From: an archaeon
GTDB taxonomy: Archaea; Nanobdellota; Nanobdellia; Pacearchaeales; GW2011-AR1
Direction of reading: 5' to 3'
Length of the DNA stretch: 64,000 bases
Assembly (NCBI GenBank): GCA_018653485.1
Contig: JABHZE010000001.1
Coordinates: 68,603-132,602 of the forward strand
The notes under the pieces are model-generated. The model did no database searches. It saw only the letters and a program-made list of their open reading frames with translations, and was not told the origin of the DNA. Shown here piece by piece: positions 1-64,000 of the stretch; within the stretch, counting starts at the first letter, position 1; every line of letters begins with the position of its first letter. The position numbers were made by a program, and so were the translations under genes.

Positions 1-18
1 ACCTTTTTTTCTTTTCTT

Positions 19-825
19 TTATCTCTCTTCAAAAATATTATTGTTATCAACAATATTATTATTATTATTATTATGAATATAATCGCTCTCCTTTATATTC
101 TTTTTTCTTCTTGAATATATAAGTTCAACACCAACCATTAGCACAACAGCGACAATGATTATGATTTTATAGTTATTTTTGCCTGCGCCGATTACGGCGC
201 CTGTGATAGAGAATTTGTTTGTAGTTTCTTCGTTAGTAATGGGTTCTATAATGTTAGTATTCTCTTCAACATCTGGTTCAACAACTTCCAGAGTAACATC
301 TACATCATTTGAAATAGTATTATTTGCAGGTGGTAAGGCAGTTCCGCCAGAGCTTGAGCCCGATGAGGATTGGGGTGGTGCAGAGGGGGTGCCTGGTTCT
401 TCGATTGGAGTTTCAGCAATAGTTAATTTAACCCAAACTCCCATTTGAACAATTGAATTTCCTTGTTGTTCTTGACTAAGTAAAATAATCCCATGATATT
501 CTCCAATCACAGAACCACTCATACAAACTTCAACTTCTCTCTCATCAACATCCAACTCATTATCATAATTAATATTTATTCCATGATCAACAGCTGAACT
601 TTCAAAAAGTCCAGACTTCCATTCAACATCAACACTCTCCGCCCATTTATCAGTTATAGATATAGATGAGTCAGAATTAACATTTATTATTTGACAAATT
701 TCTTCTCCAACATTAATTTCTTCAACAATTTCAGATGGAGAAAAACCAGTAGCTAATACAAATCCAGTATTAACTAATATTATTAAAAAAAATACAAAAA
801 TAAAAAAAATAAAATTTTGTTTCAT
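19..825 (-). CDS. Secreted, C-terminally membrane-anchored surface protein, function unknown
   Basis: 268-aa ORF. Hydrophobic N-terminal signal-like segment (FIFFIFVFFLIILVNTGFVLA), Pro/Ser/Gly linker, C-terminal TM helix (IIIIVAVVLMVGVELI) then RRKK and an Asn-rich tail. A 3-nt gap to the upstream ORF 829-1305 suggests co-transcription. Confidence 0.55.
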   Translation of the reverse strand: MKQNFIFFIFVFFLIILVNTGFVLATGFSPSEIVEEINVGEEICQIINVNSDSSISITDKWAESVDVEWKSGLFESSAVDHGININYDNELDVDEREVEVCMSGSVIGEYHGIILLSQEQQGNSIVQMGVWVKLTIAETPIEEPGTPSAPPQSSSGSSSGGTALPPANNTISNDVDVTLEVVEPDVEENTNIIEPITNEETTNKFSITGAVIGAGKNNYKIIIIVAVVLMVGVELIYSRRKKNIKESDYIHNNNNNNIVDNNNIFEER

Positions 826-828
826 GTT

Positions 829-1305
829 TTAACCAGTTACAGGAGGATTTGCAGTAGCAATAAAAGTTATTGTTCCAGTAGTATCTAAAGGAGCAGTTCC
901 AGCAGGAACTCTCAATACTGATTGCAAAGTGTCTGTTCTAGTTTCATCAGCAGGAGCATCAGCTAAGAGTATAGTTTGAGCAACATTTAATTGACTTTCA
1001 TAATCTGGATCTGTGTCTAAATTATAATAAATATTTTCAAAAATATTATCCACACTAGGTTCAGTTAATGTAATCGTTAAAAGTAACTCTACATTATTAT
1101 TTGTACCGATTGTCACCAAAGTGTCTTTAGGGACAGATTCAGCTCCAGAAGATATTTGTCCATAATCTAATGTAACAGTATCTAATGTAAAATCTACAGT
1201 ACCCAAAACTTCTACTTCAGGAGTTTGTTCAGCCATTACCATAGTAACACCAAACAAAATACCAAACACCATTAAAAAACTAAGTAGTTTTTTCATTTTT
1301 ATCAA
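829..1305 (-). CDS. Secreted beta-rich protein, function unknown
   Basis: 158-aa ORF with signal peptide (KKLLSFLMVFGILFGVTMVMAEQ). A GGAGG Shine-Dalgarno-like motif lies about 8 nt upstream of the ATG on the minus strand (plus-strand cctcc at 1317-1321). Confidence 0.55.
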   Translation of the reverse strand: MIKMKKLLSFLMVFGILFGVTMVMAEQTPEVEVLGTVDFTLDTVTLDYGQISSGAESVPKDTLVTIGTNNNVELLLTITLTEPSVDNIFENIYYNLDTDPDYESQLNVAQTILLADAPADETRTDTLQSVLRVPAGTAPLDTTGTITFIATANPPVTG

Positions 1306-1407
1306 CCTCCTTTCATCATTCTCTTTTTTATTGTTAATTAAAAGAGGTTTTGTTATATAAATATTGTCGTCGGTTTGTTGTTACTTTGGATGAATAAAAA
1401 ACCATAT

Positions 1408-1415
1408 TTTAAATA
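1408..1415 (+). promoter_or_regulatory. TATA box (TTTAAATA) for the RadC-like ORF
   Basis: TTTAAATA is centred about 26 nt upstream of the ATG at 1437. The same spacing recurs across the window. Confidence 0.45.
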
Positions 1416-1436
1416 ATTTCAAACCCCATTATCTTC

Positions 1437-1739
1437 ATGAAAATCCACGACCTCCCTAAACAAAACCGCCCCAGAGAACGATTCCTAAAACAAGGCCCCG
1501 AAGCACTAAGTGATGCAGAACTCTTCGCCATCTTCCTCAGAACAGGAACAATAGGGGAAAATGTCATAGATATGTCAAACAGACTTTTAGCAGAATACAC
1601 ATTAGAAAAACTATTTGAATGCAGTCTAAAAGAATTGCAAGCAATCAAAGGAATTGGCCCGAGTAAGGCTATGCAAATTCTCACCATTTCCGAATTAAGT
1701 AAAAGGAGAGAATTAGTTAGCAGATATTCTTTTGAGTGA
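1437..1739 (+). CDS. RadC-like N-terminal helix-hairpin-helix domain only; JAB/MPN domain absent
   Basis: 100-aa ORF. DLPKQNRPRERFLKQGPEALSDAELFAIFLRTGTIGENVIDMSNRLL...LKELQAIKGIGPSKAMQIL matches the conserved RadC/UPF0758 N-terminus. The ORF stops where the JAB domain should begin, and I see no remnant downstream. Confidence 0.55.
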   Translation: MKIHDLPKQNRPRERFLKQGPEALSDAELFAIFLRTGTIGENVIDMSNRLLAEYTLEKLFECSLKELQAIKGIGPSKAMQILTISELSKRRELVSRYSFE

Positions 1740-1776
1740 GAATTAGTAGTAAGGGATATGATAAGTTATAGAAATA

Positions 1777-1784
1777 TTTAAATA
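1777..1784 (+). promoter_or_regulatory. TATA box (TTTAAATA) for the PLD nuclease gene
   Basis: Centred about 27 nt upstream of the ATG at 1807. This argues against the TTG start at 1786 in the ORF track. Confidence 0.45.
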
Positions 1785-1806
1785 ATTGAAACTTGCCTTA
1801 TTTCAT

Positions 1807-2511
1807 ATGGCAAAGTTTTTAGATACATTAGGAATTTCTAATGAGTTAGGTCAGATAATTAAAAATGCTAAAGAGAAATTAGTAATTATAAGCCCCTATC
1901 TCCAAATAAGCGATAGATTTAAAGAAATGCTTGAAGATCAAGACAGAATGAGAATTTATATTGATTTAATTTATCGTAAAAGCAATCTTCAACCTCAAGA
2001 AAGCAATTGGTTAAAGGGTTTGACCTCAGTTAGAACACGTATTTGTAAAACATTGCATGCAAAATGTTATTTGAATGAGAATAAGGCCTTGATCACTTCA
2101 ATGAATTTTTATGAATTTTCTCAGGTTAATAATGAAGAAATGGGAATTGTTGTAAATAAAGATGAAGATCCAGAATTATATGAGGACATTAGTAATGAGG
2201 TTCAAAGATTAATCAGAAATAATGATGAAATAAAAGTGTCTGTAGAAAAAGTTCTTCCAAGAAAAAATAATATTCAAGTTGAAAAAGTAGAAAATGTCAA
2301 AAGAATTACTAATTTTGAGGGTCATTGTATTCGGTGCGATGATAAGATTAAGGTAAACGTTAAAAGCCCATTATGTCCAAAATGTTATAAAAGTTGGAGT
2401 AAATATAATGATAAAGATTATGAAGAAAAATTTTGTCATATGTGCGGTCAAGAAAATAAATCTTCTTTAAATAAGCCAATTTGTTATAGTTGTTATAAGA
2501 AAAATAAATAA
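1807..2511 (+). CDS. Single-HKD phospholipase D-family (Nuc-like) nuclease with two C-terminal CxxC...CxxC zinc ribbons
   Basis: HKD motif LHAKCYLNENKALITSMNF. C-terminus HCIRCDD...CPKCYKSW...FCHMCGQ...ICYSCYKK. Start moved to the ATG at 1807 on TATA spacing; the maximal ORF starts at 1786. Confidence 0.8.
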   Translation: MAKFLDTLGISNELGQIIKNAKEKLVIISPYLQISDRFKEMLEDQDRMRIYIDLIYRKSNLQPQESNWLKGLTSVRTRICKTLHAKCYLNENKALITSMNFYEFSQVNNEEMGIVVNKDEDPELYEDISNEVQRLIRNNDEIKVSVEKVLPRKNNIQVEKVENVKRITNFEGHCIRCDDKIKVNVKSPLCPKCYKSWSKYNDKDYEEKFCHMCGQENKSSLNKPICYSCYKKNK

Positions 2512-2540
2512 TTAGATCATTTTTTATAGTTTTAAGAATA

Positions 2541-4115
2541 ATGAGGTTGAATAGAAAAATGGAAAATAAAGGCCTCTCTAAAACTGTAGGAGAAACTTAT
2601 AGATTGTACACAGAAGGATTTTCAATTCCAGAAATTGCAAATCAAAGAGGTTTTGTGGAATCGACAATATATTCTCATTTTGCAGATTTAATATTAAACA
2701 AATTAATTGAATTAGATAAGATTGTTGAAAAAGAGAAAAAAGAGGAGATATTAGAAATATTAAAAGAAAATGATGTTGAAGGTATAAAAGAAATAAAAGA
2801 GTTGGTTAATGAGTCTATAACTTATGGGGAGATAGTTTGTGTGTTGGCATTTGTAAAATTACAGGGAAATAATATATTAGCTAACATAGTGGCTCCAGAT
2901 ATGAACAAATCTCAAAAGTCTGAGATATTCACTGTGGGAGAACTTACTAAATATATAAAAAATCTATTAGAATCTGATAAAAGATTATCTAATCTATTTG
3001 TTAAAGGAGAAATATCAAATCTAACTTTCCATAACTCTGGTCACACCTATTTTAGTCTAAAAGATAAAGAAAGTCAAATTAGGTGTGTTTTATTTAGACG
3101 GGTTGGAGAAGATCTTAAATTTAATCTTAAACATGGGATGAAAATTATTGTAAGAGGAGATATTGAAATTTATAAGCCACGCGGAGAATATAGTATAATT
3201 GTTGAAGAAATTCAACCAGATGGACTAGGCTCCTTAAATCTAGCATTTATTCAGCTTAAAGAGAAATTAGAAAAAGAAGGGTTATTTCGAAATGAATACA
3301 AAAAAGTATTTCCTAAGTTTCCTAAAACAATTGGAATCATTACATCGCCTACTGGGGCAGCAGTCCAGGATATGTTAAATGTTATAAAAAGACGTTACCC
3401 AGTAGTTAAAGTGTTAATAGCTCCAACACTTGTACAAGGAGAAGGGGCAACTAATTCAATTATTCAATCAATTAAACTAATGAATGAAGCCTCAGACGTT
3501 GATTCAATCATCTTAGGAAGAGGCGGAGGATCACTTGAAGATTTATGGTGTTTTAATGAAGAATCAGTTGCAAGAGCCATATTTGAATCAAAAATTCCCA
3601 TAATTTCTGCAGTAGGACATGAAACAGATTTTACAATTGCTGACTTTGTTGCAGATTATAGGGCTCCAACACCTTCGGCTGCTGCTGAAAAAATTGTTCC
3701 AGATATTAAAGAAATACAAGAACATATCAATCACTTAGAAATAAGATGTGCCAAGTCCCTTTATCATAAATTAAGACTTTGTAGATCTAATTTAAATCAA
3801 ATCATGAATAAATATGTTTTCAAAAAACCTACTGAATTTATACACTCAAACTATAGAGAATTAGACCAAATTGCATATCAATTACAAAATAATATTAAAA
3901 GAATGATTGAAACGAAAAGAAAAGATTTAGAAATTAATGAATCAAAAATTATCGCATTAAATCCTCAAGCAATCTTAGAAAGAGGTTATAGTATTGTAAT
4001 GAATAAAGATAAAATATTAATAAACTCATCAGATGTAGAAAAAGGAGAAGATATAAATATAATATTGCATGGAGGTAAAATAGATGCCAAAGTTAAAAAA
4101 ACCTGGAAAAACTAA
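2541..4115 (+). CDS. xseA: Exodeoxyribonuclease VII large subunit with an extra ~125-aa N-terminal HTH domain
   Basis: OB-fold start FTVGELTKYIKNLLE...LFVKGEISN. Core motifs IGIITSPTGAAVQD, GRGGGSLEDLWCFN, ISAVGHETDFTIADFVADYRAPTPSAAAE. The N-terminal extension contains FSIPEIANQRGFVESTIYSHFADLI (HTH_40-like). An alternative ATG lies at 2559. Confidence 0.85.
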   Translation: MRLNRKMENKGLSKTVGETYRLYTEGFSIPEIANQRGFVESTIYSHFADLILNKLIELDKIVEKEKKEEILEILKENDVEGIKEIKELVNESITYGEIVCVLAFVKLQGNNILANIVAPDMNKSQKSEIFTVGELTKYIKNLLESDKRLSNLFVKGEISNLTFHNSGHTYFSLKDKESQIRCVLFRRVGEDLKFNLKHGMKIIVRGDIEIYKPRGEYSIIVEEIQPDGLGSLNLAFIQLKEKLEKEGLFRNEYKKVFPKFPKTIGIITSPTGAAVQDMLNVIKRRYPVVKVLIAPTLVQGEGATNSIIQSIKLMNEASDVDSIILGRGGGSLEDLWCFNEESVARAIFESKIPIISAVGHETDFTIADFVADYRAPTPSAAAEKIVPDIKEIQEHINHLEIRCAKSLYHKLRLCRSNLNQIMNKYVFKKPTEFIHSNYRELDQIAYQLQNNIKRMIETKRKDLEINESKIIALNPQAILERGYSIVMNKDKILINSSDVEKGEDINIILHGGKIDAKVKKTWKN

Positions 4116-4116
4116 A

Positions 4117-4338
4117 ATGAAAGAAACAATATCTTTTGAAGAGAAATTAAAGCAACTTAAAATGATTGTTGAAGATCTAGAAAATGGAGAGATTCCATTA
4201 AAAGAGTCTATGGGCAAGTATCAGGAAGGCTTAGACTTCATAAAACAATGTCATGAAGAGTTAGAAAATGCTGAATTGAAAATTGAAAAGATCATGAAGA
4301 AAGAAGGGAAGATAACTACAGAGTCTATGAATGATTAG
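4117..4338 (+). CDS. xseB: Exodeoxyribonuclease VII small subunit
   Basis: MKETISFEEKLKQLKMIVEDLENGEIPLKESMGKYQEGLDFIKQCHEELENAELKI is a typical XseB helical hairpin. The ATG is 1 nt after the xseA stop; the maximal ORF starts at 4084 inside xseA. Confidence 0.8.
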   Translation: MKETISFEEKLKQLKMIVEDLENGEIPLKESMGKYQEGLDFIKQCHEELENAELKIEKIMKKEGKITTESMND

Positions 4339-4389
4339 TAAGATTGGATGGAAGAAATAGTTTAAGTAGCTTGTTCAAATTAACTAATG

Positions 4390-4956
4390 TTATCTAAATA
4401 AACCTTTATTTAACTTCTTTTTTATTGTTTCAGTATTTAATTCTATTTTTTCACTATGCGATTCTATAGCTTTTTCCAAGAATCTTATTCTATTTGATAA
4501 GGTGGATTCTGACCTTTCAACCCTCTCAACAGTTTTATTAACTAAACTTTCAAGAATAGTTATTTGACCCTTAATTTCATCTACTTTTTTATCCATCTTA
4601 GATAAATTCAATTTAGAGGTTTTATTGATAGTTTCAATAGATTCATTTAGACTCTTTTTTATAATTTTATCAAAAGTATCTACTTTTTTATTTATTTTTT
4701 GAACTCCTTCATCAATCTTTGAAGGAGATAATTTTGAAGTGTTTTCTATTGTTTTAGAAGATTGTTCTATTAATTTTTTAGTTTCGTTAACAAACCCAGA
4801 TAATGTTTTAGTAAGATTTGACAATTGTTCTTTTGAATCCTCATGAGTCTTTATTACGTCATTTAATTTCTTTAAACTTAACACTAATTCTTTTGCTTCT
4901 TTATTCATACCTAAAAATTCATTTTCCATTTTGTTCCCTAATGTATATTTTATCAT
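4390..4956 (-). CDS. Coiled-coil protein with internal repeats, co-transcribed downstream of the RecQ-like fusion
   Basis: 188-aa K/E/S-rich ORF with repeated TSKL-x-SK-(I/M)D...V(D/Q)(E/K)I segments. It overlaps the end of ORF 4919-8383. The start is uncertain; alternative ATGs lie at 4929 and 4908. Confidence 0.5.
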   Translation of the reverse strand: MIKYTLGNKMENEFLGMNKEAKELVLSLKKLNDVIKTHEDSKEQLSNLTKTLSGFVNETKKLIEQSSKTIENTSKLSPSKIDEGVQKINKKVDTFDKIIKKSLNESIETINKTSKLNLSKMDKKVDEIKGQITILESLVNKTVERVERSESTLSNRIRFLEKAIESHSEKIELNTETIKKKLNKGLFR

Positions 4957-7900
4957 TAATCTCTTTATAAATCTTTTTTATTAAAGTTAATTTGCCATAT
5001 TCTAGAGATACCTGCCTATTATCGAAATACTCAATAAGTTCTTCAGTTAATTCGGGATCATCAATTTTATCTATTAATAATTTACATAACTCTAAACCTC
5101 TTTTTTCATTTATTTTAATAAATTGATACATTAACCAACTTAATATGGGATAAACTTCCCCCTTAGATAGATTGTAATTATTAAATGAAAGTACCATAAA
5201 CTGTTTAATATCTCCAAATATCTTGTTAATATCCCTTTCATTAATTTTTACGCCAGTATATGCTCTTAATATGAATAATCCCATACTCTCTGGAAAATCT
5301 TCTAATGTCCTAGAAATTTGCCCAAATAATGATTTGAAATCAGAAATTGGCTTAATTGAAAAATCATTTAGATCACTTGAACCTTCAATAATCTCTCTAA
5401 TTTGACCCATCATTTTAATAGTATTTTTTGCATTTGCGATACTAACTAGCTGTTTAGAATAAGTCCTCTTTAGAAAATTAGAAATATCTTCCCTAAATAC
5501 CTTATCAGGATCATCAGATTTGCTCGCTTTTTCTATACTATTAAATATAGTTGCTAATGCCTGTCTTCTTCCTTTTTCATGATAATCATATACATAATCT
5601 AAAAACAAATTACAACAAAATAATATAAAATCCTTATTATTTAAATTAATATTACTCATTAATAATTCCTTCTCTTTTTTAGCTCTTAATTTATTATATT
5701 TTTTCACATAATTATAATAGTGGGTAATAATGTTCATTTTAGAAATCTCATTAATTTTTAAGCTAAATTCCTTTGATGCGTAATCTATACCATAATTAGT
5801 TATAGCACCTATTGCAGTTAATCTAAATATTGCTTTTTGTTTAGCTTTAAAAAGATCCTCTCCACTTAACCCTTCATTAATCTCCTCAAATTTAGATTTA
5901 TGGGGTTGATACTCTTTTTCTAAATCTCCAATATCCTCAAGGATACCTTTGATTATGGATAATTCCTCTTTCTTTCCCTTAAAAGTACCATTATGAAAAT
6001 TAAATAAACAACTAAAATCATCCCACTTCTGGTTCTGTTTACATAATTTACGAACTTCATCTAAGGATGTATTTGTATCCATTAGTTTTTTATTTCTTTC
6101 TTCATATTCTGATGAATAAATAATATAACATTCAGATTTTTCTCCATCCCTTCCTGCTCTCCCAGCTTCTTGATAAAATGCTTCTATTGAGGGAGGAAGA
6201 TTAACATGGATAATATACCTAACATTGGGTTTATCAATTCCCATCCCATATCCCTTAGTAGCAATTAAAAGGGGAAATTTATTTTTTTGGAAATTACTTG
6301 CATTAATAATTCTATCATCTTCTTGAGAATGATAAGGTCTAGATATTTTTCCAAAATCTTCATTCATCTTTTCAACAAAAAAATCTACTCCTCGCGGATT
6401 TCTTTCATTATTAGATCTAACCGGACAAAAAATTATTCCACTTTTAGTTTGATTTCCATCAGTATCTAAGAGGGAATCAGTTTTTAACTTAATGGGCAAA
6501 TCTTTTTTAATAAGTCCTTTTACTTTCAAATATTTTTCATTAGAATTACATTCGATTAGGTTAAAATGTAACTCTTTTCTATCAAAAGTTTCAGGACTAA
6601 TTATGGCACCTTCTTCATAGACTTCCAAATCTTCCTTAATATCTATTAAAACATTTTCTGAAGCAGTTCCAGTTAATGCAATTAAAGGAGGAATAAATCC
6701 ATCCTTATTTTCACAATATTTTCTACTATCTTTTCCAACACTAAGATAAGCAGGCCTAAAATCATGCCCCCATTCTGAAACACAATGCGCTTCATCTAAA
6801 ACGATAAGTGAAATTAAATATTTTTGTGTGAATTTTCTTAGAGAATTCCTAAATTCTTGAATAAGGAATCTTTCAGGTGCCACATAAACTAATAAATATT
6901 GCCCATTATAGAATAATTTTTGTATTTTTTCTTTCTCTTGCCTGTTTTCTATATCGCCTGATACTGCAATAGCCCTACTAATTCCCTTCTTTTCCAAGTT
7001 CTCTACTTGATCCTGCATAAGTGATTTTATTGGAACAATTGTAACTGTAATTCCAGGTAATAAAAGTGTTGCTAATTGAAATATTAATGATTTGCCAGCT
7101 CCAGTAGGTAAAAGTGTTATTGTGTCTTTATTCATTAAAACTCTTTTTAATGAATCTATTTGTCCTTCTCGAAAAGATTCATAACCAAAAATATAATTTA
7201 GGAAATATTTCAGAGTTTCAGAGTTAATTTCAGAATTAATTTTAATATTTTCAATTTCTTTAAGTTCTTTAGAAATAATTCTCGGAAAAGAGATATCTTG
7301 TATAATGCATAGAGGTCTATTTGATTTCAGATTTTCATCATAGGTTATTGCAATATCCATATCTTCTATAGATACTAGCTTAATTTTTTCAACTTCTAAT
7401 TTAATATTATATAATTCACATAATTTACAAATCAAATTTTTTAAATCAGTCAAAGCATCATTAATAATAAAATTAATCTCGGATTCAGTAAATTCACTAA
7501 ATGATTTGGTATCAAAATAAAATTTTGTTCTATCTGAAAAATTAATATTTCCCTCAAATAATAACTCTAATAAAGTTACTTGAAACTGATGGGCAATTTT
7601 GAATGAATTGAGAAATTTATCATTTTCAGATTTTGTTTGAATATCTCTAGAAAGATTACTAAGTTCCAGTTCTAATTCCTGAAGGCCATTACAATTAAAG
7701 TTTTCAATATCTGGATTTCTGATTCTTATCTCCTTATAACCCCCTTCAGTTAATCTTTTTGTTCTTGAATCATCTTTTGATTTTTGTTTTTCGTGTTCTC
7801 CCCCATCTAATTCAACAACTATTTTTGATTTATTGGTTGTTATCAAAAAATCTACTCTTTCTTGTGAATCTTTCGATTCTGAAGTAATATCATAATTATA

Positions 7901-8383
7901 AACTAAACTATGAAAACTAACTTGTGGAACTACAAATCTCTTAAATGATTTCCCGAGTAATTTTGACAAAACCGATTCATAGAATTTCTTTTCATATCCT
8001 ACCCCATCAAATTTAAAAGTTGATTCTTTAGATTCATTAACAAAATCGTATGCATACGGATTAAACATCCCATTACCCTTAAACTTTGATTTTAATCTGT
8101 TTTCTAATAAGGGAGATAATAATGTATATTCTCCCCTAGTTAATATTTTATGAGCAATTGATAAAATTGTTTTTTGTTCTGAAGAAACATCCTTCTTATA
8201 ACATTTTGGGAAATCTAGTCTCCATTGGTTAATAAACCTATAATTACCAAAATCCAACTGGTTTTTTGAATCCAACATATTTATAGAATCAAGAATTTCT
8301 TTTGGAAGCGCTATTGATTGATGAAATATTGAAGTGTATCCCTCATTTCGCTCCCTTGCTTTTAAATCTATTATCTCGGCCAT
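4919..8383 (-). CDS. DUF559/Vsr-like restriction-endonuclease-fold domain fused to a RecQ-family SF2 helicase, plus a ~400-aa unknown C-terminal region
   Basis: 1154 aa. N-terminal RVDFLITTNKSKIVVELDGGEHEKQKSKDDSRTKRLTEGGYKEIRIRNPDI is DUF559-like. RecQ motifs: FREGQ, LLPTGAGKSLIFQL, LDEAHCVSEWGHDFRPAY, LTGTA, YHS, GMGIDKPNVRYIIHVNLPPSIEAFYQEAGRAGRDG. Confidence 0.8.
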   Translation of the reverse strand: MAEIIDLKARERNEGYTSIFHQSIALPKEILDSINMLDSKNQLDFGNYRFINQWRLDFPKCYKKDVSSEQKTILSIAHKILTRGEYTLLSPLLENRLKSKFKGNGMFNPYAYDFVNESKESTFKFDGVGYEKKFYESVLSKLLGKSFKRFVVPQVSFHSLVYNYDITSESKDSQERVDFLITTNKSKIVVELDGGEHEKQKSKDDSRTKRLTEGGYKEIRIRNPDIENFNCNGLQELELELSNLSRDIQTKSENDKFLNSFKIAHQFQVTLLELLFEGNINFSDRTKFYFDTKSFSEFTESEINFIINDALTDLKNLICKLCELYNIKLEVEKIKLVSIEDMDIAITYDENLKSNRPLCIIQDISFPRIISKELKEIENIKINSEINSETLKYFLNYIFGYESFREGQIDSLKRVLMNKDTITLLPTGAGKSLIFQLATLLLPGITVTIVPIKSLMQDQVENLEKKGISRAIAVSGDIENRQEKEKIQKLFYNGQYLLVYVAPERFLIQEFRNSLRKFTQKYLISLIVLDEAHCVSEWGHDFRPAYLSVGKDSRKYCENKDGFIPPLIALTGTASENVLIDIKEDLEVYEEGAIISPETFDRKELHFNLIECNSNEKYLKVKGLIKKDLPIKLKTDSLLDTDGNQTKSGIIFCPVRSNNERNPRGVDFFVEKMNEDFGKISRPYHSQEDDRIINASNFQKNKFPLLIATKGYGMGIDKPNVRYIIHVNLPPSIEAFYQEAGRAGRDGEKSECYIIYSSEYEERNKKLMDTNTSLDEVRKLCKQNQKWDDFSCLFNFHNGTFKGKKEELSIIKGILEDIGDLEKEYQPHKSKFEEINEGLSGEDLFKAKQKAIFRLTAIGAITNYGIDYASKEFSLKINEISKMNIITHYYNYVKKYNKLRAKKEKELLMSNINLNNKDFILFCCNLFLDYVYDYHEKGRRQALATIFNSIEKASKSDDPDKVFREDISNFLKRTYSKQLVSIANAKNTIKMMGQIREIIEGSSDLNDFSIKPISDFKSLFGQISRTLEDFPESMGLFILRAYTGVKINERDINKIFGDIKQFMVLSFNNYNLSKGEVYPILSWLMYQFIKINEKRGLELCKLLIDKIDDPELTEELIEYFDNRQVSLEYGKLTLIKKIYKEINDKIYIREQNGK

Positions 8384-8405
8384 AGTAAAACAGGATAAAT
8401 AGTCA

Positions 8406-8413
8406 TTTATAAA
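8406..8413 (-). promoter_or_regulatory. Palindromic TATA box TTTATAAA for the RecQ-like fusion gene
   Basis: Centred about 26 nt upstream of the minus-strand ATG at 8383. Confidence 0.45.
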
Positions 8414-8522
8414 TATTGGCTACTAAGAAAATACTTATCAAAATCCCTAAATACTGCCTTTTTCTTCTAATCCTCCCACTCTCTCCACCCTCCAAAATTA
8501 TTCCCTTTAAAACCTATAAAAA

Positions 8523-8530
8523 TTTATAAA
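8523..8530 (+). promoter_or_regulatory. Palindromic TATA box TTTATAAA for the methyltransferase gene
   Basis: Centred about 26 nt upstream of the ATG at 8552. The octamer is identical to the one used by the divergent gene. Confidence 0.45.
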
Positions 8531-8551
8531 CCTCTTATAACTATCATCTCC

Positions 8552-11500
8552 ATGATAAAAAAAGAGATTAATGATTTGATTACTCAGAGTTTTGATAAAA
8601 CTAATTATAAAAGATTACTTAAAGAAATTTTTAATTTTGAAATTAATAAAGAAGAACTAGTAATACCTGAAACATATAAAAGTAATATCAATGGGGCTGA
8701 AAAACTAGGAGAGTACTCCAAGAATCGAGAAAATATTCAATTTTTTATTGTTCACTCAAATAGAAATATTGAAAAAGCAAAAGTTTTTCACAGAGATTTT
8801 ATTGCTAAAGAATTAATTCAGGATCATAAAGAAAATGCATTGGTTGTTTTTTATAATAAAGAAAAATGGAGATTTTCATTAATTACAATTAATTATGGTG
8901 AAAAAGATGGCAAATTTACTAAGGAAAAAGGAACCGCTCAAAGGGCCTCATTTTTAGTGGGGGAAAACGAAATTAATAATACTTGTAGCCAAAAAATTGC
9001 AGATTTAAAAGAAAATCCTTCTATTGAAGAGGTTAAAGAAGCATTTAATGTAGAAAAAGTAACTAAGGAATTTTTTAAAGAATATAGGAAGTTATTCAAA
9101 GAATTAGGAGAAAAAATGGAATCTCTTTATAAAACTGATAAAAAAATTAAATTAGAATTTGATGAAAAAGATGTAGATTATGTAGAATTTGCAAAGAAAA
9201 CTCTGGGTCAGATAGTTTTTTTATATTTTTTACAAAAAAAAGAATGGTTAGGGGTAAATAAAAATGAAAAATATGGGTCTGGACAAAAAGATTTTTTAAC
9301 AAAACTTTTTCATAATCAAGAGTGTAGTGATTTTTTTAATGATGTGTTGGAACCCTTATTTTATAATGGATTCAATAAAGACAGAACCAATAAAAAAGAT
9401 TATTACTCTGCATTAGATCTTCGTATCCCTTTTTTAAATGGGGGTTTATTTGAACCCTTAGGTAATTATAATTGGGAAAAAACAGATATCCTTCTTGGGA
9501 AAAACATATTCAAAAACATATTCAAAACATTTAATGAATTTAATTTTACCATTTCAGAACATGAACCTTCTGAAAGAGAGGTTGCCGTTGATCCTGAAAT
9601 GCTTGGAAAAATATTTGAACAATTAGGTGCAATAAATAAGGAAAATTTCACAGAATGGAAAAATGCAATCAATTCTGGAAAAAAATCTGAAGAAATGAAG
9701 TTCAATAAATCAAATGGAGTTTATTATACTCCTAGGGAAATTGTAAATTATATGTGTCAACAAAGTTTAATTAATTATATAGATACAAATACTGAAGAAA
9801 AGATTACCAAGAAAGATATAGAAAAATTTGTTTTATTAGGTGATGAGGCACAGAAAATAATTGAAGAAGAAGAAAGACATATAGAGGAGAGAGGGAGATT
9901 TAAAACTATAAATCAAGAAAATTCAATCCCCACCTCAATCAAAAAGAATTACACTCTAATAGATGATTTATTATGGAACGTAAAAATTTGCGATCCAGCA
10001 GTAGGTTCGGGGGCATTTCCAATGGGAATACTGCAAGAAATAGTAAGATTAAGAAGAATTCTTTCAGTTTTTTATACCTCTTCTGAAAAAGAAAAAAGAA
10101 CCCCTTATGAATTAAAAAAAGAGACTATTGAAAATTGCATTTATGGGGTAGATATTGACCCCTCTGCAATAGAAATAGCAAAATTAAGATTTTGGTTATC
10201 TTTAGTTGTTGATGAAAAATTTGAAGAAGATAAAATTAGGCCCTTGCCCAATTTAGATTTTAAGTTAATGCAAGGAAATAGTTTGCTGGAAGAATTTGAG
10301 GGAATTAAACTTTTTGATAAAATCCTTTTAGAACATAGGGAAAAAGGGATTTCTGGAATAGAAAAGATTGAAAATAAAATAAAAGAAGTTAAAAACCAAA
10401 TAATAGAAGCCAGTAAAAACAACATAGAAAAAGATAAACAAATAAAAGAATTAAGAAAATTAGAACGAAAAAAGCAAACCTTATCTAAAAAAGGAGGAGG
10501 TTCAAACCTTACATTATTTATGAAAAATTCTGAAATCAAGAAAACTATTTTAAAATCACTTCAAAAAAGATTATTTGACGAAAATGATGCTTCTGAAAAA
10601 GATAAAATAAAACACAGAATTGATAAAGCGATTTGGGAATTTATAGAAACAACATTAAAAGAAGAAAACAGACAAGAAGATTTAGAAAAAATTAAAAAAG
10701 AATGGGCTAAAAGAAAAAGAAATTTTTTCTTATGGGAATTAAACTTTATGGATGTTTTTGATAGAAAAAACCCTGGTTTTGATATTGTTATAGCTAATCC
10801 GCCTTACATACAACTACAAAAAAATGAGGGAGAACACACTAAATTATATAAAAATAATAATTTTGATTCTTTTGATAAAACAGGAGATATATATTGCCTT
10901 TTTTATGAATTTGGAGTAAATCTTTTAAGAATTAATGGTGTTTTATCTTTTATCACCTCTAACAAATGGATGAGATTAAATTATGGCAATAAGTTAAGAA
11001 ATTTTTTCATAACTAAAACTAACCCCATTTTACTTATGGATTTAGGGTCAGGAATTTTTGATACTGCAATTGTTGATACAAATATTTTATTTTTAGAAAA
11101 AAATGATAATAAGAATCATATCTTCGGTTGTTCTTTAGCTAACCATTCTTTAGCTAACAATTCCATCCCAGATTACATTGAAAATAATAAAGTAAAACTA
11201 GAAACTCCATTAAACACTTCCTGGAAAATACTCCCTAAGAGAGATCAAATGTTAATTTTAAAAATAAGGCATAACAAGATCCAATTATCTGAGAGAGATA
11301 TAAAAATGCATAGGGGAATTTTAACAGGTTATAATGATGCCTTTGTGATAAATCATGATATCAAAAAGAGTTTAATAAAAAAAGATCCAAAAAGTAGAGA
11401 AATTATTGTGCCTCTCTTAAGGGGTCGTGATGTTTCAAAATATTTAAGGGGCATATTTAATTCATATTTAATTAATACTCATAATGGTGTTAGGAGAGGT

Positions 11501-12079
11501 TCTGCTAGAATAAATATTGAAAAATATCCTGCAATAAAAAAGCATTTAGACAAATTTTATGATAAATTAAAAAAACGCCAAGATAAAGGCGATACACCTT
11601 ATAATCTCAGATCCTGTGCATATCTTTCTGAATTTGAAAAGTTTAAAATTGCCTTCCCTGTAATAAATAGAAAATGGAAATTTGTAATAGTTGATAAAGA
11701 TGTTCAGATATTGGCTCCGATGCGTTTCATAACCACTTCAAATTTGAACGAATTAAAATTTATACAAACAATTTTAAAAAGTAATGTTATAAAATATTAT
11801 CATAAGATTAATGGTCCCATGCAGGATGAAACTGGCTATCAAATGGATAATTGGTTTGTTGAATCCTATCCTTTTCCAAACATTAATTCAGTTTTACCAA
11901 AACATTTTATAGAAAAGGTTGATAAAATCCTAAACCTAACAAATGACAAAAAATATTTTGAAGACCAAGAAAAACAAAAAAAAGTTAAAGAAATAGAAAA
12001 AGAGATTAACCAAATGGTTTACAAATTATATGGATTAACTCCTGAAGAAATTAAAATTGTAGAAGAGTTTGAAAAATGA
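8552..12079 (+). CDS. Large Eco57I/type IIG-like N6-adenine DNA methyltransferase with a C-terminal specificity region; N-terminal nuclease not evident
   Basis: 1175 aa. SAM motif I KICDPAVGSGAFPMG. Catalytic motif IV DIVIANPPYIQLQ. Downstream FITSNKWMRLNYGNKLRNFF and GILTGYNDAFVI are typical of type IIG/PglX-like TRD regions. A charged coiled insertion lies between motifs I and IV. Confidence 0.8.
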   Translation: MIKKEINDLITQSFDKTNYKRLLKEIFNFEINKEELVIPETYKSNINGAEKLGEYSKNRENIQFFIVHSNRNIEKAKVFHRDFIAKELIQDHKENALVVFYNKEKWRFSLITINYGEKDGKFTKEKGTAQRASFLVGENEINNTCSQKIADLKENPSIEEVKEAFNVEKVTKEFFKEYRKLFKELGEKMESLYKTDKKIKLEFDEKDVDYVEFAKKTLGQIVFLYFLQKKEWLGVNKNEKYGSGQKDFLTKLFHNQECSDFFNDVLEPLFYNGFNKDRTNKKDYYSALDLRIPFLNGGLFEPLGNYNWEKTDILLGKNIFKNIFKTFNEFNFTISEHEPSEREVAVDPEMLGKIFEQLGAINKENFTEWKNAINSGKKSEEMKFNKSNGVYYTPREIVNYMCQQSLINYIDTNTEEKITKKDIEKFVLLGDEAQKIIEEEERHIEERGRFKTINQENSIPTSIKKNYTLIDDLLWNVKICDPAVGSGAFPMGILQEIVRLRRILSVFYTSSEKEKRTPYELKKETIENCIYGVDIDPSAIEIAKLRFWLSLVVDEKFEEDKIRPLPNLDFKLMQGNSLLEEFEGIKLFDKILLEHREKGISGIEKIENKIKEVKNQIIEASKNNIEKDKQIKELRKLERKKQTLSKKGGGSNLTLFMKNSEIKKTILKSLQKRLFDENDASEKDKIKHRIDKAIWEFIETTLKEENRQEDLEKIKKEWAKRKRNFFLWELNFMDVFDRKNPGFDIVIANPPYIQLQKNEGEHTKLYKNNNFDSFDKTGDIYCLFYEFGVNLLRINGVLSFITSNKWMRLNYGNKLRNFFITKTNPILLMDLGSGIFDTAIVDTNILFLEKNDNKNHIFGCSLANHSLANNSIPDYIENNKVKLETPLNTSWKILPKRDQMLILKIRHNKIQLSERDIKMHRGILTGYNDAFVINHDIKKSLIKKDPKSREIIVPLLRGRDVSKYLRGIFNSYLINTHNGVRRGSARINIEKYPAIKKHLDKFYDKLKKRQDKGDTPYNLRSCAYLSEFEKFKIAFPVINRKWKFVIVDKDVQILAPMRFITTSNLNELKFIQTILKSNVIKYYHKINGPMQDETGYQMDNWFVESYPFPNINSVLPKHFIEKVDKILNLTNDKKYFEDQEKQKKVKEIEKEINQMVYKLYGLTPEEIKIVEEFEK

Positions 12080-12276
12080 ATCTTAAAGAAATTATATTTA
12101 CTATTCTTATGTTTTTTATTGGATATGTTCTAAAATCCGCATTTAAAGAATCACTTTGTTCAATTAATTCATTAGGATGTTTTGTAGGATTTGTTGCGTA
12201 TACCTTGCCAGTAATTATTATTGGAGTTTATTGGTTAAATAAAATATATCCCTCTTTAGAAAAATTGTTGAAATAA
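12076..12276 (+). CDS. Small two-TM membrane peptide translationally coupled to the methyltransferase
   Basis: 66-aa ORF. Its ATG overlaps the methyltransferase stop (ATGA at 12076-12079). Two hydrophobic helices: IIFTILMFFIGYVL and FVGFVAYTLPVIIIGVYWL. Confidence 0.5.
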   Translation: MNLKEIIFTILMFFIGYVLKSAFKESLCSINSLGCFVGFVAYTLPVIIIGVYWLNKIYPSLEKLLK

Positions 12277-12292
12277 AGAGAATTAAACCAAA

Positions 12293-15200
12293 TTAAACAA
12301 ACCACTCACTCAAAATTATTTCTTCGGGCTTATCCTTATTATCCTCTTCATTTTCCTCTATCCTATATTTCTTAAAAAACTCTTTTGGAATATTCCCCAT
12401 TAAGAATGTATACGCTTCAACATTATCTAATTTAACGACTTTCTTCAAAGATTTTGAGTCAGGAATCTTTTTTTCTTTTAACAAATCTTCAATTTTTTCC
12501 AACATATCTAATTCTTTTTCATACAATCTTTTATCTTTTTTCATTAATACTATTTTATTCATAATTATCTTTGCATTCCCTGTTAATCCCGCACCCATTT
12601 TCTTTTTTGGTTTACAATCTTCCAAAAATTTCTCCCTTAACTTAGCAAACTTTTTATAAAAATCTTTTTTATCTAAATTAATTGATTTTTCATTTTTTTC
12701 TGCTTTAATAATTTCGATTATTTTCTCAAAATCTATCACTTCTCCAACCTCATTTTTATCATAGGAATATGCGAATTTAAAATTCCCTTTCTTAAAAAAA
12801 CTAAAAAGCTCTGAATTTTTCTTTTTTCTTCCAAGTTTTATTTTCCCAGGCAAACTTTCAATTTTCTTAAATAATTCTCGATTATTTTCCCTTATATTTC
12901 TAATAAACATTCTTTCAGTATCTTCCATTGTTGTTAAAGAATCTTCTTGTTGAACAGAAGACTGAAGACGTTGAAAAAATTCTTTATGACTAAGAATTTC
13001 CTCATCTTCAAAAAGAAGTTTAGAATCATTCCCTAGAAGCCTAATAAATGCCTTTATTTTTTCTTCTGCATTTTCTTGCAATTTTATTTTATCATTAATT
13101 TTTTTTGCAGGAAAGAAATTATAGGTATTAATTTCATTAAAAGGTAAATCTTTTGCAACCCTATCAATTCTTCCAACTCTTTGAATGACTCTAACGGGAT
13201 TCCAAGGAATATCATAATTTAAAACTTTATTTGCACGATTTAAATTAACTCCTTCAGATAAAGTATCTGTTGAAATTAAAACATTATAATCGTTTTTTTG
13301 ATTCTTTGAAAAATGATCAAAATTTTCAATAACTTCTTCCTTTAATTTTTCTCCAGAAGAACCTGAAAAAGTTATAACATCCTTTCTATTGAGTTCTTTT
13401 TTTAGATAATCAATAGTATCTTTTGATTCACTAAAAACAATTATTTTCTTTTCATTTTCTGGAAGTTTGTTCAAAAAATCCCTAAAAGAATTTAATTTTG
13501 GGTCAATTTTAACTTTTTCCCATATTTCTTGAATCTTTTTTAAATTATTCAAATCAGATTCTAATAATTTCCTAAAACTTGGTTTAAATTCTTTTTTGAG
13601 ATATTTTTTACCTTTTTCATTTTGAACTAATTTTTCTATCTCCTCCCACCTTTCACCTTCAATAAAATCAAACACCTTTGCATAATAATCCTCACTTACA
13701 ACAATAAATCCTTTTTCATCATAAGATTTTATTGAGGCTTCATAATGCCTTATAAATCTCTTAACAGATTCTCTAAATGCATGAAAACTGCTTTCTAGTC
13801 TCTTTGCTACAAGAATTTTCATAAAATGTTTAATATTCTTCTGAGGAGTTTTCTTGTTTTCATCTATATCTTTTTTTAAGTAAAGTATTGGAGCATACCT
13901 ACAATACTTCATATTCTTTTCATCTAAAAGTAATTCCAAGGTTTCTTCAAAAATTCCATCTAATTTTTCATCAAATTCATAATATAATGTCTTAGGAGTA
14001 TTAACTTTTGGAAATCTAAGGCCTTGTTTATCCATATCTTGAGAAAATAATTTTTTAATATCCGACCTAGTCCTTCTTATCATGACCTTTCTTAAGATCC
14101 TATTTCTTATATCATCAGAAATTTTTTTAAGTTCATCCAAATATTCTTTTCGAGATATTTTTTCTTCGTTTAATTCTTTTTTTAGTTTTACCCTTTTAGA
14201 TCTAATCTCTGTAAAATATCTATCTAAATCTTTAATGCTTGGATGAAATTTAGCATTCTTCATCGGCGTAAATAATGCAATTTGATTTTTTAAATCATCT
14301 GGGCGATTATTTAGAGGGGTAGCAGTAACTAAAATAACATTTTTCCCTCTACAAATAGCAGAAAGTTGAGAATACATTTTAGTATTTTCATTTCTAAATC
14401 TATGGGCTTCATCAATTACAATATTATCATAATCATCTACACCCTTTCTTAGAATTTTATCTAATTTACCAATAGATTCAAATTCTCCTTTATTTCTAAG
14501 AATTTCAAAACTATCAAAGACATTTTGCCAAGATCCGGGATTTTCTTTATTTACTAACATTGGAGGTGCAATTACAAGAGTTTTTCCAGGGAGCTCTTTC
14601 ATTAACATTGTAGTTATAAATGTTTTACCCAAACCAACTACATCTGAAATAAAAACACCACCATATTTATTTAATATTTTTCTTGCCCTTCCCACTGCAT
14701 CTTTTTGATAATCTAAATCCATTAAATGAGTTGGGGCAGAAATCTTTCTTTCTTCAAAATCCAATTCATCTTTAAAATACTCTTGAAGGAATTTTAAATA
14801 AAATTCATAAGGAGTTATATCTTCTCTAAATTGACTATTTTTTTCTATAGTTTGAACATGTAATTCAGATACATCTACAGAGTGGTTTTCCCATAAATCA
14901 TCAAAGATTTTTTTAATTTCTATGTAATCTTCCTTATCTTGTAAAAAAACATTAAATTCAATATTATCTTCCAACCCCGCTTTAGTCAAATTACTTGAAC
15001 CCGTTATAACTGTCCCTGGTTGTAATTGCCGAGAATTATTTTTATCATAAGTCATAATGTAAACCTTCGCATGAGTCCTATTCTTACAAGCTCTAATTTT
15101 TAATTTTCTACTTTTTATCCAATTCTTTAATTTATTTACTCCCTCTTCAACATCTAACTTAAACTCTGCAGAATCAATATCTTTCAATGTTTGTTTTTTA

Positions 15201-15448
15201 TGCTCTTTTTTTATTTCTTTTTCTGTAAGTTCATTAATGGATTTTATTTCATCATAGAATTTATCATCCATAGCGATTCCAGTAAGAATCTTAATCTCTT
15301 CTACATTTTCTAGATAATCATGTATTTTGTAAAAACCGCTTTTGTAAAGATATGCTACAAGACAATCAAATTCCTTACTGGAAGATAATTGTTCAGTCAA
15401 TATTGGAGAAAGTTTATTTTCTTCCTGGTTAGTTATAAATGATCCCAT
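12293..15448 (-). CDS. PLD (HKD) nuclease domain fused to an SNF2-family helicase/translocase
   Basis: 1051 aa. N-terminal HKD motif THAKVYIM...GSSNLTKAGL. SNF2 motifs DVVGLGKTF, IDEAHRFRN, LVTATPLNN, STDTLSEGVNL, NYDIPWNPVRVIQRVGRIDR. About 300 aa of unknown C-terminal tail. Confidence 0.85.
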   Translation of the reverse strand: MGSFITNQEENKLSPILTEQLSSSKEFDCLVAYLYKSGFYKIHDYLENVEEIKILTGIAMDDKFYDEIKSINELTEKEIKKEHKKQTLKDIDSAEFKLDVEEGVNKLKNWIKSRKLKIRACKNRTHAKVYIMTYDKNNSRQLQPGTVITGSSNLTKAGLEDNIEFNVFLQDKEDYIEIKKIFDDLWENHSVDVSELHVQTIEKNSQFREDITPYEFYLKFLQEYFKDELDFEERKISAPTHLMDLDYQKDAVGRARKILNKYGGVFISDVVGLGKTFITTMLMKELPGKTLVIAPPMLVNKENPGSWQNVFDSFEILRNKGEFESIGKLDKILRKGVDDYDNIVIDEAHRFRNENTKMYSQLSAICRGKNVILVTATPLNNRPDDLKNQIALFTPMKNAKFHPSIKDLDRYFTEIRSKRVKLKKELNEEKISRKEYLDELKKISDDIRNRILRKVMIRRTRSDIKKLFSQDMDKQGLRFPKVNTPKTLYYEFDEKLDGIFEETLELLLDEKNMKYCRYAPILYLKKDIDENKKTPQKNIKHFMKILVAKRLESSFHAFRESVKRFIRHYEASIKSYDEKGFIVVSEDYYAKVFDFIEGERWEEIEKLVQNEKGKKYLKKEFKPSFRKLLESDLNNLKKIQEIWEKVKIDPKLNSFRDFLNKLPENEKKIIVFSESKDTIDYLKKELNRKDVITFSGSSGEKLKEEVIENFDHFSKNQKNDYNVLISTDTLSEGVNLNRANKVLNYDIPWNPVRVIQRVGRIDRVAKDLPFNEINTYNFFPAKKINDKIKLQENAEEKIKAFIRLLGNDSKLLFEDEEILSHKEFFQRLQSSVQQEDSLTTMEDTERMFIRNIRENNRELFKKIESLPGKIKLGRKKKNSELFSFFKKGNFKFAYSYDKNEVGEVIDFEKIIEIIKAEKNEKSINLDKKDFYKKFAKLREKFLEDCKPKKKMGAGLTGNAKIIMNKIVLMKKDKRLYEKELDMLEKIEDLLKEKKIPDSKSLKKVVKLDNVEAYTFLMGNIPKEFFKKYRIEENEEDNKDKPEEIILSEWFV

Positions 15449-15455
15449 GTTCTTA

Positions 15456-16190
15456 TTAAGATATTTTAATTTTTAAACTATCCTTTTCTTCTCCAATCTG
15501 CCAAAAATACATATCTATGATTTTCATAGGAGTATAATCTCCTGCATTATACTTTTCTTTTAAGTCTCCCCTTAATTCATTGATATCTTTTTTATACTTA
15601 TCATAAAATCCTAATAATTCCTCAAAAGATTTATTTTTATTAAAATTCTTTCTGATCTTCTTCTCATCACTCAAACCCTCCATAAAAAATCGGTCATATG
15701 CAGGAATGCACCCCATGGTGCCTAATAAAATCTTTGTGATTAAAGTATAAGAAATTTGATTTCCTTGCAAATATCTTTTTTTAGTTCCTTCCAAATCCGG
15801 ATGATTTTTAGTGGTCTCTTTAATTTTTATAAGTACATTTTCAATTTCTTTATAAATTTTAGAAAATTTTTCTATTAAATCTTCGCTTTTATTTAAATTA
15901 TCTTCAATTTCCCAAAGAATAGAATATTCTTTTTTTAAAATAATTCCAACTATCTCTTTAAAAATAGTATAATCTTTTTGCAATATGAAACTAGAACCTC
16001 TATACATTCCCCAACTAGCTAAATAAAATGCTAAATGTAATTGAGCTAAATCTAATTCTTCTTTATCTATTTCTTTATCCTTAATTTTCTTAAAGAAATT
16101 GTAACAATGTTCCCAGGATTTATAACGGTGATCTGGAATAGAATTTATACTTTGATAAAATTTTTCTACATTATTGGTGATTTCATTCAT
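15456..16190 (-). CDS. Hypothetical protein, middle gene of the nuclease-helicase operon
   Basis: 244-aa ORF. 8-nt overlap with the upstream gene and a 7-nt gap to the downstream gene. Conserved-looking block LHLAFYLASWGMYRGSSFIL, but no motif I can name. Confidence 0.6.
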   Translation of the reverse strand: MNEITNNVEKFYQSINSIPDHRYKSWEHCYNFFKKIKDKEIDKEELDLAQLHLAFYLASWGMYRGSSFILQKDYTIFKEIVGIILKKEYSILWEIEDNLNKSEDLIEKFSKIYKEIENVLIKIKETTKNHPDLEGTKKRYLQGNQISYTLITKILLGTMGCIPAYDRFFMEGLSDEKKIRKNFNKNKSFEELLGFYDKYKKDINELRGDLKEKYNAGDYTPMKIIDMYFWQIGEEKDSLKIKIS

Positions 16191-17373
16191 CTTCTTTGTC
16201 CTTCCGCTTACTTAAACTTAACCTAAAACTCTTCTCTAACTCAACCATTTTCTTTACATCTTTATCAACTTCTCCCTTGATTACTTCGCTATTAACCTTT
16301 GCATAACTTAACATATTAAAATCATCCCACAATCCTTTATCCTTCAATAACTTAACAAGTTTTTCTTTATCTTCTCCCTCAGGCATAATTATCTTATCAG
16401 ATTCTTTTACAGAACATTTCTTATTACTCCCATAAACAACATCTATATCAAACTGCTTTGCATAAGCAATTAATTTTTCTTTAAAATCTGCATCTTGTTT
16501 TTTCAACTCCCCTAATTTCATCTTAATCTCAGAAAACTCATCAACTAATTTAACACCTTCATCTTCCTTGAATTTCTCAACTTCCTTAATTTTTTCAAGT
16601 TCTGCTTCATGTTTAAAACTAGGACACATTGCCTTATAATCACAATAATCACAAAGCGCATTCTTATTTCTTGGAAATTCTGTTGCAGATTCTATCTCTT
16701 TAATCTTATCACAAACTTCTTTCTGCAATTTCTCTAATTCCTCATCACTTCTTTCAGACACAGCATCTTTATTAAAAGCAAGCATATGCCAAACTAATTT
16801 AACAGATTTAGCATCCTTAAATTTATTTTTAACCCAAATAGAATAAAGTGCAAGTTGTCTATCATTATCTGCTTCTTCTTGATCTTTCATTCTAGAATTT
16901 GTTTTATAATCGCAAACAAAATAATTCCCCTCAGAATCACAGCCCAATTTATCAATTCTAACATGCCATTTGTTCCCATCAGGCAAAGTCATTCTATCTG
17001 TAGTTTCTAATCCTAATATGGTAAGTTGGTCAAAAGGTTCCATTCTATCATAATAATCAGAAATAAATTGCTCTCCCATTTTCCTATAATTCTCAGAATT
17101 AACACCTTCTTTCTCTGCTTTCACAATCAAAATATCATTAGAATATCTTCTCTCCCATAATTCATTATAATCTTTAATCAAATTTGCTTTAGATATTTCC
17201 TTTTTAAATTTTATATCTTTATATAAACCATCCAATGCCTCATGAACAATACTCCCTAAGAAAGCTTCAATAGTATCAGGAATTTCTGGTCTAATCTTAT
17301 CAATATACCTCAATTTATATTGGTAAGGGCAATTTTCATAAGTGCCTAATCGTGAGTGTGAATAACATGTCAT
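16183..17373 (-). CDS. Cas4/AddB-like PD-(D/E)XK nuclease with a 1+3 Cys Fe-S cluster pattern and a charged C-terminal extension
   Basis: One N-terminal Cys (YENCPYQYKLRY) plus LCDYCDYKAMCP later, the Cas4-type C...CxxC-x5-C arrangement. The D/E-x-K core region is plausible (FVCDYKT). Start set to the ATG at 17373 (MTCYSHSRLG), 28 nt below a TATA box; the maximal ORF runs to 17460. Confidence 0.7.
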   Translation of the reverse strand: MTCYSHSRLGTYENCPYQYKLRYIDKIRPEIPDTIEAFLGSIVHEALDGLYKDIKFKKEISKANLIKDYNELWERRYSNDILIVKAEKEGVNSENYRKMGEQFISDYYDRMEPFDQLTILGLETTDRMTLPDGNKWHVRIDKLGCDSEGNYFVCDYKTNSRMKDQEEADNDRQLALYSIWVKNKFKDAKSVKLVWHMLAFNKDAVSERSDEELEKLQKEVCDKIKEIESATEFPRNKNALCDYCDYKAMCPSFKHEAELEKIKEVEKFKEDEGVKLVDEFSEIKMKLGELKKQDADFKEKLIAYAKQFDIDVVYGSNKKCSVKESDKIIMPEGEDKEKLVKLLKDKGLWDDFNMLSYAKVNSEVIKGEVDKDVKKMVELEKSFRLSLSKRKDKEDE

Positions 17374-17397
17374 CTTACTAACAAATACCAACCCAAC

Positions 17398-17405
17398 TAT
17401 ATAAA
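17398..17405 (-). promoter_or_regulatory. TATA box (minus-strand TTTATATA) for the Cas4-like nuclease operon
   Basis: Plus-strand TATATAAA at 17398-17405, centred about 28 nt upstream of the ATG at 17373. Confidence 0.45.
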
Positions 17406-17477
17406 TCTTTCTAATTGTAACCCCTTTATAGTTACAGCAGAGTATAAGAACTTCTACCAAATCACTTCAAGAACCCC

Positions 17478-17906
17478 TCATTTATACTTTTGTTTCTCAA
17501 ACATCTTCTTAAAAGTCATTCTTTTTTCAGCTTCACAAAAAGTTATTTTAAATTGTTCAAAAAAGCCTGCACGCCCTATAATAATATTATCACTTTTTTC
17601 ATTAATAAGGATTGGCAAGGTATATTCGCGTTCCTCTCTATTTTTTCCAAAAATAATATTAATATAACCTAAGTCAACTTTTACTTTATCATTAGATATT
17701 CCTGTTAATTCATCTTCTCCGATTTTTTTTACCCCTAAAAAATCTGCAACTTCTTTTGGGAGTACAGTTAAATCTGAACCACTATCTAAAATTCCAAAAA
17801 AACCATACTCTTTATTATTTCCAATTAATGTGAATGGAATAAGCGGTCTATGGGTCTTTCTTCCAGACTTTAATAAAACTGGCTTATATTTAAAAGAAAA
17901 ACTCAT
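17478..17906 (-). CDS. Retropepsin-like aspartyl protease
   Basis: 142 aa. Catalytic-type motif GILDSGSDLTVLP and C-terminal IIGRAGF, typical of single-domain retropepsin-like proteases. Confidence 0.65.
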   Translation of the reverse strand: MSFSFKYKPVLLKSGRKTHRPLIPFTLIGNNKEYGFFGILDSGSDLTVLPKEVADFLGVKKIGEDELTGISNDKVKVDLGYINIIFGKNREEREYTLPILINEKSDNIIIGRAGFFEQFKITFCEAEKRMTFKKMFEKQKYK

Positions 17907-17907
17907 T

Positions 17908-18114
17908 TTAAAAAATTAAAAGATCTGTTTCTGGAATTTTTCCAATTAAAGGTTTTTTGTTAGGATAATTTTTTTTAACCCCTTCCATTAACTCTCCAAA
18001 AGATTTATTTTCTAAGACAACAGAGTTATCAATTATTGCAATCCATTTCCCAGAATATTTCATCAAATCCTCCTCAGATAATGATTCAAAATTAGAATTT
18101 ATTTGTTGTAACAT
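17908..18114 (-). CDS. Small DUF5678-like protein paired with the aspartyl protease
   Basis: 68 aa. GKWIAIIDNSVVLENKSFGELMEGVKKNYPNKKPLIGKIP resembles the small partner often found next to archaeal retropepsin-like genes. Its stop is 1 nt from the next ATG. Confidence 0.5.
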   Translation of the reverse strand: MLQQINSNFESLSEEDLMKYSGKWIAIIDNSVVLENKSFGELMEGVKKNYPNKKPLIGKIPETDLLIF

Positions 18115-18238
18115 TTTGAATAATAATAGAGAGTTACTAATCTATTTAAAACTTGCCCCTCACAACTAAAACAACCCCAATCCCCACCACCAAAATAACC
18201 AACCCCAATAATAAAATCACACCCACCACACCAAAAAC

Positions 18239-18487
18239 CTAACTATAAGTATCCCGATAAACATAGGGTAAATCCAACTCAGAAATAATATGCTTAACCC
18301 ATTCTACAGTATGATCATCTGAAGGGGCACCTGCTAAAAAAGAATCTCTCGCCCCATTTGTACCAGTAGAAGAACCAAGGAATACGTAGTTTTGTCCCAC
18401 TAATGCTTTTTCTAATGCTCCTGCTTTTGTTGGAGTTATTTTCTTTTTATTTCCTTTAGAATTCAATTGAAATCTGTGATAAATCAT
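18239..18487 (-). CDS. Hypothetical protein
   Basis: 82-aa ORF with ATTTAAAT about 28 nt upstream of the ATG (18512-18519). No recognisable motif. Confidence 0.4.
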   Translation of the reverse strand: MIYHRFQLNSKGNKKKITPTKAGALEKALVGQNYVFLGSSTGTNGARDSFLAGAPSDDHTVEWVKHIISELDLPYVYRDTYS

Positions 18488-18620
18488 AAAGAAAGACTTA
18501 ATAAAAAATATTTAAATATTTATATTCTTCAATATACAAAACTATTCTCCACTCCTCCCACCAAAATTTCCACAACCCCAAAACCCTTAAATACCTCCAA
18601 CCCCCCCTTAAACCATCAAA

Positions 18621-19343
18621 ATGTCACAAGACAATCTAGAAAATCTAATGGGAAACCAACCACGTTTTGGAATATCTAGAAGAGGATTCATAGGAACAGG
18701 TTTAGCACTTTTAGGAGGACTTACTGCAGGATCACTCACAGCAAATTACATCTCTAATTCTCAAGAAAATACTCAAACAGAAGAATATACTTATGAAAGA
18801 TTTTATGAATCATTTTCAACAAGCAAGGAACTTGAAGGACAAACATTAACAGAAGAGCAAAAATTAGAATTAAAAGAGACATGGAATAAATGTTCCCCAA
18901 GTTTAAGAAAAACTGCATGTTATTTTGCAGAAAATATGGATAAAGATGATGATGGAAAATGCCTAGAATTTCTTGAAAAGGAATACACTTTTAGAAGATT
19001 TGTACAAAGTCTTGGAGAAGAAAGAACAAGTAAAATAGATATGAGAAGATTAAGAAAAGATTGGGATGAAAATTATTCAGTTACTATCAGGGCAGGATTA
19101 TGTGAAACTTATGAGGGTGGTTTTAATGAATTAACCGACACAAAATTATTCAGAGGCATAGATAATATAGATGTTAAAGCTGTTCAAGAAGAATGGAACA
19201 ATGAAAAGGCATGGAAACTTGAATATACTCCTAACGGAGAAATCTCTGAAGAAGATAAAATATTCTTTTATTTAATGGAAAAATTAGGGCCTGACTTTCT
19301 AAAAAACGGAATAGATCTGGGATTTGGTCTCAAGATGTATTAA
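18621..19343 (+). CDS. Acidic exported or anchored protein with a twin-arginine-like signal (paralog 1)
   Basis: 240 aa. N-terminus GISRRGFIGTGLALLGGLTAGS (SRRxF plus h-region). Shares its first ~25 nt and the SN(S/P)QENTQ(T/P)EEYT(Y/F)E block with the next gene. Confidence 0.6.
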   Translation: MSQDNLENLMGNQPRFGISRRGFIGTGLALLGGLTAGSLTANYISNSQENTQTEEYTYERFYESFSTSKELEGQTLTEEQKLELKETWNKCSPSLRKTACYFAENMDKDDDGKCLEFLEKEYTFRRFVQSLGEERTSKIDMRRLRKDWDENYSVTIRAGLCETYEGGFNELTDTKLFRGIDNIDVKAVQEEWNNEKAWKLEYTPNGEISEEDKIFFYLMEKLGPDFLKNGIDLGFGLKMY

Positions 19344-19358
19344 AAACAAATTAATAAA

Positions 19359-20006
19359 ATGACACAAGACAATCTAGAAAACCGAACACAAGAACAACTT
19401 CAACCAAAAATATCCAGAAGAAGTTTCTTTGTTGGAATGGGTTTAGCAACACTAACAGGATTTACTGCAGGAGCAGGGGCAGTAAGTTATTTCTCAAATC
19501 CTCAAGAAAACACTCAACCAGAAGAATATACTTTTGAAAAAGCTTATGATTTAATGGCAGAAGAAGGAGAAGAAAAATTCAATCAATTAACAGAAGAAGA
19601 AAAACAAAAAGCAGAAGAATTCTGGAATCAATTATCTCCATCTAGAAAAAGAATTTTAGAATTATCTACAGATGATAACTACACCCCTCAATTAAATGAA
19701 TTTAAAAAAGCATTAGGCCCAGAAAGATTAAAAGATGTCTCTGAAGAAAAATTAGAAGAAGCATGGGCAGATTATAATAAATATACAAAAACAACTGCAA
19801 TTGAAGCCTATAGTTATTCTGATGAAACAATAAAAAAAGAATATCCTTTAGATAGATTGGAAATGATAGCAAAAGAATTAAACACCCGTACTCCAGAACC
19901 TAACCAAGCCCATAGTAGTTTTGAATTAACTAATGATGCTATTCCTTGGATAGAGCTAGGTTATTGGACAGCAAGAGATGCATTATTTTTCTCAATACTC
20001 CCTTAA
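19359..20006 (+). CDS. Acidic exported or anchored protein with a twin-arginine-like signal (paralog 2)
   Basis: 215 aa. KISRRSFFVGMGLATLTGFTAGAGA. Tandem paralog of 18621-19343. Confidence 0.6.
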   Translation: MTQDNLENRTQEQLQPKISRRSFFVGMGLATLTGFTAGAGAVSYFSNPQENTQPEEYTFEKAYDLMAEEGEEKFNQLTEEEKQKAEEFWNQLSPSRKRILELSTDDNYTPQLNEFKKALGPERLKDVSEEKLEEAWADYNKYTKTTAIEAYSYSDETIKKEYPLDRLEMIAKELNTRTPEPNQAHSSFELTNDAIPWIELGYWTARDALFFSILP

Positions 20007-20027
20007 TTTTAAATATTTCTTTACTAA

Positions 20028-20558
20028 CTAATCCCTATCATCCCCAAATTCTGGTTTCCAACACTTTCCTTTCCCACCATCCTCACCGTCTCCTCCATCA
20101 TCATCATCATCTCCACAACCATCACCAAAACAACCCCCACAACCAATACCATAATCACCACCCCTATTACCACCACCATCCCACCCCCATAAATCCTTCC
20201 CAACATCACCACACCTATAACCACTCCCCTCATCACCTCTCTCACCACTATCTTCTCCACTCCTCCCACCTCGCCCAACAAACCTCATCACCTTCTCCAA
20301 CTTATCTGCCTTTTCTCTCAACCCATCAATATCAAACCATGTTTCTGCTTCAAGCCTTTCAACATCAGGCACACGAATAAAACATCTTGAAGCTTTATTA
20401 TTTCCAGAATTTAAAACAAAAGAAGAACCATCCAAATTTATACAATCCCATCCCTCATCAACCTTACTAACATAACAAATATCCTCAACACCTTTTAATC
20501 CATGATAAAACCCTTCAACAAATTCATTCCCATCATAATCTAAATATTCAACAGCCAT
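20028..20558 (-). CDS. Hypothetical protein with a Gly/Asp/Cys-rich low-complexity C-terminal tail
   Basis: 176-aa ORF. Ordered N-terminal half, then GRGGRSGEDSGERGDEGSG...GIGCGGCFGDGCGDDDDDGGDGEDGGKGKC. It is the longest of three overlapping ORFs and is contiguous with the next minus-strand gene (1-nt gap). Confidence 0.5.
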   Translation of the reverse strand: MAVEYLDYDGNEFVEGFYHGLKGVEDICYVSKVDEGWDCINLDGSSFVLNSGNNKASRCFIRVPDVERLEAETWFDIDGLREKADKLEKVMRFVGRGGRSGEDSGERGDEGSGYRCGDVGKDLWGWDGGGNRGGDYGIGCGGCFGDGCGDDDDDGGDGEDGGKGKCWKPEFGDDRD

Positions 20559-20559
20559 T

Positions 20560-21387
20560 TTACTTATTTATCCTATCACCCCTCAACACCTCATCAGCAT
20601 CTTTAACCTTCTTAACTCCTTTATACACCAAATTCCCCACAGCCCCTGCAACAACTCCCCCTAAAGCACAATAACCCATATGAGCCCAAAATTCAGGGTC
20701 AGAAGGAATATTAGATTCAAGTACCCAATTAGGAGTAATATTCTTTGCCTGAGCAATATGAGTCCCTGCAATTCCTGTTAAAGCAGAAGCAGTTGTAACA
20801 ACTCTTTCATATTGTTTTTTCCCAATCATTTTACTAAAAGCATAAGCTCCAATCATTATTCCAGCAATACCTCCAGAATCCAAGCCAGGAGTCAAACCTT
20901 CTCTATTTCTAAAAGCATCCTCTCCAAAAGCAGTTTCTCCAAAATAAACACATAACGGAGCAATCCCTACAATTCCTGAAAAATAACCTAATAAACTCCC
21001 CCCAGAAATACCTAAAGTTTGCTTCAAAACATTTTCTTTTACAGGATCAAAATCACCCTTAATTCCTTGCCTTTCTAAAAATTCTTTATCCAAAGACATT
21101 TCATAAAGAACTTTATTTCTCTTAATATCTTTTTTAATTCTTTTCACAACTTTTTTAACTTTTCCACCAACAAAATCCTTTCCTTTAATCAAAGCATGAT
21201 ATCCTAAAATAACAGAACCAGTAAGAATTCCAGCAGTAACACCAGTTTCAAAATTATCTGAAAAATCTACAAGTTGAGTCAAACCTCCTGCAACAAAATA
21301 ACCAGTAAAACCACCCAAACCCCCACCAACAACACCAACACCAACATCAAACTTTCCTTCTTCCTCAAGATTATTTTCAAGACTCAT
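20560..21387 (-). CDS. Gly-rich multi-pass membrane protein
   Basis: 275 aa with several glycine-zipper-like hydrophobic segments (VGVVGGGLGGFTGYFVAGGL; GGIAGIMIGAYAF; ALGGVVAGAVGNLV). Confidence 0.55.
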   Translation of the reverse strand: MSLENNLEEEGKFDVGVGVVGGGLGGFTGYFVAGGLTQLVDFSDNFETGVTAGILTGSVILGYHALIKGKDFVGGKVKKVVKRIKKDIKRNKVLYEMSLDKEFLERQGIKGDFDPVKENVLKQTLGISGGSLLGYFSGIVGIAPLCVYFGETAFGEDAFRNREGLTPGLDSGGIAGIMIGAYAFSKMIGKKQYERVVTTASALTGIAGTHIAQAKNITPNWVLESNIPSDPEFWAHMGYCALGGVVAGAVGNLVYKGVKKVKDADEVLRGDRINK

Positions 21388-21445
21388 TACAAATAAAACA
21401 AATAATCTTGAGTTATAAATATTTATATGATAAAAGCAAACATAA

Positions 21446-21733
21446 TTAATAACGTTTTCTATGAAGGACTTTTTTTAATAATTCTGGATTCCATATATAA
21501 GTAATAATTCCATCTTCATTAATTATTATTTTATTAATCTCTTCAAGATAGTCTAAGATTGTAGAATAAGTTGGCCACATTATTTTTTTAGGAAGCTTCT
21601 CCCAAATTTGTGTTTTTTTAAATTCTCCACTATTTTCCTTTATAGTTTTTTCTACAATATTTACAGTTTCTAAGGTAGGAGATCTAAACATTCTTACAAT
21701 TTTTTTATTTCCTTCAATTAATTGAGTTTCCAT
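21446..21733 (-). CDS. Small winged-helix-like protein
   Basis: 95-aa ORF. The pattern IVEKTIKENSGEFKKTQIWEKLPKKIMWPTYSTILDYLEE resembles small archaeal wHTH proteins. Weak call. Confidence 0.4.
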   Translation of the reverse strand: METQLIEGNKKIVRMFRSPTLETVNIVEKTIKENSGEFKKTQIWEKLPKKIMWPTYSTILDYLEEINKIIINEDGIITYIWNPELLKKVLHRKRY

Positions 21734-21803
21734 GCTTACCTATCAATTGATAGGTTTATATATCTTTCCCTAACTCAAACAAAAACTCTCAACCCCCAAC
21801 AAC

Positions 21804-23003
21804 CTAACCCTTCTTAACCTCAATTATATCTTTAACCTTAAAAGATGTTAAAAATAATAAAAACATAAATCCTCCAAATAATAAAAATAAAAATTTAAAA
21901 GGCAGAAAAATTAATAAGACTGAACCAAAAATCTTTCCTATAAGCTGTCCACTATTAATAGCAGTATTATAAGGCCCATAAAATCTGCATTTATCTCTTT
22001 TATTTAAAATATCTAAGAAATAAGATTCTGTTGTTGACTCTAACATAGCCATACCAATACTCGCTAAAATTAATAAACTAAGTATAATATATATATTTGA
22101 AACAAAAAAACAACTAAAAGCCATAACAGAAACAATAAGATACCCAACTTTAAACATTTTCTTAAAACCATGTTTTCCAGCCCATTTAGCAAAAACATAT
22201 TCAAACAAAATTAATGGAACTGCTATTCCAAATAAAAAATACCCAACCCATAATTCACTTAAATGTGAACGAATAATCATTAAAGGTATAAATAAATAAA
22301 TTAAAACCCACCATAAATTTACCCCCCCGCCTAACACATAAGCTAAAACCCTATTTCTATCTTTAAAAAACTCAATAAAATTCTTAAGAAAATTATTATG
22401 ATTCCCTTTAATTTTATCCTCAGAACTTTTTATTTCTGAAACATTAAAAATAATTAAACCAATTAATAAAAACAAAGCACTTAAAACAAAAACCCAACTC
22501 ACTCCAAATTCAGATGCAACAAAACCTGCAATTAAAGGTCCAAGAACCCATGCAACATTTCTAAAAGTATAAACAACTCCCTCATTACTTGAAACCTCAT
22601 TATCCTTAGAATTATCCCTAATAATTATTCCAAAACTAGTAATTCTTAATGTAAAAAGAATAGTAATTATAACTGCTAAGATTATAAAAAAATAAAAATT
22701 ATGATTAATAGCAAAAAGAAGATAAGAAATTATAAAGAAAAATATTGTATAAGAAAAAATCTTCACTTTATTTGATTTTTCAATAACAGGTATAAATAAA
22801 AAATAAGCAATAAATGAAATCAATGTAAGAGCAGCAGATAAAATTCCCACAAAAACAATACTTCCAAAAAAACTATCCATATAAATTGCCCAAATAGTAT
22901 TAACATATGCAGCAGATAATGATATAATTAATCCAACAATAGAAAGTTTAGCAATATTAGTAAAATCATACCCCCCTCTTTGTTTCCTAACTAAAATCCC
23001 CAT
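21804..23003 (-). CDS. MFS-type transporter
   Basis: 399 aa, about 10-12 predicted TM helices in two halves separated by a charged loop (SEIKSSEDKIKGNHNNF). Confidence 0.6.
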   Translation of the reverse strand: MGILVRKQRGGYDFTNIAKLSIVGLIISLSAAYVNTIWAIYMDSFFGSIVFVGILSAALTLISFIAYFLFIPVIEKSNKVKIFSYTIFFFIISYLLFAINHNFYFFIILAVIITILFTLRITSFGIIIRDNSKDNEVSSNEGVVYTFRNVAWVLGPLIAGFVASEFGVSWVFVLSALFLLIGLIIFNVSEIKSSEDKIKGNHNNFLKNFIEFFKDRNRVLAYVLGGGVNLWWVLIYLFIPLMIIRSHLSELWVGYFLFGIAVPLILFEYVFAKWAGKHGFKKMFKVGYLIVSVMAFSCFFVSNIYIILSLLILASIGMAMLESTTESYFLDILNKRDKCRFYGPYNTAINSGQLIGKIFGSVLLIFLPFKFLFLLFGGFMFLLFLTSFKVKDIIEVKKG

Positions 23004-23066
23004 AATTTAATAGAATATCTAGACTTAAAAACATTGACTTGTCAAAAACCAACTAAATCAAACTCA

Positions 23067-23492
23067 CTAATCACTAATCTTCTCACCAGTAATTTGACAA
23101 TATAATCCATCTGCCTTTCTTTTAGGTTCACCTAAAACAAAAATACCCAAGGGCCAAGAATAATAAACAGTATTTTTATGACCTGCTTCATCTGTGAAAT
23201 CAAACATTGTTACACCTTGTTCCTTTCTTATTTCTTTTCCATATTTATCTTTTGGAAATACTCGTGAAAGCTCTTTATCATGACATGTGTTTGCCCCATA
23301 AAACCCCATATCTTCAGTAACAACCAATTTTGCTAATCTAGTTTTCAATACTCCTTCAGCACTATTAACTAAACCCTGAAGAGATATTCTTGCTCGTTCT
23401 AAATTTTTTTTAAGACCTTTAACTTCTCCATCCCCACTAATTATTGCATTTATTATTTCATAATCAACAGGTTTTTGTTCTTGTTCAACCAT
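23067..23492 (-). CDS. Hypothetical protein
   Basis: 141-aa ORF. TATTTAAA lies about 24 nt upstream of the ATG. No motif recognised. Confidence 0.5.
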   Translation of the reverse strand: MVEQEQKPVDYEIINAIISGDGEVKGLKKNLERARISLQGLVNSAEGVLKTRLAKLVVTEDMGFYGANTCHDKELSRVFPKDKYGKEIRKEQGVTMFDFTDEAGHKNTVYYSWPLGIFVLGEPKRKADGLYCQITGEKISD

Positions 23493-23555
23493 CTAAAAAC
23501 TATAAAAAAATACTATTTAAAGAAATATGTAATTAAAATATATAATAAAAAAATA

Positions 23556-24266
23556 CTAATCAACCTTAGGCAACTCTAAATACTCTTCACCAACCCTAAC
23601 ACCTTTCCTAAAATCAAGAAACTCTGCAATCCCTTTTGCAACATTCCTCAAATCTTCTAATTCATCAATTTCCAACATACCTTCACACACTCCAGGATGA
23701 ACAACAACCTGTTCAAGTTCCCTTCCACATAAAATAAAATTCCCTGCAGCTCTTTGCCCTAAATACTCAAAATTAGTATCCCTACTCTTTCCAGTAGGGT
23801 CTTCCCCAATTCCTAGTCTAGCTAAAATAAATTTATTTGCCTGAACATAAATTTTTGGATCTGAAACAGCACCAACAACTCCATGCCTATTCTCATCAGC
23901 ATAAACCCCTAGATGAACAGTTTTTACACTTTCAGAAAAATATAATCCATTTCCATTAAGTTCTTGAAAATATTTAGAAACAGCAGAGTCTAATTCTGTA
24001 TCTACCATAATCCTTAAATCAAACCTTCTCTCTCCAGATTCAATAATAGGAGCTCTACCTAATGAGTGCTTTTTTATCAATCTTTGTTCACAAGGTTGAG
24101 GAAGTATTTTACCTTCTACTCCTCCTGTTCTTTCATTAGTTAACAAAATTGGATCAAAAAAACTACTCCCCTTTTCATCTAATCTAAAACCTGATTCCTC
24201 AAGATAATCTCTAAGTTTCTTATCCTCGCCTTCAACAAAACCATACTCCACAAATTTCTTTCTCAT
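23556..24266 (-). CDS. Hypothetical protein
   Basis: 236-aa ORF in the higher-GC composition class. No motif recognised. Confidence 0.5.
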   Translation of the reverse strand: MRKKFVEYGFVEGEDKKLRDYLEESGFRLDEKGSSFFDPILLTNERTGGVEGKILPQPCEQRLIKKHSLGRAPIIESGERRFDLRIMVDTELDSAVSKYFQELNGNGLYFSESVKTVHLGVYADENRHGVVGAVSDPKIYVQANKFILARLGIGEDPTGKSRDTNFEYLGQRAAGNFILCGRELEQVVVHPGVCEGMLEIDELEDLRNVAKGIAEFLDFRKGVRVGEEYLELPKVD

Positions 24267-24354
24267 AAAAATTACTTATTTTCATCATTTAAAAGTATTG
24301 TTATAAAGGATAATAACTATAGACTATCACTTCAACCCCTCTTAACAAAACCCA

Positions 24355-25581
24355 TCACTTCAAATCAACTCTTCCACTCTCACCCATCTGTTTCTGCAAC
24401 CTCTCAAAAACAGGAGTCGTCCCATTAACAACAAAATGCAAAGCACTTCCACCACCAGTAGAAAAATTATCATAATCAACTTCCTTAGCACTATCTCCAC
24501 CTAAAACAATTCCCTGAACACCAGAAGACTTCATTCTTTCAACAACCTCATTTGTAACTCCTTCCATTCCAGAACCATGCAAATCAGGAGTTCCAGCTAA
24601 AATAATTCTTCCACCTTCTTCAACAACCCTATCCAAAGCCCTTCCAGCATTAGAAGGTAAAAAATAACTAACAATCATATGACTCTCAGGAACACATTGA
24701 ACATTAATATTAACATTTTTAAAATCTCTATAACCTCTCTCACTTTTTCTAGCAACAATAACCTTATTAGGAACATAAATCTCACAATCATTAGTCCTTT
24801 GTTTCTGAACCTCCACTAAAATCTCCTTAACCCTTTCAACAACCGTTTCATCAACTTCACCCATATAACTTCCTCCAATCTCCCTTCCCTGAGCTTTCAA
24901 AATAGCATTTAAAACAACTCCTCCAGGAATTATTGCATCATAAGTTTTTACAAAACCTTCTAAACCAACACTAATTTTCTCTTTCTTCACCCCACCTAAA
25001 ACAGCAACAGAAAAATCCTTAGATTTCCCAGACCATTCATTTAATTTTCTCATCTCCTCTAACTGACTTTCACAAAGATAACCCTCAGAATAATTTAAAA
25101 TTCCAAAATTAGAAGCATTTTCTCTATGAGCTTTTCCAAAACCACCAATAGCAACTCTATCACCTAATCTTGCAAATTGTTTTGCAAGTTCATCATCATT
25201 TTTTTCCTCACCTTCATAAGAACGAGTCCCCATAATTGAAATCATACCACTACCTAAATCATCACTAAATTTAACTGCAGTATCCAAAGAACTCCAAAAA
25301 AAACATTGCACCCTATGTCCATCAATATCTAATTTTTTTACAAGATAATCCCTAGCAGGTTTCAAACTTTCAGTATTTCCATATCTTCCCTTTGAAGTCA
25401 AAAGAGTTACCTTTGCACCCCTATCAACTAAAAACCTTAAATCTTCAATCTCACTATCAATCCTAGGACACCCCTGCCCCTCAACAATATCTGCATTAAA
25501 GTCAGCAACATAAACCCATCTATCTCCTACCCTAACATCTGCATCTCTTCTCAAATGCCTAACACTATTCAAATCTACCAT
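24355..25581 (-). CDS. pgk: Phosphoglycerate kinase (divergent, archaeal-type length)
   Basis: 408 aa. VADFNADI (cf. RVDFNVP), GGFGKAHRENAS (cf. DAFGxAHR), VLGGVKKEKISV (cf. GGAKVSDKI), GIVLGGDS and FSTGGGSALHFV (cf. STGGGA). Confidence 0.7.
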   Translation of the reverse strand: MVDLNSVRHLRRDADVRVGDRWVYVADFNADIVEGQGCPRIDSEIEDLRFLVDRGAKVTLLTSKGRYGNTESLKPARDYLVKKLDIDGHRVQCFFWSSLDTAVKFSDDLGSGMISIMGTRSYEGEEKNDDELAKQFARLGDRVAIGGFGKAHRENASNFGILNYSEGYLCESQLEEMRKLNEWSGKSKDFSVAVLGGVKKEKISVGLEGFVKTYDAIIPGGVVLNAILKAQGREIGGSYMGEVDETVVERVKEILVEVQKQRTNDCEIYVPNKVIVARKSERGYRDFKNVNINVQCVPESHMIVSYFLPSNAGRALDRVVEEGGRIILAGTPDLHGSGMEGVTNEVVERMKSSGVQGIVLGGDSAKEVDYDNFSTGGGSALHFVVNGTTPVFERLQKQMGESGRVDLK

Positions 25582-25738
25582 AAATTAACTCACAAAAATT
25601 CATTAATAAGCATTATCAATATTTAGTATATAGGTGAAATAATCCTACTTCATCCGATAAAAACAACAACCCTTCTTAAAAAAATAAAACATCAAACAAC
25701 AATAATTCTTAAAAACCCTAAAAACATAAAAAAACAAC

Positions 25739-26194
25739 ATGAACAACTATGAATTTATGGAATTAGTAGAAAAGAAAATATTAGACGCTAAAGGTAGGGC
25801 ATTTCATTTAGGAGAAATAGATTCAGGTTATCACACTCTTATATCTTCAGACCCAAAAACAGATGAAGGAATAATGCGCCTTTTTTCAGAAACTAAAGCA
25901 TCACCATTTACTCTTGTAAACTGGGGGATTGAATTAGTTTTACCTGATTTTGAAAATATTCAAAATTTTAACTTAGATTATTTAAATCATCATGGAAAGA
26001 AAAGAGGATTTGTCTCCTTAAGTTTTATTGCAAGCTTTGAACCTAATTATAGATTAACTTCAGATGACTTTCAAACAGTTACAGACGTACCTATTAATAA
26101 AAGAACTAAAAAGCGTTCAATTCCAGACCTTCAAGGACTATCCTTAGAAGAAGCATTACCTAAATTATTTCATACAATTTATAAAAGAAAATAA
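25739..26194 (+). CDS. Hypothetical protein, tandem paralog A
   Basis: 151 aa. Shares overall architecture with 26216-26689, including W(G)IE(L/I) and V(T)xVPIN(K/Q) blocks, plus an identical 19-nt segment ending in the ATG. Confidence 0.55.
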   Translation: MNNYEFMELVEKKILDAKGRAFHLGEIDSGYHTLISSDPKTDEGIMRLFSETKASPFTLVNWGIELVLPDFENIQNFNLDYLNHHGKKRGFVSLSFIASFEPNYRLTSDDFQTVTDVPINKRTKKRSIPDLQGLSLEEALPKLFHTIYKRK

Positions 26195-26215
26195 ATCAAA
26201 ACATAAAAAAACAAC

Positions 26216-26689
26216 ATGCACCCACAACAATTTGATGATTTAGTTAGAAAAGCAATAGTTAAACATTCTGGAAAACAATTACCAGATAATCATAAAAATG
26301 CAGAATATAATTTATTTCTTACACGAGAAGATAAAAAAGGTAAAAAATTATTATTAAGAACTTATTCCTCACTTCATGAATTTGGAATAGATTTAGAATG
26401 GGGAATTGAAATTATTTCACCAATCCCTCCAACAATTTCCCTTGCTACTCCAAATTATTTTTTTCAAGATGTAGAACAAAGAGCATTCATAGCCTTGCAA
26501 AATCAATCTTTTCCTTGCACAGACACTTTTAAATTATTATCAGAAAACTTAGAACATGTAACAAGAGTTCCAATAAATCAAAAAGCACATTATTTAGAAA
26601 AAAGAGAATATAGAATGCCAGAGGTTAATGGTAAAACATTAGAAAAAGCAACAGAAATTATCCTTAGAAGATTTTATAGAGGTAAGTAA
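26216..26689 (+). CDS. Hypothetical protein, tandem paralog B
   Basis: 157 aa. Paralog of 25739-26194. Confidence 0.55.
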   Translation: MHPQQFDDLVRKAIVKHSGKQLPDNHKNAEYNLFLTREDKKGKKLLLRTYSSLHEFGIDLEWGIEIISPIPPTISLATPNYFFQDVEQRAFIALQNQSFPCTDTFKLLSENLEHVTRVPINQKAHYLEKREYRMPEVNGKTLEKATEIILRRFYRGK

Positions 26690-26806
26690 CCACAATAATT
26701 TTTAAAAATAAATTTCCTCAAAAATACTCCACAACCTCTCAAACCTCCTCCAAAATATCATCTCCCCTTAAAATACATCTCTTCAAATATCCTCAAAAAA
26801 CAAAAT

Positions 26807-27454
26807 TTATTCCTCTTTAGGCTCACTAGCTAAAAAAGCCCACCAAGGTTTTCCAACCTTAATAACTTCTCCACTCTCCGCATCTACTTGCGCTCTAACT
26901 TTCATCCTAGCTTTAAACAATCCAAAAACCCTAGAATCTCTCTCCCTCTCAACTTCATAAGCTAATCTTGAATTTTCACCACTTCCAACTTCTTTTAATT
27001 CAATCATACATCCCTCAGTCTCAACACAATTTTTTAATCTTAATCTTTCCAATGCTTTTTCAGAAGCAACATTAGGCATAACTTTAACCTCTGCATTTCT
27101 TCCATTATTTAATTTAACCTTTAATTTAGTTTTATTCTGAACTCTTTCCTGAGTCAAGTTACAATCACAATCAACACCAACACCACCAACCTCTAATCTT
27201 AATTGTTTATTCTCTTTTTCCTGAATCATTATTCTCTCACCCCTCTCACCAGTATATTCTCCAGCCCTAATCCTCATTCCAAAATCAGCATAATATTCAT
27301 CACTATCTTCCACTAACCCTTGTCCAGAATCATCACTACCATTACCTTCAGAACCATTATCACTCTCACCAGAACCATTTCCTTCAGCAACAACTAAACT
27401 AACTCCTAAAACTAAAAACATTCCTACAAATAAAAACAACATCACCTTTTTCAT
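26807..27454 (-). CDS. Secreted protein with a PepSY-like C-terminal module
   Basis: 215 aa. Signal peptide MLFLFVGMFLVLGVSLVVAEG, a G/S/D/N-rich linker, and C-terminal VDAESGEVIKVGKPWWAFL, typical of archaeal PepSY-like ends. Confidence 0.5.
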   Translation of the reverse strand: MKKVMLFLFVGMFLVLGVSLVVAEGNGSGESDNGSEGNGSDDSGQGLVEDSDEYYADFGMRIRAGEYTGERGERIMIQEKENKQLRLEVGGVGVDCDCNLTQERVQNKTKLKVKLNNGRNAEVKVMPNVASEKALERLRLKNCVETEGCMIELKEVGSGENSRLAYEVERERDSRVFGLFKARMKVRAQVDAESGEVIKVGKPWWAFLASEPKEE

Positions 27455-27561
27455 ATTACTACTAAAATTAAATACTATTTAAATGTTTTTGGGAAATGGA
27501 ACTGTCCGAAAAGAATTAATTTAATCTAACTTTCTAAATTTACATTTCTTCTCACTTATAA

Positions 27562-27577
27562 ATAGGGGGAGAAAAAT
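27562..27577. repeat. 16-bp arm ATAGGGGGAGAAAAAT, perfect inverted copy of 27896-27911
   Basis: Base-by-base reverse complement of ATTTTTCTCCCCCTAT at 27896-27911. The two arms bracket the 63-aa membrane-protein gene. Confidence 0.7.
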
Positions 27578-27612
27578 TAAATTACTGAAAAATTAGAAAA
27601 ATATTAAAAAAT

Positions 27613-27804
27613 TCACTTCCCCATCAACTCTTTTTGATTCAACCATATCATAAACACAGCACCTAAAAACCAAATCCAATCAACAAAAATCCCCAATCCA
27701 ACAAATCCTAAAGCAATCAAACTATATCCAACAACTCTCCAATTAACCTTTTTAATGTTTTTATTTTCAGATTCCTTCCCAGACTTTAATTTCTTCTCTA
27801 CCAT
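27613..27804 (-). CDS. Small membrane protein (63 aa)
   Basis: Basic N-terminus followed by a hydrophobic hairpin (VVGYSLIALGFVGLGIFVDWIWFLGAVFMIWL). Confidence 0.5.
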   Translation of the reverse strand: MVEKKLKSGKESENKNIKKVNWRVVGYSLIALGFVGLGIFVDWIWFLGAVFMIWLNQKELMGK

Positions 27805-27895
27805 AAAATACTAAGAACAAAAGACTTTTTAGAGGTTTCTAAAATCAACTTTAATGAACTCCCTTTTAACAATGCTTTAATCAATAGAAATTTTT

Positions 27896-27984
27896 ATTTT
27901 TCTCCCCCTATCTTCAAAATCTCTAAAAGATTTTGAATGAGTCAGAGAAAAAGAACCTTTTTTCTCTGAATTAATAAGGGAGAA
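27896..27984. repeat. Nested-hairpin intergenic repeat, copy A
   Basis: Outer arms TTCTCCCCCTAT / ATAAGGGAGAA enclose hairpin 1 (TTCAAAATC-tctaaaa-GATTTTGAA, 27913-27937) and hairpin 2 (TCAGAGAAAAA-gaacct-TTTTTCTCTGA, 27942-27969). Near-identical to copy B at 41985-42073. Confidence 0.75.
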
Positions 27985-28033
27985 CAAATTAAAATAGTCA
28001 AAGGTACAATCAAATTAATCCAAAAACATCCAT

Positions 28034-30427
28034 CTAACTCAAATCATAATCCCAAAAAACAACTTCCCCAGTAATACCTGCATCCCCACCACCATCACTA
28101 GAACTTGAATCATCACTACTTCCATCATCTGAAGAACTATCTGAATCATCTCCCCCACTCTCAACAACATTATCAACAACCACATCACTAGAACCACTAT
28201 CATCTGAAGAACTATCTGAATCATCTCCACCATCCTCAACAACTACATCACTAGAACCACTATCTATTGAATCACCCTCATCATTATCCACAACCCAACC
28301 CTCATCCCCACCATCAGAATCTACTGAATTATCATAATAACATTCACATCTATTATTCACACAATTAGTTCCAGAAGAACCAGGACATTTACTAGCACAA
28401 TCATCACAACCACTTTCAGAACCATCATAATCTCCTCCCTCAGAACCGCCCTCATAATCAAACCTACATTTACATTCACCATATGAAAAATCCCATGCAC
28501 CACCCTGACTATGACATCTATCTGCACACTCTCTTTCTCTCTGTTTAATATCTTCAAAATCCATTTTTCCCTGTGAAAAATCAATACACCTTGCATCTAT
28601 AACACATTCATAACCATCACCAGAATCACCATAAATAGGTTCATCACCTGCATGCTGTCCAAACTTATTTCTACACTCTTCTTTTTTTCTTCTCCAATCA
28701 TCATCATTCATACAATTTCCCTTATAATCATCTCCAAATCCTCCCCTCTCACTTTTAGCCATAGAACCTTTATTATCATAACATTCTAATCTTTCCATTG
28801 GTTCTTGAATTGAATTACAATCCATACCAGGGCCTCTATCATCAAAATGCTCATCCCTTCTATCTCCACCAAAACTCTTACAATCTTCAGGATTAGTAAT
28901 TCCTTGTTCAATACATTCAGGAGCATGAAGTTCCATCATTATCCTATCACAAATTCCTCTACATTCTCTTTCACTATCACAATTAGAATCTAATAAAGCT
29001 TGTTTACACTCTTTAGGAGCATTTGTTTCAATCATAACTCTTCCACATTCCTTAGGATTTGTAACACCTGCTTCAACACACTCTCTAGGCATATGCATTT
29101 CATATTGTGATTCTTTCATTTCCATTTCATCAAAGATTTCTTGCAAATAAGGAGGTAATTCAGGCATATCTAAATCATCAAGTTTTTCACAAGCTCTTTC
29201 ATCGCCTTCAATATCACAAGCAACAGCTAATGGTGCTGCTTGAGAACAAGCATCTGCAAAATCAGTAAAAGGAATTTCTTCACATCTGCAAGTTTGCCCA
29301 GAAGTTTTAAAACATTCTTTCATAACCCCTACAAATTTTTTAGCTATCTCTTTTTGTTCTCCTGTTAATTTTTTATTTAATTTTTTCTGCCAATCAGCAG
29401 AATCATCATCAGTTTTACAAACACGAGAATATTCTATTGGAGAAGATTCAGCTAGTAAAGAACAAAGTTCTTTAATTTTAGAAGAAATCTCAACAGAAGT
29501 TAATAACTCTCCTTCTTTTTCAATAATATTATCATAAAAATCTTCTCTTTCATCTTCAGGAATCATATCTTTAATTTCCTTTAATGCCTTTCTAATTGCA
29601 AAAGCACTTCTTCTTGCTTCTTCTCTTTTTTCAGGATCAGAATTTTTCTCAAATTCTTCAGCATGTTTCATATATTTTTCTAATGCACTTCTAGCCGCAC
29701 CATAATTTCCTTTCTCAATCATTGCTTTAATCTCTGCTATTTTCTCTTCTTTGTTTCCAATTGAATCACCACCACTAAATAAATTATCAAGAAAATAAAA
29801 AGGACTATCAGGAGTTATTCCAGCACTTACAATCTCTTCATCCCCATATTCTTCTTCTAATTCATCAAAATCATCACAAACCCATTCACAATCACAATCA
29901 GGATAACTTCCAAAAGCTTTCATATCTCCAGAACAAGAAGGCATTATAACCGAAGCCTTATCAAAACAAGTTTGCTCACAATCTCCATTTCCCTTTTTAT
30001 CAAAACCATATTCACTTTTACATTTTCCAATACATCTACTCCTACATTCTTCATCATTGCAAACCTTCTTACAATTATTTCCACAACCTTCCAAATCTCT
30101 AAATACTTTATCTTTATCCCTCCCATTAAAATCATCTTTATCTTCAGAATTTATCCCATTCGCACTCTCACACTCCTCACGAGTAGAATAATCGTAAGGA
30201 TTATCACAACCACTTGTCTCTTCTAACTTACAAGCATTAGCATCACTATAATAAACATAGCCACTAAAAAAAGCATTACATGTTTGTGTATCAATATCTG
30301 TAGCATCATTATCAATGATTCCTTCATTAGCACCAGTATCTTGAGCAACAATTAAACTAACACCTAAAACTAAAAAAATAAATACAAATACAAAACTAAC
30401 ATACACTCTTTTTAACATCTTTTTCAT
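28034..30427 (-). CDS. Large secreted Cys-rich acidic protein with a Ser/Asp-rich repeat tail
   Basis: 797 aa. Signal peptide VSFVFVFIFLVLGVSLIVAQD and dozens of Cys in CxxxC/CxC spacings (CGNNCKKVCNDEECRSRCIGKC; CDCEWVC). The C-terminus has repeated GGDDSDSSSDD-SSDVVV units. Confidence 0.7.
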   Translation of the reverse strand: MKKMLKRVYVSFVFVFIFLVLGVSLIVAQDTGANEGIIDNDATDIDTQTCNAFFSGYVYYSDANACKLEETSGCDNPYDYSTREECESANGINSEDKDDFNGRDKDKVFRDLEGCGNNCKKVCNDEECRSRCIGKCKSEYGFDKKGNGDCEQTCFDKASVIMPSCSGDMKAFGSYPDCDCEWVCDDFDELEEEYGDEEIVSAGITPDSPFYFLDNLFSGGDSIGNKEEKIAEIKAMIEKGNYGAARSALEKYMKHAEEFEKNSDPEKREEARRSAFAIRKALKEIKDMIPEDEREDFYDNIIEKEGELLTSVEISSKIKELCSLLAESSPIEYSRVCKTDDDSADWQKKLNKKLTGEQKEIAKKFVGVMKECFKTSGQTCRCEEIPFTDFADACSQAAPLAVACDIEGDERACEKLDDLDMPELPPYLQEIFDEMEMKESQYEMHMPRECVEAGVTNPKECGRVMIETNAPKECKQALLDSNCDSERECRGICDRIMMELHAPECIEQGITNPEDCKSFGGDRRDEHFDDRGPGMDCNSIQEPMERLECYDNKGSMAKSERGGFGDDYKGNCMNDDDWRRKKEECRNKFGQHAGDEPIYGDSGDGYECVIDARCIDFSQGKMDFEDIKQRERECADRCHSQGGAWDFSYGECKCRFDYEGGSEGGDYDGSESGCDDCASKCPGSSGTNCVNNRCECYYDNSVDSDGGDEGWVVDNDEGDSIDSGSSDVVVEDGGDDSDSSSDDSGSSDVVVDNVVESGGDDSDSSSDDGSSDDSSSSDGGGDAGITGEVVFWDYDLS
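28124..28261 (-). repeat. In-frame tandem repeat (75-nt unit plus a shortened second unit) inside the Cys-rich protein gene
   Basis: ATCATCTGAAGAACTATCTGAATCATCTCC... recurs at 28124 and 28199. It encodes the duplicated DDSDSSSDD...SSDVVV segment. Confidence 0.7.
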
Positions 30428-30515
30428 AAGTCAAAACTCTTTATATATGTTTTGTCTTCGGGAAAACAATAACAAATATTATCATTACATTCTTGTCCAA
30501 CTAAACTCACAAAAC

Positions 30516-31073
30516 TCAATCCTTCTCAAAACGTCCCACCCAACATTTCCCTCTTTCTTCAATCTCACGCTTATAATCCTCAACAACCTCATCAAGAGAA
30601 CATCCATGCAATTCTATCCTATCAAATCTTGCACCTTTCATCAACCTTTCAACAAAAGGAAGCACACCTTCAAGAAATTCCAAATACTCTCTAGATTCTA
30701 ATTGTTTTTTCATAGCATCATACTTTGATTTAGGAAATCCTGCATCTCTAACAAATGGATCAACTAGTTCCCTATCTAATCCCTGAAAAACACACTTCAT
30801 TAATTCAACTGCAGGACTACCAGTTCCAATAACTATTCTATTAGGCTCTGATTTTAAAAATCTTTTTAACTCCTCAGGTTTTACTTTATGAACTTCCCTA
30901 GTTATTACTAAACATTCCCCAGGTGGAGGCCCTCCACAATAAGCATAACAATAATCAGAACCTTCCCAGATTTGTGCTTCATATCTTTTCATTCTTTCTA
31001 ATTTATCCATTTTATCCATTTTACTTATTTTATTAATCCGATTAATAAATCTACTCCAATATTTAAAATCCAT
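30516..31073 (-). CDS. Hypothetical protein
   Basis: About 185-aa ORF. The first ATG is at 31073 (the track start at 31076 is TTG). No motif recognised; the true start could be further in (MDKMDKLERM). Confidence 0.5.
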   Translation of the reverse strand: MDFKYWSRFINRINKISKMDKMDKLERMKRYEAQIWEGSDYCYAYCGGPPPGECLVITREVHKVKPEELKRFLKSEPNRIVIGTGSPAVELMKCVFQGLDRELVDPFVRDAGFPKSKYDAMKKQLESREYLEFLEGVLPFVERLMKGARFDRIELHGCSLDEVVEDYKREIEERGKCWVGRFEKD

Positions 31074-31132
31074 CAATATTCAAAATATATCTTTTAATTA
31101 AGTAGTTTTTTAAACATTTAATTCCTAATAAT

Positions 31133-31687
31133 ATGAAGATGGTGAGAAAAGAAAATATTAGTATTATTGAAAAAAAAGAAAGACAAAAAGGAAACGGATT
31201 TATTGCATTAATCGTTTCTATTTTATTAATATCAATAATTTTATTATTAGTTGTAGGATTTAAATTAAGAGGATATTCTCTAGGATGGAGTATTGCAGGA
31301 ATTTTATTATTTTATATAGTAGTTTTATCATTTTTGTTTGAACCTAAAACAATTAGGGAAACAATTAAAACAATTGTAGAAACTATTGAAAAACCAATAA
31401 GAGTTCCATTTGTTAAAACAATAGAAAAACCAGTTATAAAAATAAAAGAAGTAGAAAAACCAATATTTATAGAACCTAAAAAGAAAAAAGAATTTAATTA
31501 TGTTGCATCAACTGAAACAAAGACTTATCATGAAAATGATTGCAGATTTAGTAAACTAATCAAGAAAAATTATAAATTAATGGATGATGAAGAAGTTTAT
31601 TTTAAAAGATTAAAATATACTCCATGTAAGTCTTGCATTAAAAAAATAATTGTTAAGAAAGGTAAACACAAAAAATCTAAAAAATAA
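31133..31687 (+). CDS. Membrane protein with a C-terminal Ada-like (sunset-type) metal-binding motif
   Basis: 184 aa, two TM helices, repeated (I)EKP(I/V) units. C-terminal YHENDCRFSKLIKKNYKLMDDEEVYFKRLKYTPCKSC matches the YH-x2-C...PC-x2-C Ada-like zinc motif. Confidence 0.55.
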   Translation: MKMVRKENISIIEKKERQKGNGFIALIVSILLISIILLLVVGFKLRGYSLGWSIAGILLFYIVVLSFLFEPKTIRETIKTIVETIEKPIRVPFVKTIEKPVIKIKEVEKPIFIEPKKKKEFNYVASTETKTYHENDCRFSKLIKKNYKLMDDEEVYFKRLKYTPCKSCIKKIIVKKGKHKKSKK

Positions 31688-31689
31688 TC

Positions 31690-33057
31690 CTAATGCAAAA
31701 AATGCAATGGATTTCCTTGTTTATAATAATCTTCTAAAGCAAGACACCCTCTAACCATTTCAATTCCTTTATCCTCACAACTCCCACATAACTTTCCTTT
31801 TGATGCCTCTCTAACTTTTTTAAAAATAGGATTATTTTGCCAAACATCTAATAAAAAATTAGGATTTCTAAGAAATTCAGGATTATTAACATTAGCTGTA
31901 GGAATAAGTTCATCAGGGATAAAAATACACGCATCAATTAAACCATTATTATTAACCCCCATACTATATCTTCCTGCATTACAATGAGTATTCAAAGCTT
32001 GACACGGCTTTGCATCTAAATAATCCAATTTCCTATAACTTTTATTTACCCATGCTTTAATGCCATGCCTTTTAATATAAGGATGATTCAAAAATCTATC
32101 TAAAACAGATTTAACTTTCCCACTTTCAAAATCTTCATAAGGAATCATTAAATCATTTTCTAATGCCCCTCCTTTTGGCCTACAAATTGAAATATCAATT
32201 CCACTAGCACCATTTGCTAAAGCAATATCAAACATTTCATCAATAACTCTCTCATCATTATTATATCTACTATGAACTAAATTCATTTTAACAGGATAAC
32301 CAATATCTCTAAACATTCTTATAGCCTCAATAGCAGGCTCATAAGTTTCAGGCCTCTGAATATCATTAATTCTTTTAGGCCCATCTAAACTTACTTTAAC
32401 TTTAACTCCTAAATCTCTAACTCTTTCAGCCCATTCTCTTTTCAAACCAACTCCACTTATAGCAGTTGAAGCATGAACACCACTCTTAATCGCTTTTTCT
32501 GCAAACTCAAAATATAAGGGATAAAAAGAAAGTTCACAACCACCTAAATTTAACCAGAAAAAAGGCAAATTAAGTATTTGATCTAAAGCTTCTCTTGCAA
32601 CTTTATCCTCTAAAGTTGCACTAGATAACTCATCTGCAAAACAAGTAAGACATTTATTTGGACATTTTCCAGAAGGATTAAAAAAGAATTTTACAGGAGA
32701 AGATAAAGCATCTTCCACTGGAGGCAACCAATAAGATTTTAATCTTTTCTCATCACAAATTACTCCAGACATCATTAAATAATCCACTATCTCTTCATCT
32801 CTTTCTTGAGGATGTGAATTTTCTTGAAAAATACTATCTAAACGAGCTACACTATTAACATCTGCAATAAGTCTATCATGATTAATATCTGAATCATAAA
32901 GCAACCAAAAATCCGCAGGCCTATTTCTAACACCATTTGGAATATGTTCCCTTCTTAATTTTAATTCAATATCTTTTTGAACTTTAGAATCAAAACCTAA
33001 ATTATGGATTAATTTCGGTGATATATTTTCTATTATTGGAAGTGTAGTTTGTAACAT
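31690..33057 (-). CDS. Radical SAM enzyme with a SPASM-type C-terminal domain and a ~125-aa N-terminal extension
   Basis: 455 aa. CPNKCLTC is a CX3CX2C cluster motif. C-terminal CNAGRYSMGVNNNGLIDAC and CGSCEDKGIEMVRGC resemble SPASM auxiliary-cluster motifs. Confidence 0.75.
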   Translation of the reverse strand: MLQTTLPIIENISPKLIHNLGFDSKVQKDIELKLRREHIPNGVRNRPADFWLLYDSDINHDRLIADVNSVARLDSIFQENSHPQERDEEIVDYLMMSGVICDEKRLKSYWLPPVEDALSSPVKFFFNPSGKCPNKCLTCFADELSSATLEDKVAREALDQILNLPFFWLNLGGCELSFYPLYFEFAEKAIKSGVHASTAISGVGLKREWAERVRDLGVKVKVSLDGPKRINDIQRPETYEPAIEAIRMFRDIGYPVKMNLVHSRYNNDERVIDEMFDIALANGASGIDISICRPKGGALENDLMIPYEDFESGKVKSVLDRFLNHPYIKRHGIKAWVNKSYRKLDYLDAKPCQALNTHCNAGRYSMGVNNNGLIDACIFIPDELIPTANVNNPEFLRNPNFLLDVWQNNPIFKKVREASKGKLCGSCEDKGIEMVRGCLALEDYYKQGNPLHFLH

Positions 33058-33078
33058 TTTATATTTAATTGATTTATA

Positions 33079-33702
33079 TTAATTTCTCCCAGGGAGAATT
33101 TTTTCTACCTGCCCTTCAGAACCTAAAGAAAGAAGACCCTTTTCTAATGCCTCATTAACAAGTTCTAAATTTTCTCTAGGAGTAGGATCTTTAGTTAATT
33201 CTAATGATTTCTCTAAATATTCTTTTGCACTCATTAAAAAATCCCTATTTGAATCCCTTTTTGCTTTATTAAAAAAAAGAAGGCCTAAGCTATTATAAGA
33301 TTGTGCAAAACAGATTTTTCTTCCATCATCACCCCCTTGAACAAAAAAATCAGGTATAGAATCAATTGCATTCTCAGCTTCTTGTATTGCTAAATCAAGA
33401 TTCCCTCTTCTAACATGAACCTCACTCAATTCCACATGGTTCATATAAGCCATTTTTCTCTCTACATCTAATTCTAAAGATAATCTATATTTTTCTTCTG
33501 CACTATCTAAATCTCCTTTTAAATAATGGCAAATTCCTAAATTATGATGTGCAGTAAAATTATCAGGATCTTTTTCAATTTCTTGTTGAAATTCCCATAT
33601 CTTAGAACTTAAATCTCCAACCATAACTAAAATTAAAGAAATTAATATAAAAACCTTATCTTTATCCTCCTTTATCCTACCTTTTTTTAAAAAACATCCC
33701 AT
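33079..33702 (-). CDS. TPR-repeat protein, upstream partner of the radical SAM gene
   Basis: Repeated A-x-Y/F...G-x-L-x-x-A TPR-like units (HHNLGICHYLKGDLDSAEEKY; EVHVRRGNLDLAIQEAENA; NSLGLLFFNKAK). 21-nt gap to the rSAM gene. An alternative leaderless start is the ATG at 33624, with a TATA-like box at 33644-33653. Confidence 0.6.
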   Translation of the reverse strand: MGCFLKKGRIKEDKDKVFILISLILVMVGDLSSKIWEFQQEIEKDPDNFTAHHNLGICHYLKGDLDSAEEKYRLSLELDVERKMAYMNHVELSEVHVRRGNLDLAIQEAENAIDSIPDFFVQGGDDGRKICFAQSYNSLGLLFFNKAKRDSNRDFLMSAKEYLEKSLELTKDPTPRENLELVNEALEKGLLSLGSEGQVEKILPGRN

Positions 33703-33826
33703 CCATCACCATAACAATAATCAAAAATCACCTTCGATAAAAATCTAAAAACTAATCTACAAACCAAATATACTACTTTATCCTACCAAGGTAAGATTTA
33801 TATAGATATGCCCCAAGTTATAATAA

Positions 33827-34657
33827 ATGAAGAAAAAAATATCAGTTACAATTAGTGATAAAATATTAAGGGATATTGATTCTATAGTTGATAATATTTT
33901 AATTAGAAATCGTTCTCAAGCAATAGAATATCTTATTGAAAAATCATTAAATGAATCTAAAACAGCAGTTATTCTTGCAGGAGAAAGCAAAATGCTTTCA
34001 AGAAAAAAATCAAAAAAAAGATATGCCTTGAAAATTAATCAACAAACTTTAATAGAAAAAATAGCAAGAAAATTATCTGATTCAGGTTTTAAAAAAATTT
34101 ACATAATAGCAGACCATAACACTTCTACAAATATTTTTAAAATAATTGGAAATGGTTCTAATTATAATGCAAAAATAGAATACATAGATGAAGAAGTTCA
34201 AGAAGGAACAGCTTCTGCATTAAAAAAATTAAAAGGAAAAATCCAAACAACATTTTTAGTAGTTCAATGTGATTTAGTCTTAGATAAACTAAATTTTAAA
34301 GAATTATGGCAACAACATCTCCAAGATAAAAGTATATGTACACTTTTAGTTTCAAGTTCAATTATACCACAAAAAAATCAAAATTTTGGACAAATCACTC
34401 TTGATGGAAAAAAAGTTTTAAGTTATAATGAAAGACCCATCCCAAAAAAACTTACCTCTTCTTTATTTTTCTGGGGAGTTTTCTTAGCAGAACCAGAATT
34501 ATTAAGCTATCCTGGAAAAAGTTTAGAGTATGACATATTCCCAGGATTAGCAAAAAGAAGATTATTAAGCGGAATAGTAACTAACATCCCACACTTACAC
34601 GCACATACTCCAACAGATCTAATAGAAATAAAAAAAATTCTTAGAAGATTGGATTAA
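33827..34657 (+). CDS. Ribbon-helix-helix domain fused to a sugar-phosphate nucleotidyltransferase-like domain
   Basis: 276 aa. The N-terminus KISVTISDKILRDIDSIVDNILIRNRSQAIEYLIEKSL is RHH/CopG-like. The remainder looks like an NTP-transferase fold (AVILAGES..., IYIIADHN, EEVQEGTASAL), but the G-x-G-x-R loop is degenerate. Confidence 0.5.
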   Translation: MKKKISVTISDKILRDIDSIVDNILIRNRSQAIEYLIEKSLNESKTAVILAGESKMLSRKKSKKRYALKINQQTLIEKIARKLSDSGFKKIYIIADHNTSTNIFKIIGNGSNYNAKIEYIDEEVQEGTASALKKLKGKIQTTFLVVQCDLVLDKLNFKELWQQHLQDKSICTLLVSSSIIPQKNQNFGQITLDGKKVLSYNERPIPKKLTSSLFFWGVFLAEPELLSYPGKSLEYDIFPGLAKRRLLSGIVTNIPHLHAHTPTDLIEIKKILRRLD

Positions 34658-34695
34658 CACAAAATTTTAAATACTATAGCTATCTATAGGTAACT

Positions 34696-34965
34696 ATGGT
34701 AACAACAATTCAAATTGATGAAAATCTTAAACAAAGATTAGATGAATTAAAAATTCATCACAGAGAAAGTTACAATGCATTATTACAAAGAGTTCTTGAA
34801 AATTGCACCCTTGATTCTATAGATAATGAGAGTTTAATTGCAACAATAGAAGTTTTATCAGATCCTAATTTAATGAAAGGAATAAAAGAAGCATTAGAAA
34901 GAATCGAATCAGGAGATTATGGGACTCCCTTAGAAGATGTAAAAAAAGAATTAGGTATAGATTAA
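34696..34965 (+). CDS. Type II antitoxin (RHH-like N-terminus)
   Basis: 89 aa, located immediately upstream of the RelE/ParE toxin with its stop 1 nt before the toxin ATG. N-terminus TIQIDENLKQRLDELK is RHH-like. Confidence 0.6.
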   Translation: MVTTIQIDENLKQRLDELKIHHRESYNALLQRVLENCTLDSIDNESLIATIEVLSDPNLMKGIKEALERIESGDYGTPLEDVKKELGID

Positions 34966-34966
34966 A

Positions 34967-35218
34967 ATGTATCAAATTAATTTAGATAAAACTGCTAAAA
35001 AATTTCTTAAAAAACTTAAAAGAGCTGAACAAGAATATTTATCAAAAAAACTAGAAAAACTTAAGGATAATCCTTATTTAGGAAAACGCTTAGCAGGAAA
35101 TCTATTTGGATTATGGAAATTAAGAATAGATAAATATCGAATTCTCTATAAGATTATTAATAATAAATTGATTATTGTAATTGTAGAAATAGGCCATAGA
35201 AAAAATATCTACAAATAA
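34967..35218 (+). CDS. RelE/ParE-family type II toxin
   Basis: 83 aa. KFLKKL...KKLEKLKDNPYLGKRLAGNLFGLWKLRIDKYRILYKIINNKLIIVIVEIGHRKNIY is the canonical RelE/ParE pattern. Confidence 0.75.
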   Translation: MYQINLDKTAKKFLKKLKRAEQEYLSKKLEKLKDNPYLGKRLAGNLFGLWKLRIDKYRILYKIINNKLIIVIVEIGHRKNIYK

Positions 35219-35317
35219 TCTTCTTCTTAACACATTTCCCAAACCCCAAAACACTTAAATACTAATATATCTATCTATATCTATAAATATCTAAAGATAT
35301 ACTAGCAAAGAAACAAA

Positions 35318-35608
35318 ATGCCTCAACAAATTGCAACTCCTAACACTAAAGCAACAAATCAAATACCAAACAGAAAAATAATTCTAACAATACCAGAACC
35401 AATGGTTAAGATCCTATTAAAAGAAAAAGAAAAATACATCTATAATAGCATCCAAGAAATCATCTTAGAAACATTAAGAAACAAGTATGTAAAAAGTAAT
35501 TCTAATTCAAGAACAAAGCGAGGCAGACCCAAAAAAACAAATCCTGAAGATGTTCTAAGCAGAAGAAACATATTTGTCAAAAAGGGCGGAGATGTTGTGG
35601 ATGTGTAA
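35318..35608 (+). CDS. Small RHH-like DNA-binding protein with an AT-hook-like KRGRPKK
   Basis: 96 aa. ILTIPEPMVKILLKEKEKYIYNSIQEIILETL is RHH-like, followed by RTKRGRPKK. Confidence 0.4.
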   Translation: MPQQIATPNTKATNQIPNRKIILTIPEPMVKILLKEKEKYIYNSIQEIILETLRNKYVKSNSNSRTKRGRPKKTNPEDVLSRRNIFVKKGGDVVDV

Positions 35609-35762
35609 TAGTCTTTAAAACTATTTTTCATCATTATATTTTCTAAAATATTTTATATCTAAATAACTAATAAAACAATTCTCAATAAATTTACTCATCT
35701 CTCAAATTATCAGAACATACCGCCCATAATCTAAAAAGAATTTAGACATTTTCAGAATCGTA

Positions 35763-35795
35763 GTAATTTGGGTTAGACTTGTCTTTCCAAATTAC
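35763..35795 (-). terminator. 9-bp stem hairpin downstream of the membrane-protein operon
   Basis: GTAATTTGG (35763-35771) pairs with CCAAATTAC (35787-35795) around a 15-nt loop. It lies about 26 nt past the stop at 35821 on the minus strand. Its role as a terminator is inferred only. Confidence 0.25.
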
Positions 35796-35820
35796 AATAC
35801 AAATCAAAATTAATCAAATC

Positions 35821-36096
35821 TCACTTCTTCTTAATCTTAACACTCTGCTTCATAAAAGTTTTATAATAACCTTCCATTAAATCTATTCCAGCATATCCAC
35901 CTAAGAAACTCAATACCCTTCCATAGTCCAAAACAACTCCTGAAAAAGCTCCAACAACTAAGAGGATTATAACATAAATAAAAAGACTTTTTCTATCAAA
36001 CTTTTCCTTTAACTGCATCTGTTTCAAGAAACCAACTAAAGCTCTAACACCACCCCCAATAACACCCAACCCTATAGCAATAAACAAAGCATCCAT
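35821..36096 (-). CDS. Small three-helix membrane protein, paralog 2
   Basis: 91 aa. Same length and pattern as 36098-36373 (IGxGVxGGxxRAxxGxLK ... GYxGxDxxEx(V/Y)(F/Y)K). Confidence 0.55.
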   Translation of the reverse strand: MDALFIAIGLGVIGGGVRALVGFLKQMQLKEKFDRKSLFIYVIILLVVGAFSGVVLDYGRVLSFLGGYAGIDLMEGYYKTFMKQSVKIKKK

Positions 36097-36097
36097 T

Positions 36098-36373
36098 TTA
36101 TTTTTTTACTAAAGTAAGATTCCCTCCCATTGAACCTTTGAAAACACTTTCTAAAATATCTGTTCCAACATAACCTGAAAGCGCAGCAATTTTATAATCA
36201 ATATCAAATACAAAACCTAACATTCCACCAATTAAACCAGAAACAAAAAGAGTCACAAGAAAATATCCAATATTAATTGATTTACCTTTTGTAATTGCTT
36301 TTAGCAATCCATAACAAGCACGAGCAACACCACCTAAAACACCTACTCCAATAAACATCATTATTTCTGACAT
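36098..36373 (-). CDS. Small three-helix membrane protein, paralog 1
   Basis: 91 aa. Tandem paralog with a 1-nt gap to the next gene. Confidence 0.55.
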   Translation of the reverse strand: MSEIMMFIGVGVLGGVARACYGLLKAITKGKSINIGYFLVTLFVSGLIGGMLGFVFDIDYKIAALSGYVGTDILESVFKGSMGGNLTLVKK

Positions 36374-36385
36374 AATATCACCTTT

Positions 36386-37150
36386 TTATTTTTTCTTGAC
36401 TTTTTTCTTACTCTTAACAACTTTCTTACCTTCCACAATCTCCTTATTCTGTTTTCCTTCTTTATTCTTATTAGCTTTCTTACCACTACCTTTCTTCCTA
36501 TGATTATCACTTCTTAAAAGAAATTGTGCTAATAATCCAGAGATATACGCAATTCCATTAAAAAGATGTAATGAAGCAAATAATAAGATTATTCCAACAA
36601 TACTCCAACCTAATGAAGAAATAAAATTAGGTACCATATTAACACCCTCATAAATCATAAATTTCACTTCAGGATTATCCAATCCAACATTATACATTAA
36701 AGGAGATATAATCAATGATAAAGACACAGATATTAAACTCACAAGAAGCACAAATGAAATAATTCCAATAGGGAACTTTAACATAAGATAAATAAAACTT
36801 TTCCAAACACCAGTATTACTCAAATGTTTAATTAATTGTCTCCAAACATTTTTTTCTTTCAAAGCATTATTTGATATTTTTCCAATCTTAATATTCAAAA
36901 TATTTATAGTTGCAAATCTTTCAAACATAGCCAACCAATACCATACAAGTGTCATTAAAATTATAATTGGGATCCCAATTAAAGTGATAATTGTTCCAAT
37001 TCCAACAGAAAGTCCTGTAACTAATATTACAAAATAAACAAGCCCTAATGGAAATGCTAAGAGTAAATAAAACATATTCAAATAAGTTTGACTCTCAAAA
37101 GCAACTTTAAAAAATTTCCACACCATTTTTATTATTAATAAAATTAACAT
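36386..37150 (-). CDS. Multi-pass membrane protein resembling the 'putative sensor' membrane module, with a Lys-rich tail
   Basis: 254 aa. Two copies of a TM-hairpin module (FPLGLVYFVILVTGLSVGIGTIITLIGIPIIIL; FPIGIISFVLLVSLISVSLSLII) and a C-terminal KKKVKKK tail. Confidence 0.5.
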   Translation of the reverse strand: MLILLIIKMVWKFFKVAFESQTYLNMFYLLLAFPLGLVYFVILVTGLSVGIGTIITLIGIPIIILMTLVWYWLAMFERFATINILNIKIGKISNNALKEKNVWRQLIKHLSNTGVWKSFIYLMLKFPIGIISFVLLVSLISVSLSLIISPLMYNVGLDNPEVKFMIYEGVNMVPNFISSLGWSIVGIILLFASLHLFNGIAYISGLLAQFLLRSDNHRKKGSGKKANKNKEGKQNKEIVEGKKVVKSKKKVKKK

Positions 37151-37217
37151 ATCATACTATAAAAAGGTTTTTAAGAAAGAATATCATTAGGAGTTATAAA
37201 TATTTTAGATTATTTTT

Positions 37218-37295
37218 GATTTTCTCTCCCCCTATTGAGAGAGAATTAATCATTAAAATTAGATAAAAAAGTCAGACTCAAAAAGGTTTTTAATA
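37218..37295. repeat. Degenerate copy C of the intergenic repeat family
   Basis: Contains TTTTCTCTCCCCCTATT (37220-37236) followed by GAGAGAGAATTAAT...ATTAAAAT...GTCAGACTCAAAAAGG. It is related to copies A and B but lacks hairpin 1. Confidence 0.4.
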
Positions 37296-37314
37296 AATAT
37301 CCCAAAATAAATAA

Positions 37315-37611
37315 TTATTTATTACTCCCTCTCCCAGCATACTCCACAACATACCCAATATAATTCCCATTTCTAAAAAACAATCTCTCTCTAAAATTTC
37401 CACCCCTATCTTTATCATACCCTAAATTCTCTCCAATCTTACTTGTTATACCATTACCCTCAGGAATTTCATCCAACTCAACTCCACATCTCCTAGAACT
37501 ATTAAAACACTTTTTTTCAGTAGAATCTCTTGCCTCATTAGGAACCACTAATTTCACCCCTAACAATCCATCACACATCCAATCTAACAAACTCATAAAA
37601 ATTCTAAACAT
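37315..37611 (-). CDS. Hypothetical protein
   Basis: 98-aa ORF from the first ATG (the track start at 37614 is TTG). No motif recognised. Confidence 0.4.
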   Translation of the reverse strand: MFRIFMSLLDWMCDGLLGVKLVVPNEARDSTEKKCFNSSRRCGVELDEIPEGNGITSKIGENLGYDKDRGGNFRERLFFRNGNYIGYVVEYAGRGSNK

Positions 37612-37643
37612 CAAATCTATTTAAACATTTTCAATATTGAAAA

Positions 37644-37871
37644 TTACCTTTTACTTAATATCAACCAAACAATCATATGCAAAACACCAAACGCAAAAGC
37701 AAATATAAAAATAAAATAAAAAATCTTTCCAAATAATTCATAACCAACCCTATTAAAAACAGAACCCAAAATCAAAGCAATTAAACTTAAAACAAAAACA
37801 ATCGCAGGACAAGGATTCTTAGTAATAATCCCTTTCTTTTCCAACCCCTTTACAAAATCAACAAACCCCAT
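37644..37871 (-). CDS. Small two-TM membrane protein
   Basis: 75 aa. Hydrophobic helices PAIVFVLSLIALILGSVF and FYFIFIFAFAFGVLHMIVWLIL. Confidence 0.5.
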   Translation of the reverse strand: MGFVDFVKGLEKKGIITKNPCPAIVFVLSLIALILGSVFNRVGYELFGKIFYFIFIFAFAFGVLHMIVWLILSKR

Positions 37872-37931
37872 TTAACAACACCTATTAATTTAAACCAAAT
37901 AGGGTATAAATAATCTTCTAAGAAATCCCTT

Positions 37932-38648
37932 CTATCCCCTCATAACATAAATAACTTTCTCAACAAGCTCATCAGATTTCCAAACATTAGATTTATCCCT
38001 CACTTCAGAACTACCCCCTCTTCCTTCACCTTCAATACCCATCATAACATCATACTTTATTGCTCTAAATCCACAAGGATTAAAACCACATTCATCAGAC
38101 AGATGTGCAAAATCTATTTCATCACTAAATCTTCCATTAAAAGGCATTTCATTATATTCTGCACAAACATCTCTCCCACCCTCCTCAAAACTCTTCACAC
38201 CATTAACATCAATATCCAAACTATCAATAATCAACAAACCATTTTTATTTAACATATTTCTACATCTCTTTAAACACTTAACTTGTTGATTATAATCAAA
38301 TCCCAAAACACCTTCACCCATCCATAAAATAGAATCAAACTTACGATCCAATTTCATTTGAGTAACATCTTGATTATGAATAACAACTCTTGGAGAAAAT
38401 CTCCCTCTCAAATAACCAACAAACTCATCAATATAATCTACACCATGAATCTCTCCATCAAAATCCCTTTTAATCAAATAATTCAAACATCTCCCATAAC
38501 CAGAACCCAATTCCAACACACTTCCAACATCTTTAATAAAAGGATAAGCAATTTCCATATCACGACAACAATCATCATCAGCACCTTTAGCCAATTCCCT
38601 AAAAACATCCATGTCAATACTTTCCCAAAACACTCTATTATCACTCAT
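37932..38648 (-). CDS. Class I SAM-dependent methyltransferase
   Basis: Motif I VLELGSGYGRCL, then GVDYIDEF, and a post-II region ILWMGEG. Start set to the ATG at 38648 (MSDNRVFWE), 26 nt below a TATA-like box at 38670-38678. The maximal ORF (38741) would leave only 9 nt to the divergent gene. Confidence 0.65.
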   Translation of the reverse strand: MSDNRVFWESIDMDVFRELAKGADDDCCRDMEIAYPFIKDVGSVLELGSGYGRCLNYLIKRDFDGEIHGVDYIDEFVGYLRGRFSPRVVIHNQDVTQMKLDRKFDSILWMGEGVLGFDYNQQVKCLKRCRNMLNKNGLLIIDSLDIDVNGVKSFEEGGRDVCAEYNEMPFNGRFSDEIDFAHLSDECGFNPCGFRAIKYDVMMGIEGEGRGGSSEVRDKSNVWKSDELVEKVIYVMRG

Positions 38649-38750
38649 AGAAATATCAGAAAATCTAGTTTTATATAGATTATTGAAGTGGAAAATACTT
38701 GAAAAAATTGAGACAATAATACTTAAAAACTTTAAAATCATACAAAAATA

Positions 38751-39878
38751 ATGACATTTAAAAAAATTAAAGGATTAGTAGCAAAAACGATGTTAGGTGC
38801 TGCAATTCTTTTTTCATCTCCTGAAGTTGCAAAAGCAGAAGGAGGAGATTGTTTTATAGGGCTTTATGATAGATGGTCAGATAAAGACAATGATGGAAGA
38901 AAAGACCACAATGAATTTCAAGGATTAAGATGGTATAATGGAATATCTCCTAGTGATGGAATTAATAAGTTGACTTCAAAACAAATTGGCAGAGCAGAGG
39001 GTTTAAATTTTATTATGTTTAAATGCGGGAACCATAATCCTGGGGGAAGAGCAATAACTAAGTTTTATGATTCAAAAGGAAATAAAGTTTTAGAGGATAT
39101 AACAAACCTTTCAAAAGGTAAAGGACAATATGCTTGGTTATCAGCAAGAACTTCAGGGATTTACGATGAATTTGGTCCTGGAAATTATGTTCTCAAAATG
39201 GAAGTTAATGGGAGATTAGATAGCACTTTAAACTTTAGATTAGTAGATGATGGAACTTCGATTAAACCAATGGTATTTAATTATTGGAAGGACCTTAATG
39301 GAGATACTAAAGTTCAAAAATCTGAATTAATTGGATTAGATAAAAAAACATTTAGAGAAACTGAAAAAATAACCTGGGCAATGAATTCATCTTGGCATAG
39401 AGGAGAAAAACAAGAGATTAGAATCATGGGTCCAAAAGGAGATAATTTACTCTCATTTAGCAACGAAGCTAAACATAATATAAACTTCTTTCAATTTGGT
39501 CAACCATCTCATGAAGAATATGTAAAAAGCCAAGGTTATGGAACTTATGCAGCAGCATTTTTTACAGATGGAAAACATATAAAAACAATTACATATGAGG
39601 TTACAGAATCAAAAAAAATTCCAAGAGATAATATGGAGGCTTATGAAATAACCAAGGATGGGAAAAAAGTTTTAAGAAAGGGATTAAAGGCACCTCAACC
39701 TGCAGAAGATCTTTTTGAGGAGGTAATTGAAGAAACTCCAACTCCAAAAAGAATAGAGGGATATATCTTAGATGGAAGATTCATGCCTTATGAAGATAAA
39801 GGTCCAGGATATGAAAGAAAAGAAAAGCCAGAAGTATATATGTTAAATGGAAAGATTTATAGGGTCGACAAAAAATAA
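38751..39878 (+). CDS. Secreted protein with EF-hand/dockerin-like Ca-binding loops
   Basis: 375 aa. Signal peptide LVAKTMLGAAILFSSPEVAKAEG and loops DKDNDGRKDHNEF and DLNGDTKVQKSEL. Confidence 0.55.
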   Translation: MTFKKIKGLVAKTMLGAAILFSSPEVAKAEGGDCFIGLYDRWSDKDNDGRKDHNEFQGLRWYNGISPSDGINKLTSKQIGRAEGLNFIMFKCGNHNPGGRAITKFYDSKGNKVLEDITNLSKGKGQYAWLSARTSGIYDEFGPGNYVLKMEVNGRLDSTLNFRLVDDGTSIKPMVFNYWKDLNGDTKVQKSELIGLDKKTFRETEKITWAMNSSWHRGEKQEIRIMGPKGDNLLSFSNEAKHNINFFQFGQPSHEEYVKSQGYGTYAAAFFTDGKHIKTITYEVTESKKIPRDNMEAYEITKDGKKVLRKGLKAPQPAEDLFEEVIEETPTPKRIEGYILDGRFMPYEDKGPGYERKEKPEVYMLNGKIYRVDKK

Positions 39879-39885
39879 TCCCTAA

Positions 39886-41058
39886 TCAATTAGAATTATC
39901 TACAGAATCCCCAAGTTTCTCAATAACTATACCATCGAGTTTGCTTATACTTTTTCCAATGCCCCATAAAATTCTTCCTTTTAGAATCGGCGGACCAGAA
40001 CCCCATTCAACTTCATTTTCTAATCTTTCAATATAATCATCTCTTAATTTCTCTGGAAACAAACTAGCAATAGCTTTTACCTCAGTAAAATTAATTTCCC
40101 GAGGATTATAGATATGTAATTTACCATCCTCTTTTTGAAGTTCATAACCATAAGAATCTGAAGGAGGATTAACATAGGCAATAACAAAAGGAATATCAGA
40201 GTCTCCAACTTTCATATGAGCATAAAGAGGTTGCCAACCTTTTCCAAATCCATTAAAAATATTTTTAGGAGCCCCAATTTGTTTGTAAAAAGATTCTTGC
40301 ATAAAAACAATAAGCTTATTTCCTTCAGTAGAATCTATTGATTCTTCAGGAGCTTTGTAACATCTATAATCTCGTTTTATTACTTCCATCCAATCAACAT
40401 CAGGGCATAATTTATCTAAATTTTCAGAATCTTTAATTTTAGCAGGTTTTCCATAAAAATCTCTATAACGTATTCTTCCCATTCCTGAAAATCCTTCCAA
40501 TGCAGCTTCAGGATTTTCCCTTATCAAAGCTACTTTTCTATGATATGATTCAACCCTATTTTTTTTTAATTCTGGAAAAACATCTTCCAAAAATTCCCCT
40601 TGCCCCTTTAATGCCTGAAACTCATTCAAGGTAGGAATAATCTCACTCCTAAAAAAAGTTTTTTTCTTTTCATTCACTTCCTTATCCCATTCCTCAGAAA
40701 CCATTTCTTCTATAGTCACATTATCAGGAATAATTTGATTTTTAGATTCATTCTCAAAAGGATCTATATTCATATCATAAGATGAACCCTCTGGAATTTC
40801 TATTCCCTCAGTGGGATCTCTAGCCCCTAATACTTCCTCAGCTTCTAACACATCCTTTTTTTCAACAACACACTCAGGAACTACTTCAATTACATCTTCA
40901 CTTAAACTTTCAGTTACTAAAACTTCTTCATTAACAACTCGCTCTTTAGATTTATAGTCATTCAAATGAGCTAAATAATCTCCACCAAGAAATATGCCTG
41001 CACCAACCAACCCTGCTAATCCATACTTAAAAATACTCTTTACAACCTTATTAACCAT
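39886..41058 (-). CDS. N-terminally anchored protein, function unknown
   Basis: 390 aa. N-terminal TM (YGLAGLVGAGIFLGG), an acidic linker, then a globular C-terminal region. Confidence 0.55.
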   Translation of the reverse strand: MVNKVVKSIFKYGLAGLVGAGIFLGGDYLAHLNDYKSKERVVNEEVLVTESLSEDVIEVVPECVVEKKDVLEAEEVLGARDPTEGIEIPEGSSYDMNIDPFENESKNQIIPDNVTIEEMVSEEWDKEVNEKKKTFFRSEIIPTLNEFQALKGQGEFLEDVFPELKKNRVESYHRKVALIRENPEAALEGFSGMGRIRYRDFYGKPAKIKDSENLDKLCPDVDWMEVIKRDYRCYKAPEESIDSTEGNKLIVFMQESFYKQIGAPKNIFNGFGKGWQPLYAHMKVGDSDIPFVIAYVNPPSDSYGYELQKEDGKLHIYNPREINFTEVKAIASLFPEKLRDDYIERLENEVEWGSGPPILKGRILWGIGKSISKLDGIVIEKLGDSVDNSN

Positions 41059-41184
41059 CTTTTTTTATGATGAAACCCCTTTATATATCTTATTATTTCT
41101 AATTACACCACAGCCATCTAAACTTTTCACTACTCTCTCCAACAAAAACCAAACACTTTTAAACCATTCATTCATCCCAAAATT

Positions 41185-41631
41185 ATGGATAGAAAAAATA
41201 CACTAATAACATTAACACTAACAACAGCCTTAGCTCTAGGCTTAGGCGGAATAAAAGCAGGAAAATATCTTTCACAACCTGCAAAACCAGATACTTCAAG
41301 ACAAGTAAAAATAACAGATGAAGTTGTTAGAGATTATCACTGGCTTCAAGCAAGAGCATTAGAATTAGAAAAATTAGATAATCAAATAGTTTTGTTAAGA
41401 ACAGAAGTAAATAAACATTCTTACCAAGGGTACTATAGGGATTTAGACACAGTAAATTTAGAAAAAACAAAAAGAGGAGAATTAAGAGGACTTATCACAA
41501 CAAGAGATCAAAAAGCAGATTTATATAATGAAAAAATAGAAAATTTAGAAGAAGAATGGACATTTAAAGAAATTCCAAAAGAATTTATTCCTTTTCTAAA
41601 CCCTTATGAATCTTTAAGAAAAAGAAAATAA
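41185..41631 (+). CDS. N-terminally anchored coiled-coil protein
   Basis: 148 aa. TM/signal LITLTLTTALALGLGGI followed by a charged helical region. Confidence 0.5.
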   Translation: MDRKNTLITLTLTTALALGLGGIKAGKYLSQPAKPDTSRQVKITDEVVRDYHWLQARALELEKLDNQIVLLRTEVNKHSYQGYYRDLDTVNLEKTKRGELRGLITTRDQKADLYNEKIENLEEEWTFKEIPKEFIPFLNPYESLRKRK

Positions 41632-41670
41632 ATTATAAAACAAAAATAAAAAGAAATAAAAAAGAAAAAA

Positions 41671-41877
41671 TTATTTCTTCTTTTTACCCTTTGCAGGTTT
41701 CATTGGTTCACAACATTCACTCTTTGGAGGCATTACCATCATCAGAATCCCCTTGATTATTAAAAGTCCGCCGATAACTAACCAAATGTTCCATTCAGTA
41801 AATTGAATTGAAAGCACAATAACTAAACCTACAATTAACATACAAATTCCATGTTCTTTACACATATTAATTTTCAC
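41671..41877 (-). CDS. Small membrane protein (68 aa) with a CC motif and a Lys tail
   Basis: Two hydrophobic helices, then SECCEPMKPAKGKKKK. A GGAGGTG SD-like motif lies about 10 nt upstream on the minus strand. Confidence 0.5.
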   Translation of the reverse strand: MKINMCKEHGICMLIVGLVIVLSIQFTEWNIWLVIGGLLIIKGILMMVMPPKSECCEPMKPAKGKKKK

Positions 41878-41984
41878 CTCCCTTTAAACCTTAATCAATT
41901 AAACCAAAATACTTATTTAAATCTTTTCAAAACAAAGCGCTATTCAAAGTTCTATAAATTTTTATGACCTCTCCGAGAATTTAA

Positions 41985-42073
41985 TTTTTCTCTCCCTATA
42001 TTCAAAATCTCTAAAAGATTTTGAATGAGTCAGAGTAAAAAGTTTCTTTTTCTCTGAATTTATGAGGGAGAAG
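41985..42073. repeat. Nested-hairpin intergenic repeat, copy B
   Basis: TTTTTCTCTCCCTATA-TTCAAAATCTCTAAAAGATTTTGAATGAGTCAGAGTAAAAAGTTTCTTTTTCTCTGAATTTATGAGGGAGAAG. Hairpin 1 is identical to copy A; hairpin 2 carries a 1-nt bulge. Confidence 0.75.
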
Positions 42074-42124
42074 AAATGTAAATTCAAGTAGGTCTAAGTT
42101 AATTTAAATCTTACTAACTAAAAA

Positions 42125-42397
42125 TCAAATCTCACAATGAACAAAATATTCTATACCTTCTCCTGATTCATTAAACTCTCCCTTACCACCTCGCTTTTCA
42201 ATCCTAAGGCCCTTAATGGGTTTAGGATAAACTCTTTCCTCTCTAGTTATTTCCCCTCTATCATTTCTTTCTAAAACTCTAGTTAAATAATGCCTTCCAT
42301 CTCCTTCATCATATTTACAACAAACTTTAGGAAACTCTTCAAAAGGTCCAATAACAATTCTATTTTCTTCAAGAAGCTCTGTTAACTCCGCAGTCAT
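42125..42397 (-). CDS. Hypothetical small protein, last gene of the secreted-protein operon
   Basis: About 90-aa ORF. The first ATG is at 42397 (the track start at 42406 is TTG), 5 nt after the upstream stop. Confidence 0.45.
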   Translation of the reverse strand: MTAELTELLEENRIVIGPFEEFPKVCCKYDEGDGRHYLTRVLERNDRGEITREERVYPKPIKGLRIEKRGGKGEFNESGEGIEYFVHCEI

Positions 42398-42402
42398 TTT
42401 AA

Positions 42403-43551
42403 TCAAATAACCTCAAACTCAATCCTCTCAGCAATTGCATTACCTGCATCATCTCTTACTTGAATATCTAAAGCATAAATACCTTTCCTAAAACTTTTTT
42501 TCTTCTCACAAACTCCATCTTTCAAACGAGAACATAATCTCTTCTCTCTAGTTCTTCCTCTACTATCTTCATACAAATAAACAACCTCATCAAAATTTAA
42601 TTCATCTATCTCAAAATTAAAATAAATATATTTATTATATTTCCCTTCACCTTGATACCAAAAATTATCTGAATTAACTAAAACAGGCATAGTTGTATCT
42701 ATTTCCACTTTAACTCTCTTAGAGTTAACCACCACCCCAGCAATATCTTCTAATTCAAACCAATATGAAATCTCCATTCCATCATAATCATTTAAATCAA
42801 CTTCAATATCACAATAAGTTTTCCCCTTAATAATCTCACATTCATCTAAATCCACTTCAGCTTCACGCATATCATCATAAGTCCCATAATTTAAAATCAA
42901 ATTAGCAGGATTCATTTCCTTAAACTGAATCTGAAACAAACCATCAGCAAAACCTCTTCGAGGATATGTCCTATAAATTCTTGGTTTTGTAGCATCAACA
43001 TAAAAACTTCTTCTAACAATAACTTCATTATCTGAATCATCAGTTGCCCTTACACTAACATCATTTAAACCATCACTAAATCTAATTTTCTTAAAATATC
43101 CTTCACCACATCTATTTTTACTACATAAACTCTTCCACCTACCTCTACCATTAACATGATCTAAATAACTAACACTTACAATCTCATCAGAAATAAAATC
43201 AAACAAAACTCTTTTATCATCATAGACTTCACCTTCAACAGGAAATCTCAAATCTAATTCAGGCGGTGTGATATCTAGTTCAGTACTTCCAGTATTTTCA
43301 CAAACTAAACCCTTGCAATGCCCATTATGTGCAGGAAGATAATAATCTCCTCTATCAATTACACAAGCGTTACAAAAACCTTTACCACCACAACCCCAAG
43401 GTTCTAAGATTCCACCCTGATTTAAATTAATTGTCTCTCCATCATTCAAACAAAGTAATACATAATTATTTGTCTCAGCACTAACTACCACTATTGAAAA
43501 TAATGTCATTAAGACTATTGCAATTATTGTAAATATTTGTTTGTTTGTCAT
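42403..43551 (-). CDS. Secreted protein with a Cys-rich head and three Ig-like repeats
   Basis: 382 aa. Signal peptide FTIIAIVLMTLFSIVVVSAE. Domain starts DITPPEL, DATKPRI and DTTMPVL are typical of D-x-T-x-P Ig-like modules. An SD-like GGAG lies 8 nt upstream. Confidence 0.6.
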   Translation of the reverse strand: MTNKQIFTIIAIVLMTLFSIVVVSAETNNYVLLCLNDGETINLNQGGILEPWGCGGKGFCNACVIDRGDYYLPAHNGHCKGLVCENTGSTELDITPPELDLRFPVEGEVYDDKRVLFDFISDEIVSVSYLDHVNGRGRWKSLCSKNRCGEGYFKKIRFSDGLNDVSVRATDDSDNEVIVRRSFYVDATKPRIYRTYPRRGFADGLFQIQFKEMNPANLILNYGTYDDMREAEVDLDECEIIKGKTYCDIEVDLNDYDGMEISYWFELEDIAGVVVNSKRVKVEIDTTMPVLVNSDNFWYQGEGKYNKYIYFNFEIDELNFDEVVYLYEDSRGRTREKRLCSRLKDGVCEKKKSFRKGIYALDIQVRDDAGNAIAERIEFEVI

Positions 43552-43569
43552 CTATATTCTCCTATTAAT

Positions 43570-43664
43570 TTACCGATAATTCATTCTCGGTAATTTTTCA
43601 ATCTCTAGAATTTTTAATTCTAGAATACCTTCCTACTCATGCCTCCAGATTCTCCAGAATCTGG
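43570..43664 (-). promoter_or_regulatory. Three consecutive perfect hairpins in the intercistronic spacer
   Basis: Hairpin 1: TTACCGA/TCGGTAA (43570-43593). Hairpin 2: TCTAGAATT/AATTCTAGA (43604-43624). Hairpin 3: CCAGATTC/GAATCTGG (43645-43664). A C7 run and a long A/T tract follow. Confidence 0.5.
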
Positions 43665-43716
43665 AACACCCCCCCTCTTTTTAAAAAAAATAAAAATAAA
43701 AAAATAATAACTAAAT

Positions 43717-44799
43717 TTAGATAGCTTCTCCCCAGAAGTAAATACTTCCAGTGTCAAAGTCTCCATTACATGGTTCTGGTAAATCTAATCTAAAAGTCAT
43801 TGCAATTTCCGCACCTGGAGCTAACATATTTCCACGGTGGTAAGAATTTGGAGCTTGACCGCTATTATGGATTATTTCATTAGATCCATAAAATGGATTT
43901 GGATCATTAAATCCTAAACCATATTCTATCGGTACATAACCTTCAGGATCCGCTCTTGGATCATCTTGAGTAGAGTAAGCTCCACTTGTTGCATAATAAC
44001 TGAAAGAATCTAGACTTAATTGATTAGTTGTAGGGCACATTGCACCACTAGATTGAGAGTCATAAAAGTCAGTTCCTGAGACAAACATGTCTAAAAGAAC
44101 ACCACTTCCATCATCCGCACTATTACCAACTAACAAAGTTTCTGAATAAGAACTTGTTCCAGGTCTAACACCATCATCAAATACAAGTAAATCACTAATA
44201 CTTAATCCAATCATTGGATTAAAATACCAGTACTCATTTTCATCAGCAGTTCCAAGTAATTCGTCATAGTCTTCTGCTTCTACTGTTACCCAGTATTCAC
44301 CACTAGGCATACCTTCAGAAGTTTCAACAGTTAACGTACAAACATAGTAATCCATTAAATCAGGATTAAATGTTGTTATCTGTTCTTCTAAGATTCTTGC
44401 ATTACAAGAAGAAGGTATTTTGCTAGGTCCTGAAGTTCTTTGACAATTTACTTCAATGTCATTTCCTTCACCTTGCACATCACCAATAGTTGCATAAACA
44501 TCTCTAACTTTTTCGATTCCGTTTTTATCCATAACTAGAACATTCCACTGAATTTGTTCACCTTCGAAAGCATAATTACTTATTCTTTCTGATAAAGGCA
44601 TACCAGGTCCAGTAACTCTTCCAGGTTCAGTTGCATCATCAAAGACAAGTCTTCCATCACACATCCAAACTAATGGCTCAAAATCTTCTGTTTCAATATC
44701 AATACCAACTCCAGTACTAGTGCTAACAGCATTAACAACTGGAACTATTGACATTACCAAAAAAACCATAGTTAATAAACTAAGAATTTTTTTCATCAT
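43717..44799 (-). CDS. Secreted protein, function unknown
   Basis: 360 aa. Signal peptide ILSLLTMVFLVMSIVPVVNAVS. AGGAGG SD-like motif about 15 nt upstream on the minus strand. Confidence 0.6.
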   Translation of the reverse strand: MMKKILSLLTMVFLVMSIVPVVNAVSTSTGVGIDIETEDFEPLVWMCDGRLVFDDATEPGRVTGPGMPLSERISNYAFEGEQIQWNVLVMDKNGIEKVRDVYATIGDVQGEGNDIEVNCQRTSGPSKIPSSCNARILEEQITTFNPDLMDYYVCTLTVETSEGMPSGEYWVTVEAEDYDELLGTADENEYWYFNPMIGLSISDLLVFDDGVRPGTSSYSETLLVGNSADDGSGVLLDMFVSGTDFYDSQSSGAMCPTTNQLSLDSFSYYATSGAYSTQDDPRADPEGYVPIEYGLGFNDPNPFYGSNEIIHNSGQAPNSYHRGNMLAPGAEIAMTFRLDLPEPCNGDFDTGSIYFWGEAI

Positions 44800-45024
44800 T
44801 TTTTATTTTAATAAACCTCCTTTCAGCAAATTACGACATCTAATTTCTCTAATAAACTCGAGTCTTTTAGATGAATATAAACTAACTAAATCTCTTAATG
44901 CATAACTCTCTTTTGCTTTCATAGAAAAAAATACATAATTTTGTTTATAAACACTCTTTCAATAAAACATATACTTTAATGTCTATAAGTATGTAATCAC
45001 TAAAATAGAATGAAAATAATTTTC

Positions 45025-45501
45025 TTATTTCTTAACACCATAATCCCAAGGATATTTAGGAGGAAGAAAATCAGGACGAGGATTAACTCCTTTAGCATAT
45101 CCATAAAATCTCCAATAAGTTTCTCCATCTTCAGAGGTTATTTTTTTAGCTTCATTTTCCGAATCTTCTGAATCTGTGCCACCTTCAGAATCAAAAGATT
45201 CTGAACCCTCATCCGATTCAGAAATTCCCTTTAACACAAACTCAGAACGATAAGTTGCAATATATCCTTTTCTTAAAACATCAATCTGACATCCTGAAGG
45301 ATATTTTGCCAGATTCCTAACATTATATTTTTTACCATCAACATCAAAAATAATCTTCCATCTACCTTCTTTTAACGCCCTTCTACCCTCCTCAGATTTA
45401 AGCATAGCAACTTCATCCTTAGGAGTACCATCACAATCAAGCCCAAGAATTTTATCCTCAACATTACTTTCAACTCTTGCTTCAACAGATTCATCACTCA
45501 T
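45025..45501 (-). CDS. Hypothetical acidic protein
   Basis: 158-aa ORF from the ATG at 45501 (MSDESVEARV), about 29 nt below TTTAAATA-like sequence at 45526-45535. The track start at 45525 is GTG. Confidence 0.5.
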   Translation of the reverse strand: MSDESVEARVESNVEDKILGLDCDGTPKDEVAMLKSEEGRRALKEGRWKIIFDVDGKKYNVRNLAKYPSGCQIDVLRKGYIATYRSEFVLKGISESDEGSESFDSEGGTDSEDSENEAKKITSEDGETYWRFYGYAKGVNPRPDFLPPKYPWDYGVKK

Positions 45502-45550
45502 GTAGAAATCACACAACAAACCCACTTTTAAATATTATTATAAACAAACT

Positions 45551-46090
45551 TTATTCAACAGCTCTTTTAATATCTTCAATTGAACTTTCAACAACATTTT
45601 TAATTTTTTGTTCTAATCTAAGTTCTTTCTTTCTTGCCCTTGCTTTCTTAACAGCCTTAGTCCTCGGTGTCCCAATCCTATCAAAGATTCTAAAATAACC
45701 TACAATAAATACACTAATAAAAACAATTAATGTAACAAATAAATACAAACTATCAACGGGCAATCCTATTTTAATTCCAATTAAATCTTCTAATAATGAA
45801 AATATTCTAAAAACAAACAATACAAGAAAACTACTTCCTATTGCATGAAATATAGGTGCAGGTAAATCTAATGGGAATACTAATACATAAAATAAATCCC
45901 CAAATAAGAATAATACCCAGAAAACCATAACTAATCCAAAATTAAAATTTAAAAAATAAACAACACTAGAAAAAACAGAATTATCAAAAAAATCCAAAAG
46001 AAAATTAAGTAATCCAATTAAAATTAAGAATATAAGCAACGAAATAACTCTTGTAACTAATATATTTGTAACATCTCTCAATTGTTTCAT
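45551..46090 (-). CDS. Multi-pass membrane protein with a basic C-terminal tail
   Basis: 179 aa with 4-5 hydrophobic helices, then KAVKKARARKKELRLEQK. Confidence 0.55.
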   Translation of the reverse strand: MKQLRDVTNILVTRVISLLIFLILIGLLNFLLDFFDNSVFSSVVYFLNFNFGLVMVFWVLFLFGDLFYVLVFPLDLPAPIFHAIGSSFLVLFVFRIFSLLEDLIGIKIGLPVDSLYLFVTLIVFISVFIVGYFRIFDRIGTPRTKAVKKARARKKELRLEQKIKNVVESSIEDIKRAVE

Positions 46091-46173
46091 AAAAAAAGCA
46101 AGAAAAACTCTCTTTTAAAGATTATTAGCATAGATTGTTACTATCCTAAAACAATGATATTCCCTTGTTTTGG

Positions 46174-46228
46174 GAGATAGAGTAAATAAGAGTTTTTCTG
46201 CCTTTAGGCAGAAACTTATTTCTCTATA
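46174..46228. other. Extended imperfect hairpin in an otherwise unassigned 154-bp spacer
   Basis: Apical stem TTTCTGCC-ttta-GGCAGAAA, extended by AATAAA/TTTATT and GAGATA/TATCTC segments with small internal loops. It lies about 20-70 nt past the stop of the zinc-ribbon ORF on the minus strand. Confidence 0.35.
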
Positions 46229-46244
46229 TTGCAACTCAATAAAC

Positions 46245-46436
46245 TTAACATTTTTCCTTACCAAACCCACAATCATGACACTCACAAACATCAAAATAAT
46301 TTTCATCAAAGCTCATAACAACATTTTTACTATCACATTGAGGGCATTTAAACTCTAGAAATTCATTGCTCCCATAGATTTTTACATATGGATTTTGCAT
46401 TTTGTTTAAGTTGAAATCACTATAAGATAAGATCAC
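46245..46436 (-). CDS. Small zinc-ribbon protein
   Basis: 63-aa ORF with CPQC...CECHDC. The likely true start is the internal ATG at 46400 (MQNPYVKIYG). Confidence 0.45.
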   Translation of the reverse strand: MILSYSDFNLNKMQNPYVKIYGSNEFLEFKCPQCDSKNVVMSFDENYFDVCECHDCGFGKEKC

Positions 46437-46525
46437 TTAAACTACCAAATAATTAGGTGTTTAGCATTTAATTAGTTTTCTAATTGAGTAGCAACATTTA
46501 ATTACTCAAAATCCACCCTATTTTC

Positions 46526-47476
46526 ATGAAAAAAACAAAAGCATTAGTATTATTTTCAGGAGGTTTAGACAGCAGATTAGCAGTTAAACTCTTGCAAGAT
46601 CAGAAAAACCTAGATGTATCTGCAGTATTTTTCAAACTCCCTTTTGGGGGTGGATGTTGCAACAATCAATCTTGTGTAGTAAATTTTGCACAATTACAAG
46701 AAACTCAGTTATATATTATAGATTTAACAAAAGGAAAGAATTTTGAAGAATATTTAGAAATAGTAAAAAAACCAAAACACGGGACAGGAACTTCAATAAA
46801 TCCCTGTAAAGATTGTAAAATTTTCATGTTACAAAAAGCAAAAGAATTAGCAGATGAAATAGGTGCTGAAATAGTAGCAACAGGAGAAGTCTTAGGTCAA
46901 AGACCAATGTCTCAATTAAAACAAGCATTATTATTATCAGAGACAAAATCAAATCTTAAAGGAAGATTATTAAGACCATTATCAGCAAAACTTTTACCAG
47001 AAACAGATGCAGAGAAAAAAGGCATTGTCAATAGAAAACTCCTTCTAGGAATCCAAGGTAGACAAAGAAAAATACAAATGAAATTAGCAGAAAAATACAA
47101 AATAAAATATCCTGAATCAGGAGGAGGATGTATTTTATGTGAAAAACAATACACACCCAAATTAGTAGATTTATTCAAAAATCAAAAAACAAAAATTAAA
47201 CCAGAACATATTCAATTACTAAAAATTGGGAGACATTTTAGAAATAAAAAAACAAATTCTAAAATAATTTTAGGAAGAAATGAAAATGAAAACACACTAT
47301 TAGGACAATTAAACAAAACTCTAAACTACAATATCTTGATACCTCCAAAAATTCCAGGCCCAACTGCAATTTATGAAAACAAAGAAGATAAAAAATTAAC
47401 AGAAGATTTAATCAAAGCATATGAGAAAGATGCAAAACCTGCGTTAAAAGATAAATTCATCAAACTCAAAATATAA
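46526..47476 (+). CDS. PP-loop ATP pyrophosphatase, ThiI/MnmA-like putative tRNA sulfurtransferase
   Basis: 316 aa. N-terminal ALVLFSGGLDSRLAVKLL is an SGGxDS PP-loop. NPCKDCKIFMLQKAKELADEIGAEIVATGEVLGQRPMSQ resembles the ThiI catalytic-domain core. Confidence 0.6.
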   Translation: MKKTKALVLFSGGLDSRLAVKLLQDQKNLDVSAVFFKLPFGGGCCNNQSCVVNFAQLQETQLYIIDLTKGKNFEEYLEIVKKPKHGTGTSINPCKDCKIFMLQKAKELADEIGAEIVATGEVLGQRPMSQLKQALLLSETKSNLKGRLLRPLSAKLLPETDAEKKGIVNRKLLLGIQGRQRKIQMKLAEKYKIKYPESGGGCILCEKQYTPKLVDLFKNQKTKIKPEHIQLLKIGRHFRNKKTNSKIILGRNENENTLLGQLNKTLNYNILIPPKIPGPTAIYENKEDKKLTEDLIKAYEKDAKPALKDKFIKLKI

Positions 47477-47484
47477 AAATTTAA

Positions 47485-47919
47485 TTAAACAACTCTTAGA
47501 TCATCAGGTTGTCTTCTAAATGTGCTTTTAATAGCTCCTAAACTATCATACTCTCCATCATTATCAATAACATCTTGAACAGATAAATCTCCAAGACCCC
47601 TACAACTACTAGAAGAAATAAGCTCATCTACACTCATTATAACAGTCTCTGCATTTTTATCAACAGCTTTTTCACAAGGACAAACAGGCTCCCCTCTTTT
47701 AGAAGATGCCTTATAAATTTCACAATCTTTATAAGCAAAATTTCCTGCATTACAAAATTCTCTAAAAGTTTCAGGATTATTAACACCCGCACAACTACCA
47801 TCTAAAATATAACCACAAGTTTCTTTAGGATCCTGAAATCTTGGATTTAACTGAGTTACCTTACAAAATCCTCTAGAAAGCCCTTCTCTGTCATCACTAT
47901 TTACCTTAAATAAACTCAT
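47485..47919 (-). CDS. Cys-rich hypothetical protein
   Basis: About 144-aa ORF from the ATG at 47919, about 29 nt below ATTTAAAT (47945-47952). The maximal ORF starts at 47937. About 10 Cys, no named motif. Confidence 0.5.
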   Translation of the reverse strand: MSLFKVNSDDREGLSRGFCKVTQLNPRFQDPKETCGYILDGSCAGVNNPETFREFCNAGNFAYKDCEIYKASSKRGEPVCPCEKAVDKNAETVIMSVDELISSSSCRGLGDLSVQDVIDNDGEYDSLGAIKSTFRRQPDDLRVV

Positions 47920-48017
47920 AATAAAAAACATAAGCATAACTTATATTTAAATCTTCTCCCAATAATTTAACTACTAATTAAAAACAAAAACAATATATTT
48001 CAAACAAAAACAATATA

Positions 48018-48266
48018 TTACTCTTCAATATTTTCTAATCCCTTAGCATAATCTCGAGTACTACGAGAATTAGTTATATTAACTGCTACACAAAAAGAAC
48101 TAATAGCCTGAATAGAACTAACTTCCTCTACATCAAACATATATTTATTAAATAAACTAAATGCCCCTAAAACTACTGGAAATGCAAAATAAGAATAATA
48201 AAAATTTCTACCAGCTAATTGACTAAATGTAGTATAAAATTGCTTAAGATGAGATACATTTTCCAT
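48018..48266 (-). CDS. Small hypothetical (membrane-associated?) protein
   Basis: 82-aa ORF. A TATA-like TTTTTAAA lies about 26 nt upstream of the ATG. Confidence 0.4.
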   Translation of the reverse strand: MENVSHLKQFYTTFSQLAGRNFYYSYFAFPVVLGAFSLFNKYMFDVEEVSSIQAISSFCVAVNITNSRSTRDYAKGLENIEE

Positions 48267-48372
48267 GATTCTTCTATAAAATCCTCATTTTTAAACATTT
48301 CTAAATCTAAAATTATCACTCTCCAACAAAAAACCAAATTAATAATCCAATCCAAAAAAAACCAACTAAAAA

Positions 48373-48696
48373 CTAAACAATAACTGCTGTTCCATAAGCA
48401 AGAATCTCTGCAGCACCTTGCATTACATCACTTGTAGTAAATCTAACATTAACAACTGCATTTCCACCCATTTTCCGAGCATTCTCATTCATTCTCTTAA
48501 CAGCTTCTTCTCTAGCATCATTCAATAACTTAGTATAACTCTTAATCTCTCCACCAAAAATATTCTTAAATCCAGCAGCAATATCCCTACCAAACCATCT
48601 AGCTCTAATAGTATTACCTCTAACAATTCCTAAAGTCTTCTTAGGTAATTTACCATTAATATATTCTGTTGTTGAAATAACAAATTTTCCTTCCAT
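48373..48696 (-). CDS. YbjQ/UPF0145-family protein
   Basis: 107 aa. GIVRGNTIRARWFGRDIAAGFKNIFGGEIKSYTKLLNDAREEAVKRMNENARKMGGNAVVNVRF...AYGTAV is the canonical YbjQ_1 pattern. Confidence 0.8.
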   Translation of the reverse strand: MEGKFVISTTEYINGKLPKKTLGIVRGNTIRARWFGRDIAAGFKNIFGGEIKSYTKLLNDAREEAVKRMNENARKMGGNAVVNVRFTTSDVMQGAAEILAYGTAVIV

Positions 48697-48759
48697 ATTA
48701 ATTTTATCAAATAATCTATATATTTAAATCTTATCATTAAACAAATTCCAAAAAACAAA

Positions 48760-49086
48760 TTAATTTTCAAACAAACTTCTTTTATCTTGAACTCTTCCTT
48801 CTAAAACTCTAATCAAAGATTTAAAAACCTCTCTTTGAAGCTGAGGATAACCAATATTGACCCCTGAATCCATTTCTTCAATAGAAGATACCATTTCTAC
48901 ATCATCATTAACTAAAGATAAAGTTTCATCATGCCCTAATTCACAATAAAATTTCATTCGATTATCTCCATATAATTCTAAGCAAATAGCATACACCCAA
49001 TTTGCATCAAAATATTCTTTAGAATCATCAGACATTTTTCTCCTAAATCTTATTAATTGTCCAGGAGTATACTCTTGTTTTGTCAT
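48760..49086 (-). CDS. Hypothetical protein
   Basis: 108-aa ORF. No motif recognised. Confidence 0.45.
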   Translation of the reverse strand: MTKQEYTPGQLIRFRRKMSDDSKEYFDANWVYAICLELYGDNRMKFYCELGHDETLSLVNDDVEMVSSIEEMDSGVNIGYPQLQREVFKSLIRVLEGRVQDKRSLFEN

Positions 49087-49181
49087 AAAAATTAAATAAT
49101 TAAGATATTTTTAAAGATTATTATACTTTAGAAAAAAATAAAATTTGATTATTAAAATTTTATATACGCTTCTTCTCAATA

Positions 49182-49189
49182 TTTATATA
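49182..49189 (+). promoter_or_regulatory. TATA box TTTATATA
   Basis: Centred about 25 nt upstream of the ATG at 49211. This argues against the TTG start at 49145. Confidence 0.4.
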
Positions 49190-49210
49190 GTTTTATTATT
49201 CTATTTTATA

Positions 49211-49567
49211 ATGATTCCTGAAAAAGAAGTGGAACTTATTGAGAATCCAGAAGAGATATCCAAAATAATAAATGAGAAAATTAAAAATAAAAGATTAATT
49301 TTTACAGATTGGTATAAAATGGGAATAATGAGGAAAGGAATTTCTGAAGAAAAATTCAATGAAATCTTTCCACAATTTGAGAAAATTAAAAGAATTGAAA
49401 AAGAAACATTAAAATTTGGAGATATAGGATATGAACTTTTTTATAAATTTAGTAATAATACTCAATATTCTATTGGAACAATTCCTAATAAAAAATATCT
49501 TAAAATAATCCATTTAATAGAATATAAAAGAAGTTTAGAAAAAAGATTCAAAAAATTTAAGAAATAA
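49211..49567 (+). CDS. Hypothetical basic protein
   Basis: 118-aa ORF from the ATG at 49211 (MIPEKEVELI). Its 3' end overlaps the convergent ORF 49557-49901 by 11 nt. Confidence 0.45.
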   Translation: MIPEKEVELIENPEEISKIINEKIKNKRLIFTDWYKMGIMRKGISEEKFNEIFPQFEKIKRIEKETLKFGDIGYELFYKFSNNTQYSIGTIPNKKYLKIIHLIEYKRSLEKRFKKFKK

Positions 49568-49901
49568 TTGTTTGTTCCATAGGAACATTAAAAGGAATCT
49601 TTTCAACAATTCCATTATCCGTTTTCAACAAAAAATAAATCATATATCCATCCCTATATTGTTTAGATATTAATTCCACTTCCTTTAATTTATCTAAAAT
49701 ATCTGGATTTAAACCTAATTCTTTTAAATACTCTGAAACTCTTCGGATTTCAACGTTTACAATTTTATTATCAGTAGTAAAATCTAATATTGTATTTAAA
49801 ATTCTTACACTCCCATAAATTTTATCTTCAGATTTTTTTTTAGAAATCATTAATCTATCTAAATCTTTATCATACATAAATTGTTTATCATCCATTTTCA
49901 T
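49557..49901 (-). CDS. DUF2283-like small protein
   Basis: 114 aa. YDKDLDRLMISKKK...ILDFTTDNKIVNVEIRRVSEYL resembles the YD-x-E-x-D-x-L-x-I ... G-I-E-I pattern of DUF2283. Confidence 0.45.
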   Translation of the reverse strand: MKMDDKQFMYDKDLDRLMISKKKSEDKIYGSVRILNTILDFTTDNKIVNVEIRRVSEYLKELGLNPDILDKLKEVELISKQYRDGYMIYFLLKTDNGIVEKIPFNVPMEQTIIS

Positions 49902-49948
49902 ACCTCATTTAATGCTCTCTTTTAGGTTTAAATACTTTTAGTTATAGT

Positions 49949-52147
49949 CTACTTCTTTTCCCCTTCCATTCTCTTAACAAAACCTTCTAAGAATTTCTTA
50001 TTCTTTGCTCTATCAATTATTCCCTTAATTTCATAAACTTCTCCACCATTAATTTGTTTTTTCTCAACCTTCATATCAGAAATTCCTTTTTCATAAGCTT
50101 CTTTACTAACTAATATTTGCCCATCAGAAGATTCTGCAAGTCTTTTTGCAGCAGTTACAAAATTACCTAAAGCAGTAAACTTTAATTTTTTATCTTCAAC
50201 TTTATTAATAACATCTCCTGAATTAATAGCAAGACCAAATTCAATTTTATCTTTAAACTTTTTATTATGTTCTTTCAAAATCTTAATTATTTTATCAGCA
50301 GCAATAGCAGCTTCTACTTCATTTTTCTTACTTCGAGTCATTAAAGGACTAAACACTACAAAAATAAAATCACCTTGTTCATAAACAGCTCCCAGTTTAT
50401 TATAAATCGGTTCTATTGCTTTTTCTAAACTATTTTTAGCATTTTTAGAAATTTTATTTTTAATTTTCAAAGCAATTACAGAAGCATTATTTTTATGCCC
50501 CTTTAAAACTAAAACTTGTTCTGCTTCATTTGGAGGAACTAATGCCCCTGGAACATTCTTACCTTCTTTAGAAGTATTTTTCATCTCTGTTGAAGACTTC
50601 CCTTTACCACCCATCTCAATAACTTTATCTTTTCCTTTTTTTGAAAAGGGATAAGCAAAAGATTTTTTCTTAAAAACATCTCTAAACAAAAACAAAACAC
50701 CTGCACCTAAGATTAATATCAAAAAAATCCAAATAATTGGAGAAAAAGAAACATTTAAAGAACCACCAGATTCCTTAACACCAATCGCTCGTCCAGTTAA
50801 AACAACAGAACTTTGACTAATTTCACTTTCACCATCACTAACTTTAACATCATACTCTTGATTCTCTCCAGTTAATGTAAATTTCTGACTCTCTCCTAAA
50901 TCCAAATTAACAGATTTAACAAAAGGTTTACCATTCAAATCTATTTGAATATCATTATCATAAGGAATATTTCCCACATTTTTAACAATCAATGTCTCAT
51001 TATTTATCTCAAAAACTACAATTTCTTTTTCATTAACATAAAATTTCTTAACATTACTAACTTCTCCACTAGTAGCTAAAATTTCATAATAACCAGCACT
51101 CATATTTGTAGGAAGTGGAAATTCAACTGTTTCATCAGATTGAACAATCATTTGATAAACTCTTTCAGAATCCTCATCAACGATAATAACTGAAACTTCT
51201 TCGCTCATAGAAAGTCCTGCTTGATCTAATAAAATTGGTTTAAAACTAACAACATCTCCTGGATTAAAATTTTGATTATTTAATGCAATATCTGCACTTG
51301 TTAAAATTTGAAAAATCTTTAAATCCGCTCTAGCAATTCCTTCACTAGTTTTTTCATCATTAATTTCTTCATAAACTAATACATCAATTCTATAATCTCC
51401 CGAGGAAATATCATTAGGCAAAGTAAAATTAATTGAAAAAATCCCATCAACAACTTTCCCATAATATGTTCCTACTTCCCCCAATTCTGGCGCCTCAGAA
51501 ATTATACTTTCCTCACATTCATCAACACAATCTTCCTCGCATTCAATACAATCTTCCTCATCATCTTCGCATTCATCAACACAATCCTCTTCACAAACAA
51601 TACATTCTGCATCTTCCTCCAATTCTGATTCATTAGAACTTATGCTTTCCTCAGTTAATATACTTAAAACAGGAATACTTATCTCAACATCCCCATTAAC
51701 ATTATTTCCATTTAATCTTTTAGCACTCCCTTCAATCATAACTTTCTCACCAGGATTTGCAAAAAGATAATCTACATTTAAACTCACATCAAGTTTTTTA
51801 GAAATTTGAAAATTAGAACTTTGTCTCTCATCTCCATCATACTCTCCTGTAAAATAACAATTTCCACTTACATCCTCAATATAAACAGTAGTCAATGGTA
51901 ATCCTAATTTAGCAACACCCTCTTCATCAGGAAGAAGATTAAATGAAAGTTCCCCACTATCACAAATTAATGTTACTTTCAAAAATCCACCCTCAAATGA
52001 ATCAATTGTAATCTCATTATTAATCACATCTCCTAAATTATAGATACTATCTACTTGTGAAAAATAAACCCGAGCAGAAATATTAGTAGATAATAAAATA
52101 AACATGAATACAAACATAATTCCTAATACTAATATTCTCTTTTTCAT
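49949..52147 (-). CDS. Single-pass membrane protein: extracellular Ig-like/acidic Cys-repeat region, TM helix, cytoplasmic degenerate class III nucleotidyl-cyclase-like domain
   Basis: 732 aa. Signal peptide, CEEDCVDECE repeats, TM IIWIFLILILGAGVLFLF. The C-terminal domain GDFIFVVFSP...AAIAADKIIKIL...FGLAINSGDVI...FTALGNFVTAAKRLAESSDGQILVSKEAYEK follows the cyclase-homology pattern. The first metal-binding F-x-D-I-x-G-F-T is replaced by IALKIKNK. Confidence 0.45.
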   Translation of the reverse strand: MKKRILVLGIMFVFMFILLSTNISARVYFSQVDSIYNLGDVINNEITIDSFEGGFLKVTLICDSGELSFNLLPDEEGVAKLGLPLTTVYIEDVSGNCYFTGEYDGDERQSSNFQISKKLDVSLNVDYLFANPGEKVMIEGSAKRLNGNNVNGDVEISIPVLSILTEESISSNESELEEDAECIVCEEDCVDECEDDEEDCIECEEDCVDECEESIISEAPELGEVGTYYGKVVDGIFSINFTLPNDISSGDYRIDVLVYEEINDEKTSEGIARADLKIFQILTSADIALNNQNFNPGDVVSFKPILLDQAGLSMSEEVSVIIVDEDSERVYQMIVQSDETVEFPLPTNMSAGYYEILATSGEVSNVKKFYVNEKEIVVFEINNETLIVKNVGNIPYDNDIQIDLNGKPFVKSVNLDLGESQKFTLTGENQEYDVKVSDGESEISQSSVVLTGRAIGVKESGGSLNVSFSPIIWIFLILILGAGVLFLFRDVFKKKSFAYPFSKKGKDKVIEMGGKGKSSTEMKNTSKEGKNVPGALVPPNEAEQVLVLKGHKNNASVIALKIKNKISKNAKNSLEKAIEPIYNKLGAVYEQGDFIFVVFSPLMTRSKKNEVEAAIAADKIIKILKEHNKKFKDKIEFGLAINSGDVINKVEDKKLKFTALGNFVTAAKRLAESSDGQILVSKEAYEKGISDMKVEKKQINGGEVYEIKGIIDRAKNKKFLEGFVKRMEGEKK

Positions 52148-52169
52148 AGCTTATTTAATCAAATTGTAT

Positions 52170-52177
52170 ATTTAAAT
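52170..52177 (-). promoter_or_regulatory. Palindromic TATA box ATTTAAAT for gene 49949-52147
   Basis: Centred about 26 nt upstream of the minus-strand ATG at 52147. Confidence 0.45.
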
Positions 52178-52204
52178 GTTTTCAAGTTATTCTTATACTT
52201 AACA

Positions 52205-52212
52205 TTTAAATA
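52205..52212 (+). promoter_or_regulatory. TATA box TTTAAATA for trpS
   Basis: Centred about 26 nt upstream of the ATG at 52234. Confidence 0.45.
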
Positions 52213-52233
52213 TCATTCATATTTAGTAATACT

Positions 52234-53337
52234 ATGAAAAAGAATGTATTCAATCCTTGGGAAATCAAAGGAAATATTGATTATGAAAAACTAATAAAAG
52301 AGTTTGGAATCTCTCCATTAAAGACCCTTCCAGAAGTTTTTGAAAAAGAATTATTATTTAAAAGAAAAATTATTTTTGCGCATAGAGATATACAAAGGAT
52401 TTTAGATGCAATAAAAAACAAGAAGAAATTTGTTATGATGACAGGTTTAATGCCTACTGGAAAATTCCATTTAGGACATATGATTCTAGCTAAACAAATG
52501 ATTTTCTATCAAAATTTAGGTGCAAAAATCTATATTGCTGTTGCAGACATAGAAGCATATAATGCTCGTGGACAATCATTAGAAGATTCTAAAAAAATAG
52601 CATTAAATGAATATATTCATAACTATTTAGCATTAGGTTTAGACCCAAAGAAATGTGAAATTTATTTTCAATCAAATAGAAGCAATAAAGCAGAAATTTC
52701 CAATGCTTATTATAGATTACAAAATCTTTTAGCAAAACACGCAACTTTTAATGAATTTAAGGCAGTTTATGGAGATATTACTCCTGGAAAAATGATTTCA
52801 GCATTATTACAAGCTTCAGACATGCTACACCCTCAATTACCTGAGTTAGAAAATTCATGTCCTGTTCTAGTTCCAGTTGGAATTGACCAAGACCCTCATC
52901 TAAGACTTGCAAGAGACATCTCAAAAAGAATCAAAACAAATAAATTCACACAATTATCATCTACATATCATTATTTCATTCCAGGATTAAAAGGAGATAA
53001 AATGTCTGCATCAGATTCAAACTCTTTTATAGCATTAACAGATGATAAAAAAACAGTAAAAAATAAAATTAATAAATACGCATTTTCAGGAGGACAACCA
53101 ACCCTAGAAGAACATCGCGAAAAAGGGGGAAATCCAGACATAGATGTTTCTTACCAATACTTAAGAGTTTTAGAACAAAATGATAAAAAATTAAAACAAT
53201 TATACGATGATTATAAATCAGGAGAATTATCAACAGGAGAATTAAAAAAATATACAATAGAAACAATTAATAATTTTTTAACCACTCATCAAAAAAATAG
53301 AGAAAAAACCAAACAATTACTTAAAGAATATCAATAA
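52234..53337 (+). CDS. trpS: Tryptophanyl-tRNA synthetase (archaeal/eukaryotic type)
   Basis: 367 aa. N-terminal NPWEIKGNIDYEKLIKEFGISPL, a HIGH-type motif (KFHLGHM) and a KMSKS-type motif (KMSASD). Confidence 0.8.
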   Translation: MKKNVFNPWEIKGNIDYEKLIKEFGISPLKTLPEVFEKELLFKRKIIFAHRDIQRILDAIKNKKKFVMMTGLMPTGKFHLGHMILAKQMIFYQNLGAKIYIAVADIEAYNARGQSLEDSKKIALNEYIHNYLALGLDPKKCEIYFQSNRSNKAEISNAYYRLQNLLAKHATFNEFKAVYGDITPGKMISALLQASDMLHPQLPELENSCPVLVPVGIDQDPHLRLARDISKRIKTNKFTQLSSTYHYFIPGLKGDKMSASDSNSFIALTDDKKTVKNKINKYAFSGGQPTLEEHREKGGNPDIDVSYQYLRVLEQNDKKLKQLYDDYKSGELSTGELKKYTIETINNFLTTHQKNREKTKQLLKEYQ

Positions 53338-53364
53338 TAATTTCTATTAATAATTCAACAACAC

Positions 53365-53372
53365 TTTTAAAA
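53365..53372 (+). promoter_or_regulatory. TATA-like box TTTTAAAA within the shared 13-mer CACTTTTAAAAAC
   Basis: Centred about 26 nt upstream of the ATG at 53395. The same 13-mer sits before thrS (55006-55018). Confidence 0.4.
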
Positions 53373-53394
53373 ACTATAGTTACTTATTTTGAAC

Positions 53395-54996
53395 ATGAAA
53401 AAGAGGGGCGAGTTGAATAAAAGAGCAGAAGCAAATCTAATAACCGTAATATTACTAATTCTAATCATATTAATCTTAGTTGTAGCATTATGGAATATCT
53501 TTTTTTTATTAGTTAAACCAGGGGCAGAAGAAGTAGAAATAAAATCAAGATTATTAGGAACTAATGTAAAAGTAAAAGGAATAGAAGGAAACCTCTTAAA
53601 CCCCGAAGATATTAACATAACATTAAGAAGAGGAGCAGAAAGATTAGTTCTAAAAAACAAAACAATAATAGACCAAAGTTATGTAGAAGTGATTGACATA
53701 ACACCTAATGCATCAATAATTACAGCAGTAGATATTTCAGGAAGTATGCGTCTTAATGCAACTTGGTCTACAACTCAATGTGATGCAAATAACTCCTGTA
53801 ATACTCAGGATACTTGCGAGAATATTTGTTACGGAAATTGGGAAAATAATGCTTGTCTTTTAGAAACATATACTCCCACTTGTTGCAGAGACAATGATTG
53901 TGAAACAAGAGAAGGTTGTGAAGATGTTTGTAATGGAAATTTTGCTGAGGGATTTATAGATCCAGATTCTGGCCACCCATTAGCTTCATTTTGTTGGACT
54001 TCAAATTGTTGTACTGAAAATGGTTGTTCTTCAAATGAAACTTGTATAGATAATTGTGGAGGGATTTGGATGGAATGGAGGGAAATAGATTGGTGGTTGA
54101 AACCCTCTGTTGAAAGAGAATATTGTAATTCCCCCAACTCAATGACTAGAATTACCTCATGTTTAAATAATCAAAACTGTGAAAATTATTGTAATGGGAC
54201 TTATAATCATACCACCTTTACAGATTATAAAATTAAATTAGCAAGAGAAGCAAACCTAGAATTTATCAATGAGATGTTTGATGCACCTGCAGACCACAAA
54301 ATAGGATTAATTGCATTTGAATCCCATGTAAATTCATCATTTACTCAAGAATTAGTTTCTAAATCTCAACGAATATTATTAGAAGATAAAGTAAATGCTT
54401 TAACTGCCTGGGGAGGGACATATATTAACGAAGGACTTAATGCCTCACTAGAATTAATAAAAGATGAACCAAATGACAAAGTAAAGGCAATTATATTAAT
54501 GACAGACGGGCAAGTAGGAGAAGTAGATGCAAATCAATCAAACTACACTGCAAAAAAAGCTTGGGAAGATTATAATATTCATGTTTACACAATAGGATAT
54601 GCAGTAGGGGTTGGTACAAGTTATGAAAGAAGATTAAAGGCAATAGCACAAAACGGAAACGGAAGTTACTTTGCTTCATCAACATCAAGTTTATCAGAGA
54701 GATATCGAGAAGTAAGAGAAGAAATAGAACACACAATACAAGTAGAAAGAAAAATATTTGAATCAGTTAAAAAATGGGATCATTTAAAATTTATTTTTTA
54801 TAGTGAAACAGATTCATGGTCAAAGGATGAATTTGAAGTATTAAATCCATTAGAAACAAAAAAATACACAATTGAAGATGTTGGAGATTTTATAACAGAT
54901 ATAAAAACAGTTCAAGTTTATTTAGCTGTTTATGATAGTAAAGGAAATGAAGTTCTTGGTCCGCTTTTAGATGAATGGAAAGCAGAAGATAACTAA
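53395..54996 (+). CDS. Pilin-like (class III signal peptide) von Willebrand factor A protein with a Cys-rich insertion
   Basis: N-terminus KRGELNKRAEANLITVILLILIILILVVAL. MIDAS DISGSM ... TDG. A ~170-aa insert directly after DISGSM has four C-x(3-5)-C-x(3)-C-x-G-x-(W/F/Y) repeats. Start at the ATG at 53395; the track start at 53389 is TTG. Confidence 0.7.
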   Translation: MKKRGELNKRAEANLITVILLILIILILVVALWNIFFLLVKPGAEEVEIKSRLLGTNVKVKGIEGNLLNPEDINITLRRGAERLVLKNKTIIDQSYVEVIDITPNASIITAVDISGSMRLNATWSTTQCDANNSCNTQDTCENICYGNWENNACLLETYTPTCCRDNDCETREGCEDVCNGNFAEGFIDPDSGHPLASFCWTSNCCTENGCSSNETCIDNCGGIWMEWREIDWWLKPSVEREYCNSPNSMTRITSCLNNQNCENYCNGTYNHTTFTDYKIKLAREANLEFINEMFDAPADHKIGLIAFESHVNSSFTQELVSKSQRILLEDKVNALTAWGGTYINEGLNASLELIKDEPNDKVKAIILMTDGQVGEVDANQSNYTAKKAWEDYNIHVYTIGYAVGVGTSYERRLKAIAQNGNGSYFASSTSSLSERYREVREEIEHTIQVERKIFESVKKWDHLKFIFYSETDSWSKDEFEVLNPLETKKYTIEDVGDFITDIKTVQVYLAVYDSKGNEVLGPLLDEWKAEDN

Positions 54997-55008
54997 TTTT
55001 AACCACAC

Positions 55009-55016
55009 TTTTAAAA
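55009..55016 (+). promoter_or_regulatory. TATA-like box TTTTAAAA for thrS
   Basis: Centred about 26 nt upstream of the ATG at 55039. Confidence 0.4.
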
Positions 55017-55038
55017 ACCCAGAATTCTTATCAATAGA

Positions 55039-56733
55039 ATGAAAATACTATCATTACATTGTGATTATATCAAGTTTAAACCTTTGAAAAAAGCTTTAAA
55101 ATCACCAGAAGAATTATCTGAAAAAAGAAAAAAAGAAATAGAAGTAAAAGAACCTTTAGTTATTATGATTGCAGTTGAAAAAACTGATGAGAATAATCCT
55201 AATTTAATTACAGATGTGATTAAAGAAATTAAAGATCTTGCAAAAAAAGTAAATGCAAAGAACATTGTTCTTTATCCTTATGCTCATTTATCACCTTCAT
55301 TAAGTAAGCCTAATTTTGCTTTAAAAACATTAGAAGAAGTAGATAAGGCATTAAACAAAGAATTCAAAATAGCAAGAGCACCATTTGGTTATTACAAAGA
55401 ATTTGAATTAAAAGTTAAAGGCCATCCTTTAAGTGAATTAAGTAGGGATATTCATTTTTCTGGAGAATTACCAGGAGAAGAGGAAGAAATAGACTATAAA
55501 AAATTATTAAAAGAGATTACAAAAACAAAATTAGATAAAACAGAACTTAAAGATAATGACCACAGAATTATTGGAAAACAAATGGACTTATTTTCCTTTA
55601 ATGAAACTGCCCCTGGAATGGTTTTCTGGCATAACAATGGGATGATTATAAGAAAACAATTAATAGAATTTTGGAGAAAAGAACATGAAAAAGCAGGGTA
55701 TCAAGAAACACTTACACCTCAAATTTTAGATAAAAAACTCTGGCAAATTTCAGGGCATTGGGACAAATATAAAGAAAATATATTTTTAACAGATTATGAA
55801 AAAAGAGAATTTGCAGTTAAACCAATGAATTGTCCTGGGGGAATTTTAATTTTTAAAAACACACCTAAATCTTACAAGGATTTACCAATAAGAACAGCAG
55901 AATTAGGAATAGTCCATAGGCAAGAATTATCAGGAGTTTTAGGAGGATTATTTAGAGTAATACAATTTACACAAGATGATGCTCATATTTATTGTACTGA
56001 AAAACAATTAGAACAAGAAATAATAAACATCATAGAATTAATTGACAAGTTTTACAAATTATTTAAATTTGAATACTCAGTAGAATTATCTACTCGCCCT
56101 GAAAAAAGAATTGGACAAGAAAAAGTATGGGACAAGGCAGAATCAGCATTAGAAAAAGTATTAAAGAAAAAGAAAATGAAATTTAAAATAAACAAAGGAG
56201 ATGGAGCATTCTATGGTCCTAAAATTGATTTCCATATTAAAGATTCATTAAAAAGAACATGGCAATTAGCAACAATTCAATTAGATTTTGCAATGCCTGA
56301 AAGATTTGATATAACTTATAAAGATAATAAAGATAAATTAAAAAGACCTATTATGCTTCATAGAGTAATTTATGGTTCTTTAGAAAGATTTATTGGAATC
56401 CTCCTAGAGCATACAAATGGAAGACTTCCATTATGGCTTGCCCCAAAACAAATAAGAGTTATCAACTTTACAGACAGAAACAATAAAGCATGTGAAAAAT
56501 TAAATCAAGAATTAAAAGAAAAAGAATTTAGAACAGACTTAGATTTAAACCAAGAACCTATTGGTGGAAAAATAAAACAAGCAGAAATAGAAAAGATTCC
56601 ATATATTGTAACAATTGGAGATAGAGAAGAAAAAGCAAACACATTAGCAGTTAGAAATAAAGGTAAAGTTACAACAATAAATAGAGATGAATTTATTGAA
56701 ATGATTACAAAAGAAGTTGAAGAAATGAAATAA
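55039..56733 (+). CDS. thrS: Threonyl-tRNA synthetase, archaeal type with an N-terminal editing domain
   Basis: 564 aa. N-terminus MKILSLHCDYIKFKPLKKALKSPEE is the archaeal ThrRS editing-domain signature. Class II core: FWHNNGMIIRKQL, KPMNCPG, FRVIQFTQDDAHIYC, GAFYGPKIDF. An anticodon-binding region follows. Confidence 0.85.
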   Translation: MKILSLHCDYIKFKPLKKALKSPEELSEKRKKEIEVKEPLVIMIAVEKTDENNPNLITDVIKEIKDLAKKVNAKNIVLYPYAHLSPSLSKPNFALKTLEEVDKALNKEFKIARAPFGYYKEFELKVKGHPLSELSRDIHFSGELPGEEEEIDYKKLLKEITKTKLDKTELKDNDHRIIGKQMDLFSFNETAPGMVFWHNNGMIIRKQLIEFWRKEHEKAGYQETLTPQILDKKLWQISGHWDKYKENIFLTDYEKREFAVKPMNCPGGILIFKNTPKSYKDLPIRTAELGIVHRQELSGVLGGLFRVIQFTQDDAHIYCTEKQLEQEIINIIELIDKFYKLFKFEYSVELSTRPEKRIGQEKVWDKAESALEKVLKKKKMKFKINKGDGAFYGPKIDFHIKDSLKRTWQLATIQLDFAMPERFDITYKDNKDKLKRPIMLHRVIYGSLERFIGILLEHTNGRLPLWLAPKQIRVINFTDRNNKACEKLNQELKEKEFRTDLDLNQEPIGGKIKQAEIEKIPYIVTIGDREEKANTLAVRNKGKVTTINRDEFIEMITKEVEEMK

Positions 56734-56777
56734 AACTCAACAACAATATTTATAAATTTAAAATCTTCTTCTAAAAC

Positions 56778-57278
56778 ATGAACTTTAAAGAAACCCATGA
56801 AATTATTGAATCATCAAATGCATTTCAGAATTTTAAAAAACAATATCCTGATGCAGAATTATGTGTTGGATTTTTCATAAGAGATTTTGTGACAGATGAA
56901 GAAAGAAATTCTTTAGATTATAAAACAGAAGATAAAATATTTACATTTGATATAAAAGACAATAATGAAATTTTACAAAAAGAAGATAAATTAATTGATG
57001 AAGGAAATCACCCTCAATTAAAATCAATTAAACCAGAAGTAAAAATAGAAGTAGATGAATTAAAAGGACTTACAGGAACACAAGCATTAGATCACGGAAT
57101 TTCTGCGAAATTCCATAAAATTATCGCAGTCTTACAAAACCATGAAGACAAACAAGTCTGGAATCTTACTTGTATGTTAGAAAACTTAATTATTCTTCAC
57201 ATTTTAATGGATTCAGAAACAGGCGAAATAATTAAGTTTGAAAGAAAATCAATGATGGATATGATTAAGAAAAAATAA
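56778..57278 (+). CDS. Hypothetical protein
   Basis: 166-aa ORF. No motif recognised. Confidence 0.5.
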   Translation: MNFKETHEIIESSNAFQNFKKQYPDAELCVGFFIRDFVTDEERNSLDYKTEDKIFTFDIKDNNEILQKEDKLIDEGNHPQLKSIKPEVKIEVDELKGLTGTQALDHGISAKFHKIIAVLQNHEDKQVWNLTCMLENLIILHILMDSETGEIIKFERKSMMDMIKKK

Positions 57279-57279
57279 C

Positions 57280-57792
57280 TTACAATCTTCTTCTTTTATC
57301 ACTACCTGCGCCTTTTACAGATTCATATTTCTCATCCTCTATATTTGCTTCAGGATAAGGAGATTTAAATCCTCCAACACCCTCATTACCTCCAACCATT
57401 CCGCGATTAAATTGTTGAGGCGTAGAAGAAAAATCAGATTTTAAAACAGGAGCACTAGCAGGTTGAGGACGAGGAACATAACTTTCAGCAGAAGCATAAT
57501 CAACATCATCTCTATTAGCAACATTTGAAGCACTAGGAGAACTAACCTCTCCTTGTTGAGCAACAGGAACATTCTCACTTTGTTCTAAGGAAACATTTGA
57601 AACAGAACTCACTCTTCTAGGATAACTCCCTCTATTCTCAATCATATTTTCTAAGGCATCTTCCGTGCCTTCAGAACTCGGTTCTGAAATACCTTCATCA
57701 TCAGCATTTTCCACCAATTCTGATTCCTCAGAACTTATTCCATTATCTTCTTCTAAACCTTCTTCAATTTCCTCAATTACATCTTCTTCCAT
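57280..57792 (-). CDS. Acidic, likely disordered protein
   Basis: 170-aa E/S/D-rich ORF ending in KRRRL. Confidence 0.45.
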   Translation of the reverse strand: MEEDVIEEIEEGLEEDNGISSEESELVENADDEGISEPSSEGTEDALENMIENRGSYPRRVSSVSNVSLEQSENVPVAQQGEVSSPSASNVANRDDVDYASAESYVPRPQPASAPVLKSDFSSTPQQFNRGMVGGNEGVGGFKSPYPEANIEDEKYESVKGAGSDKRRRL

Positions 57793-57830
57793 TTTTTTAT
57801 AAGTAATAATTTATTAGCATTTCCCCTCAA

Positions 57831-59279
57831 CTAAAACCCAAAAAAATCCTCTGCAGGAGTTTTAGGGGCACTAGCCACAGCATCTTTTGTAAAAGGGAAT
57901 GAAGCCATCCCATGCCCTTTCTTGTAAATATCATAAACAGTAAAACAATTATTAATAGCACCTGCTTCTGCAAGACTTCTTAAAAATTTCTCAGGATAGC
58001 TATCTTTCTTAGCACCTTTTTTTAATAACTTCTCCTTTTTCTCTTTATCCTTATCTTTTTTAGATTTTATAGGAAGTTTAAAACCACTAAACAAAGCTGA
58101 AAAAGGATTAACATCTTTTTCTTTCTCTTTCTTTTCTTCACCTAAAAACTCATCAATATCTAATTGTATTTGCCCTAATGAATCATCTGTCATTCCTTGA
58201 ACTAATTTTAATGCAGAATTTAAATCAGAATCATCTAATTTTTCCTTAAATAAAGTTAACTCATCTTCATTTAATGCATATGATTTAAAATTAGCCTCTA
58301 CTCTCCCACCAAAAACATAATGTTGTCCAGCCTTACTAGGAATCCCTCTAAATTTAAAATCAACAATTACCACAGAATAATAAGGCCTCATTTTTTTCTG
58401 AATTTTCTTAAAATCTGCAGGTAAATCCTTACTAATAATCGAAGGTTCAACTTTAACAACACCCTTCCCCATAATACTTAACTCTAACATAATTGTATTA
58501 AATACAGTAACTAATGCAGGATTACTTCCAAGTTTCTCACTTGCAGATAATTGTTCGGCAGCCTTAAGATAAGGTTTTGCCCATCTTGAATTTAATCTCA
58601 AAGCTTCAACTTGACTCTTAAGATAAGTCTTTTCAATTTCAAATCTTTTTTTCAATTCTTGTTCACTTCTTTTTCTCCATTCAAAAAATTCTTGTATACG
58701 TGGTTTTAATATTCTTTTAACTCTTTCATTAAAATCCATTTTATCTACATCCTTTGGACTTTTTGCAATCATAAATGCATCTCTTAAAGTTACAAATTGT
58801 AAATTCCCAGAAGCCATTGCATTAATACTTCCTTGTCCTCTTTGAATATCAACCTTATCCATCCAAATTTGTTTTAATGCTAATAAACCTGCTTCAGCAG
58901 TAGATTTATCTTTTGAATTAGCATCCTCATATTGAGCTAATCTTATTTTAAATTCTTTTAAATCATAAATTAAATTTAAAACTCCCTTCAAGATAGTATT
59001 AACAGTTGCTAAAACTCTAGAAGCTTCTTGTTGCATTTGACTCATTTTTTGTCCTAATTCAGAAAAATGTCCACTTCCAGGAGAAGATGCAAAATTATCA
59101 ATTATTTTTTCCACACTACCTCCAAACATATTATTCATAAAATCTAATATCCAAAAATACACAGGCTCTAATCCCTCAGACGCAGAATCATAAACAATCT
59201 GATGTTCAGAAGACGGTGCTCCATCTTTTCCACGATAATAAGGACTTACCTCTGCAATTAAATTTTCAATTTCACCCAT
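57831..59279 (-). CDS. Large helical hypothetical protein
   Basis: About 482-aa ORF from the first ATG at 59279 (the track start at 59285 is TTG). Long predicted helical/coiled segments and a Lys-rich linker (KSKKDKDKEKKEKLLKKGAKK). Confidence 0.55.
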   Translation of the reverse strand: MGEIENLIAEVSPYYRGKDGAPSSEHQIVYDSASEGLEPVYFWILDFMNNMFGGSVEKIIDNFASSPGSGHFSELGQKMSQMQQEASRVLATVNTILKGVLNLIYDLKEFKIRLAQYEDANSKDKSTAEAGLLALKQIWMDKVDIQRGQGSINAMASGNLQFVTLRDAFMIAKSPKDVDKMDFNERVKRILKPRIQEFFEWRKRSEQELKKRFEIEKTYLKSQVEALRLNSRWAKPYLKAAEQLSASEKLGSNPALVTVFNTIMLELSIMGKGVVKVEPSIISKDLPADFKKIQKKMRPYYSVVIVDFKFRGIPSKAGQHYVFGGRVEANFKSYALNEDELTLFKEKLDDSDLNSALKLVQGMTDDSLGQIQLDIDEFLGEEKKEKEKDVNPFSALFSGFKLPIKSKKDKDKEKKEKLLKKGAKKDSYPEKFLRSLAEAGAINNCFTVYDIYKKGHGMASFPFTKDAVASAPKTPAEDFFGF

Positions 59280-59413
59280 TTTCAATATTGATAAACTATC
59301 GTTATATCAATTATACCAAGATTATTTTCTTTTTAAATTTTGGTGTTGTTAAATCGCCCCACAAAAACTATATAAATTAAAATAACCTTTAAAGACTATA
59401 AAAGACAATCAAC

Positions 59414-61243
59414 ATGGCTAGTACAGAATCTATTTATAATGGGGCAGACAATTTTCTTATTCCTAGTTATTATAATTCTACAGAACAACAAGTACCAATA
59501 AGTGAATTAGGTATGTCTGTTGACCCAAGAACAGCCAATCAATTAAGTGAAATAAATCACAAAGCTAATTCAGGTTTAAAACATATTGAAGTTCAAGGAA
59601 TATCAGGAGATGTATGGGAATCAGTTCCAGAAGAACATATAGATGAAATGAGAAGAGTAATGAAAGCAATGGGTAGTTCAGCCTCATTCCATGGCCCTTT
59701 AGTTGAAGCATCAGGAGTTTCATTACAAGGTGGAAGAGGATTTGATGAAGAACAAAGATTAGGTGCTGAAAGACAATTAGAATCTGCAGCATTAAGGGCA
59801 AATAGATTAGATAAAAATGGAAATATTTCAGTAACAGTTCATTCAACAGCACAACTTCCAGATATGGAACCTCATATAAAAACAAGAGATGGTGAAGAAG
59901 AATTAACAGGTTTTTTTGTAATTGATCCAGAAACAGGAAGATTAGGTTCATTACCTCCTGAAAAAACTTATTTTCCAGAAAAAGGAAAATTTGAACCAGA
60001 AAAAAAAGAAAAATTTGTAGGACAAAATGCAATAAATAAATTAAATAATGACCAATGGACAGAACAATTATCAGGAGTAAATAGGTATGCCACAGAAGGA
60101 AATAGAGTTTTGGATCATTTAAAAAAACAAATTCCAGAAAAAGTTCTTAATCAACTTGCAAGTGGAGTAGATTATTCTAAATTAAGAGAAGAAGATGAAG
60201 AACTGAAAAGTGCTCTTAAAATGGCTGAAACAGAATTAAATCACGGACAGATTTATTTAAGAGATTCTTATAGAAACCTTAAAGGTTTATTTGATAAAGC
60301 CTGGACAGGAACAGAAGCAGGTTCAGCAGATAGAAAAAAATTAAGAGAATTTGCAGAATATGCTGAAAACAATGTTGATGAAAAAATTGAAAATGATTTA
60401 ACAAGAACCCAGGCATTAGGAGAAGTTGTTGAAAAAGGACTTAAAACATTAAATGAATTAGATGCAACTCCTCAAACATTTAAACCATTAAAAGAATTTG
60501 TTGTAGACAAAACAGCAGAAACTTTTAGTAATGTTGCACATTCAGGATATAAAAAATATGGAGAAAAAGCTCCAGTAATTAATATTGAAAACCCCCCTGC
60601 AGGAGGAGGTTTAAGCAGAGCAGAAGATTTAAAGAGTTTAGTAAAAGAAACAAGAAAAAAACTTGCAGAAAATCTTGCAAATGATAAAAAATTAAATCTA
60701 TCTAAAGGACAAGCAAAAAAACAAGCAGAAAAAATGGTTGGAGCTACTTGGGATGTAGGACATATTAACATGATTAGAAAAAAAGGTTATTCAGAAAAAG
60801 ATGTTATTAAAGAAACTGAAATAATAGCGCCTTATGTAAAACATGTTCATCTTTCAGATAATTTTGGTTTAGACCATACCGAACTTCCAATGGGAATGGG
60901 TAATGTTCCATTTAAAGAAATAATGGGCAAGCTAGGAGAAAAAGGTTTTGAAGGAAAGAAAATTATTGAAGCAGGAAACTGGTGGCAACATTTTGCAGAA
61001 AGAGGTGGAGGAAGTCCTTTTAGAGCTTCAATTGAAGGAATGGATTCTCCAATTTATGCAATGGGTCAATCACCTTATTGGAGTCAAGTAGGAGGTGTCC
61101 CAGGATATTATTCAGGACATGGCGCAGTAAATCCAGCTGTTCATCATTCAATGTATGGTGCAGGATTTCAAGCACTTCCATTAGAATTAGGTGGAGAAAT
61201 GCCAGGACAGCAAAGCAGATTTGCTGGCACTCCTAATCAATGA
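59414..61243 (+). CDS. Xylose-isomerase-like (AP endonuclease 2 family) TIM-barrel protein split by a ~270-aa charged insertion
   Basis: 609 aa. The N-terminal strands (KHIEVQG, SFHGP, ISVTVHS) and the C-terminal WDVGHIN...VKHVHLSDNFGLDHTELPMGMGNVPFKEI...KIIEAG match the metal-binding H/D/E pattern of this fold. Confidence 0.5.
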   Translation: MASTESIYNGADNFLIPSYYNSTEQQVPISELGMSVDPRTANQLSEINHKANSGLKHIEVQGISGDVWESVPEEHIDEMRRVMKAMGSSASFHGPLVEASGVSLQGGRGFDEEQRLGAERQLESAALRANRLDKNGNISVTVHSTAQLPDMEPHIKTRDGEEELTGFFVIDPETGRLGSLPPEKTYFPEKGKFEPEKKEKFVGQNAINKLNNDQWTEQLSGVNRYATEGNRVLDHLKKQIPEKVLNQLASGVDYSKLREEDEELKSALKMAETELNHGQIYLRDSYRNLKGLFDKAWTGTEAGSADRKKLREFAEYAENNVDEKIENDLTRTQALGEVVEKGLKTLNELDATPQTFKPLKEFVVDKTAETFSNVAHSGYKKYGEKAPVINIENPPAGGGLSRAEDLKSLVKETRKKLAENLANDKKLNLSKGQAKKQAEKMVGATWDVGHINMIRKKGYSEKDVIKETEIIAPYVKHVHLSDNFGLDHTELPMGMGNVPFKEIMGKLGEKGFEGKKIIEAGNWWQHFAERGGGSPFRASIEGMDSPIYAMGQSPYWSQVGGVPGYYSGHGAVNPAVHHSMYGAGFQALPLELGGEMPGQQSRFAGTPNQ

Positions 61244-61328
61244 AATTGATTAGTGAATACCAATACTCCTAATCAATAATAAATTCAAACAACAAACTTA
61301 AAAACACACGATTACTAATAATAAAAAG

Positions 61329-62180
61329 ATGGTGATAGAAAAAACAACTGAAAAGAAAGGGGAATCTAAAAAACCTTCTAAAGCAGATTCTAAAAAATAT
61401 CCTACTCTTAAAATAAAAACAGATAGAGAAATTGCAACAGATTTTGCAGAAAAAGTTTATAAGAAATTTGACAGATTAATTAAATCAATTGTTTTGTTTG
61501 GTTCTTCTATGAAAGGCACTAAAAAAACAGGATCAGATATAGACATAATTCTTATTATTGATGATGCAACAATAAAATTTGACCAAAAATTAATTTTATG
61601 GTATAGAGAAAATTTAGCAAAAATAATTAAATCAAATCCTTACAAAAAAGATTTACATATTAACACTGTTAAATTATCAACTTGGTGGGAAGATTTAGTT
61701 AGAGGAGACCCAACAGTTGTAAATATAATCAGATATGGAGATTCAATAATCGATTTTGGAGGATTTTTTGAACCCTTAAAAATATTATTACAAGAAGGAA
61801 AAATAAGAGTAACACCTGAGGCAATGTACACAATGCTTAACAGAGTTCCAATGCATATTACTCGAAGTAAATTAGCAGAAATAAGTTCAATAGAAGGTTG
61901 TTATTGGGCAATGCTTGAGACAGCTCAAGCATTATTAATGTCAATTAATGTAATGCCCCCATCACCAGAACATGTAGCATTACTATTAAAACAACATTTT
62001 GTAGACAAAAAACTTTTAAAATTAAATTATGTCACAGACCTAAATAATGTTTACCAACTTCATAGAAAAATAGTTCACGGAGATGTTACAGATTTAGATG
62101 GAAAAACTATTGACATATATCAAGAGAAAGCAGATAGATTCTTTAAAATTTGTTTAAAACTAATTAATGAAATAATTTAA
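61329..62180 (+). CDS. Minimal nucleotidyltransferase domain fused to a HEPN-like helical domain
   Basis: 283 aa. LFGSSMKGTKKTGSDIDIILII is the G-S-x(n)-D-x-D NTase motif. The C-terminal EGCYWAMLETAQALLMSINVMPPSPEHVALLLKQHF is HEPN-like, but I see no clear R-x4-6-H. Confidence 0.55.
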   Translation: MVIEKTTEKKGESKKPSKADSKKYPTLKIKTDREIATDFAEKVYKKFDRLIKSIVLFGSSMKGTKKTGSDIDIILIIDDATIKFDQKLILWYRENLAKIIKSNPYKKDLHINTVKLSTWWEDLVRGDPTVVNIIRYGDSIIDFGGFFEPLKILLQEGKIRVTPEAMYTMLNRVPMHITRSKLAEISSIEGCYWAMLETAQALLMSINVMPPSPEHVALLLKQHFVDKKLLKLNYVTDLNNVYQLHRKIVHGDVTDLDGKTIDIYQEKADRFFKICLKLINEII

Positions 62181-62929
62181 GCAGCAGTACTTGCTTGATC
62201 TTCATAATCAGGTTTTAATAATAATTCATAAAATCCAAGAGCATTATCTTCTCCAACTAATTCAACCATATAATCTCTACCTTTTTCTTTAAAAGCTTTT
62301 TCAAAATTTTCCATTTTATCTTTAGCCCCTCTTTGATATTTCATAACAGCTAATTGATCATCATGTTTCAAAAATTCAATTATAAGACTTAATAATTCAG
62401 GATTATCTTTGTAAGCTTCTTGATATTGAGCAGCAACTTCTTTCATTACACCTTCAAGAATTTGCTTTTTTTGTTCAGGCGCAACTTTATCACTATTCAA
62501 AGCACCTAATATTTGTGTAACATTATTAACATCCGCATGTAATTCAGCAAGTGCCTTATAACTTCCATCATAATCTTTTGGAGGTTGAACATATTCTAAA
62601 GCTCTTGCAATTCTATCATCAGGAGCACTTTTAACAATACCCTCCAAGTTATCTTTATGCCCTGCAAATTCTTTTTTAGCAGACTCAAGACCCATTGCAA
62701 CAGCCGGAAACATAATATAATTATTACCTTGATTATCTGGAGAATTTATTCTTGCAATTAAATCTTTTTTGTCATCATCACTTAAGGCAGAATCAGCAAC
62801 AGCCTGACTAGCTATTTGAGGTAATTCTTGAAAATGTCCTCCTTGTTGAACAGTTTGAACAATTTTATCATAAAAATTAACTTTAGCAAAATCTTTTCTC
62901 ATTTCATCATATGCATTTGTTTTAACCAT
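62177..62929 (-). CDS. Hypothetical helical protein
   Basis: About 250-aa ORF from the ATG at 62929 (MVKTNAYDE), about 25 nt below an A/T-rich TATA-like tract. The maximal ORF runs to 63001. Its 3' end overlaps 61329-62180 by 4 nt (convergent). Confidence 0.5.
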   Translation of the reverse strand: MVKTNAYDEMRKDFAKVNFYDKIVQTVQQGGHFQELPQIASQAVADSALSDDDKKDLIARINSPDNQGNNYIMFPAVAMGLESAKKEFAGHKDNLEGIVKSAPDDRIARALEYVQPPKDYDGSYKALAELHADVNNVTQILGALNSDKVAPEQKKQILEGVMKEVAAQYQEAYKDNPELLSLIIEFLKHDDQLAVMKYQRGAKDKMENFEKAFKEKGRDYMVELVGEDNALGFYELLLKPDYEDQASTAA

Positions 62930-63081
62930 TTTATTGATTTTTATATTTTTTATATTTTGTTTAAACTTTTTTAAAAGTTTATTTCCTAAGAGAACTCTCA
63001 ATCCTCTTACTATTTACATGTAAAACTACTATATAAATCTTACTATTTGTATTAACTTAGTAGAAGTAACAATATACATTA

Positions 63082-64000
63082 TTAACCCAAATTATTCTCA
63101 ACAACCCTTATAATCTTCTTCAAAGCATTATCCATAGAGACTTTTTCTATATTTTTCTTATAATTCTTAATTTTCAAAGGATTATCAATAATATCAGATA
63201 TCAACTCCTCAAATTTCTCTCTACTTTTAGTATAATACCCAATTTTATTATTATTTAAAAACAATGCATTTGCCTTTTCTTGACCAGATAAAATTCCCCA
63301 ATAAATAATAGGTATTCTTTTAGCAATTGCTTCTGCACTCACACTTCCTCCCGGCTTTCCAACTAAAATCTCTGAAATACTCATTAATTCATCAAGATTA
63401 TCAACAAAACCAAAAATTTTTACATTTTTTGAAAAATCCTGAGAACTCAATTGATTATGCAATTTCTTATTTTTCCCAGTTACTACAATCATCTGAAAAT
63501 CTTTATCAATACTTTCAAGAGAATTAACAATCTTATTAATATTCCCTAGGCCTCCGCTTCCTCCAACAATTAAAACAATTGGTTTCTTTTTATCTAATTT
63601 TAATTTTTTCAAAATCTTATTTTTATTAGATTTTTTTAAAAATTTATCATCAACAGGAATTCCAGTAACAATAACCTTATCCCCCAATTTTTTTCTATAT
63701 CTTTCATTAACAGAATCTTTAGAAACAACAAGATATTTATCAATATTATTATAAATCCAATAATCATGCATATAAAAATCAGTTACAACTCCAAAAGATT
63801 TTGTTTTTAATCCTTCTTTTTTAATCAAAGAAACAATTCCTGCACTAAATGCATAACTAGAGATTATTAAATCAGGTTTAAATTCATCAATAACTTCTTC
63901 AAACTTACTCTTAACCAACTTTCTAACAATATTAATCACCCATTTATTTAATCCTGAATTAGATTTGCCTTGATGTAAATAAGTCCATAAAAACGGAAAA
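63082..64000 (-). CDS. GT28-family glycosyltransferase (MGDG synthase/MurG-like), 5' end truncated by the window edge
   Basis: KPDLIISSYAFSAGIVS, VVTDFYMHDYWIY, VTGIPVDDKF and LIVGGSGGLG are typical of diacylglycerol glycosyltransferases. The reading frame stays open from 63939 to position 64000. Confidence 0.6.
   Translation of the reverse strand, partial: FPFLWTYLHQGKSNSGLNKWVINIVRKLVKSKFEEVIDEFKPDLIISSYAFSAGIVSLIKKEGLKTKSFGVVTDFYMHDYWIYNNIDKYLVVSKDSVNERYRKKLGDKVIVTGIPVDDKFLKKSNKNKILKKLKLDKKKPIVLIVGGSGGLGNINKIVNSLESIDKDFQMIVVTGKNKKLHNQLSSQDFSKNVKIFGFVDNLDELMSISEILVGKPGGSVSAEAIAKRIPIIYWGILSGQEKANALFLNNNKIGYYTKSREKFEELISDIIDNPLKIKNYKKNIEKVSMDNALKKIIRVVENNLG

What the first reader, a model, noticed from the sequence alone, without database searches (positions are those of the whole stretch)
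1437..17460. About 16 kb nuclease/helicase/methylase island with DISARM-like parts but no visible DUF1998 component
Seen in order: truncated RadC, PLD-zinc-ribbon nuclease, xseAB, coiled-coil protein, DUF559-like::RecQ helicase, a divergent 1175-aa N6-adenine methyltransferase plus TM peptide, then the convergent PLD::SNF2 / unknown / Cas4-like operon. Established: class 1 DISARM comprises an adenine MTase (DrmMI), an SNF2 helicase (DrmD), a large helicase (DrmA), DUF1998 (DrmB) and PLD (DrmC). Inference: four of those five functional classes are present here, but re-partitioned as PLD fused to SNF2, a second free PLD, and RecQ-type instead of DrmA-type. No four-Cys DUF1998-like ORF is obvious. 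This could be a divergent archaeal DISARM relative or a stack of independent systems.
Basis: partly seen in the sequence, partly recalled or inferred. Interest (0 to 1): 0.8.

Follow-up and report, generated by a model that had tools for sequence, protein, structure and literature searches.

The report
Patchwork island; two-gene methylase–nuclease-helicase core
The 16-kb stretch is not one DISARM-like system but several unrelated modules side by side; its real core is a widespread, still uncharacterised two-gene restriction-like pair: an adenine methylase and a PLD-nuclease/SNF2 motor protein.

Summary
No DUF1998/DrmB or DrmA is present in the region or in the ten largest other ORFs scanned in the window. 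The single-system reading fails. In 80 genomes carrying a PLD::SNF2 homologue, 66 have a homologue of the 1175-aa methylase, usually directly downstream and start/stop-coupled. None has the RecQ fusion, the free PLD, XseAB or the coiled-coil protein. The DUF559::RecQ helicase plus its small partner is a separate conserved pair. In nine other contexts it lies beside RecJ/RadC, other RM systems or integrases, and only once next to a distant paralogue of the methylase/helicase pair. The methylase is PglX/Eco57I-like with a variable recognition domain and no detectable nuclease domain. Its first 200 residues co-vary with the helicase (r=0.81), while its recognition domain does not (r=0.14). I read the core (8552-15448) as a minimal ATP-dependent RM-like system: the methylase reads and marks the site, and PLD::SNF2 translocates and cuts. 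It is related to MANTIS/BR type-2 and to the DrmD-DrmMI pair, but lacks their extra ATPase/helicase components. The Cas4-like and 244-aa genes are lineage-specific additions. This is a new variant of a known kind, of moderate interest.

The parts
8552..12079 (+). PglX/Eco57I-type N6-adenine DNA methylase, 1175 aa. Layout: N-terminal domain of about 200 aa of unknown fold; helical/motif-X region 200-470 (FxQKKGW, LEPLF, PFLNGGLF, DPExLG, YTPR); catalytic core 470-860 (DPAVGSGAF, NPPY); variable target-recognition region 860-1175. Core gene 1 of the RM-like pair.
   Evidence: Pfam Eco57I 9e-37. PADLOC REase_MTase_IIG PDLC03596 2e-227. Homologues lie next to the PLD::SNF2 homologue in 66/80 loci. 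Conservation map. N-terminal domain has no Pfam or PDB hit and no acidic/Lys triad.
12293..15448 (-). HKD (PLD) nuclease fused to an SNF2-type SF2 ATPase, 1051 aa. Core gene 2 and the presumed translocase-nuclease effector.
   Evidence: Pfam PLDc_2, SNF2-rel_dom and Helicase_C. PADLOC C3a139 'HKD+Snf2' 1e-44 over the full length. The family is 42-47% identical over the full length across bacteria and archaea. Catalytic residues are invariant.
12076..12276 (+). 66-aa hydrophobic ORF overlapping the methylase stop. It may be a lineage-specific membrane peptide or may not be a gene.
   Evidence: Sequence. A non-homologous hydrophobic 95-aa ORF sits at the same position in L081. Absent from canonical loci, 1/47.
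15456..16190 (-). 244-aa all-alpha protein of a large uncharacterised family. It occupies a variable cargo slot between the Cas4-like gene and PLD::SNF2.
   Evidence: 2043 representative homologues. AF2 pLDDT 94 with no PDB or BFVD fold match. The slot holds an unrelated HhH/FeS-like gene in L081. Homologues sit beside integrases on 79 viral contigs.
16183..17460 (-). Cas4/AddB-like PD-(D/E)XK nuclease with a Cys cluster (likely start 17376). It is the first gene of the operon with PLD::SNF2 in this lineage and is an accessory, not a core part.
   Evidence: PDDEXK_1 1e-29. Cas4 models 1e-7 to 1e-10. 73% identical and syntenic in L081, 39% in L062. Also found near a RecQ fusion without PLD::SNF2 in L175. 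Absent from 79/80 loci.
4919..8383 (-). DUF559 (Vsr-like nuclease)::RecQ-family helicase, 1154 aa. A separate module, not part of the RM-like pair.
   Evidence: Contexts.
4390..4956 (-). 188-aa coiled-coil protein, the conserved downstream partner of the RecQ fusion.
   Evidence: A small ORF follows the RecQ fusion in 9/9 other contexts, and tblastn shows it homologous in 8.
1786..2511 (+). Single-HKD PLD nuclease with two C-terminal zinc ribbons. It is associated with the RecQ pair in three relatives.
   Evidence: PLDc_2. phrog_9329 2e-64. 61% identical homologue divergent from RecQ in L092, L174 and L262.
2541..4338 (+). xseA (with an N-terminal HTH_40 domain) and xseB: exonuclease VII, an ordinary repair function.
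   Evidence: TIGR00237 499 bits; Exonuc_VII_S 2.5e-17. Never linked to the other modules.
1437..1739 (+). RadC N-terminal fragment (UPF0758_N plus HhH). The JAB domain is missing.
   Evidence: Full-length RadC lies near the RecQ pair in L091 and L261.

Best explanation
The region is a mosaic of at least three unrelated units.

**Unit A (8552-15448, extended in this lineage to 17460).** This is a self-contained, mobile, two-gene restriction-modification-like system.
- The 1175-aa PglX/Eco57I-type methylase finds a short, probably asymmetric, DNA site through its variable C-terminal recognition region and methylates an adenine there. That marks host DNA as self (inferred from family).
- It has no nuclease domain of its own.
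- At unmethylated sites it recruits or licenses its partner, the PLD::SNF2 protein, probably through its first ~200 residues, which co-vary with the helicase (inferred).
- PLD::SNF2 then uses ATP to move along or remodel the DNA and cuts it with a single HKD active site formed by a dimer, as in MANTIS MtsD, SauUSI and BfiI (inferred by analogy).
- In this lineage the two genes have become convergent. The helicase gene has acquired two upstream genes: a Cas4-like nuclease, possibly an auxiliary nuclease or element-borne, and a swappable 244-aa cargo gene.

**Unit B (4390-8383, possibly with 1786-2511).** This is a DUF559::RecQ-like helicase-nuclease with an obligate small coiled-coil partner. 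It is a conserved pair of this archaeal lineage, found next to RecJ, RadC or an RQC/HRDC gene, or next to integrases and other RM systems.

**Unit C.** XseAB and a RadC fragment, which are ordinary repair genes.

The units lie together because this chromosomal neighbourhood is an insertion hot spot, not because they cooperate.
For: **Shown**
- PLD::SNF2 homologues (30-46% identity) from more than 20 bacterial and archaeal phyla have a methylase homologue in 66/80 loci. It is on the same strand in all 66 and directly downstream in all but a small subfamily in which it lies upstream. The remaining loci are almost all cut off at a contig end.
- In 51 of 64 pairs the helicase stop and methylase start lie within -28..+14 nt of each other.
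- No third conserved gene exists. The next cluster is in 9/80 loci.
- RecQ, the free PLD, XseAB and the coiled-coil protein occur in 0/80.
- The closest relative, L081 (helicase 72% identical), keeps Cas4-like, slot gene, PLD::SNF2 and the convergent methylase. It has no RecQ, XseAB or free PLD, and an integrase lies nearby.
- L062 has the same set co-directional, plus an M78/DUF4411 pair and an integrase.
- The closest RecQ relative, L261 (71%), has RecJ, RecQ, the small ORF and RadC, and no defence genes.
- L262 carries a distant paralogous PLD::SNF2 plus methylase (27% and 25% identity) separated from the PLD-RecQ pair by an integrase. That indicates independent insertion at the same place.
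- Catalytic motifs of both enzymes are intact.
- In the methylase N-terminal domain the only invariant residues are R107, S109, R131, T144, F165, E173 and F174. It has no Pfam, PDB-sequence or Foldseek nuclease match.
- Helicase distances track the methylase N-terminal domain (Mantel r=0.81, n=44, p<=0.001), but much less the 200-470 region (0.40) and the catalytic core (0.45), and barely the recognition region (0.14).

**From the literature**
- PLD-SF2 plus N6A methylase acts as effector plus self-marker in MANTIS/BR type-2 (bioRxiv 10.64898/2026.09.23.753747; PMC12839542).
- A Lactococcus plasmid operon of the same two domain architectures was read the same way (PMC6098607).
Against: - There are no experimental data for this two-gene family: no methylation motif, no cleavage, no phage assay.
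- In MANTIS, methylation needs an AAA+ loader and a co-factor that are absent here, so autonomy of the methylase is assumed rather than shown.
- Absence of a nuclease in the methylase N-terminal domain is negative evidence from a model with pLDDT 75.
- The co-variation could reflect recombination breakpoints rather than physical contact.
- The window and L081 have the pair convergent, so here they are not one transcript.
- Two of ten RecQ contexts, including the window, have a PLD::SNF2/methylase pair nearby. A loose functional link cannot be fully excluded.
Confidence: 0.72

Rival explanations
1. This is one divergent archaeal DISARM-like system. The RecQ fusion replaces DrmA/DrmB, PLD::SNF2 combines DrmD and DrmC, and the methylase is DrmMI.
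For: Four functional classes lie within 16 kb. There are weak hits to DrmD, DrmC and DrmMI models. L262 also has a PLD::SNF2/methylase pair near a PLD-RecQ pair.
Against: No DUF1998/YprA-type helicase anywhere. The RecQ fusion is absent from 80/80 PLD::SNF2 loci, and eight of nine other RecQ contexts lack the pair. The L262 pair is only 25-27% identical and is separated by an integrase. NCBIfam DISARM cut-offs are missed by a factor of four or more.
Confidence: 0.04
2. The methylase is a genuine self-sufficient type IIG restriction-methylase, as REBASE and PADLOC label it. PLD::SNF2 is an independent enzyme, for example a SauUSI-like type IV restriction enzyme, that merely travels with it.
For: PADLOC REase_MTase_IIG 2e-227 over the full length. 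About 200 N-terminal residues are unassigned, where type IIG enzymes carry their nuclease. MtsD/SauUSI-like proteins can act as autonomous dimers (10.64898/2026.09.23.753747).
Against: The adjacency is near-obligate and usually translationally coupled. The N-terminal domain has no conserved D..(D/E)xK and no nuclease match. The N-terminal domain co-varies with the helicase. PLD::SNF2 has no recognisable modified-base reader or recognition domain. An orthologous-type Lactococcus methylase was also found to lack a restriction domain (PMC6098607).
Confidence: 0.1
3. In this lineage the functional unit is larger: Cas4-like nuclease, the 244-aa protein, PLD::SNF2, the methylase and the TM peptide together. 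This would be an archaeal four- or five-gene variant in which the Cas4-like nuclease processes DNA ends made by PLD::SNF2.
For: The operon is tight, with an 8-nt overlap and a 7-nt gap. Cas4-like is conserved with PLD::SNF2 in L081 (73%) and L062 (39%). BREX-related systems often recruit auxiliary nucleases (PMC12839542).
Against: Cas4-like is absent from 79/80 loci, and a 49%-identical copy sits elsewhere without PLD::SNF2 (L175). The middle gene is non-homologous between the window and L081 and is mostly a prophage-end cargo gene. The TM ORF is not conserved. Integrases and TA pairs in L062 and L081 suggest element-borne passengers.
Confidence: 0.2
4. The pair is a degenerate BR type-2/MANTIS system that has lost MtsA (DUF499) and MtsB (DUF3780), and is therefore inactive.
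For: Same effector architecture (HKD N-terminal to an SF2 ATPase) and an N6A methylase. Weak hits to NF042964 and PADLOC PLD_Helicase.
Against: The two-gene form is the rule in 66/80 loci over many phyla, with intact motifs and 40-47% full-length conservation. That implies selection on a working two-gene unit. No DUF499- or DUF3780-like neighbour cluster exists. NF042964 scores 118 bits against a cut-off of 1100.
Confidence: 0.05

Closest known systems
MANTIS / Gao_RL / BREX-related (BR) type-2 system (MtsA-D)
   Same: The effector has an N-terminal HKD/PLD nuclease fused to an SF2 ATPase. An N6-adenine methylase serves as site reader and self-marker. It follows RM-like logic, and it is mobile and found in both bacteria and archaea.
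   Different: There is no DUF499 AAA+ ATPase (MtsA) and no small MtsB protein (DUF3780; written DUF3870 in the MANTIS preprint), both of which MANTIS needs for methylation. The methylase here is a large PglX/Eco57I-type enzyme with an extra N-terminal domain. The curated model NF042964 is missed (118 against 1100 bits).
Class 1 DISARM (DrmD-DrmMI-DrmA-DrmB-DrmC) and ARMADA
   Same: An SNF2-family ATPase gene is paired with a PglX-like adenine methylase gene, and a PLD nuclease is present.
   Different: There is no YprA-type helicase or DUF1998 (DrmA/DrmB, ArmC). The PLD is fused to the SNF2 protein rather than being a separate DrmC. Curated DrmD and DrmC cut-offs are not reached.
Type ISP (LlaGI, LlaBIII) and Type III (EcoP15I) ATP-dependent restriction enzymes
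   Same: A nuclease plus SF2 motor is combined with a gamma-class adenine methylase and a recognition domain. Asymmetric sites and hemimethylation are likely. This is the best mechanistic analogy: a 'type ISP split into two genes'.
   Different: The nuclease is HKD/PLD, not Mrr or PD-(D/E)XK. The motor is SNF2-like. The system is two polypeptides, with the nuclease-motor encoded first.
Type IIG restriction-methylases (Eco57I, MmeI, BpuSI), the database label for the methylase
   Same: Eco57I-type methylase core, the MmeI-like helical/motif-X region (PFLNGGLF, YTPR), a C-terminal recognition domain, and a size above 1000 aa.
   Different: No detectable PD-(D/E)XK nuclease domain, and an obligate helicase-nuclease partner gene.
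L. lactis pLd8 orf33-orf34 (PMC6098607)
   Same: The authors describe a PLD-SNF2-helicase gene next to a REBASE 'type IIG' methylase that lacks a restriction domain, and they note the resemblance to class 1 DISARM.
   Different: It was only annotated, not tested. I could not align it to the window pair, because the Lactococcus plasmids found here carry a different PLD-helicase/DUF4391/methylase operon.

Membership tests
DISARM class 1 | DrmA (YprA-type helicase) and DrmB (DUF1998) | tested here: not met
   No Pfam DUF1998 hit and no PADLOC DrmB hit in any ORF of the region or in the ten largest other ORFs of the window. The only four-Cys motifs are the PLD241 zinc ribbons. The C-terminus of the RecQ fusion has no Cys cluster.
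DISARM class 1 | DrmD (SNF2), DrmMI and DrmC at family level | tested here: not met
   NF038317 DrmD 137 bits against a cut-off of 610. NF038319 DrmC 30 and 17.5 bits against 133. DrmMI 1.8e-36 against 2e-227 for the IIG model.
DISARM class 1 | All components conserved as one gene cluster | tested here: not met
   RecQ and the free PLD occur in 0/80 PLD::SNF2 loci. RecQ contexts lack the pair in 8/9.
MANTIS / BR type-2 | DUF499 AAA+ ATPase (MtsA) and the small MtsB protein (DUF3780) in the locus | tested here: not met
   No such Pfam hits in the window. No conserved third gene in 80 loci.
MANTIS / BR type-2 | HKD-nuclease::SF2 ATPase effector plus N6A methylase | tested here: met
   at the level of architecture only. 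NF042964 scores 118 bits against a cut-off of 1100.
Type IIG restriction-methylase | N-terminal PD-(D/E)XK endonuclease domain in the same polypeptide | tested here: inconclusive
   No nuclease domain by Pfam, by PDB profile or by Foldseek on an AF2 model with pLDDT 75. No invariant acidic/Lys triad. This is negative evidence only.
Type IIG restriction-methylase | Eco57I/MmeI-type gamma N6A methylase core plus C-terminal recognition domain | tested here: met
   Pfam Eco57I 9e-37 and MmeI_Mtase 1.6e-4. TaqI_C in the L081 homologue. The C-terminal third is variable.
Type IIG restriction-methylase | Acts alone, with no partner ATPase | not testable with these tools
   Synteny argues against it, with 66/80 adjacent pairs. 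Biochemistry is needed.
BREX (PglX) | PglZ, BrxC and other BREX core genes | tested here: not met
   None in the window or in the 80 loci. NF033452 scores 94 bits against a cut-off of 500. Some partial homologues are auto-named PglX.
Two-gene PLD::SNF2 + PglX-like methylase family (unnamed) | Adjacent, usually overlapping helicase-then-methylase genes with intact HKD, Walker A/DEAH and NPPY motifs | tested here: met
   Motifs are intact. Adjacency is met, but the orientation is convergent here and in L081, whereas the canonical form is co-directional.
RecQ family (TIGR00614) | RecQ helicase core above the curated cut-off | tested here: met
   269 bits against 219.8. It lacks RQC/HRDC and carries an N-terminal DUF559.

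The most novel reading that the evidence does not exclude
The stand-alone PLD::SNF2 plus PglX-like methylase pair is a distinct, very widespread class of ATP-dependent restriction system: a 'type ISP split in two, with a PLD nuclease'. It would be the minimal form of the BREX/DISARM/MANTIS family. The methylase's own N-terminal domain would do the job of the AAA+ loader or adaptor by docking the helicase-nuclease directly. At present databases file it as 'type IIG'.
Probability: 0.45. Interest if true: 0.6.

Novelty: new variant of a known kind. Interest (0 to 1): 0.42.

Why it matters
If the two-gene pair works as proposed, a family present in hundreds of bacterial and archaeal species is mislabelled as single-protein 'type IIG' restriction enzymes. 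The scan hit its 600-stretch limit in one-genome-per-species data. Defence-system counts and predictions of methylase specificity and cleavage for these loci would be wrong. The pair would also be the simplest available model for how methylase-guided SNF2/PLD effectors in BREX-related, DISARM and MANTIS systems are recruited, because it lacks the extra ATPases that complicate those systems. The co-variation of the methylase N-terminal domain with the helicase gives a concrete, testable interface. For the scan itself, the result shows that several nuclease, helicase and methylase genes lying together in a DPANN-like genome is hot-spot stacking, not a new multi-gene system.

Tried and rejected
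- **Metagenome scan with a RecQ-fusion alignment.** The patterns chosen were generic RecQ motifs, so nearly all 80 loci were ordinary RecQ genes.
- **Viral-contig scan with the free PLD.** No relatives found.
- **Context look-up of the nearest 244-aa homologue, P0361.** The contig is 1 kb, which is useless.
- **Foldseek of the methylase N-terminal 470 aa against PDB, and of the 244-aa protein against PDB and BFVD.** No match with E<1e-3.
- **Profile of the N-terminal domain against Pfam and PDB sequences.** Nothing consistent.
- **Cluster look-up to name the organism.** Names are withheld for window proteins. Archaeal origin is inferred only from the ThrRS archaeal editing domain and from archaeal relatives.
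- **Repeat, promoter and terminator scans of 1-20 kb.** Nothing above chance. No inverted repeats explain the gene inversion.
- **tRNA and Rfam scans.** Nothing, so no att-like tRNA border was found.
- **Small hydrophobic ORF after the methylase as a conserved part.** Rejected, 1/47 loci.
- **Considered and rejected by PADLOC hits or lack of them.** Hma/BR type-1 (C-terminal PD-(D/E)XK and DUF499 absent); Dpd (DpdE/F/K hits reflect shared helicase or PLD cores, and NCBIfam cut-offs are missed); Azaca and Mokosh (weak domain-level hits only); Hhe (no hit among the PADLOC families returned).

Full report
**Observation**

The largest intergenic gap is 168 nt. Domain scans confirm each label:
- RadC N-terminal fragment: UPF0758_N plus HhH, 100 aa.
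- A single-HKD PLD protein with two C-terminal CxxC..CxxC ribbons.
- XseA (TIGR00237, 499 bits; it also has an N-terminal HTH_40) and XseB.
- A 188-aa coiled-coil protein.
- A DUF559::RecQ-family helicase (TIGR00614, 269 bits against a cut-off of 219.8).
- A 1175-aa Eco57I-type N6A methylase.
- A 66-aa hydrophobic ORF.
- PLD::SNF2, 1051 aa.
- A 244-aa protein with no family.
- A PD-(D/E)XK Cas4-like protein with a Cys cluster.

The window has no tRNA or Rfam hits. A ThrRS with an archaeal-type editing domain and archaeal relatives suggest a DPANN-like archaeon. The identical contig recurs in Saanich Inlet metagenomes.

**The DUF1998 question**

No ORF in the region, and none of the ten largest ORFs elsewhere in the window, hits DUF1998, DrmB or a DrmA-specific model. 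The C-terminal 400 aa of the RecQ fusion has no Cys cluster. In six frames of the first 20 kb, the only four-Cys motifs are the zinc ribbons of the free PLD. These do not match DUF1998. Curated DISARM models are missed by wide margins: DrmD 137 against 610 bits, and DrmC 30 against 133 bits.

**What belongs together**

A search with PLD::SNF2 found a very large, tightly conserved family: about 1050-1080 aa, 42-47% identical over the full length, in many bacterial and archaeal phyla. I fetched 80 loci from one-genome-per-species data; the scan hit its 600-stretch limit.
- 66 of the 80 loci encode a homologue of the 1175-aa methylase, on the same strand in every case and directly downstream in all but a small subfamily in which it lies upstream.
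- Nearly all the others are contigs that end within 1.5 kb of the helicase.
- In 51 of 64 pairs the helicase stop and methylase start lie within -28..+14 nt of each other.
- Clustering all neighbouring ORFs found no third conserved gene. The next cluster, an AlbA_2/ATPase-like protein inserted between the two genes, occurs in 9 loci.
- The RecQ fusion, free PLD, XseA, XseB, coiled-coil protein and RadC fragment occur in none of the 80 loci. The Cas4-like and 244-aa genes occur in one.

The closest relative is L081, with a helicase 72% identical. It has Cas4-like (73%), then a 248-aa gene, then PLD::SNF2, then an inserted HTH/M78-DUF4411 pair. A convergent small hydrophobic ORF and methylase follow, then regulators and an integrase. 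It has no RecQ, XseAB or free PLD. Its 248-aa gene is unrelated to the window's 244-aa gene and looks HhH/FeS-like from its sequence.

A Thermoplasmatales locus (L062) has Cas4-like, a 244-aa homologue, PLD::SNF2 and the methylase co-directional, again with M78/DUF4411 and an integrase.

So the core is the two-gene pair. The upstream genes are lineage-specific, and the whole looks element-borne.

**The RecQ unit**

The DUF559::RecQ architecture is its own family, 1140-1300 aa. I examined nine other contexts.
- Every one has a small ORF overlapping or abutting the 3' end. It is homologous to the window's coiled-coil protein in eight.
- A 61%-identical homologue of the free PLD lies divergently upstream in three (L092, L174, L262).
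- The closest relative (L261, 71%) has RecJ, RecQ, the small ORF, an Rce1-like gene and full-length RadC, with no defence genes.
- L091 has a type I RM system between the pair and RadC.
- L263 has a separate RQC/HRDC gene next to it.
- Integrases lie upstream in L174, L262 and L263.
- L262 also has a PLD::SNF2 plus methylase pair. It is only 27% and 25% identical to the window's and is separated by the integrase. That indicates an independent insertion at the same hot spot.
- L175 has a 49%-identical Cas4-like gene near RecQ without any PLD::SNF2.

I conclude that RecQ plus its partner, perhaps with the PLD-zinc-ribbon protein, is a resident or separately mobile unit. It is probably repair-type or a defence candidate in its own right. 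XseAB and RadC are ordinary repair genes.

**Nature of the methylase**

PADLOC's best model is 'REase_MTase_IIG' (2e-227). That model evidently represents this very family. DrmMI and PglX models score far lower. Some partial homologues are auto-named PglX.

The conservation map shows four parts:
- an N-terminal domain of about 200 aa;
- a strongly conserved region from 200 to 470 (FxQKKGW, LEPLF, PFLNGGLF, DPExLG, YTPR), which from my own knowledge of these families resembles the helical/motif-X part of MmeI/PglX-type enzymes;
- the catalytic core (DPAVGSGAF, NPPY);
- a poorly conserved C-terminal third, the expected recognition domain (TaqI_C in L081).

In a diverse alignment the N-terminal domain keeps only R107, S109, R131, T144, F165, E173 and F174 invariant. 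There is no D..(D/E)xK triad. It has no consistent Pfam hit and no PDB profile hit. The AF2 model of residues 1-470 (pLDDT 75) has no Foldseek match. This is negative evidence, but it agrees with what was reported for a Lactococcus plasmid operon of the same two domain architectures (PMC6098607).

**Coupling**

Across 44 pairs of the main clade, helicase sequence distance was compared with distance in each part of the methylase.

| Methylase region | Correlation with helicase distance |
|---|---|
| N-terminal domain (1-200) | r=0.81 (Mantel p<=0.001) |
| Residues 200-470 | r=0.40 |
| Catalytic core (470-860) | r=0.45 |
| Recognition region (860-1175) | r=0.14 |

Between the window and L081 the helicase is 72% identical, but the methylase is only 45% (N-terminal domain), 40% (core) and 31% (recognition region). 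The simplest reading is that the N-terminal domain stays matched to its helicase partner while the rest of the methylase is exchanged. That fits a docking role for the N-terminal domain. This is inference.

**Mechanism proposed**

- The methylase reads and marks the site.
- At unmodified sites it engages PLD::SNF2.
- PLD::SNF2 hydrolyses ATP and cuts with an HKD site formed across a dimer.

All catalytic motifs of PLD::SNF2 are invariant in the family and present here. The analogy is to MANTIS MtsD, SauUSI and BfiI, and to type ISP/III logic (bioRxiv 10.64898/2026.09.23.753747; PMC3874165). MANTIS needs an AAA+ loader and a small co-factor for methylation. Neither exists here, and this is the main mechanistic unknown.

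**Comparison with known systems**

The pair shares its kind with several SNF2-plus-PglX-like-methylase modules: class 1 DISARM, ARMADA, BREX-3 and Hma/BR systems (PMC12458937, PMC12839542, PMC11232893). It fails the defining features of each: no YprA/DUF1998, no DUF499/DUF3780, and no PglZ/BrxC. More distant PLD-helicase relatives on plasmids also sit in methylase operons, but with other layouts. I found no paper that characterises the stand-alone pair. PMC6098607 annotated an operon of the same two domain architectures and noted the DISARM resemblance.

**Verdict**

The single DISARM-like system is not supported. 'A stack of independent systems' is supported. The valuable residue is the two-gene pair, which is a new variant of a known kind. 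It is widespread, mislabelled as type IIG, and experimentally untouched. Interest is moderate.

Noticed in passing
window 15456-16190 (-): The 244-aa protein belongs to a large family with no Pfam model: 2043 representatives at 50% clustering. Some members are fused to DUF7662 or DUF7669. The AF2 model is very confident (pLDDT 94, all-alpha) and has no PDB or BFVD fold match. Homologues lie on 79 IMG/VR contigs, often near a contig end and, in 33 of them, with a tyrosine-integrase-like gene nearby, like prophage cargo (possibly defence or anti-defence).
   Followed up: partly
window 4390-8383 (-) and 1786-2511 (+); L092, L174, L262: The DUF559(Vsr-like)::RecQ helicase always has a small coiled-coil partner gene at its 3' end (9/9 other contexts). 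In three relatives it has a divergent PLD-zinc-ribbon gene (phrog_9329, 2e-64). This may be an uncharacterised three-gene helicase-nuclease unit. In L263 a separate RQC/HRDC gene lies beside it.
   Followed up: partly
L262:1-7046 compared with window 8552-15448: A second genome has a PLD::SNF2 plus methylase pair next to the PLD-RecQ unit. The pair is only 25-27% identical to the window's and an integrase lies between the two units. That implies repeated insertion of analogous modules at the same chromosomal hot spot.
   Followed up: yes
L062:16671-19910 and L081:4930-6565, 13237-14541: An HTH_3/Peptidase_M78 (ImmA/IrrE-like) plus DUF4411 gene pair and an integrase travel with the Cas4-like/PLD::SNF2/methylase set in two archaeal relatives. 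They are absent from the window.
   Followed up: no
window 12076-12276 (+); L081:6566-6853 (-): Short hydrophobic ORFs (66 and 95 aa, unrelated in sequence) directly follow the methylase gene only in the two loci with the convergent layout. They are absent after 46 of 47 canonical methylase genes.
   Followed up: yes
window 18621-19343 and 19359-20006 (+): These are tandem paralogous genes (240 and 215 aa, no family). Direct repeats include the first 31 nt at 90% identity and a 131-nt stretch at 75%.
   Followed up: no
window 2541-4115 (+): XseA carries an N-terminal HTH_40 domain (6e-22), a domain otherwise seen at the C-terminus of some bacterial RecQ proteins. XseAB and RadC are bacterial-type repair genes in a genome whose ThrRS (55039-56733) has an archaeal editing domain.
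   Followed up: no
window 31690-33057 (-): A radical SAM/SPASM protein (455 aa) with a weak PADLOC viperin (pVip) hit of 4.5e-7. It is probably a peptide-maturase-type enzyme rather than a defence gene.
   Followed up: no
window 17478-18114 (-): A 142-aa protein has weak retropepsin-like aspartyl protease hits (Asp_protease_2 3e-3; TIGR03698 9e-4; PADLOC candidate PDC-M52B 2e-5). A DUF5678 protein (68 aa) lies immediately beside the Cas4-like gene.
   Followed up: no
L177 (Thermus oshimai pTHEOS02), L178 (Thermococcus profundus plasmid), L259 (L. lactis pUL021B): More distant PLD-helicase relatives (25-29% identity) also sit in methylase operons, but with other layouts: methylase-hypothetical-helicase, or helicase-DUF4391-methylase. 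The PLD-helicase/methylase partnership therefore extends beyond the family studied here.
   Followed up: partly

Follow-up and report, generated by a model that had tools for sequence, protein, structure and literature searches.

The locus considered here raises the question of whether a RecQ-like helicase fused to a nuclease, encoded head-to-head with a methyltransferase, is a housekeeping enzyme or, as the original prediction proposed, a restriction or defence effector. The gene lies at positions 4919..8383 on the minus strand of the window, as we call the whole 64,000-nucleotide stretch that was analysed; it was delimited by its open reading frame (ORF), its translation, and matches to Pfam, NCBIfam, and PADLOC models, ends in a TGA stop at 4919-4921, and encodes 1154 amino acids. 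The architecture of this protein can be described in four parts: a DUF559/Vsr-type nuclease, a RecQ-family motor, the absence of Zn-binding, RQC, and HRDC domains, and a winged-helix-like plus TPR-like helical C-terminus. Full-length homologs (23-76% identity, n = 40 aligned) conserve the nuclease domain, and the DUF559 and RecQ matches lie far beyond chance level.

The N-terminal region (AlphaFold model, pLDDT 86.9, pTM 0.90) begins with a family-specific alpha/beta subdomain at amino acids 1-125 (8009..8383, minus strand), recognised from the model and from conservation, in which QWR.D and KILTRG motifs are conserved; homologs from other lineages carry Zn ribbons of the Top1 or GRF type, or a HAD plus ShosT-like domain, ahead of it. 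An endonuclease domain of the DUF559/Vsr type, within the PD-(D/E)xK superfamily, follows at approximately amino acids 130-245 (7649..7996, minus strand), identified by Pfam, PDB profile, Foldseek, and conservation. The peptide first read as DUF559-like, RVDFLITTNKSKIVVELDGGEHEKQKSKDDSRTKRLTEGGYKEIRIRNPDI, was located at residues 176-226, and PF04480 (DUF559) matched residues 177-229 with an E value of 7.9e-12 and a score of 45.5 bits (cut-off 20.6). Profile searches with the N-terminal region recovered the DUF559 protein 3hrl in the PDB (E = 6.4e-9) and the Vsr-like homing endonuclease I-Bth0305I (E = 0.02), and Foldseek placed the AlphaFold model in a local match with 3hrl (probability 0.97, TM 0.71), with further structural matches of the nuclease domain to Vsr (1vsr) and 3r3p. 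The putative catalytic residues of this domain are conserved: D178 and E191 are invariant both in a 21-sequence N-terminal alignment and in the 40-sequence alignment, H197 is, like R176, invariant in the former and nearly so in the latter, and D193 is nearly invariant. A third alpha/beta subdomain (amino acids ~250-392; 7208..7636, minus strand), also recognised from the model and conservation, links nuclease and motor; its IIQDISFP motif is conserved, it has no known relative, and a Foldseek search of the PDB returned no global match.

The motor (amino acids ~395-760; 6104..7201, minus strand) is a RecQ-family SF2 helicase by PF00270, PF00271, TIGR00614, and RecQ-type structures, and proved to be as complete as originally claimed. 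NCBIfam recQ_fam (TIGR00614) reaches 269 bits (cut-off 219.8), E. coli RecQ (1oyw) aligns with residues 391-757 at E = 1.4e-55, and RecQ, RECQ5, and BLM structures match at E values of 1e-55 to 1e-48. Motif 0 (FREGQ), Walker A (PTGAGKS), DEAH, the aromatic-rich loop (SEWGHDFRP), and motif VI (QEAGRAGRDG) are all present, with invariant motif residues across the 40 homologs. Both domain identities and the conservation of putative catalytic and ATPase residues are established. The RecQ equivalog model, however, scores 305 bits, below its cut-off of 640. Beyond the motor, the AlphaFold model (pLDDT 85.4, pTM 0.53) and conservation delineate a helical bundle, a winged-helix-like unit, and a TPR-like all-helical repeat (amino acids 762-1154; 4922..6100, minus strand). 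A Pfam search found no RecQ_Zn_bind, RQC, or HRDC domain at E<=0.01, which for RQC and HRDC agrees with the first reading of the sequence; a sequence search of this region against the PDB gave no match, a fold search gave weak TPR/IFIT-type matches only, and the C-terminal alignment contains no invariant cysteine, its conserved residues including E936, R939, and R940. Standing in place of the Zn-binding, RQC, and HRDC domains, this modelled region is a candidate sensor or partner-binding domain.

The small coiled-coil ORF that overlaps the 3′ end of the helicase gene is a real, conserved gene. Its longest form, 188 amino acids from the ATG at 4956 (4390..4956, minus strand), would overlap the helicase gene by 38 nt; comparison with homologs, which begin MENEF..., suggests that the true start is likely the ATG at 4929, giving 179 amino acids (4390..4929, minus strand), and orthologues 45-52% identical directly follow the helicase gene elsewhere. 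With this start the helicase stop and the partner start share 11 nt, ATGGAAAATGA (4919..4929, minus strand), an overlap that suggests co-transcription and translational coupling of both genes. Comparable overlaps of 4-26 nt occur in loci L001-L007, and short gaps of ~1-16 nt in L081, L085, L086, and L088. The pairing is established: in every complete locus examined (~25), the partner gene lies directly 3′ of the helicase gene, usually overlapping it, across helicase identities from 76% down to ~24% and in archaea, Dehalococcoidia, Acidobacteria, Bacteroidota, Proteobacteria, and Enterobacteriaceae plasmids. Database matches of the partner are weak and of coiled-coil type only. The repeats ascribed to it correspond to an internal duplication of 33 aa that has since diverged (36% identity, E = 5e-6), the DNA repeats lying 99 nt apart. 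By hydropathy, a C-terminal transmembrane helix is present in partners outside the window's archaeal clade and absent within it, and a membrane-based mechanism therefore cannot be general.

The rarity of the family is also established. Homologs at E<=1e-30 amount to 194 clusters (50% identity) among 1.84 billion; clusters at 90% identity mostly hold 1-5 members, with a few up to 44, and of 5426 complete E. coli genomes 7 have a member, on a plasmid in four cases and on the chromosome in three. Members occur in bacteria, DPANN archaea, and IncF plasmids, and the module has spread horizontally, appearing in defence-island, plasmid, and integrase contexts; none was found in the viral contigs and phage records searched, which is neutral for a defence role. 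In one close lineage a canonical 605-aa RecQ with Zn_bind, RQC, and HRDC domains directly adjoins the module, and this coexistence indicates that the nuclease-RecQ protein is not the housekeeping RecQ. The protein is moreover rare and patchy, falls short of the RecQ equivalog cut-off, and has no Zn-binding, RQC, or HRDC domain, and the view that it is no housekeeping RecQ is well supported. PADLOC v2 holds no dedicated model for a helicase-nuclease plus coiled-coil module, and a literature search found no publication on one.

Several known systems resemble the module in part. Hhe, reportedly described by Gao and colleagues in 2020 as a single-gene defence protein combining a helicase with a Vsr-like endonuclease, likewise joins a helicase motor and a Vsr/DUF559-superfamily endonuclease in one polypeptide and lies in defence islands. 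Hhe has an SF1 (Upf1-like) motor, a C-terminal nuclease, DUF4011 and DUF3320, and no partner gene, whereas the window protein has an SF2 RecQ-type motor, an N-terminal nuclease, a TPR-like C-terminus, and an obligatory coiled-coil partner; a PADLOC search with it returned no Hhe model at E<=0.01. The best PADLOC matches are DpdF models from the Dpd 7-deazaguanine modification/restriction island. Model PDLC02868 spans sister members end to end (L004, 3e-124; a Klebsiella protein, 2e-112) and aligns with the window protein from the motor onward only (residues 390-1039). Dpd islands also hold SNF2 (DpdE) and PLD (DpdK) proteins, kinds likewise present in the window. The NCBIfam DpdF equivalog, however, scores the window protein at 173 bits against a cut-off of 550, and no tgt/dpdA, dpdB, or dpdC gene was found in the window or any locus examined. 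With canonical RecQ the protein shares a complete motor including the aromatic-rich loop, and with eukaryotic WRN a nuclease N-terminal to that motor; unlike both, it is encoded by an accessory, horizontally moving gene, and its nuclease is a Vsr/PD-(D/E)xK-type endonuclease rather than the DnaQ-type exonuclease of WRN. Zorya and Kiwa combine a membrane component with a cytoplasmic DNA-targeting effector and are alike by analogy only, in that the effector, a helicase or nuclease, is encoded together with a coiled-coil component anchored in the membrane. Matches of the partner to ZorA tail models are weak and compositional, the module has neither a MotAB-like channel nor KwaA/KwaB homology, and the partner is a single-pass tail-anchored protein that in the window's clade lacks the anchor altogether.

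The fusion of a Vsr-type nuclease with an SF2 helicase is a recurrent theme of defence systems, ARMADA and Druantia among them; in ARMADA types I/II and in Druantia the nuclease is apparently active and the fusion serves anti-phage defence, and some of these systems contain coiled-coil elements, as the module does (PMC12458937). Their helicases, however, are YprA/DrmA-family proteins that contain DUF1998/MZB Zn modules and have the nuclease at the C-terminus (PMC12458937), whereas the window protein is of the RecQ family, has no MZB domain, and carries its nuclease at the N-terminus. PsyrTA/RqlHI and ShosTA (PMC4670107, PMC11961720, PMC12961424) are toxin-antitoxin defence systems for which DNA integrity is the known or presumed target. 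The window RecQ-like core resembles PsyrT (PADLOC, 3e-64), and in enterobacterial members the same core is fused to a HAD plus ShosT-like domain and preceded by a DprA-family gene that scores as both ShosA (E = 2e-65) and PsyrA (E = 3e-28) and not as canonical DprA; ShosA and PsyrA are partners in known toxin-antitoxin/defence systems. RqlH/PsyrT nevertheless differs, being ~690 aa long with a helicase, a C-terminal PRTase, no nuclease, and a DprA-like partner, whereas the window protein has no PRTase but a Vsr-type nuclease, a TPR-like C-terminus, and a coiled-coil partner.

The argument originally drawn from the head-to-head methyltransferase did not survive comparison. The neighbour is a Type IIG restriction-methylase gene (8552-12079, plus strand), divergent from the helicase gene across a 168-bp intergenic region (8384..8551, from the ORF map) that presumably holds the promoters of both. 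One may postulate that the module is the restriction arm of this methyltransferase, cutting DNA that lacks Type IIG methylation in a Type I/III-like or DISARM-like manner, the idea implicit in the original prediction; beside the gene arrangement, it draws on window PLD and HKD-SNF2 genes with weak DrmC, DrmD, DpdK, and DpdE matches, and on locus L090, where an HKD-SNF2 gene and an MmeI-type methylase lie 2.5 kb upstream. Comparative genomics largely refutes it, and we consider it very improbable: the adjacency is confined to the window, other loci having Type I restriction-modification (R-M), GmrSD, Fic, recJ, recQ, or housekeeping genes there, and it is the small coiled-coil gene that is conserved as a partner. 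The Type IIG protein, moreover, matches a full-length restriction-methylase model (PADLOC, 2e-227) and so probably needs no separate nuclease, the L090 SNF2 and methylase proteins are only 24-27% identical to their window counterparts and hence belong to a different system, and no DUF1998 (DrmB) or dpdA/B/C gene is present. The window's 241-aa PLD-family (HKD) protein with C-terminal Zn ribbons (PF13091; 1786..2511, plus strand) is a possible accessory gene: phmmer found matches in L082 (62% identity), L089, and L090 only, and in these three close-clade loci the orthologue divergently adjoins the helicase gene, whereas in the window xseA and xseB stand between the PLD gene and the module.

The main rival to a defence role is accessory DNA repair or recombination, owing to the repair genes near the module in the archaeal clade: recJ (L092/L097), canonical recQ (L093-95), an RQC+HRDC gene fragment (L091), and, in the window itself, xseA/xseB and a radC N-terminal fragment (1437-4338), with radC also in L081, L092, and L098. 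A WRN-like nuclease-plus-RecQ enzyme would process ssDNA gaps, ends, or mismatches with RecJ, ExoVII, RecQ, or DprA, and the coiled-coil protein would be a scaffold. Many family members carry topoisomerase-type or GRF-type Zn ribbons, typical of DNA-repair enzymes, a DprA-family gene accompanies the enterobacterial copies, and Vsr is itself a repair nuclease. We nonetheless judge this unlikely, given the extreme patchiness of the family, its carriage on conjugative plasmids and beside integrases, its position between R-M and MZA systems, the antitoxin-type scores of the DprA-like gene, and a membrane-anchored partner, which is unusual for a helicase in repair; mobile elements, for their part, often carry RadC-like genes. 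More doubtful still is an addiction module that stabilises its mobile element, in which the helicase-nuclease would be a toxin counteracted by the small partner (in Enterobacteriaceae also by the ShosA-like protein) and any phage defence would be secondary. Without RqlI to restrain it, RqlH/PsyrT is genotoxic (PMC4670107), and the closeness of the helicase core to DpdF and PsyrT models, the tight coupling of the two genes, their location on plasmids and near integrases, and the enterobacterial ShosT- and ShosA-like parts would all suit such a module. The partner, however, being a long coiled coil that is encoded downstream and often anchored in the membrane, is atypical of an antitoxin, and the window protein lacks the toxic PRTase domain of RqlH/ShosT. 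Since the boundary with abortive-infection defence is blurred, this alternative is partly a sub-case of defence.

The defence-effector reading that we prefer draws its support only from context, in which defence and mobile genes recur even as the methyltransferase does not and the archaeal clade shows repair genes. Type I R-M systems lie near the module in L081, L098, L100, L107, and L109, GmrSD plus methylases in L082, Fic in L083 and L090, integrases in L002, L086, L089, L090, L091, and L100, and a DUF1998/MZB YprA-like giant helicase in L001; in E. coli L109 the module sits between R-M and MZA systems with a restriction endonuclease present. Some bacterial loci have housekeeping surroundings (L088), and neighbours are mixed elsewhere. 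IncF plasmids and the ShosT/ShosA-like parts point towards defence, as do the window's Type IIG R-M, HKD-SNF2, PLD, and Cas4-like nuclease genes.

From these contexts and from the domains themselves we infer nuclease and helicase activity, a role for the partner, a trigger, and a defence function. The first gene encodes a polypeptide joining a Vsr/DUF559-type endonuclease, a RecQ-type 3′-5′ DNA motor, and a winged-helix plus TPR-like C-terminus; the second, which would be co-transcribed and is probably translationally coupled, encodes a small coiled-coil protein, tail-anchored in the membrane in bacteria. The partner may bind the enzyme, most plausibly through the enzyme's helical C-terminus, and hold or position it, which in bacteria would take place at the membrane and in the window's archaeal clade in the cytoplasm. 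When foreign or aberrant DNA (ssDNA, forks, or ends) appears, the RecQ motor would load and translocate, and the Vsr-type domain would nick or cut the DNA under unwinding and so destroy the invader; unrestrained, the same domain could damage the host genome. We hold with modest confidence that the two genes form a rare, self-contained defence or genetic-conflict module within a defence island of this DPANN-type archaeon, one that would be new among helicase-nuclease defence systems.

The helicase gene (positions 4919–8383, minus strand) encodes a protein of 1154 aa that scores 269.1 bits against TIGR00614, the NCBIfam model of the RecQ subfamily, exceeding its cut-off of 219.8; by this model the protein belongs to the RecQ family. 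Pfam places DEAD at residues 406–577 and Helicase_C at residues 642–747, and among solved structures the protein is most similar to E. coli RecQ, RECQ5, and BLM, the match being confined to residues ~390–765. RecQ motifs 0–VI, including the aromatic-rich loop, can be read in the translation (FREGQ, PTGAGKS, DEAH, SEWGHDFRP, and QEAGRAGRDG), and all RecQ motifs are invariant in an alignment of 40 full-length homologues sharing 23–76% identity. The original prediction of a full RecQ motor followed by a region without RQC or HRDC features is borne out on both counts: whereas canonical RecQ carries a Zn-binding subdomain, an RQC winged helix, and HRDC C-terminal to the motor, Pfam detected no match to PF16124 (Zn-binding), PF09382 (RQC), or PF00570 (HRDC) in the helicase protein at E ≤ 0.01. 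The protein also misses the equivalog cut-offs of canonical RecQ (304.9 vs 640.2 bits for TIGR01389 and 238.3 vs 1015 bits for PRK11057), and the C-terminal alignment of the family contains no invariant Cys. The AlphaFold model of the C-terminal 393 aa (pLDDT 85.4) comprises a helical bundle, a generic unit resembling a winged helix, and an extended TPR-like repeat of helices; Foldseek returned no global PDB fold match for this region, the weak matches being solely of the TPR/IFIT type, and a C-terminal profile found no sequence match in the PDB. In public annotation, proteins of this family are labelled merely as 'RecQ family ATP-dependent DNA helicase'.

The peptide that had been quoted as DUF559-like was located at residues 176–226, and Pfam reports DUF559 (PF04480) at residues 177–229 (E = 7.9e-12; 45.5 bits, cut-off 20.6), with weaker overlapping matches to DUF2726 and REase_MTES_1575. 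A sequence profile of the N-terminal region finds the DUF559 protein 3hrl (E = 6.4e-9). Residues 1–392 were modelled with AlphaFold on a 21-sequence alignment (pLDDT 86.9, pTM 0.90), and the middle of this model resembles 3hrl (Foldseek probability 0.97, TM 0.71) as well as I-Bth0305I (3r3p) and Vsr (1vsr). Foldseek found no global PDB match to the 392-aa model, the local Vsr/DUF559 matches standing alone, and the two alpha/beta subdomains that flank the nuclease (residues 1–125 and 250–392) are family-specific. On the basis of the Pfam gathering score and structural similarity, we assign the nuclease domain to a DUF559/Vsr-like fold of the PD-(D/E)xK superfamily. The putative catalytic residues are retained: in an alignment of 40 homologues D178, E191, R207, and R220 are invariant and R176, D193, H197, and D204 nearly so, and across 21–40 homologues, down to 23% identity, little or no variation is seen at D193 and H197. 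The D...E-x-D...H motif of DUF559/Vsr-type enzymes is thus retained, which is consistent with an active site, and the putative catalytic center is under selection.

The overlapping coiled-coil ORF of the original prediction (4390–4956, minus strand, 188 aa) is a real partner gene. Its homology-supported start is the ATG at 4929, which overlaps the helicase stop at ATGGAAAATGA. In close relatives, partner orthologues 45–52% identical lie directly after the helicase gene, and at each of the more distant loci the helicase gene is followed by a small gene of 114–226 aa; the partner either overlaps the helicase stop (by 4–26 nt in L001–L007, handles that like others below denote loci carrying helicase-gene homologues) or lies ~1–16 nt downstream, and it is present at all loci with an available 3′ flank (n ~ 25). 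We propose that the module be recognized by a small coiled-coil gene overlapping, or a few bases 3′ of, the helicase gene, and this is the arrangement observed. Outside the window's clade of close archaeal relatives, the partner has a C-terminal hydrophobic helix in 12 of 12 loci (Kyte–Doolittle 19-residue maximum 2.3–3.3) and is therefore predicted to be a tail-anchored membrane coiled coil. By hydropathy, this helix is absent from all partners of the window's clade; in the window itself, the gap of 51 nt that separates the partner gene from xseB is too short to encode one. The window partner has a diverged 33-aa internal duplication, and in the L085 partner (11698–12141) an 18-aa unit (IGSGKIFERLENIEKINQ) occurs three times in tandem without mismatch; together these repeats suggest that coiled-coil length varies by repeat expansion.

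The family is rare. When 1.84 billion 50%-identity representatives were searched with the N-terminal module, 194 clusters reached E ≤ 1e-30 and 772 reached E ≤ 1e-10; full-length matches were nearly all 1100–1650 aa, and the family's 90%-identity clusters mostly contain 1–5 sequences, with a few of up to 44. Members were found in Dehalococcoidia, Acidobacteria, Proteobacteria, Flavobacterium, Balneolaceae, and Paludibacteraceae, and also on IncF plasmids of Klebsiella, Raoultella, and E. coli. Of the 5426 complete E. coli genomes, 7 carry the enterobacterial version, four of them on a plasmid and three on the chromosome. A RecQ-motif pattern scan of genome contigs was swamped by ordinary RecQ, with L001–L005 and L007 the family members among the matches listed, and a metagenome scan with a 9-sequence N-terminal alignment identified 11 loci. 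No family member was recovered by a scan of viral contigs or by a tblastn search of phage records with the N-terminal region as query. A Nanobdellota MAG is represented among the closest helicase clusters, the threonyl-tRNA synthetase of the window carries an archaea-specific editing domain, and G+C is 25–35% across the window; a DPANN archaeon is thus the most probable host.

Among known systems, the best PADLOC matches of the window protein were DpdF models and PsyrT, covering the motor only. The window protein scores 173 bits against the DpdF equivalog of NCBIfam, missing its cut-off of 550, and the PADLOC DpdF model PDLC02868 spans sister members end to end (3e-124 for the L004 protein and 2e-112 for a Klebsiella protein); no Pfam or PADLOC match to dpdA (tgt-like), dpdB, or dpdC was present among the window ORFs of 1–23.5 kb, and these genes are absent from the gene lists of ~20 related loci. 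RqlH/PsyrT is a 690-aa helicase–PRTase restrained by the DprA-like RqlI (PMC4670107), whereas of the window protein the motor alone (residues 389–763) aligns, to PsyrT positions 6–352 of 689; Pfam detected no C-terminal PRTase of the PsyrT/RqlH type in the protein, and neither Pfam nor PADLOC detected a DprA-like partner (PsyrA/RqlI) in the window. The enterobacterial sub-family forms a three-gene operon (L107, 6872–12959, on a Klebsiella IncFII plasmid; L108; and L109 in E. coli) in which a 1558-aa protein contains, in order, HAD, a ShosT-like segment, DUF559, the RecQ motor, and the same C-terminus; a DprA-like gene (ShosA, E = 2e-65; PsyrA, E = 3e-28) lies upstream and overlaps it, and a 162-aa tail-anchored coiled-coil partner lies 3′. 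The ShosA/PsyrA-like gene is confined to this sub-family. In E. coli strain ET846, this operon is situated between Type I R-M and an MZA system. ShosTA is a DNA-damage toxin–antitoxin defence system (PMC11961720, PMC12961424).

The YprA-family systems DISARM, ARMADA, and Druantia have a YprA/DrmA-type helicase with a DUF1998/MZB Zn-binding module, whereas PF09369 (DUF1998/MZB) has no Pfam match in the window protein and the DrmA and DruE models match its motor only, and marginally. In Hhe, the helicase is of the SF1 type and the Vsr-like nuclease is C-terminal (DUF4011, AAA_11/12, MTES_1575, and DUF3320); the window protein differs in having an SF2 RecQ-type motor and an N-terminal nuclease, and no Hhe model was among its PADLOC matches at E ≤ 0.01. 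Hachiman is a two-protein nuclease–helicase complex. In ARMADA and Druantia, Vsr-type nucleases are fused to SF2 helicases (PMC12458937). Our literature searches found no description of a nuclease–RecQ family with a coiled-coil partner.

The window is a defence island. A Type IIG restriction-methylase (8552–12079, plus strand, 1175 aa; PADLOC 2e-227) is followed by an overlapping ORF of 66 aa (12076–12276, plus strand) and by a three-gene run on the minus strand (12293–17460) encoding a PD-(D/E)xK Cas4-like nuclease (425 aa), a 244-aa protein without a family match, and an HKD(PLD)-SNF2 helicase (1051 aa; PADLOC 'HKD+Snf2' 1e-44, DrmD 1e-32); there is an 8-nt overlap between genes one and two and a 7-nt gap before gene three, and the run is probably a separate defence system. 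The island also includes a PLD gene (1786–2511), and in L082, L089, and L090 the gene for a 231-aa PLD and Zn-ribbon protein, 62% identical to its product, is a divergent neighbour of the helicase gene. The PLD protein may be an accessory component in the window's clade. A 227-aa gene upstream of the helicase in L100 was considered as a PLD homologue and rejected, being a membrane protein. Elsewhere, neighbours include Type I R-M (L081, L098, and L100), GmrSD and methylases (L082), Fic (L083 and L090), integrases (L002, L086, L089, L090, L091, and L100), conjugative-transposon-type genes (L004, from Flavobacterium frigidimaris DSM 15937), a DUF1998/MZB giant helicase (L001), and Type I R-M on the conjugative IncFII plasmid of L107; on the E. 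coli chromosome of L109, the module lies between Type I R-M and a PD-(D/E)xK nuclease, a restriction endonuclease, and an MZA system. Upstream of the module in L090 (1–5572), the genes for an HKD-SNF2 helicase (1144 aa) and an MmeI-type methylase (1092 aa) run in the same direction as a pair. These analogues are only 24–27% identical to the SNF2 and Type IIG proteins of the window; such islands repeatedly harbour systems of the same kinds in unrelated versions, and a conserved DISARM- or Dpd-like super-system of module, HKD-SNF2, and methylase was rejected on these grounds.

Several further features of these loci were observed. A GNAT acetyltransferase gene is immediately beside the module in two Bacteroidota loci (L004, 8765–9874, where it is fused to TPR repeats, and L007, 4732–5469) and may be a lineage-specific third component. 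In the window, two adjacent paralogous genes of 240 and 215 aa (18621–20006, plus strand) have no family match, and their DNA is 75–90% identical over repeats at the gene starts (D1 and D4; spacing ~740 nt). Most of the window (16000–52000) shows a strong, sustained negative GC skew (−0.3 to −0.6); in the defence-island part (4–16 kb) the skew is less pronounced and G+C is a little lower (25–28%). A direct-repeat search for island boundaries gave short, chance-like matches only, and neither a tRNA nor an Rfam match was found in the window.

In the archaeal clade, the module also adjoins bacterial-type DNA-processing genes: recJ (L092/L097), a canonical recQ of 605 aa with Zn_bind, RQC, and HRDC (L093–L095; in L093 at 4284–6101, directly downstream of the module), a stand-alone RQC and HRDC gene of 200 aa (L091, 10834–11436, downstream of the module), and radC a few kb away (L081, L092, and L098). 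In the window, xseA and xseB of bacterial-type exonuclease VII (2541–4338, plus strand; xseA 524 aa with an N-terminal HTH_40) occupy the space between the PLD and partner genes and are convergent with the module; they either arrived with the island by horizontal transfer or provide an ssDNA exonuclease that works beside the RecQ-type motor. A truncated-looking radC (1437–1739, plus strand, 100 aa) retains only the N-terminal RadC part (UPF0758_N and HhH; E = 4e-28), and the presence of radC near the module in several loci suggests that the two share an insertion hotspot or a mobile element. Together these neighbours speak for an accessory repair enzyme, an alternative we consider unlikely. 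Since a canonical recQ can lie beside the module, the fusion is not the housekeeping RecQ, in agreement with the original prediction; the same neighbour is also compatible with a repair role or with a common hotspot of integration.

One may also postulate a plasmid or island addiction module, which we regard as quite improbable. The head-to-head methyltransferase had been taken as a hint of restriction or defence, and the module could then be the restriction arm of the neighbouring methylase. This proposal did not survive the neighbourhood survey and appears very improbable: the adjacency is unique to the window, the neighbour is different at all other loci, and the L090 methylase is only 24% identical to that of the window. 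What the analysis establishes is the identity of the domains, the conservation of residues, the pairing of the genes, the rarity of the family, and its genomic context. The best-supported reading, towards which we lean by a little, is a self-contained helicase–nuclease module of defence or conflict type. As to activities and trigger, the RecQ motor would load on foreign or aberrant DNA, the Vsr-type domain would cut the DNA on which the motor had loaded, and the partner, predicted to dock on the TPR-like C-terminus, would position or restrain the helicase–nuclease. A more specific version of the defence reading, which we put forward only tentatively, is an undescribed and widespread immune system in which the tail-anchored partner stations the RecQ–Vsr helicase–nuclease at the membrane, where it would intercept DNA arriving by phage injection, conjugation, or transformation; the form in the DPANN clade would have been made soluble, and may there cooperate with ExoVII, RecJ, and the PLD nuclease to degrade unwound foreign DNA.

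Helicase–nuclease fusions are a recurring design of prokaryotic immunity, as in Hhe, ARMADA, Druantia, and Hachiman. A RecQ-type motor combined with a Vsr-type nuclease at the N-terminus and an obligatory coiled-coil partner, in most cases anchored in the membrane, has so far gone undescribed, and the family ranges over DPANN archaea, several bacterial phyla, and plasmids of Enterobacteriaceae; as homologues exist in E. coli, the module is directly testable. Few known defence systems have been reported for DPANN archaea (PMC12988326). If confirmed, the module would add one more to these, would show how RecQ motors come to be recruited to conflict systems, and would tie the parts of ShosTA and PsyrTA to a larger modular family.

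Follow-up and report, generated by a model that had tools for sequence, protein, structure and literature searches.

Gene organisation of the locus

The window, i.e. the whole 64,000-nucleotide stretch of archaeal DNA analysed here, contains three minus-strand genes, designated g1, g2 and g3, and a DNA methyltransferase gene (MTase) that is convergent with g3 (Table 1). The three minus-strand ORFs are as tightly packed as claimed in the preliminary description, and their junctions could be read directly from the sequence: g1 and g2 overlap by 8 nt (ATGAATGA, 16183-16190), and 7 nt (15449-15455) separate the g2 stop codon from the ATG of g3. The likely start of g1 is the ATG at 17373. The TATA-like box TTTATATA was indeed present upstream of it, reading from 17405 to 17398, although it is placed 24 nt 5' of this ATG and not the ~28 nt claimed; this spacing seems compatible with an archaeal TATA box and a leaderless or short-leader mRNA.

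The end of the MTase gene lies 213 nt from the g3 stop codon, and the gap between them is occupied by a 66-aa ORF, the start of which overlaps the MTase stop codon (ATGA). Small hydrophobic ORFs 3' of the MTase were also seen in two other g3 loci (L088 and L089), with neither their sequence nor their presence being conserved.

Table 1. Position and strand of the features described in the text.
Feature	Position	Strand	Size or basis
Eco57I/MmeI-type gamma N6-adenine DNA methyltransferase (MTase)	8552-12079	+	Pfam, PADLOC
66-aa ORF, two hydrophobic segments, uncertain gene	12076-12276	+	ORF list
g3, PLD + Swi2/Snf2 protein	12293-15448	-	1051 aa, ORF list
g2, 244-aa all-alpha protein, unnamed family	15456-16190	-	ORF list
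g1, PDDEXK_1 / Cas4-AddB-like nuclease	ORF 16183-17460, gene 16183-17373	-	396 aa
TATA-like box TTTATATA, putative promoter of g1-g2-g3	17398-17405	-	read from sequence

Domain composition of the encoded proteins

The identification of g3 as a fusion of an HKD/PLD nuclease to an SNF2 motor was confirmed. The nuclease domain occupies residues ~1-200 (catalytic H126/K128, GSSN at 150-153) and the Swi2/Snf2 motor residues ~240-780 (Walker A GLGKT at 272-276, DEAH at 346-349, motif VI QRVGRIDR at 756-763), followed by a conserved C-terminal region of ~270 aa. All the motifs quoted earlier (HAKVYIM, GSSNLT, GLGKT, DEAHRFRN, TATPLNN and QRVGRIDR) are present in the translation, and the Pfam matches to PLDc_2 (E=4.6e-10), SNF2-rel_dom (3e-09) and Helicase_C (2e-21) all exceed the gathering scores. 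When 22 members of the family were aligned, the H, the K, the GSSN and every residue of the helicase motifs were invariant. No modified-base recognition domain was detected in g3 with Pfam and NCBIfam profiles. The fusion is not unusual, since it has more than 7,600 full-length relatives, a dedicated PADLOC model ('HKD+Snf2') that spans g3 from end to end and a PHROGs family (phrog_26785, E=5e-163), and the same PLD plus SNF2 architecture is that of the effector of the BR type-2/MANTIS systems (PMC12839542; bioRxiv 10.64898/2026.09.23.753747). Foldseek searches returned Swi2/Snf2 remodelers, RapA and, in third place, SauUSI (E=1.3e-12, 819 aligned columns), with low TM-scores (0.19-0.24) for the fold matches and a low-confidence g3 model (pLDDT only 66, pTM 0.39).

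The protein encoded by g1 consists of a nuclease domain (residues 1-265), which contains the 1+3 Cys pattern (ENCPYQY and CDYCDYKAMC in the translation), and a charged tail of ~130 aa. Its description as a Cas4/AddB-like Fe-S PD-(D/E)XK nuclease holds: it shares with the Cas4/AddB nuclease domain the PD-(D/E)XK fold and the arrangement of one N-terminal and three C-terminal cysteines, and it matches PF12705 (PDDEXK_1) well above threshold (E=8e-30; 105 bits, cutoff 22). Thus both the Cys pattern and the HKD motif survived profile searches (PF12705 and PLDc_2, respectively). In contrast, g1 differs from CRISPR Cas4 in its additional tail and in not reaching the cas4 equivalog model of NCBIfam (TIGR00372; 33.5 bits, cutoff 65). 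Neither an Rfam CRISPR-repeat match nor a CRISPR-like tandem array was found in the window, and when 16 ORFs of its first ~25 kb were scanned, the only hits to Cas families were the sub-threshold Cas4 matches of g1 itself.

No motif had been named for g2, and it has neither an above-threshold Pfam match nor any match in PADLOC, NCBIfam or PHROGs. Structure prediction with AF2 yielded a confident all-alpha model (pLDDT 93.6, pTM 0.92), and a search with this predicted fold gave no match in the PDB or BFVD. The 29 invariant residues of g2 include polar ones clustered in four motifs, a pattern suggestive of a specific site for binding or catalysis.

The MTase carries motif I (DPAVGSGAF, ~481-489), motif IV (NPPY, ~749-752) and a C-terminal specificity (TRD-like) region, and it matches Pfam Eco57I (E=9e-37) as well as the BseCI, CamA and BrxX/PglX methyltransferases in the PDB. 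By motif inspection only, an invariant D..(D/E)xK triad is missing from its conserved N-terminal region, and the copy in the window is further degenerate; therefore, the nuclease is plausibly supplied in trans.

Association of g3 with the methyltransferase, g1 and g2

The constant partner of g3 is this Eco57I-type MTase, which lies outside the interval considered in the preliminary description. A homologue of the MTase (E from 1e-130 to 1e-233) was found within three genes of g3 in 66 of 71 informative metagenome loci (93%), being directly adjacent in 53 and often with a 4-nt overlap, and within two genes in 16 of 17 viral-contig loci, down to 25-30% identity. It adjoins g3 in all five fully annotated loci (L088-L092) and the g3-like gene of a Clostridiaceae locus (L013). 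PMC9881135 had already listed a PLD/SNF CDS that lies just upstream of a Cj0031-like Type II RM CDS, and in BR type-2 systems an HKD-endoDNase plus Swi2/Snf2 protein serves as the effector and an N6-MTase as the marker (PMC12839542). The MTase and g3 are thus likely to represent a putative two-gene ATP-dependent restriction-modification-like module. In the literature searched, no report was found in which a member of exactly this two-gene family had been characterised experimentally.

The association with g1 and g2 is variable. g1 is a lineage-conserved DPANN 'RecB family exonuclease', ~70% identical across DPANN archaea, with 2,457 relatives that include more than 100 clusters at 68-79% full-length identity; no viral relatives were found. 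Its orthologues (~70% identity) showed six different downstream arrangements, the context differing at each of them, and the alternative proteins in the downstream slot were unrelated to g2. g2 is a widely roaming accessory gene in the variable slot between g1 and g3: its 6,206 relatives include fusions to DUF7662 and DUF7669, and on viral contigs it was found at 79 loci, several of them beside integrases or terminases.

It is possible, if rather doubtful, that g1 and g2 form a unit of their own, in which the Fe-S PD-(D/E)XK nuclease and an orphan-fold partner or regulator would serve as a restriction-system add-on that only shares a transcript with g3 and would, for example, degrade or process the DNA ends left by cleavage. 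A PDDEXK_1 gene was located at most two genes upstream of g2 in five of the seven distinct loci of the archaeal clade closest to the g2 of the window (the window, L001, L003, L010 and L011), with at least two PDDEXK_1 subfamilies represented; in L003 and L010 such pairs have type I RM genes as neighbours, in L006 type III-like ones, and the putative site formed by the invariant g2 residues would also suit this reading. However, these archaeal loci are a small sample, partly related by descent. Outside that clade, only 3 of 42 scanned genes immediately upstream on the same strand were PDDEXK_1, and such a gene lay within two genes of g2 in ~1 of 75 bacterial loci; the families both upstream and downstream of g2 are otherwise heterogeneous, g2 is common at prophage ends, and most g1 orthologues lack g2.

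The preliminary description placed g1, g2 and g3 together as a candidate undescribed nuclease-helicase defence module. The defence context stands, whereas g3 belongs to a very common two-gene module with the adjacent MTase, and a single autonomous, methylation-independent machine of three proteins appears very unlikely. Its tight translational coupling, the single upstream TATA-like box and the neighbourhoods of a few other loci speak for it: in L092 a Cas4/DUF2779 gene sits immediately upstream of g3, in L089 and L090 g3 has PDDEXK_1 or DUF2779 genes in its vicinity, and a parallel order, AddB-like - g2 - AddA-like, occurs in L006. Nevertheless, the complete g1-g2-g3 order was found elsewhere in one close relative only (L011), and in L088, the next closest (g3 72% identical) and the closest with the region intact, an unrelated protein fills the g2 slot (g1-X-g3). 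Among 85 g3-family loci, a g1-like gene was present in three and a g2-like gene in none, and any Cas4/PDDEXK-like gene within six genes of g3 in seven, at varying positions and strands; conversely, only 2 of 83 g2-family loci (L011 and L013) had a g3-like gene of full architecture (PLD + SNF2). Furthermore, g3 is nearly always accompanied by the MTase, and some g1 orthologues lie among RFC and tRNA-synthetase genes with neither g2 nor g3. The overlap and short gap between the genes, and the fact that the arrangement recurs in L011 and L088, speak for a functional link between g3 and at least g1 in this lineage; g1 is co-transcribed with g2 and g3 here, yet it is no general partner of g3.

A putative two-gene module and related systems

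In the two-gene module formed by the MTase and g3, the former is proposed as the self-marking and target-recognition subunit and the latter as the restriction effector. With its C-terminal specificity region, the MTase would recognise a short sequence, and it would methylate adenine (NPPY), so that host DNA would be marked as self, and incoming DNA with unmodified sites would license g3. Because g3 has a single HKD motif, it would need to dimerise, two chains building one PLD active site, and its Swi2/Snf2 motor would track along double-stranded DNA, with metal-ion-independent cutting. Tracking and cutting are modelled on what has been proposed for MtsC and MtsD of MANTIS and on what has been demonstrated for SauUSI. 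Within this DPANN sub-lineage, inversion has brought the MTase to its convergent position, and g3 is now transcribed behind g1 and g2; the slot downstream of g1 holds different cargo depending on the genome, g2 being one such cargo. Although outside the conserved system, g1 and g2 may assist it, for instance by processing DNA ends made by g3.

By analogy, MANTIS (Gao_RL/Gao_29; BREX-related 'BR type 2') is the closest characterised system. In both, an N6-adenine methyltransferase is accompanied by an effector in which an HKD/PLD nuclease domain at the N-terminus is followed by an SF2 ATPase of the Swi2/Snf2 type and by C-terminal domains; each chain has one HKD, the catalytic histidine being H122 in MtsD and H126 in g3, and from the descriptions of MtsC and MtsD they would share a restriction-like logic with methylation as the self mark. 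In contrast, MANTIS has two additional proteins, both required for methylation and restriction: MtsA, a DUF499 AAA+ ATPase, and the small protein MtsB (DUF3780 in PMC12839542, DUF3870 in the MANTIS preprint). DUF499 and DUF3780 partners were absent from the window and from loci L088-L092, and DUF499 was outside the 25 most frequent families in a census of 133 accessory proteins. The MANTIS methyltransferase is unable to load on DNA without MtsA, which is absent here, and recognition may therefore be the step at which the analogy breaks down; moreover, the nuclease activity of MtsD was not reconstituted in vitro. With the NCBIfam PLD anti-phage model NF042964, the cutoff of which is 1100 bits, g3 scored 118.

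Type ISP and type III RM enzymes recognise short asymmetric sites and rely on long-range communication by translocation or sliding. Like the module described here, they couple one methyltransferase/specificity function to one ATP-dependent SF2 motor-nuclease, but their nucleases are PD-(D/E)XK or Mrr, their helicases are from another clade and type ISP is a single polypeptide, whereas here an HKD/PLD nuclease and a Swi2/Snf2 motor are found, with the parts split over two genes. The resemblance to parts of class 1 DISARM (DrmA, DrmB, DrmC, DrmD and DrmMI) noticed previously is real at the domain level, with SNF2 in DrmD, PLD in DrmC and an Eco57I-like adenine methyltransferase in DrmMI, and partial matches were obtained in PADLOC and NCBIfam (DrmD 137 bits, cutoff 610; DrmC 17.5 bits, cutoff 133). 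However, the locus has neither DrmA nor DrmB (the DUF1998 helicase core), and PLD and SNF2 are fused in g3.

SauUSI (PDB 7CLG), an ATP-dependent type IV enzyme, also has a PLD nuclease and an SF2 helicase-like motor in one chain, and it cuts during ATP-driven translocation as a dimer with one PLD site. It differs in recognising modified cytosine through its own target-recognition domain, with no methyltransferase partner, whereas g3 differs in its C-terminal region and has a methyltransferase gene linked to it. That g3 is a stand-alone SauUSI-like type IV enzyme merely co-travelling with an independent and complete type IIG RM enzyme would agree with the rank of SauUSI in the fold search, with the best PADLOC model of the MTase (REase_MTase_IIG, 'Type IIG restriction enzyme-methyltransferase', E=2e-227) and with the listing of Cj0031-like CDSs both as solitary and as adjoining PLD/SNF CDSs (PMC9881135), but it is very unlikely, as the frequency of adjacency, the common 4-nt overlaps and the persistence down to 25% identity point to one jointly selected operon, no invariant PD-(D/E)XK triad was seen in the MTase N-terminus, g3 lacks a detectable modified-base recognition domain, and a type IV enzyme beside an adenine methyltransferase risks self-restriction unless their specificities differ.

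Gene layout and conserved neighbours of g3

The three minus-strand ORFs of the triad, namely g1 (a Cas4-like PDDEXK_1 nuclease), g2 (a 244-aa protein) and g3 (a 1051-aa HKD/PLD plus Swi2/Snf2 protein), were recovered by ORF translation of the window with the spacing reported in the preliminary description, an 8-nt overlap common to the stop of g1 and the start of g2, and 7 nt between g2 and g3 as read from the sequence. The ATG of g1 (17373) is 24 nt downstream of a TATA-like element in a putative promoter. As the nearest relatives of the three genes belong to MAGs of Nanoarchaeota, Woesearchaeota and other DPANN archaea, and the G+C content of the window is 25-35%, reading this element as an archaeal promoter is reasonable. 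All the motifs quoted earlier were found in the translations, and profile searches upheld the domain calls above thresholds for g1 (PDDEXK_1) and g3 (PLDc_2, SNF2-rel_dom and Helicase_C). The protein g2, in which no motif had been named, gave no match of any strength in PADLOC, NCBIfam or PHROGs, and none above threshold in Pfam.

The proposal that these genes form a three-gene defence system of their own was not supported when their co-occurrence was followed across genomes. The census comprised 80 metagenome loci plus the five loci L088-L092 (85 in total), 71 of which continue for 600 nt or more downstream of g3. Of the 85 loci, 3 had a gene like g1 and none a g2-like gene. A sensitive search with the g1 nuclease domain, six divergent Cas4/PDDEXK/DUF2779 seeds and an iterated profile located a Cas4/PDDEXK/DUF2779-like gene within six genes of g3 in 7/85 loci, with varying position and strand. 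In contrast, a homologue of the Eco57I-type methyltransferase (MTase) that faces g3 in the window was the very next gene in 53 of the 71 loci and lay within three genes in 66, its full-length copies matching the window MTase with E values from 1e-130 to 1e-233.

An Eco57I/MmeI_Mtase/TaqI_C protein of 1,084-1,200 aa adjoins the g3 homologue in all five of the L088-L092 loci, directly downstream in four and with a 4-nt overlap in three. The same neighbour lies 15 nt from the g3 homologue of a Clostridiaceae locus, and it accompanies 16 of the 17 g3 relatives on viral contigs, some of them only 25-30% identical to g3. The remaining neighbours in the census are shifting defence-island genes (AAA_21, AbiEii, NYN, DUF4411, Mrr and others). 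Therefore, the conserved unit is g3 plus the MTase, and the core of the locus is a widespread two-gene module of an HKD-Swi2/Snf2 protein and an N6-adenine methyltransferase. Of the other two genes, g1 belongs to the lineage and g2 is mobile cargo. The MTase has been inverted to an orientation convergent with g3 in the window, as also in L088 and L093, the relatives closest to it.

The whole convergent gap between the MTase and g3 is occupied by a 66-aa ORF with two hydrophobic segments. Small hydrophobic ORFs also lie 3' of the MTase in L088 and L089; a conserved small membrane ORF was rejected, as the sequence is not kept among relatives.

Proteins of the core module and related systems

The PLD-Swi2/Snf2 fusion in g3 is not unusual. 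Pfam places PLDc_2 at residues 107-186, followed by SNF2-rel_dom and Helicase_C, and phrog_26785 matches with E=5e-163. At E<=1e-10, 7,642 proteins match g3; the best 120 of these are drawn from many bacterial and archaeal phyla, and nearly all are 1,050-1,080 aa long with the Pfam architecture of g3, to which they are 41-47% identical, the three closest excepted. In phage records searched with g3, there were partial helicase matches and nothing more.

An alignment of 22 family members shows no variation in the HxK/GSSN signature (H126, K128, G150, S151, S152 and N153), in any helicase motif or in much of the C-terminal region; D143 is nearly invariant. The pattern HxK...GSxN occurs once per chain, in a single PLDc_2 stretch found by Pfam. 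The enzymes Nuc, BfiI and SauUSI have one HKD motif per chain and need a dimer for one active site; because g3 has a single HKD motif like them, it would have to dimerise to build one PLD active site. The AF2 model of g3 from the 22 sequences was weak overall (pLDDT 66, pTM 0.39), so fold matches were taken at the domain level only; at this level it matched Swi2/Snf2 remodelers and RapA (~1,010 aligned columns), with SauUSI in rank 3 (E=1.3e-12, 819 columns).

The window MTase contains an Eco57I domain (Pfam, E=9e-37), and its motifs I (DPAVGSGAF) and IV (NPPY) are conserved in a 50-sequence family alignment. Towards the C-terminus it can be aligned with the specificity regions of BseCI and CamA, and TaqI_C is found in relatives. 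The first ~130 residues are conserved in the 50 members and, by motif inspection only, hold no invariant D..(D/E)xK; the consensus there is D-x5-L-x-K, and the window copy lacks the D and K, with Q and H/R in their places. These features suggest that the MTase itself does not cut DNA and that the nuclease would be supplied by g3. Just downstream of the full-length MTase in three viral loci (L260, L266 and L267) lie inverted partial copies of 279-296 aa, matching the window MTase with E from 6e-19 to 6e-46, which may be invertible specificity cassettes allowing phase-variable target recognition, in agreement with those reported for Eco57I-type genes (PMC9881135).

No named system was found for the triad, PADLOC, NCBIfam, Pfam and PHROGs giving domain-level matches only; g3 itself fits the PADLOC model 'HKD+Snf2' end to end (residues 9-999). 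The best description of the module of g3 and the MTase is an ATP-dependent restriction-like system of the MANTIS / BR type 2 kind, in a loader-free form. BREX-related (BR) type 2 systems combine a DUF499 ATPase, DUF3780, an N6-methyltransferase and a Swi2/Snf2 helicase to whose N-terminus an HKD endoDNase is fused (PMC12839542, 2026). One of them, MANTIS (MtsA-D, formerly Gao_RL), was characterised in a 2026 preprint (bioRxiv 10.64898/2026.09.23.753747), according to which MtsC hemimethylates 6-bp sites only if loaded by the AAA+ protein MtsA with the help of MtsB, all four proteins are required for restriction, and MtsD forms a dimer like that of SauUSI, with a single PLD site (H122); in vitro reconstitution of MtsD cleavage is still awaited. 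MtsB is the small DUF3780 protein reported in 98% of BR type 2 loci, named DUF3870 in the preprint.

Compared by domain architecture, g3 has an N-terminal HKD/PLD and a Swi2/Snf2 motor like MtsD, and an MtsC-like N6-adenine methyltransferase is encoded with this effector. The window pair differs in having neither DUF499 nor DUF3780, as do the family loci examined. No DUF499 (MtsA/BrxC-like) protein was found among the 16 window proteins scanned (first ~25 kb) or in the Pfam lists of L088-L092, nor was it one of the 25 most frequent families among the 133 accessory proteins of the 85 g3 loci. DUF3780 was likewise absent from the window neighbours scanned and from L088-L092, and g2 itself has no above-threshold Pfam match.

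The MTase has the gamma-class N6-adenine motifs and the specificity domain of a type IIG restriction-modification enzyme, and the PADLOC model for such enzymes matches it with E=2e-227. Annotation tools will call it a 'type IIG RM' standing on its own, with no assignment for g3, its real partner. Among the other systems, DrmD, DrmC, DpdE, BrxH, Zac and HmaA gave partial helicase or PLD matches far under curated cutoffs. For Class 1 DISARM, g3 scored 136.9 bits against the DrmD equivalog NF038317 (cutoff 610), over residues 338-872 only; neither DrmA nor DrmB (DUF1998-associated helicase core) was found among the window neighbours scanned, and the only DrmA match in PADLOC was the generic helicase core inside g3. 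The Hma system joins Snf2 to a C-terminal PD-(D/E)XK nuclease (PMC11232893) and was rejected, as nuclease type and position differ in g3 and the HmaA match covers residues 658-766 only. A CRISPR link through the PADLOC model C3a139, a name taken to mean 'Cas3 alternative' from the description of the sibling model C3a193 ('poss. alt. Cas3'), was also rejected: neither an Rfam CRISPR-repeat match nor a CRISPR-like tandem array was found in the 64-kb window. As a CRISPR-associated Cas4, g1 scored 33.5 bits against TIGR00372 (cutoff 65), and the 16 ORFs scanned matched no Cas families besides the sub-threshold Cas4 matches of g1.

The pairing of the two gene types has been seen before, since a PLD/SNF CDS beside a Cj0031-like RM CDS is recorded in a survey (PMC9881135), and in the literature searched there was no name and no experiment for the module. 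What is new here is the two-gene form, which is uncharacterised, together with the orphan fold seen in g2. On the two-gene reading, if it is correct, the module would be a minimal relative of MANTIS and BREX-related systems, with thousands of examples in bacteria, archaea and proviruses. It would combine a methylation-based choice between self and non-self with motor-driven cleavage without the AAA+ loader of MANTIS, and would offer a simple model for how a methyltransferase licenses a separate Swi2/Snf2-PLD nuclease.

The nuclease gene g1 and the orphan protein g2

The match of g1 to PF12705 (E=8e-30, 105 bits against a gathering score of 22) covers model positions 3-247 of 247, and its cysteines, one in ENCPYQY and three in CDYCDYKAMC, form the pattern for a putative Fe-S cluster. 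Of its 2,457 relatives, those in the top 120 clusters match it along the whole 390-400 aa, charged tail included, at 68-79% identity, and several carry the name 'RecB family exonuclease'; no relatives were found on viral contigs. Three orthologues, each ~70% identical, were looked up. In L252, it is isolated, with genes for RFC subunits and Phe-tRNA synthetase around it; in L254, it again shares an 8-nt overlap with the next gene, an unrelated one of 169 aa, behind which lies an MmeI-type enzyme; and in L255, a 295-aa gene, a methyltransferase and MazE follow. Together with the window, L010, L011 and L088, the latter being the closest relative with the g1-g3 region intact, the seven orthologues show six different downstream arrangements. 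Therefore, g1 seems to be a gene conserved in the lineage and followed by a variable slot, rather than a subunit dedicated to g3, and this slot appears to exchange cargo.

In L088, an unrelated 248-aa protein (960-1706) with no Pfam match lies between g1 and g3. Remote homology of g2 to this protein and to the 169-aa (L254) and 295-aa (L255) slot proteins was rejected, with hhalign probabilities <1%. A fixed chromosomal hotspot was not demonstrated at g1, the label being withheld because wider synteny is not conserved: the window and L252, L254 and L255 share only g1 and the pair of a DUF5678 and a ~140-aa protein. This pair lies directly upstream of g1 in the window, the 142-aa member showing weak aspartyl-protease and PDC-M52B matches, and recurs in L255 (10042-10678) downstream of the g1 orthologue (E=1e-13 and 1e-23); the two genes may form a small cassette that is mobile.

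Relatives of g2 number 6,206 and are spread over archaea and many bacterial phyla; the family has 29 invariant residues in four motifs. Its AF2 model is all-alpha and very confident (pLDDT 93.6, pTM 0.92), and Foldseek found no similar fold in the PDB or BFVD (best E=0.45 and 0.32, TM ~0.2); against PDB sequences, neither the single sequence nor a profile gave anything below E=0.08. Neighbours around g2 relatives are heterogeneous in 80 genome loci, and 79 family loci are on viral contigs, several adjoining integrases, serine recombinases, terminases or HTH regulators. Fusions to DUF7662 or DUF7669 occur in some members; neither domain was mentioned in the literature searched. The protein g2 represents a large conserved family without a Pfam model, located in defence islands and at prophage ends, and g1 a strongly conserved DPANN nuclease; both are cheap follow-up targets.

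A functional pairing of g1 with g2 has a low probability, and is kept alive by two observations. In 5/7 distinct loci of the archaeal clade nearest the window g2, there is a PDDEXK_1 gene no more than two genes upstream, with at least two subfamilies represented, and in L006 (5404-11561) a g2 relative stands between AddB-like PDDEXK_1 (866 aa) and AddA-like UvrD-PDDEXK (949 aa) genes, with a 4-nt overlap and a 0-nt gap. The L006 cluster adjoins restriction genes of a type III-like kind, and downstream of these parts the locus also has Hjc and integrase genes. By analogy with L006, g2 might be a physical adaptor or regulator coupling g1 to g3, making a three-protein end-processing machine on a minimal, loader-free MANTIS-like module in this DPANN lineage, which we consider quite unlikely. 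If true, the machine would be previously undescribed and g2 would found a new nuclease-associated protein family of >6,000 members.

The surrounding island

The triad is located in a defence island, whose features are listed in the table; neither tRNA genes nor Rfam matches were found in the window.

Features of the window around the triad
Feature	Coordinates	Strand	Remarks
Stand-alone PLD protein	1786-2511	+	Weak DrmC and MkoB matches
HTH-XseA fusion	2541-4115	+	Exonuclease VII large-subunit homologue with extra N-terminal HTH_40
Coiled-coil protein, 188 aa	4390-4956	-	Overlapped by stop of the 4919-8383 gene
DUF2726/DUF559 (Vsr-like endonuclease) plus RecQ-like DEAD helicase, 1154 aa	4919-8383	-	PADLOC DpdF E=1e-91, PsyrT 3e-64
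Eco57I-type methyltransferase (MTase), 1175 aa	8552-12079	+	Converges on g3; Pfam, PADLOC
66-aa ORF	12076-12276	+	ATGA start overlaps MTase stop
g3, HKD/PLD plus Swi2/Snf2	12293-15448	-	
g2	15456-16190	-	
g1/g2 overlap	16183-16190		ATGAATGA
g1, PDDEXK_1 nuclease	16183-17373	-	
TATA-like element	17405-17398		TTTATATA
DUF5678 protein (68 aa) and 142-aa protein	17478-18114	-	
Two paralogous proteins, 215-240 aa	18621-20006	+	Twin-arginine-like signal sequences RRGFIGTGLALLGG / RRSFFVGMGLATL
His/Gly/Asp-rich low-complexity stretch	19946-20558		Open on both strands

The gene at 4919-8383 looks like a separate helicase-nuclease defence gene of the same island. At the island edge, the HTH-XseA gene starts 30 nt past the end of the PLD gene, an unusual pair, and on the other side of the triad the low-complexity stretch lies behind the two paralogues.
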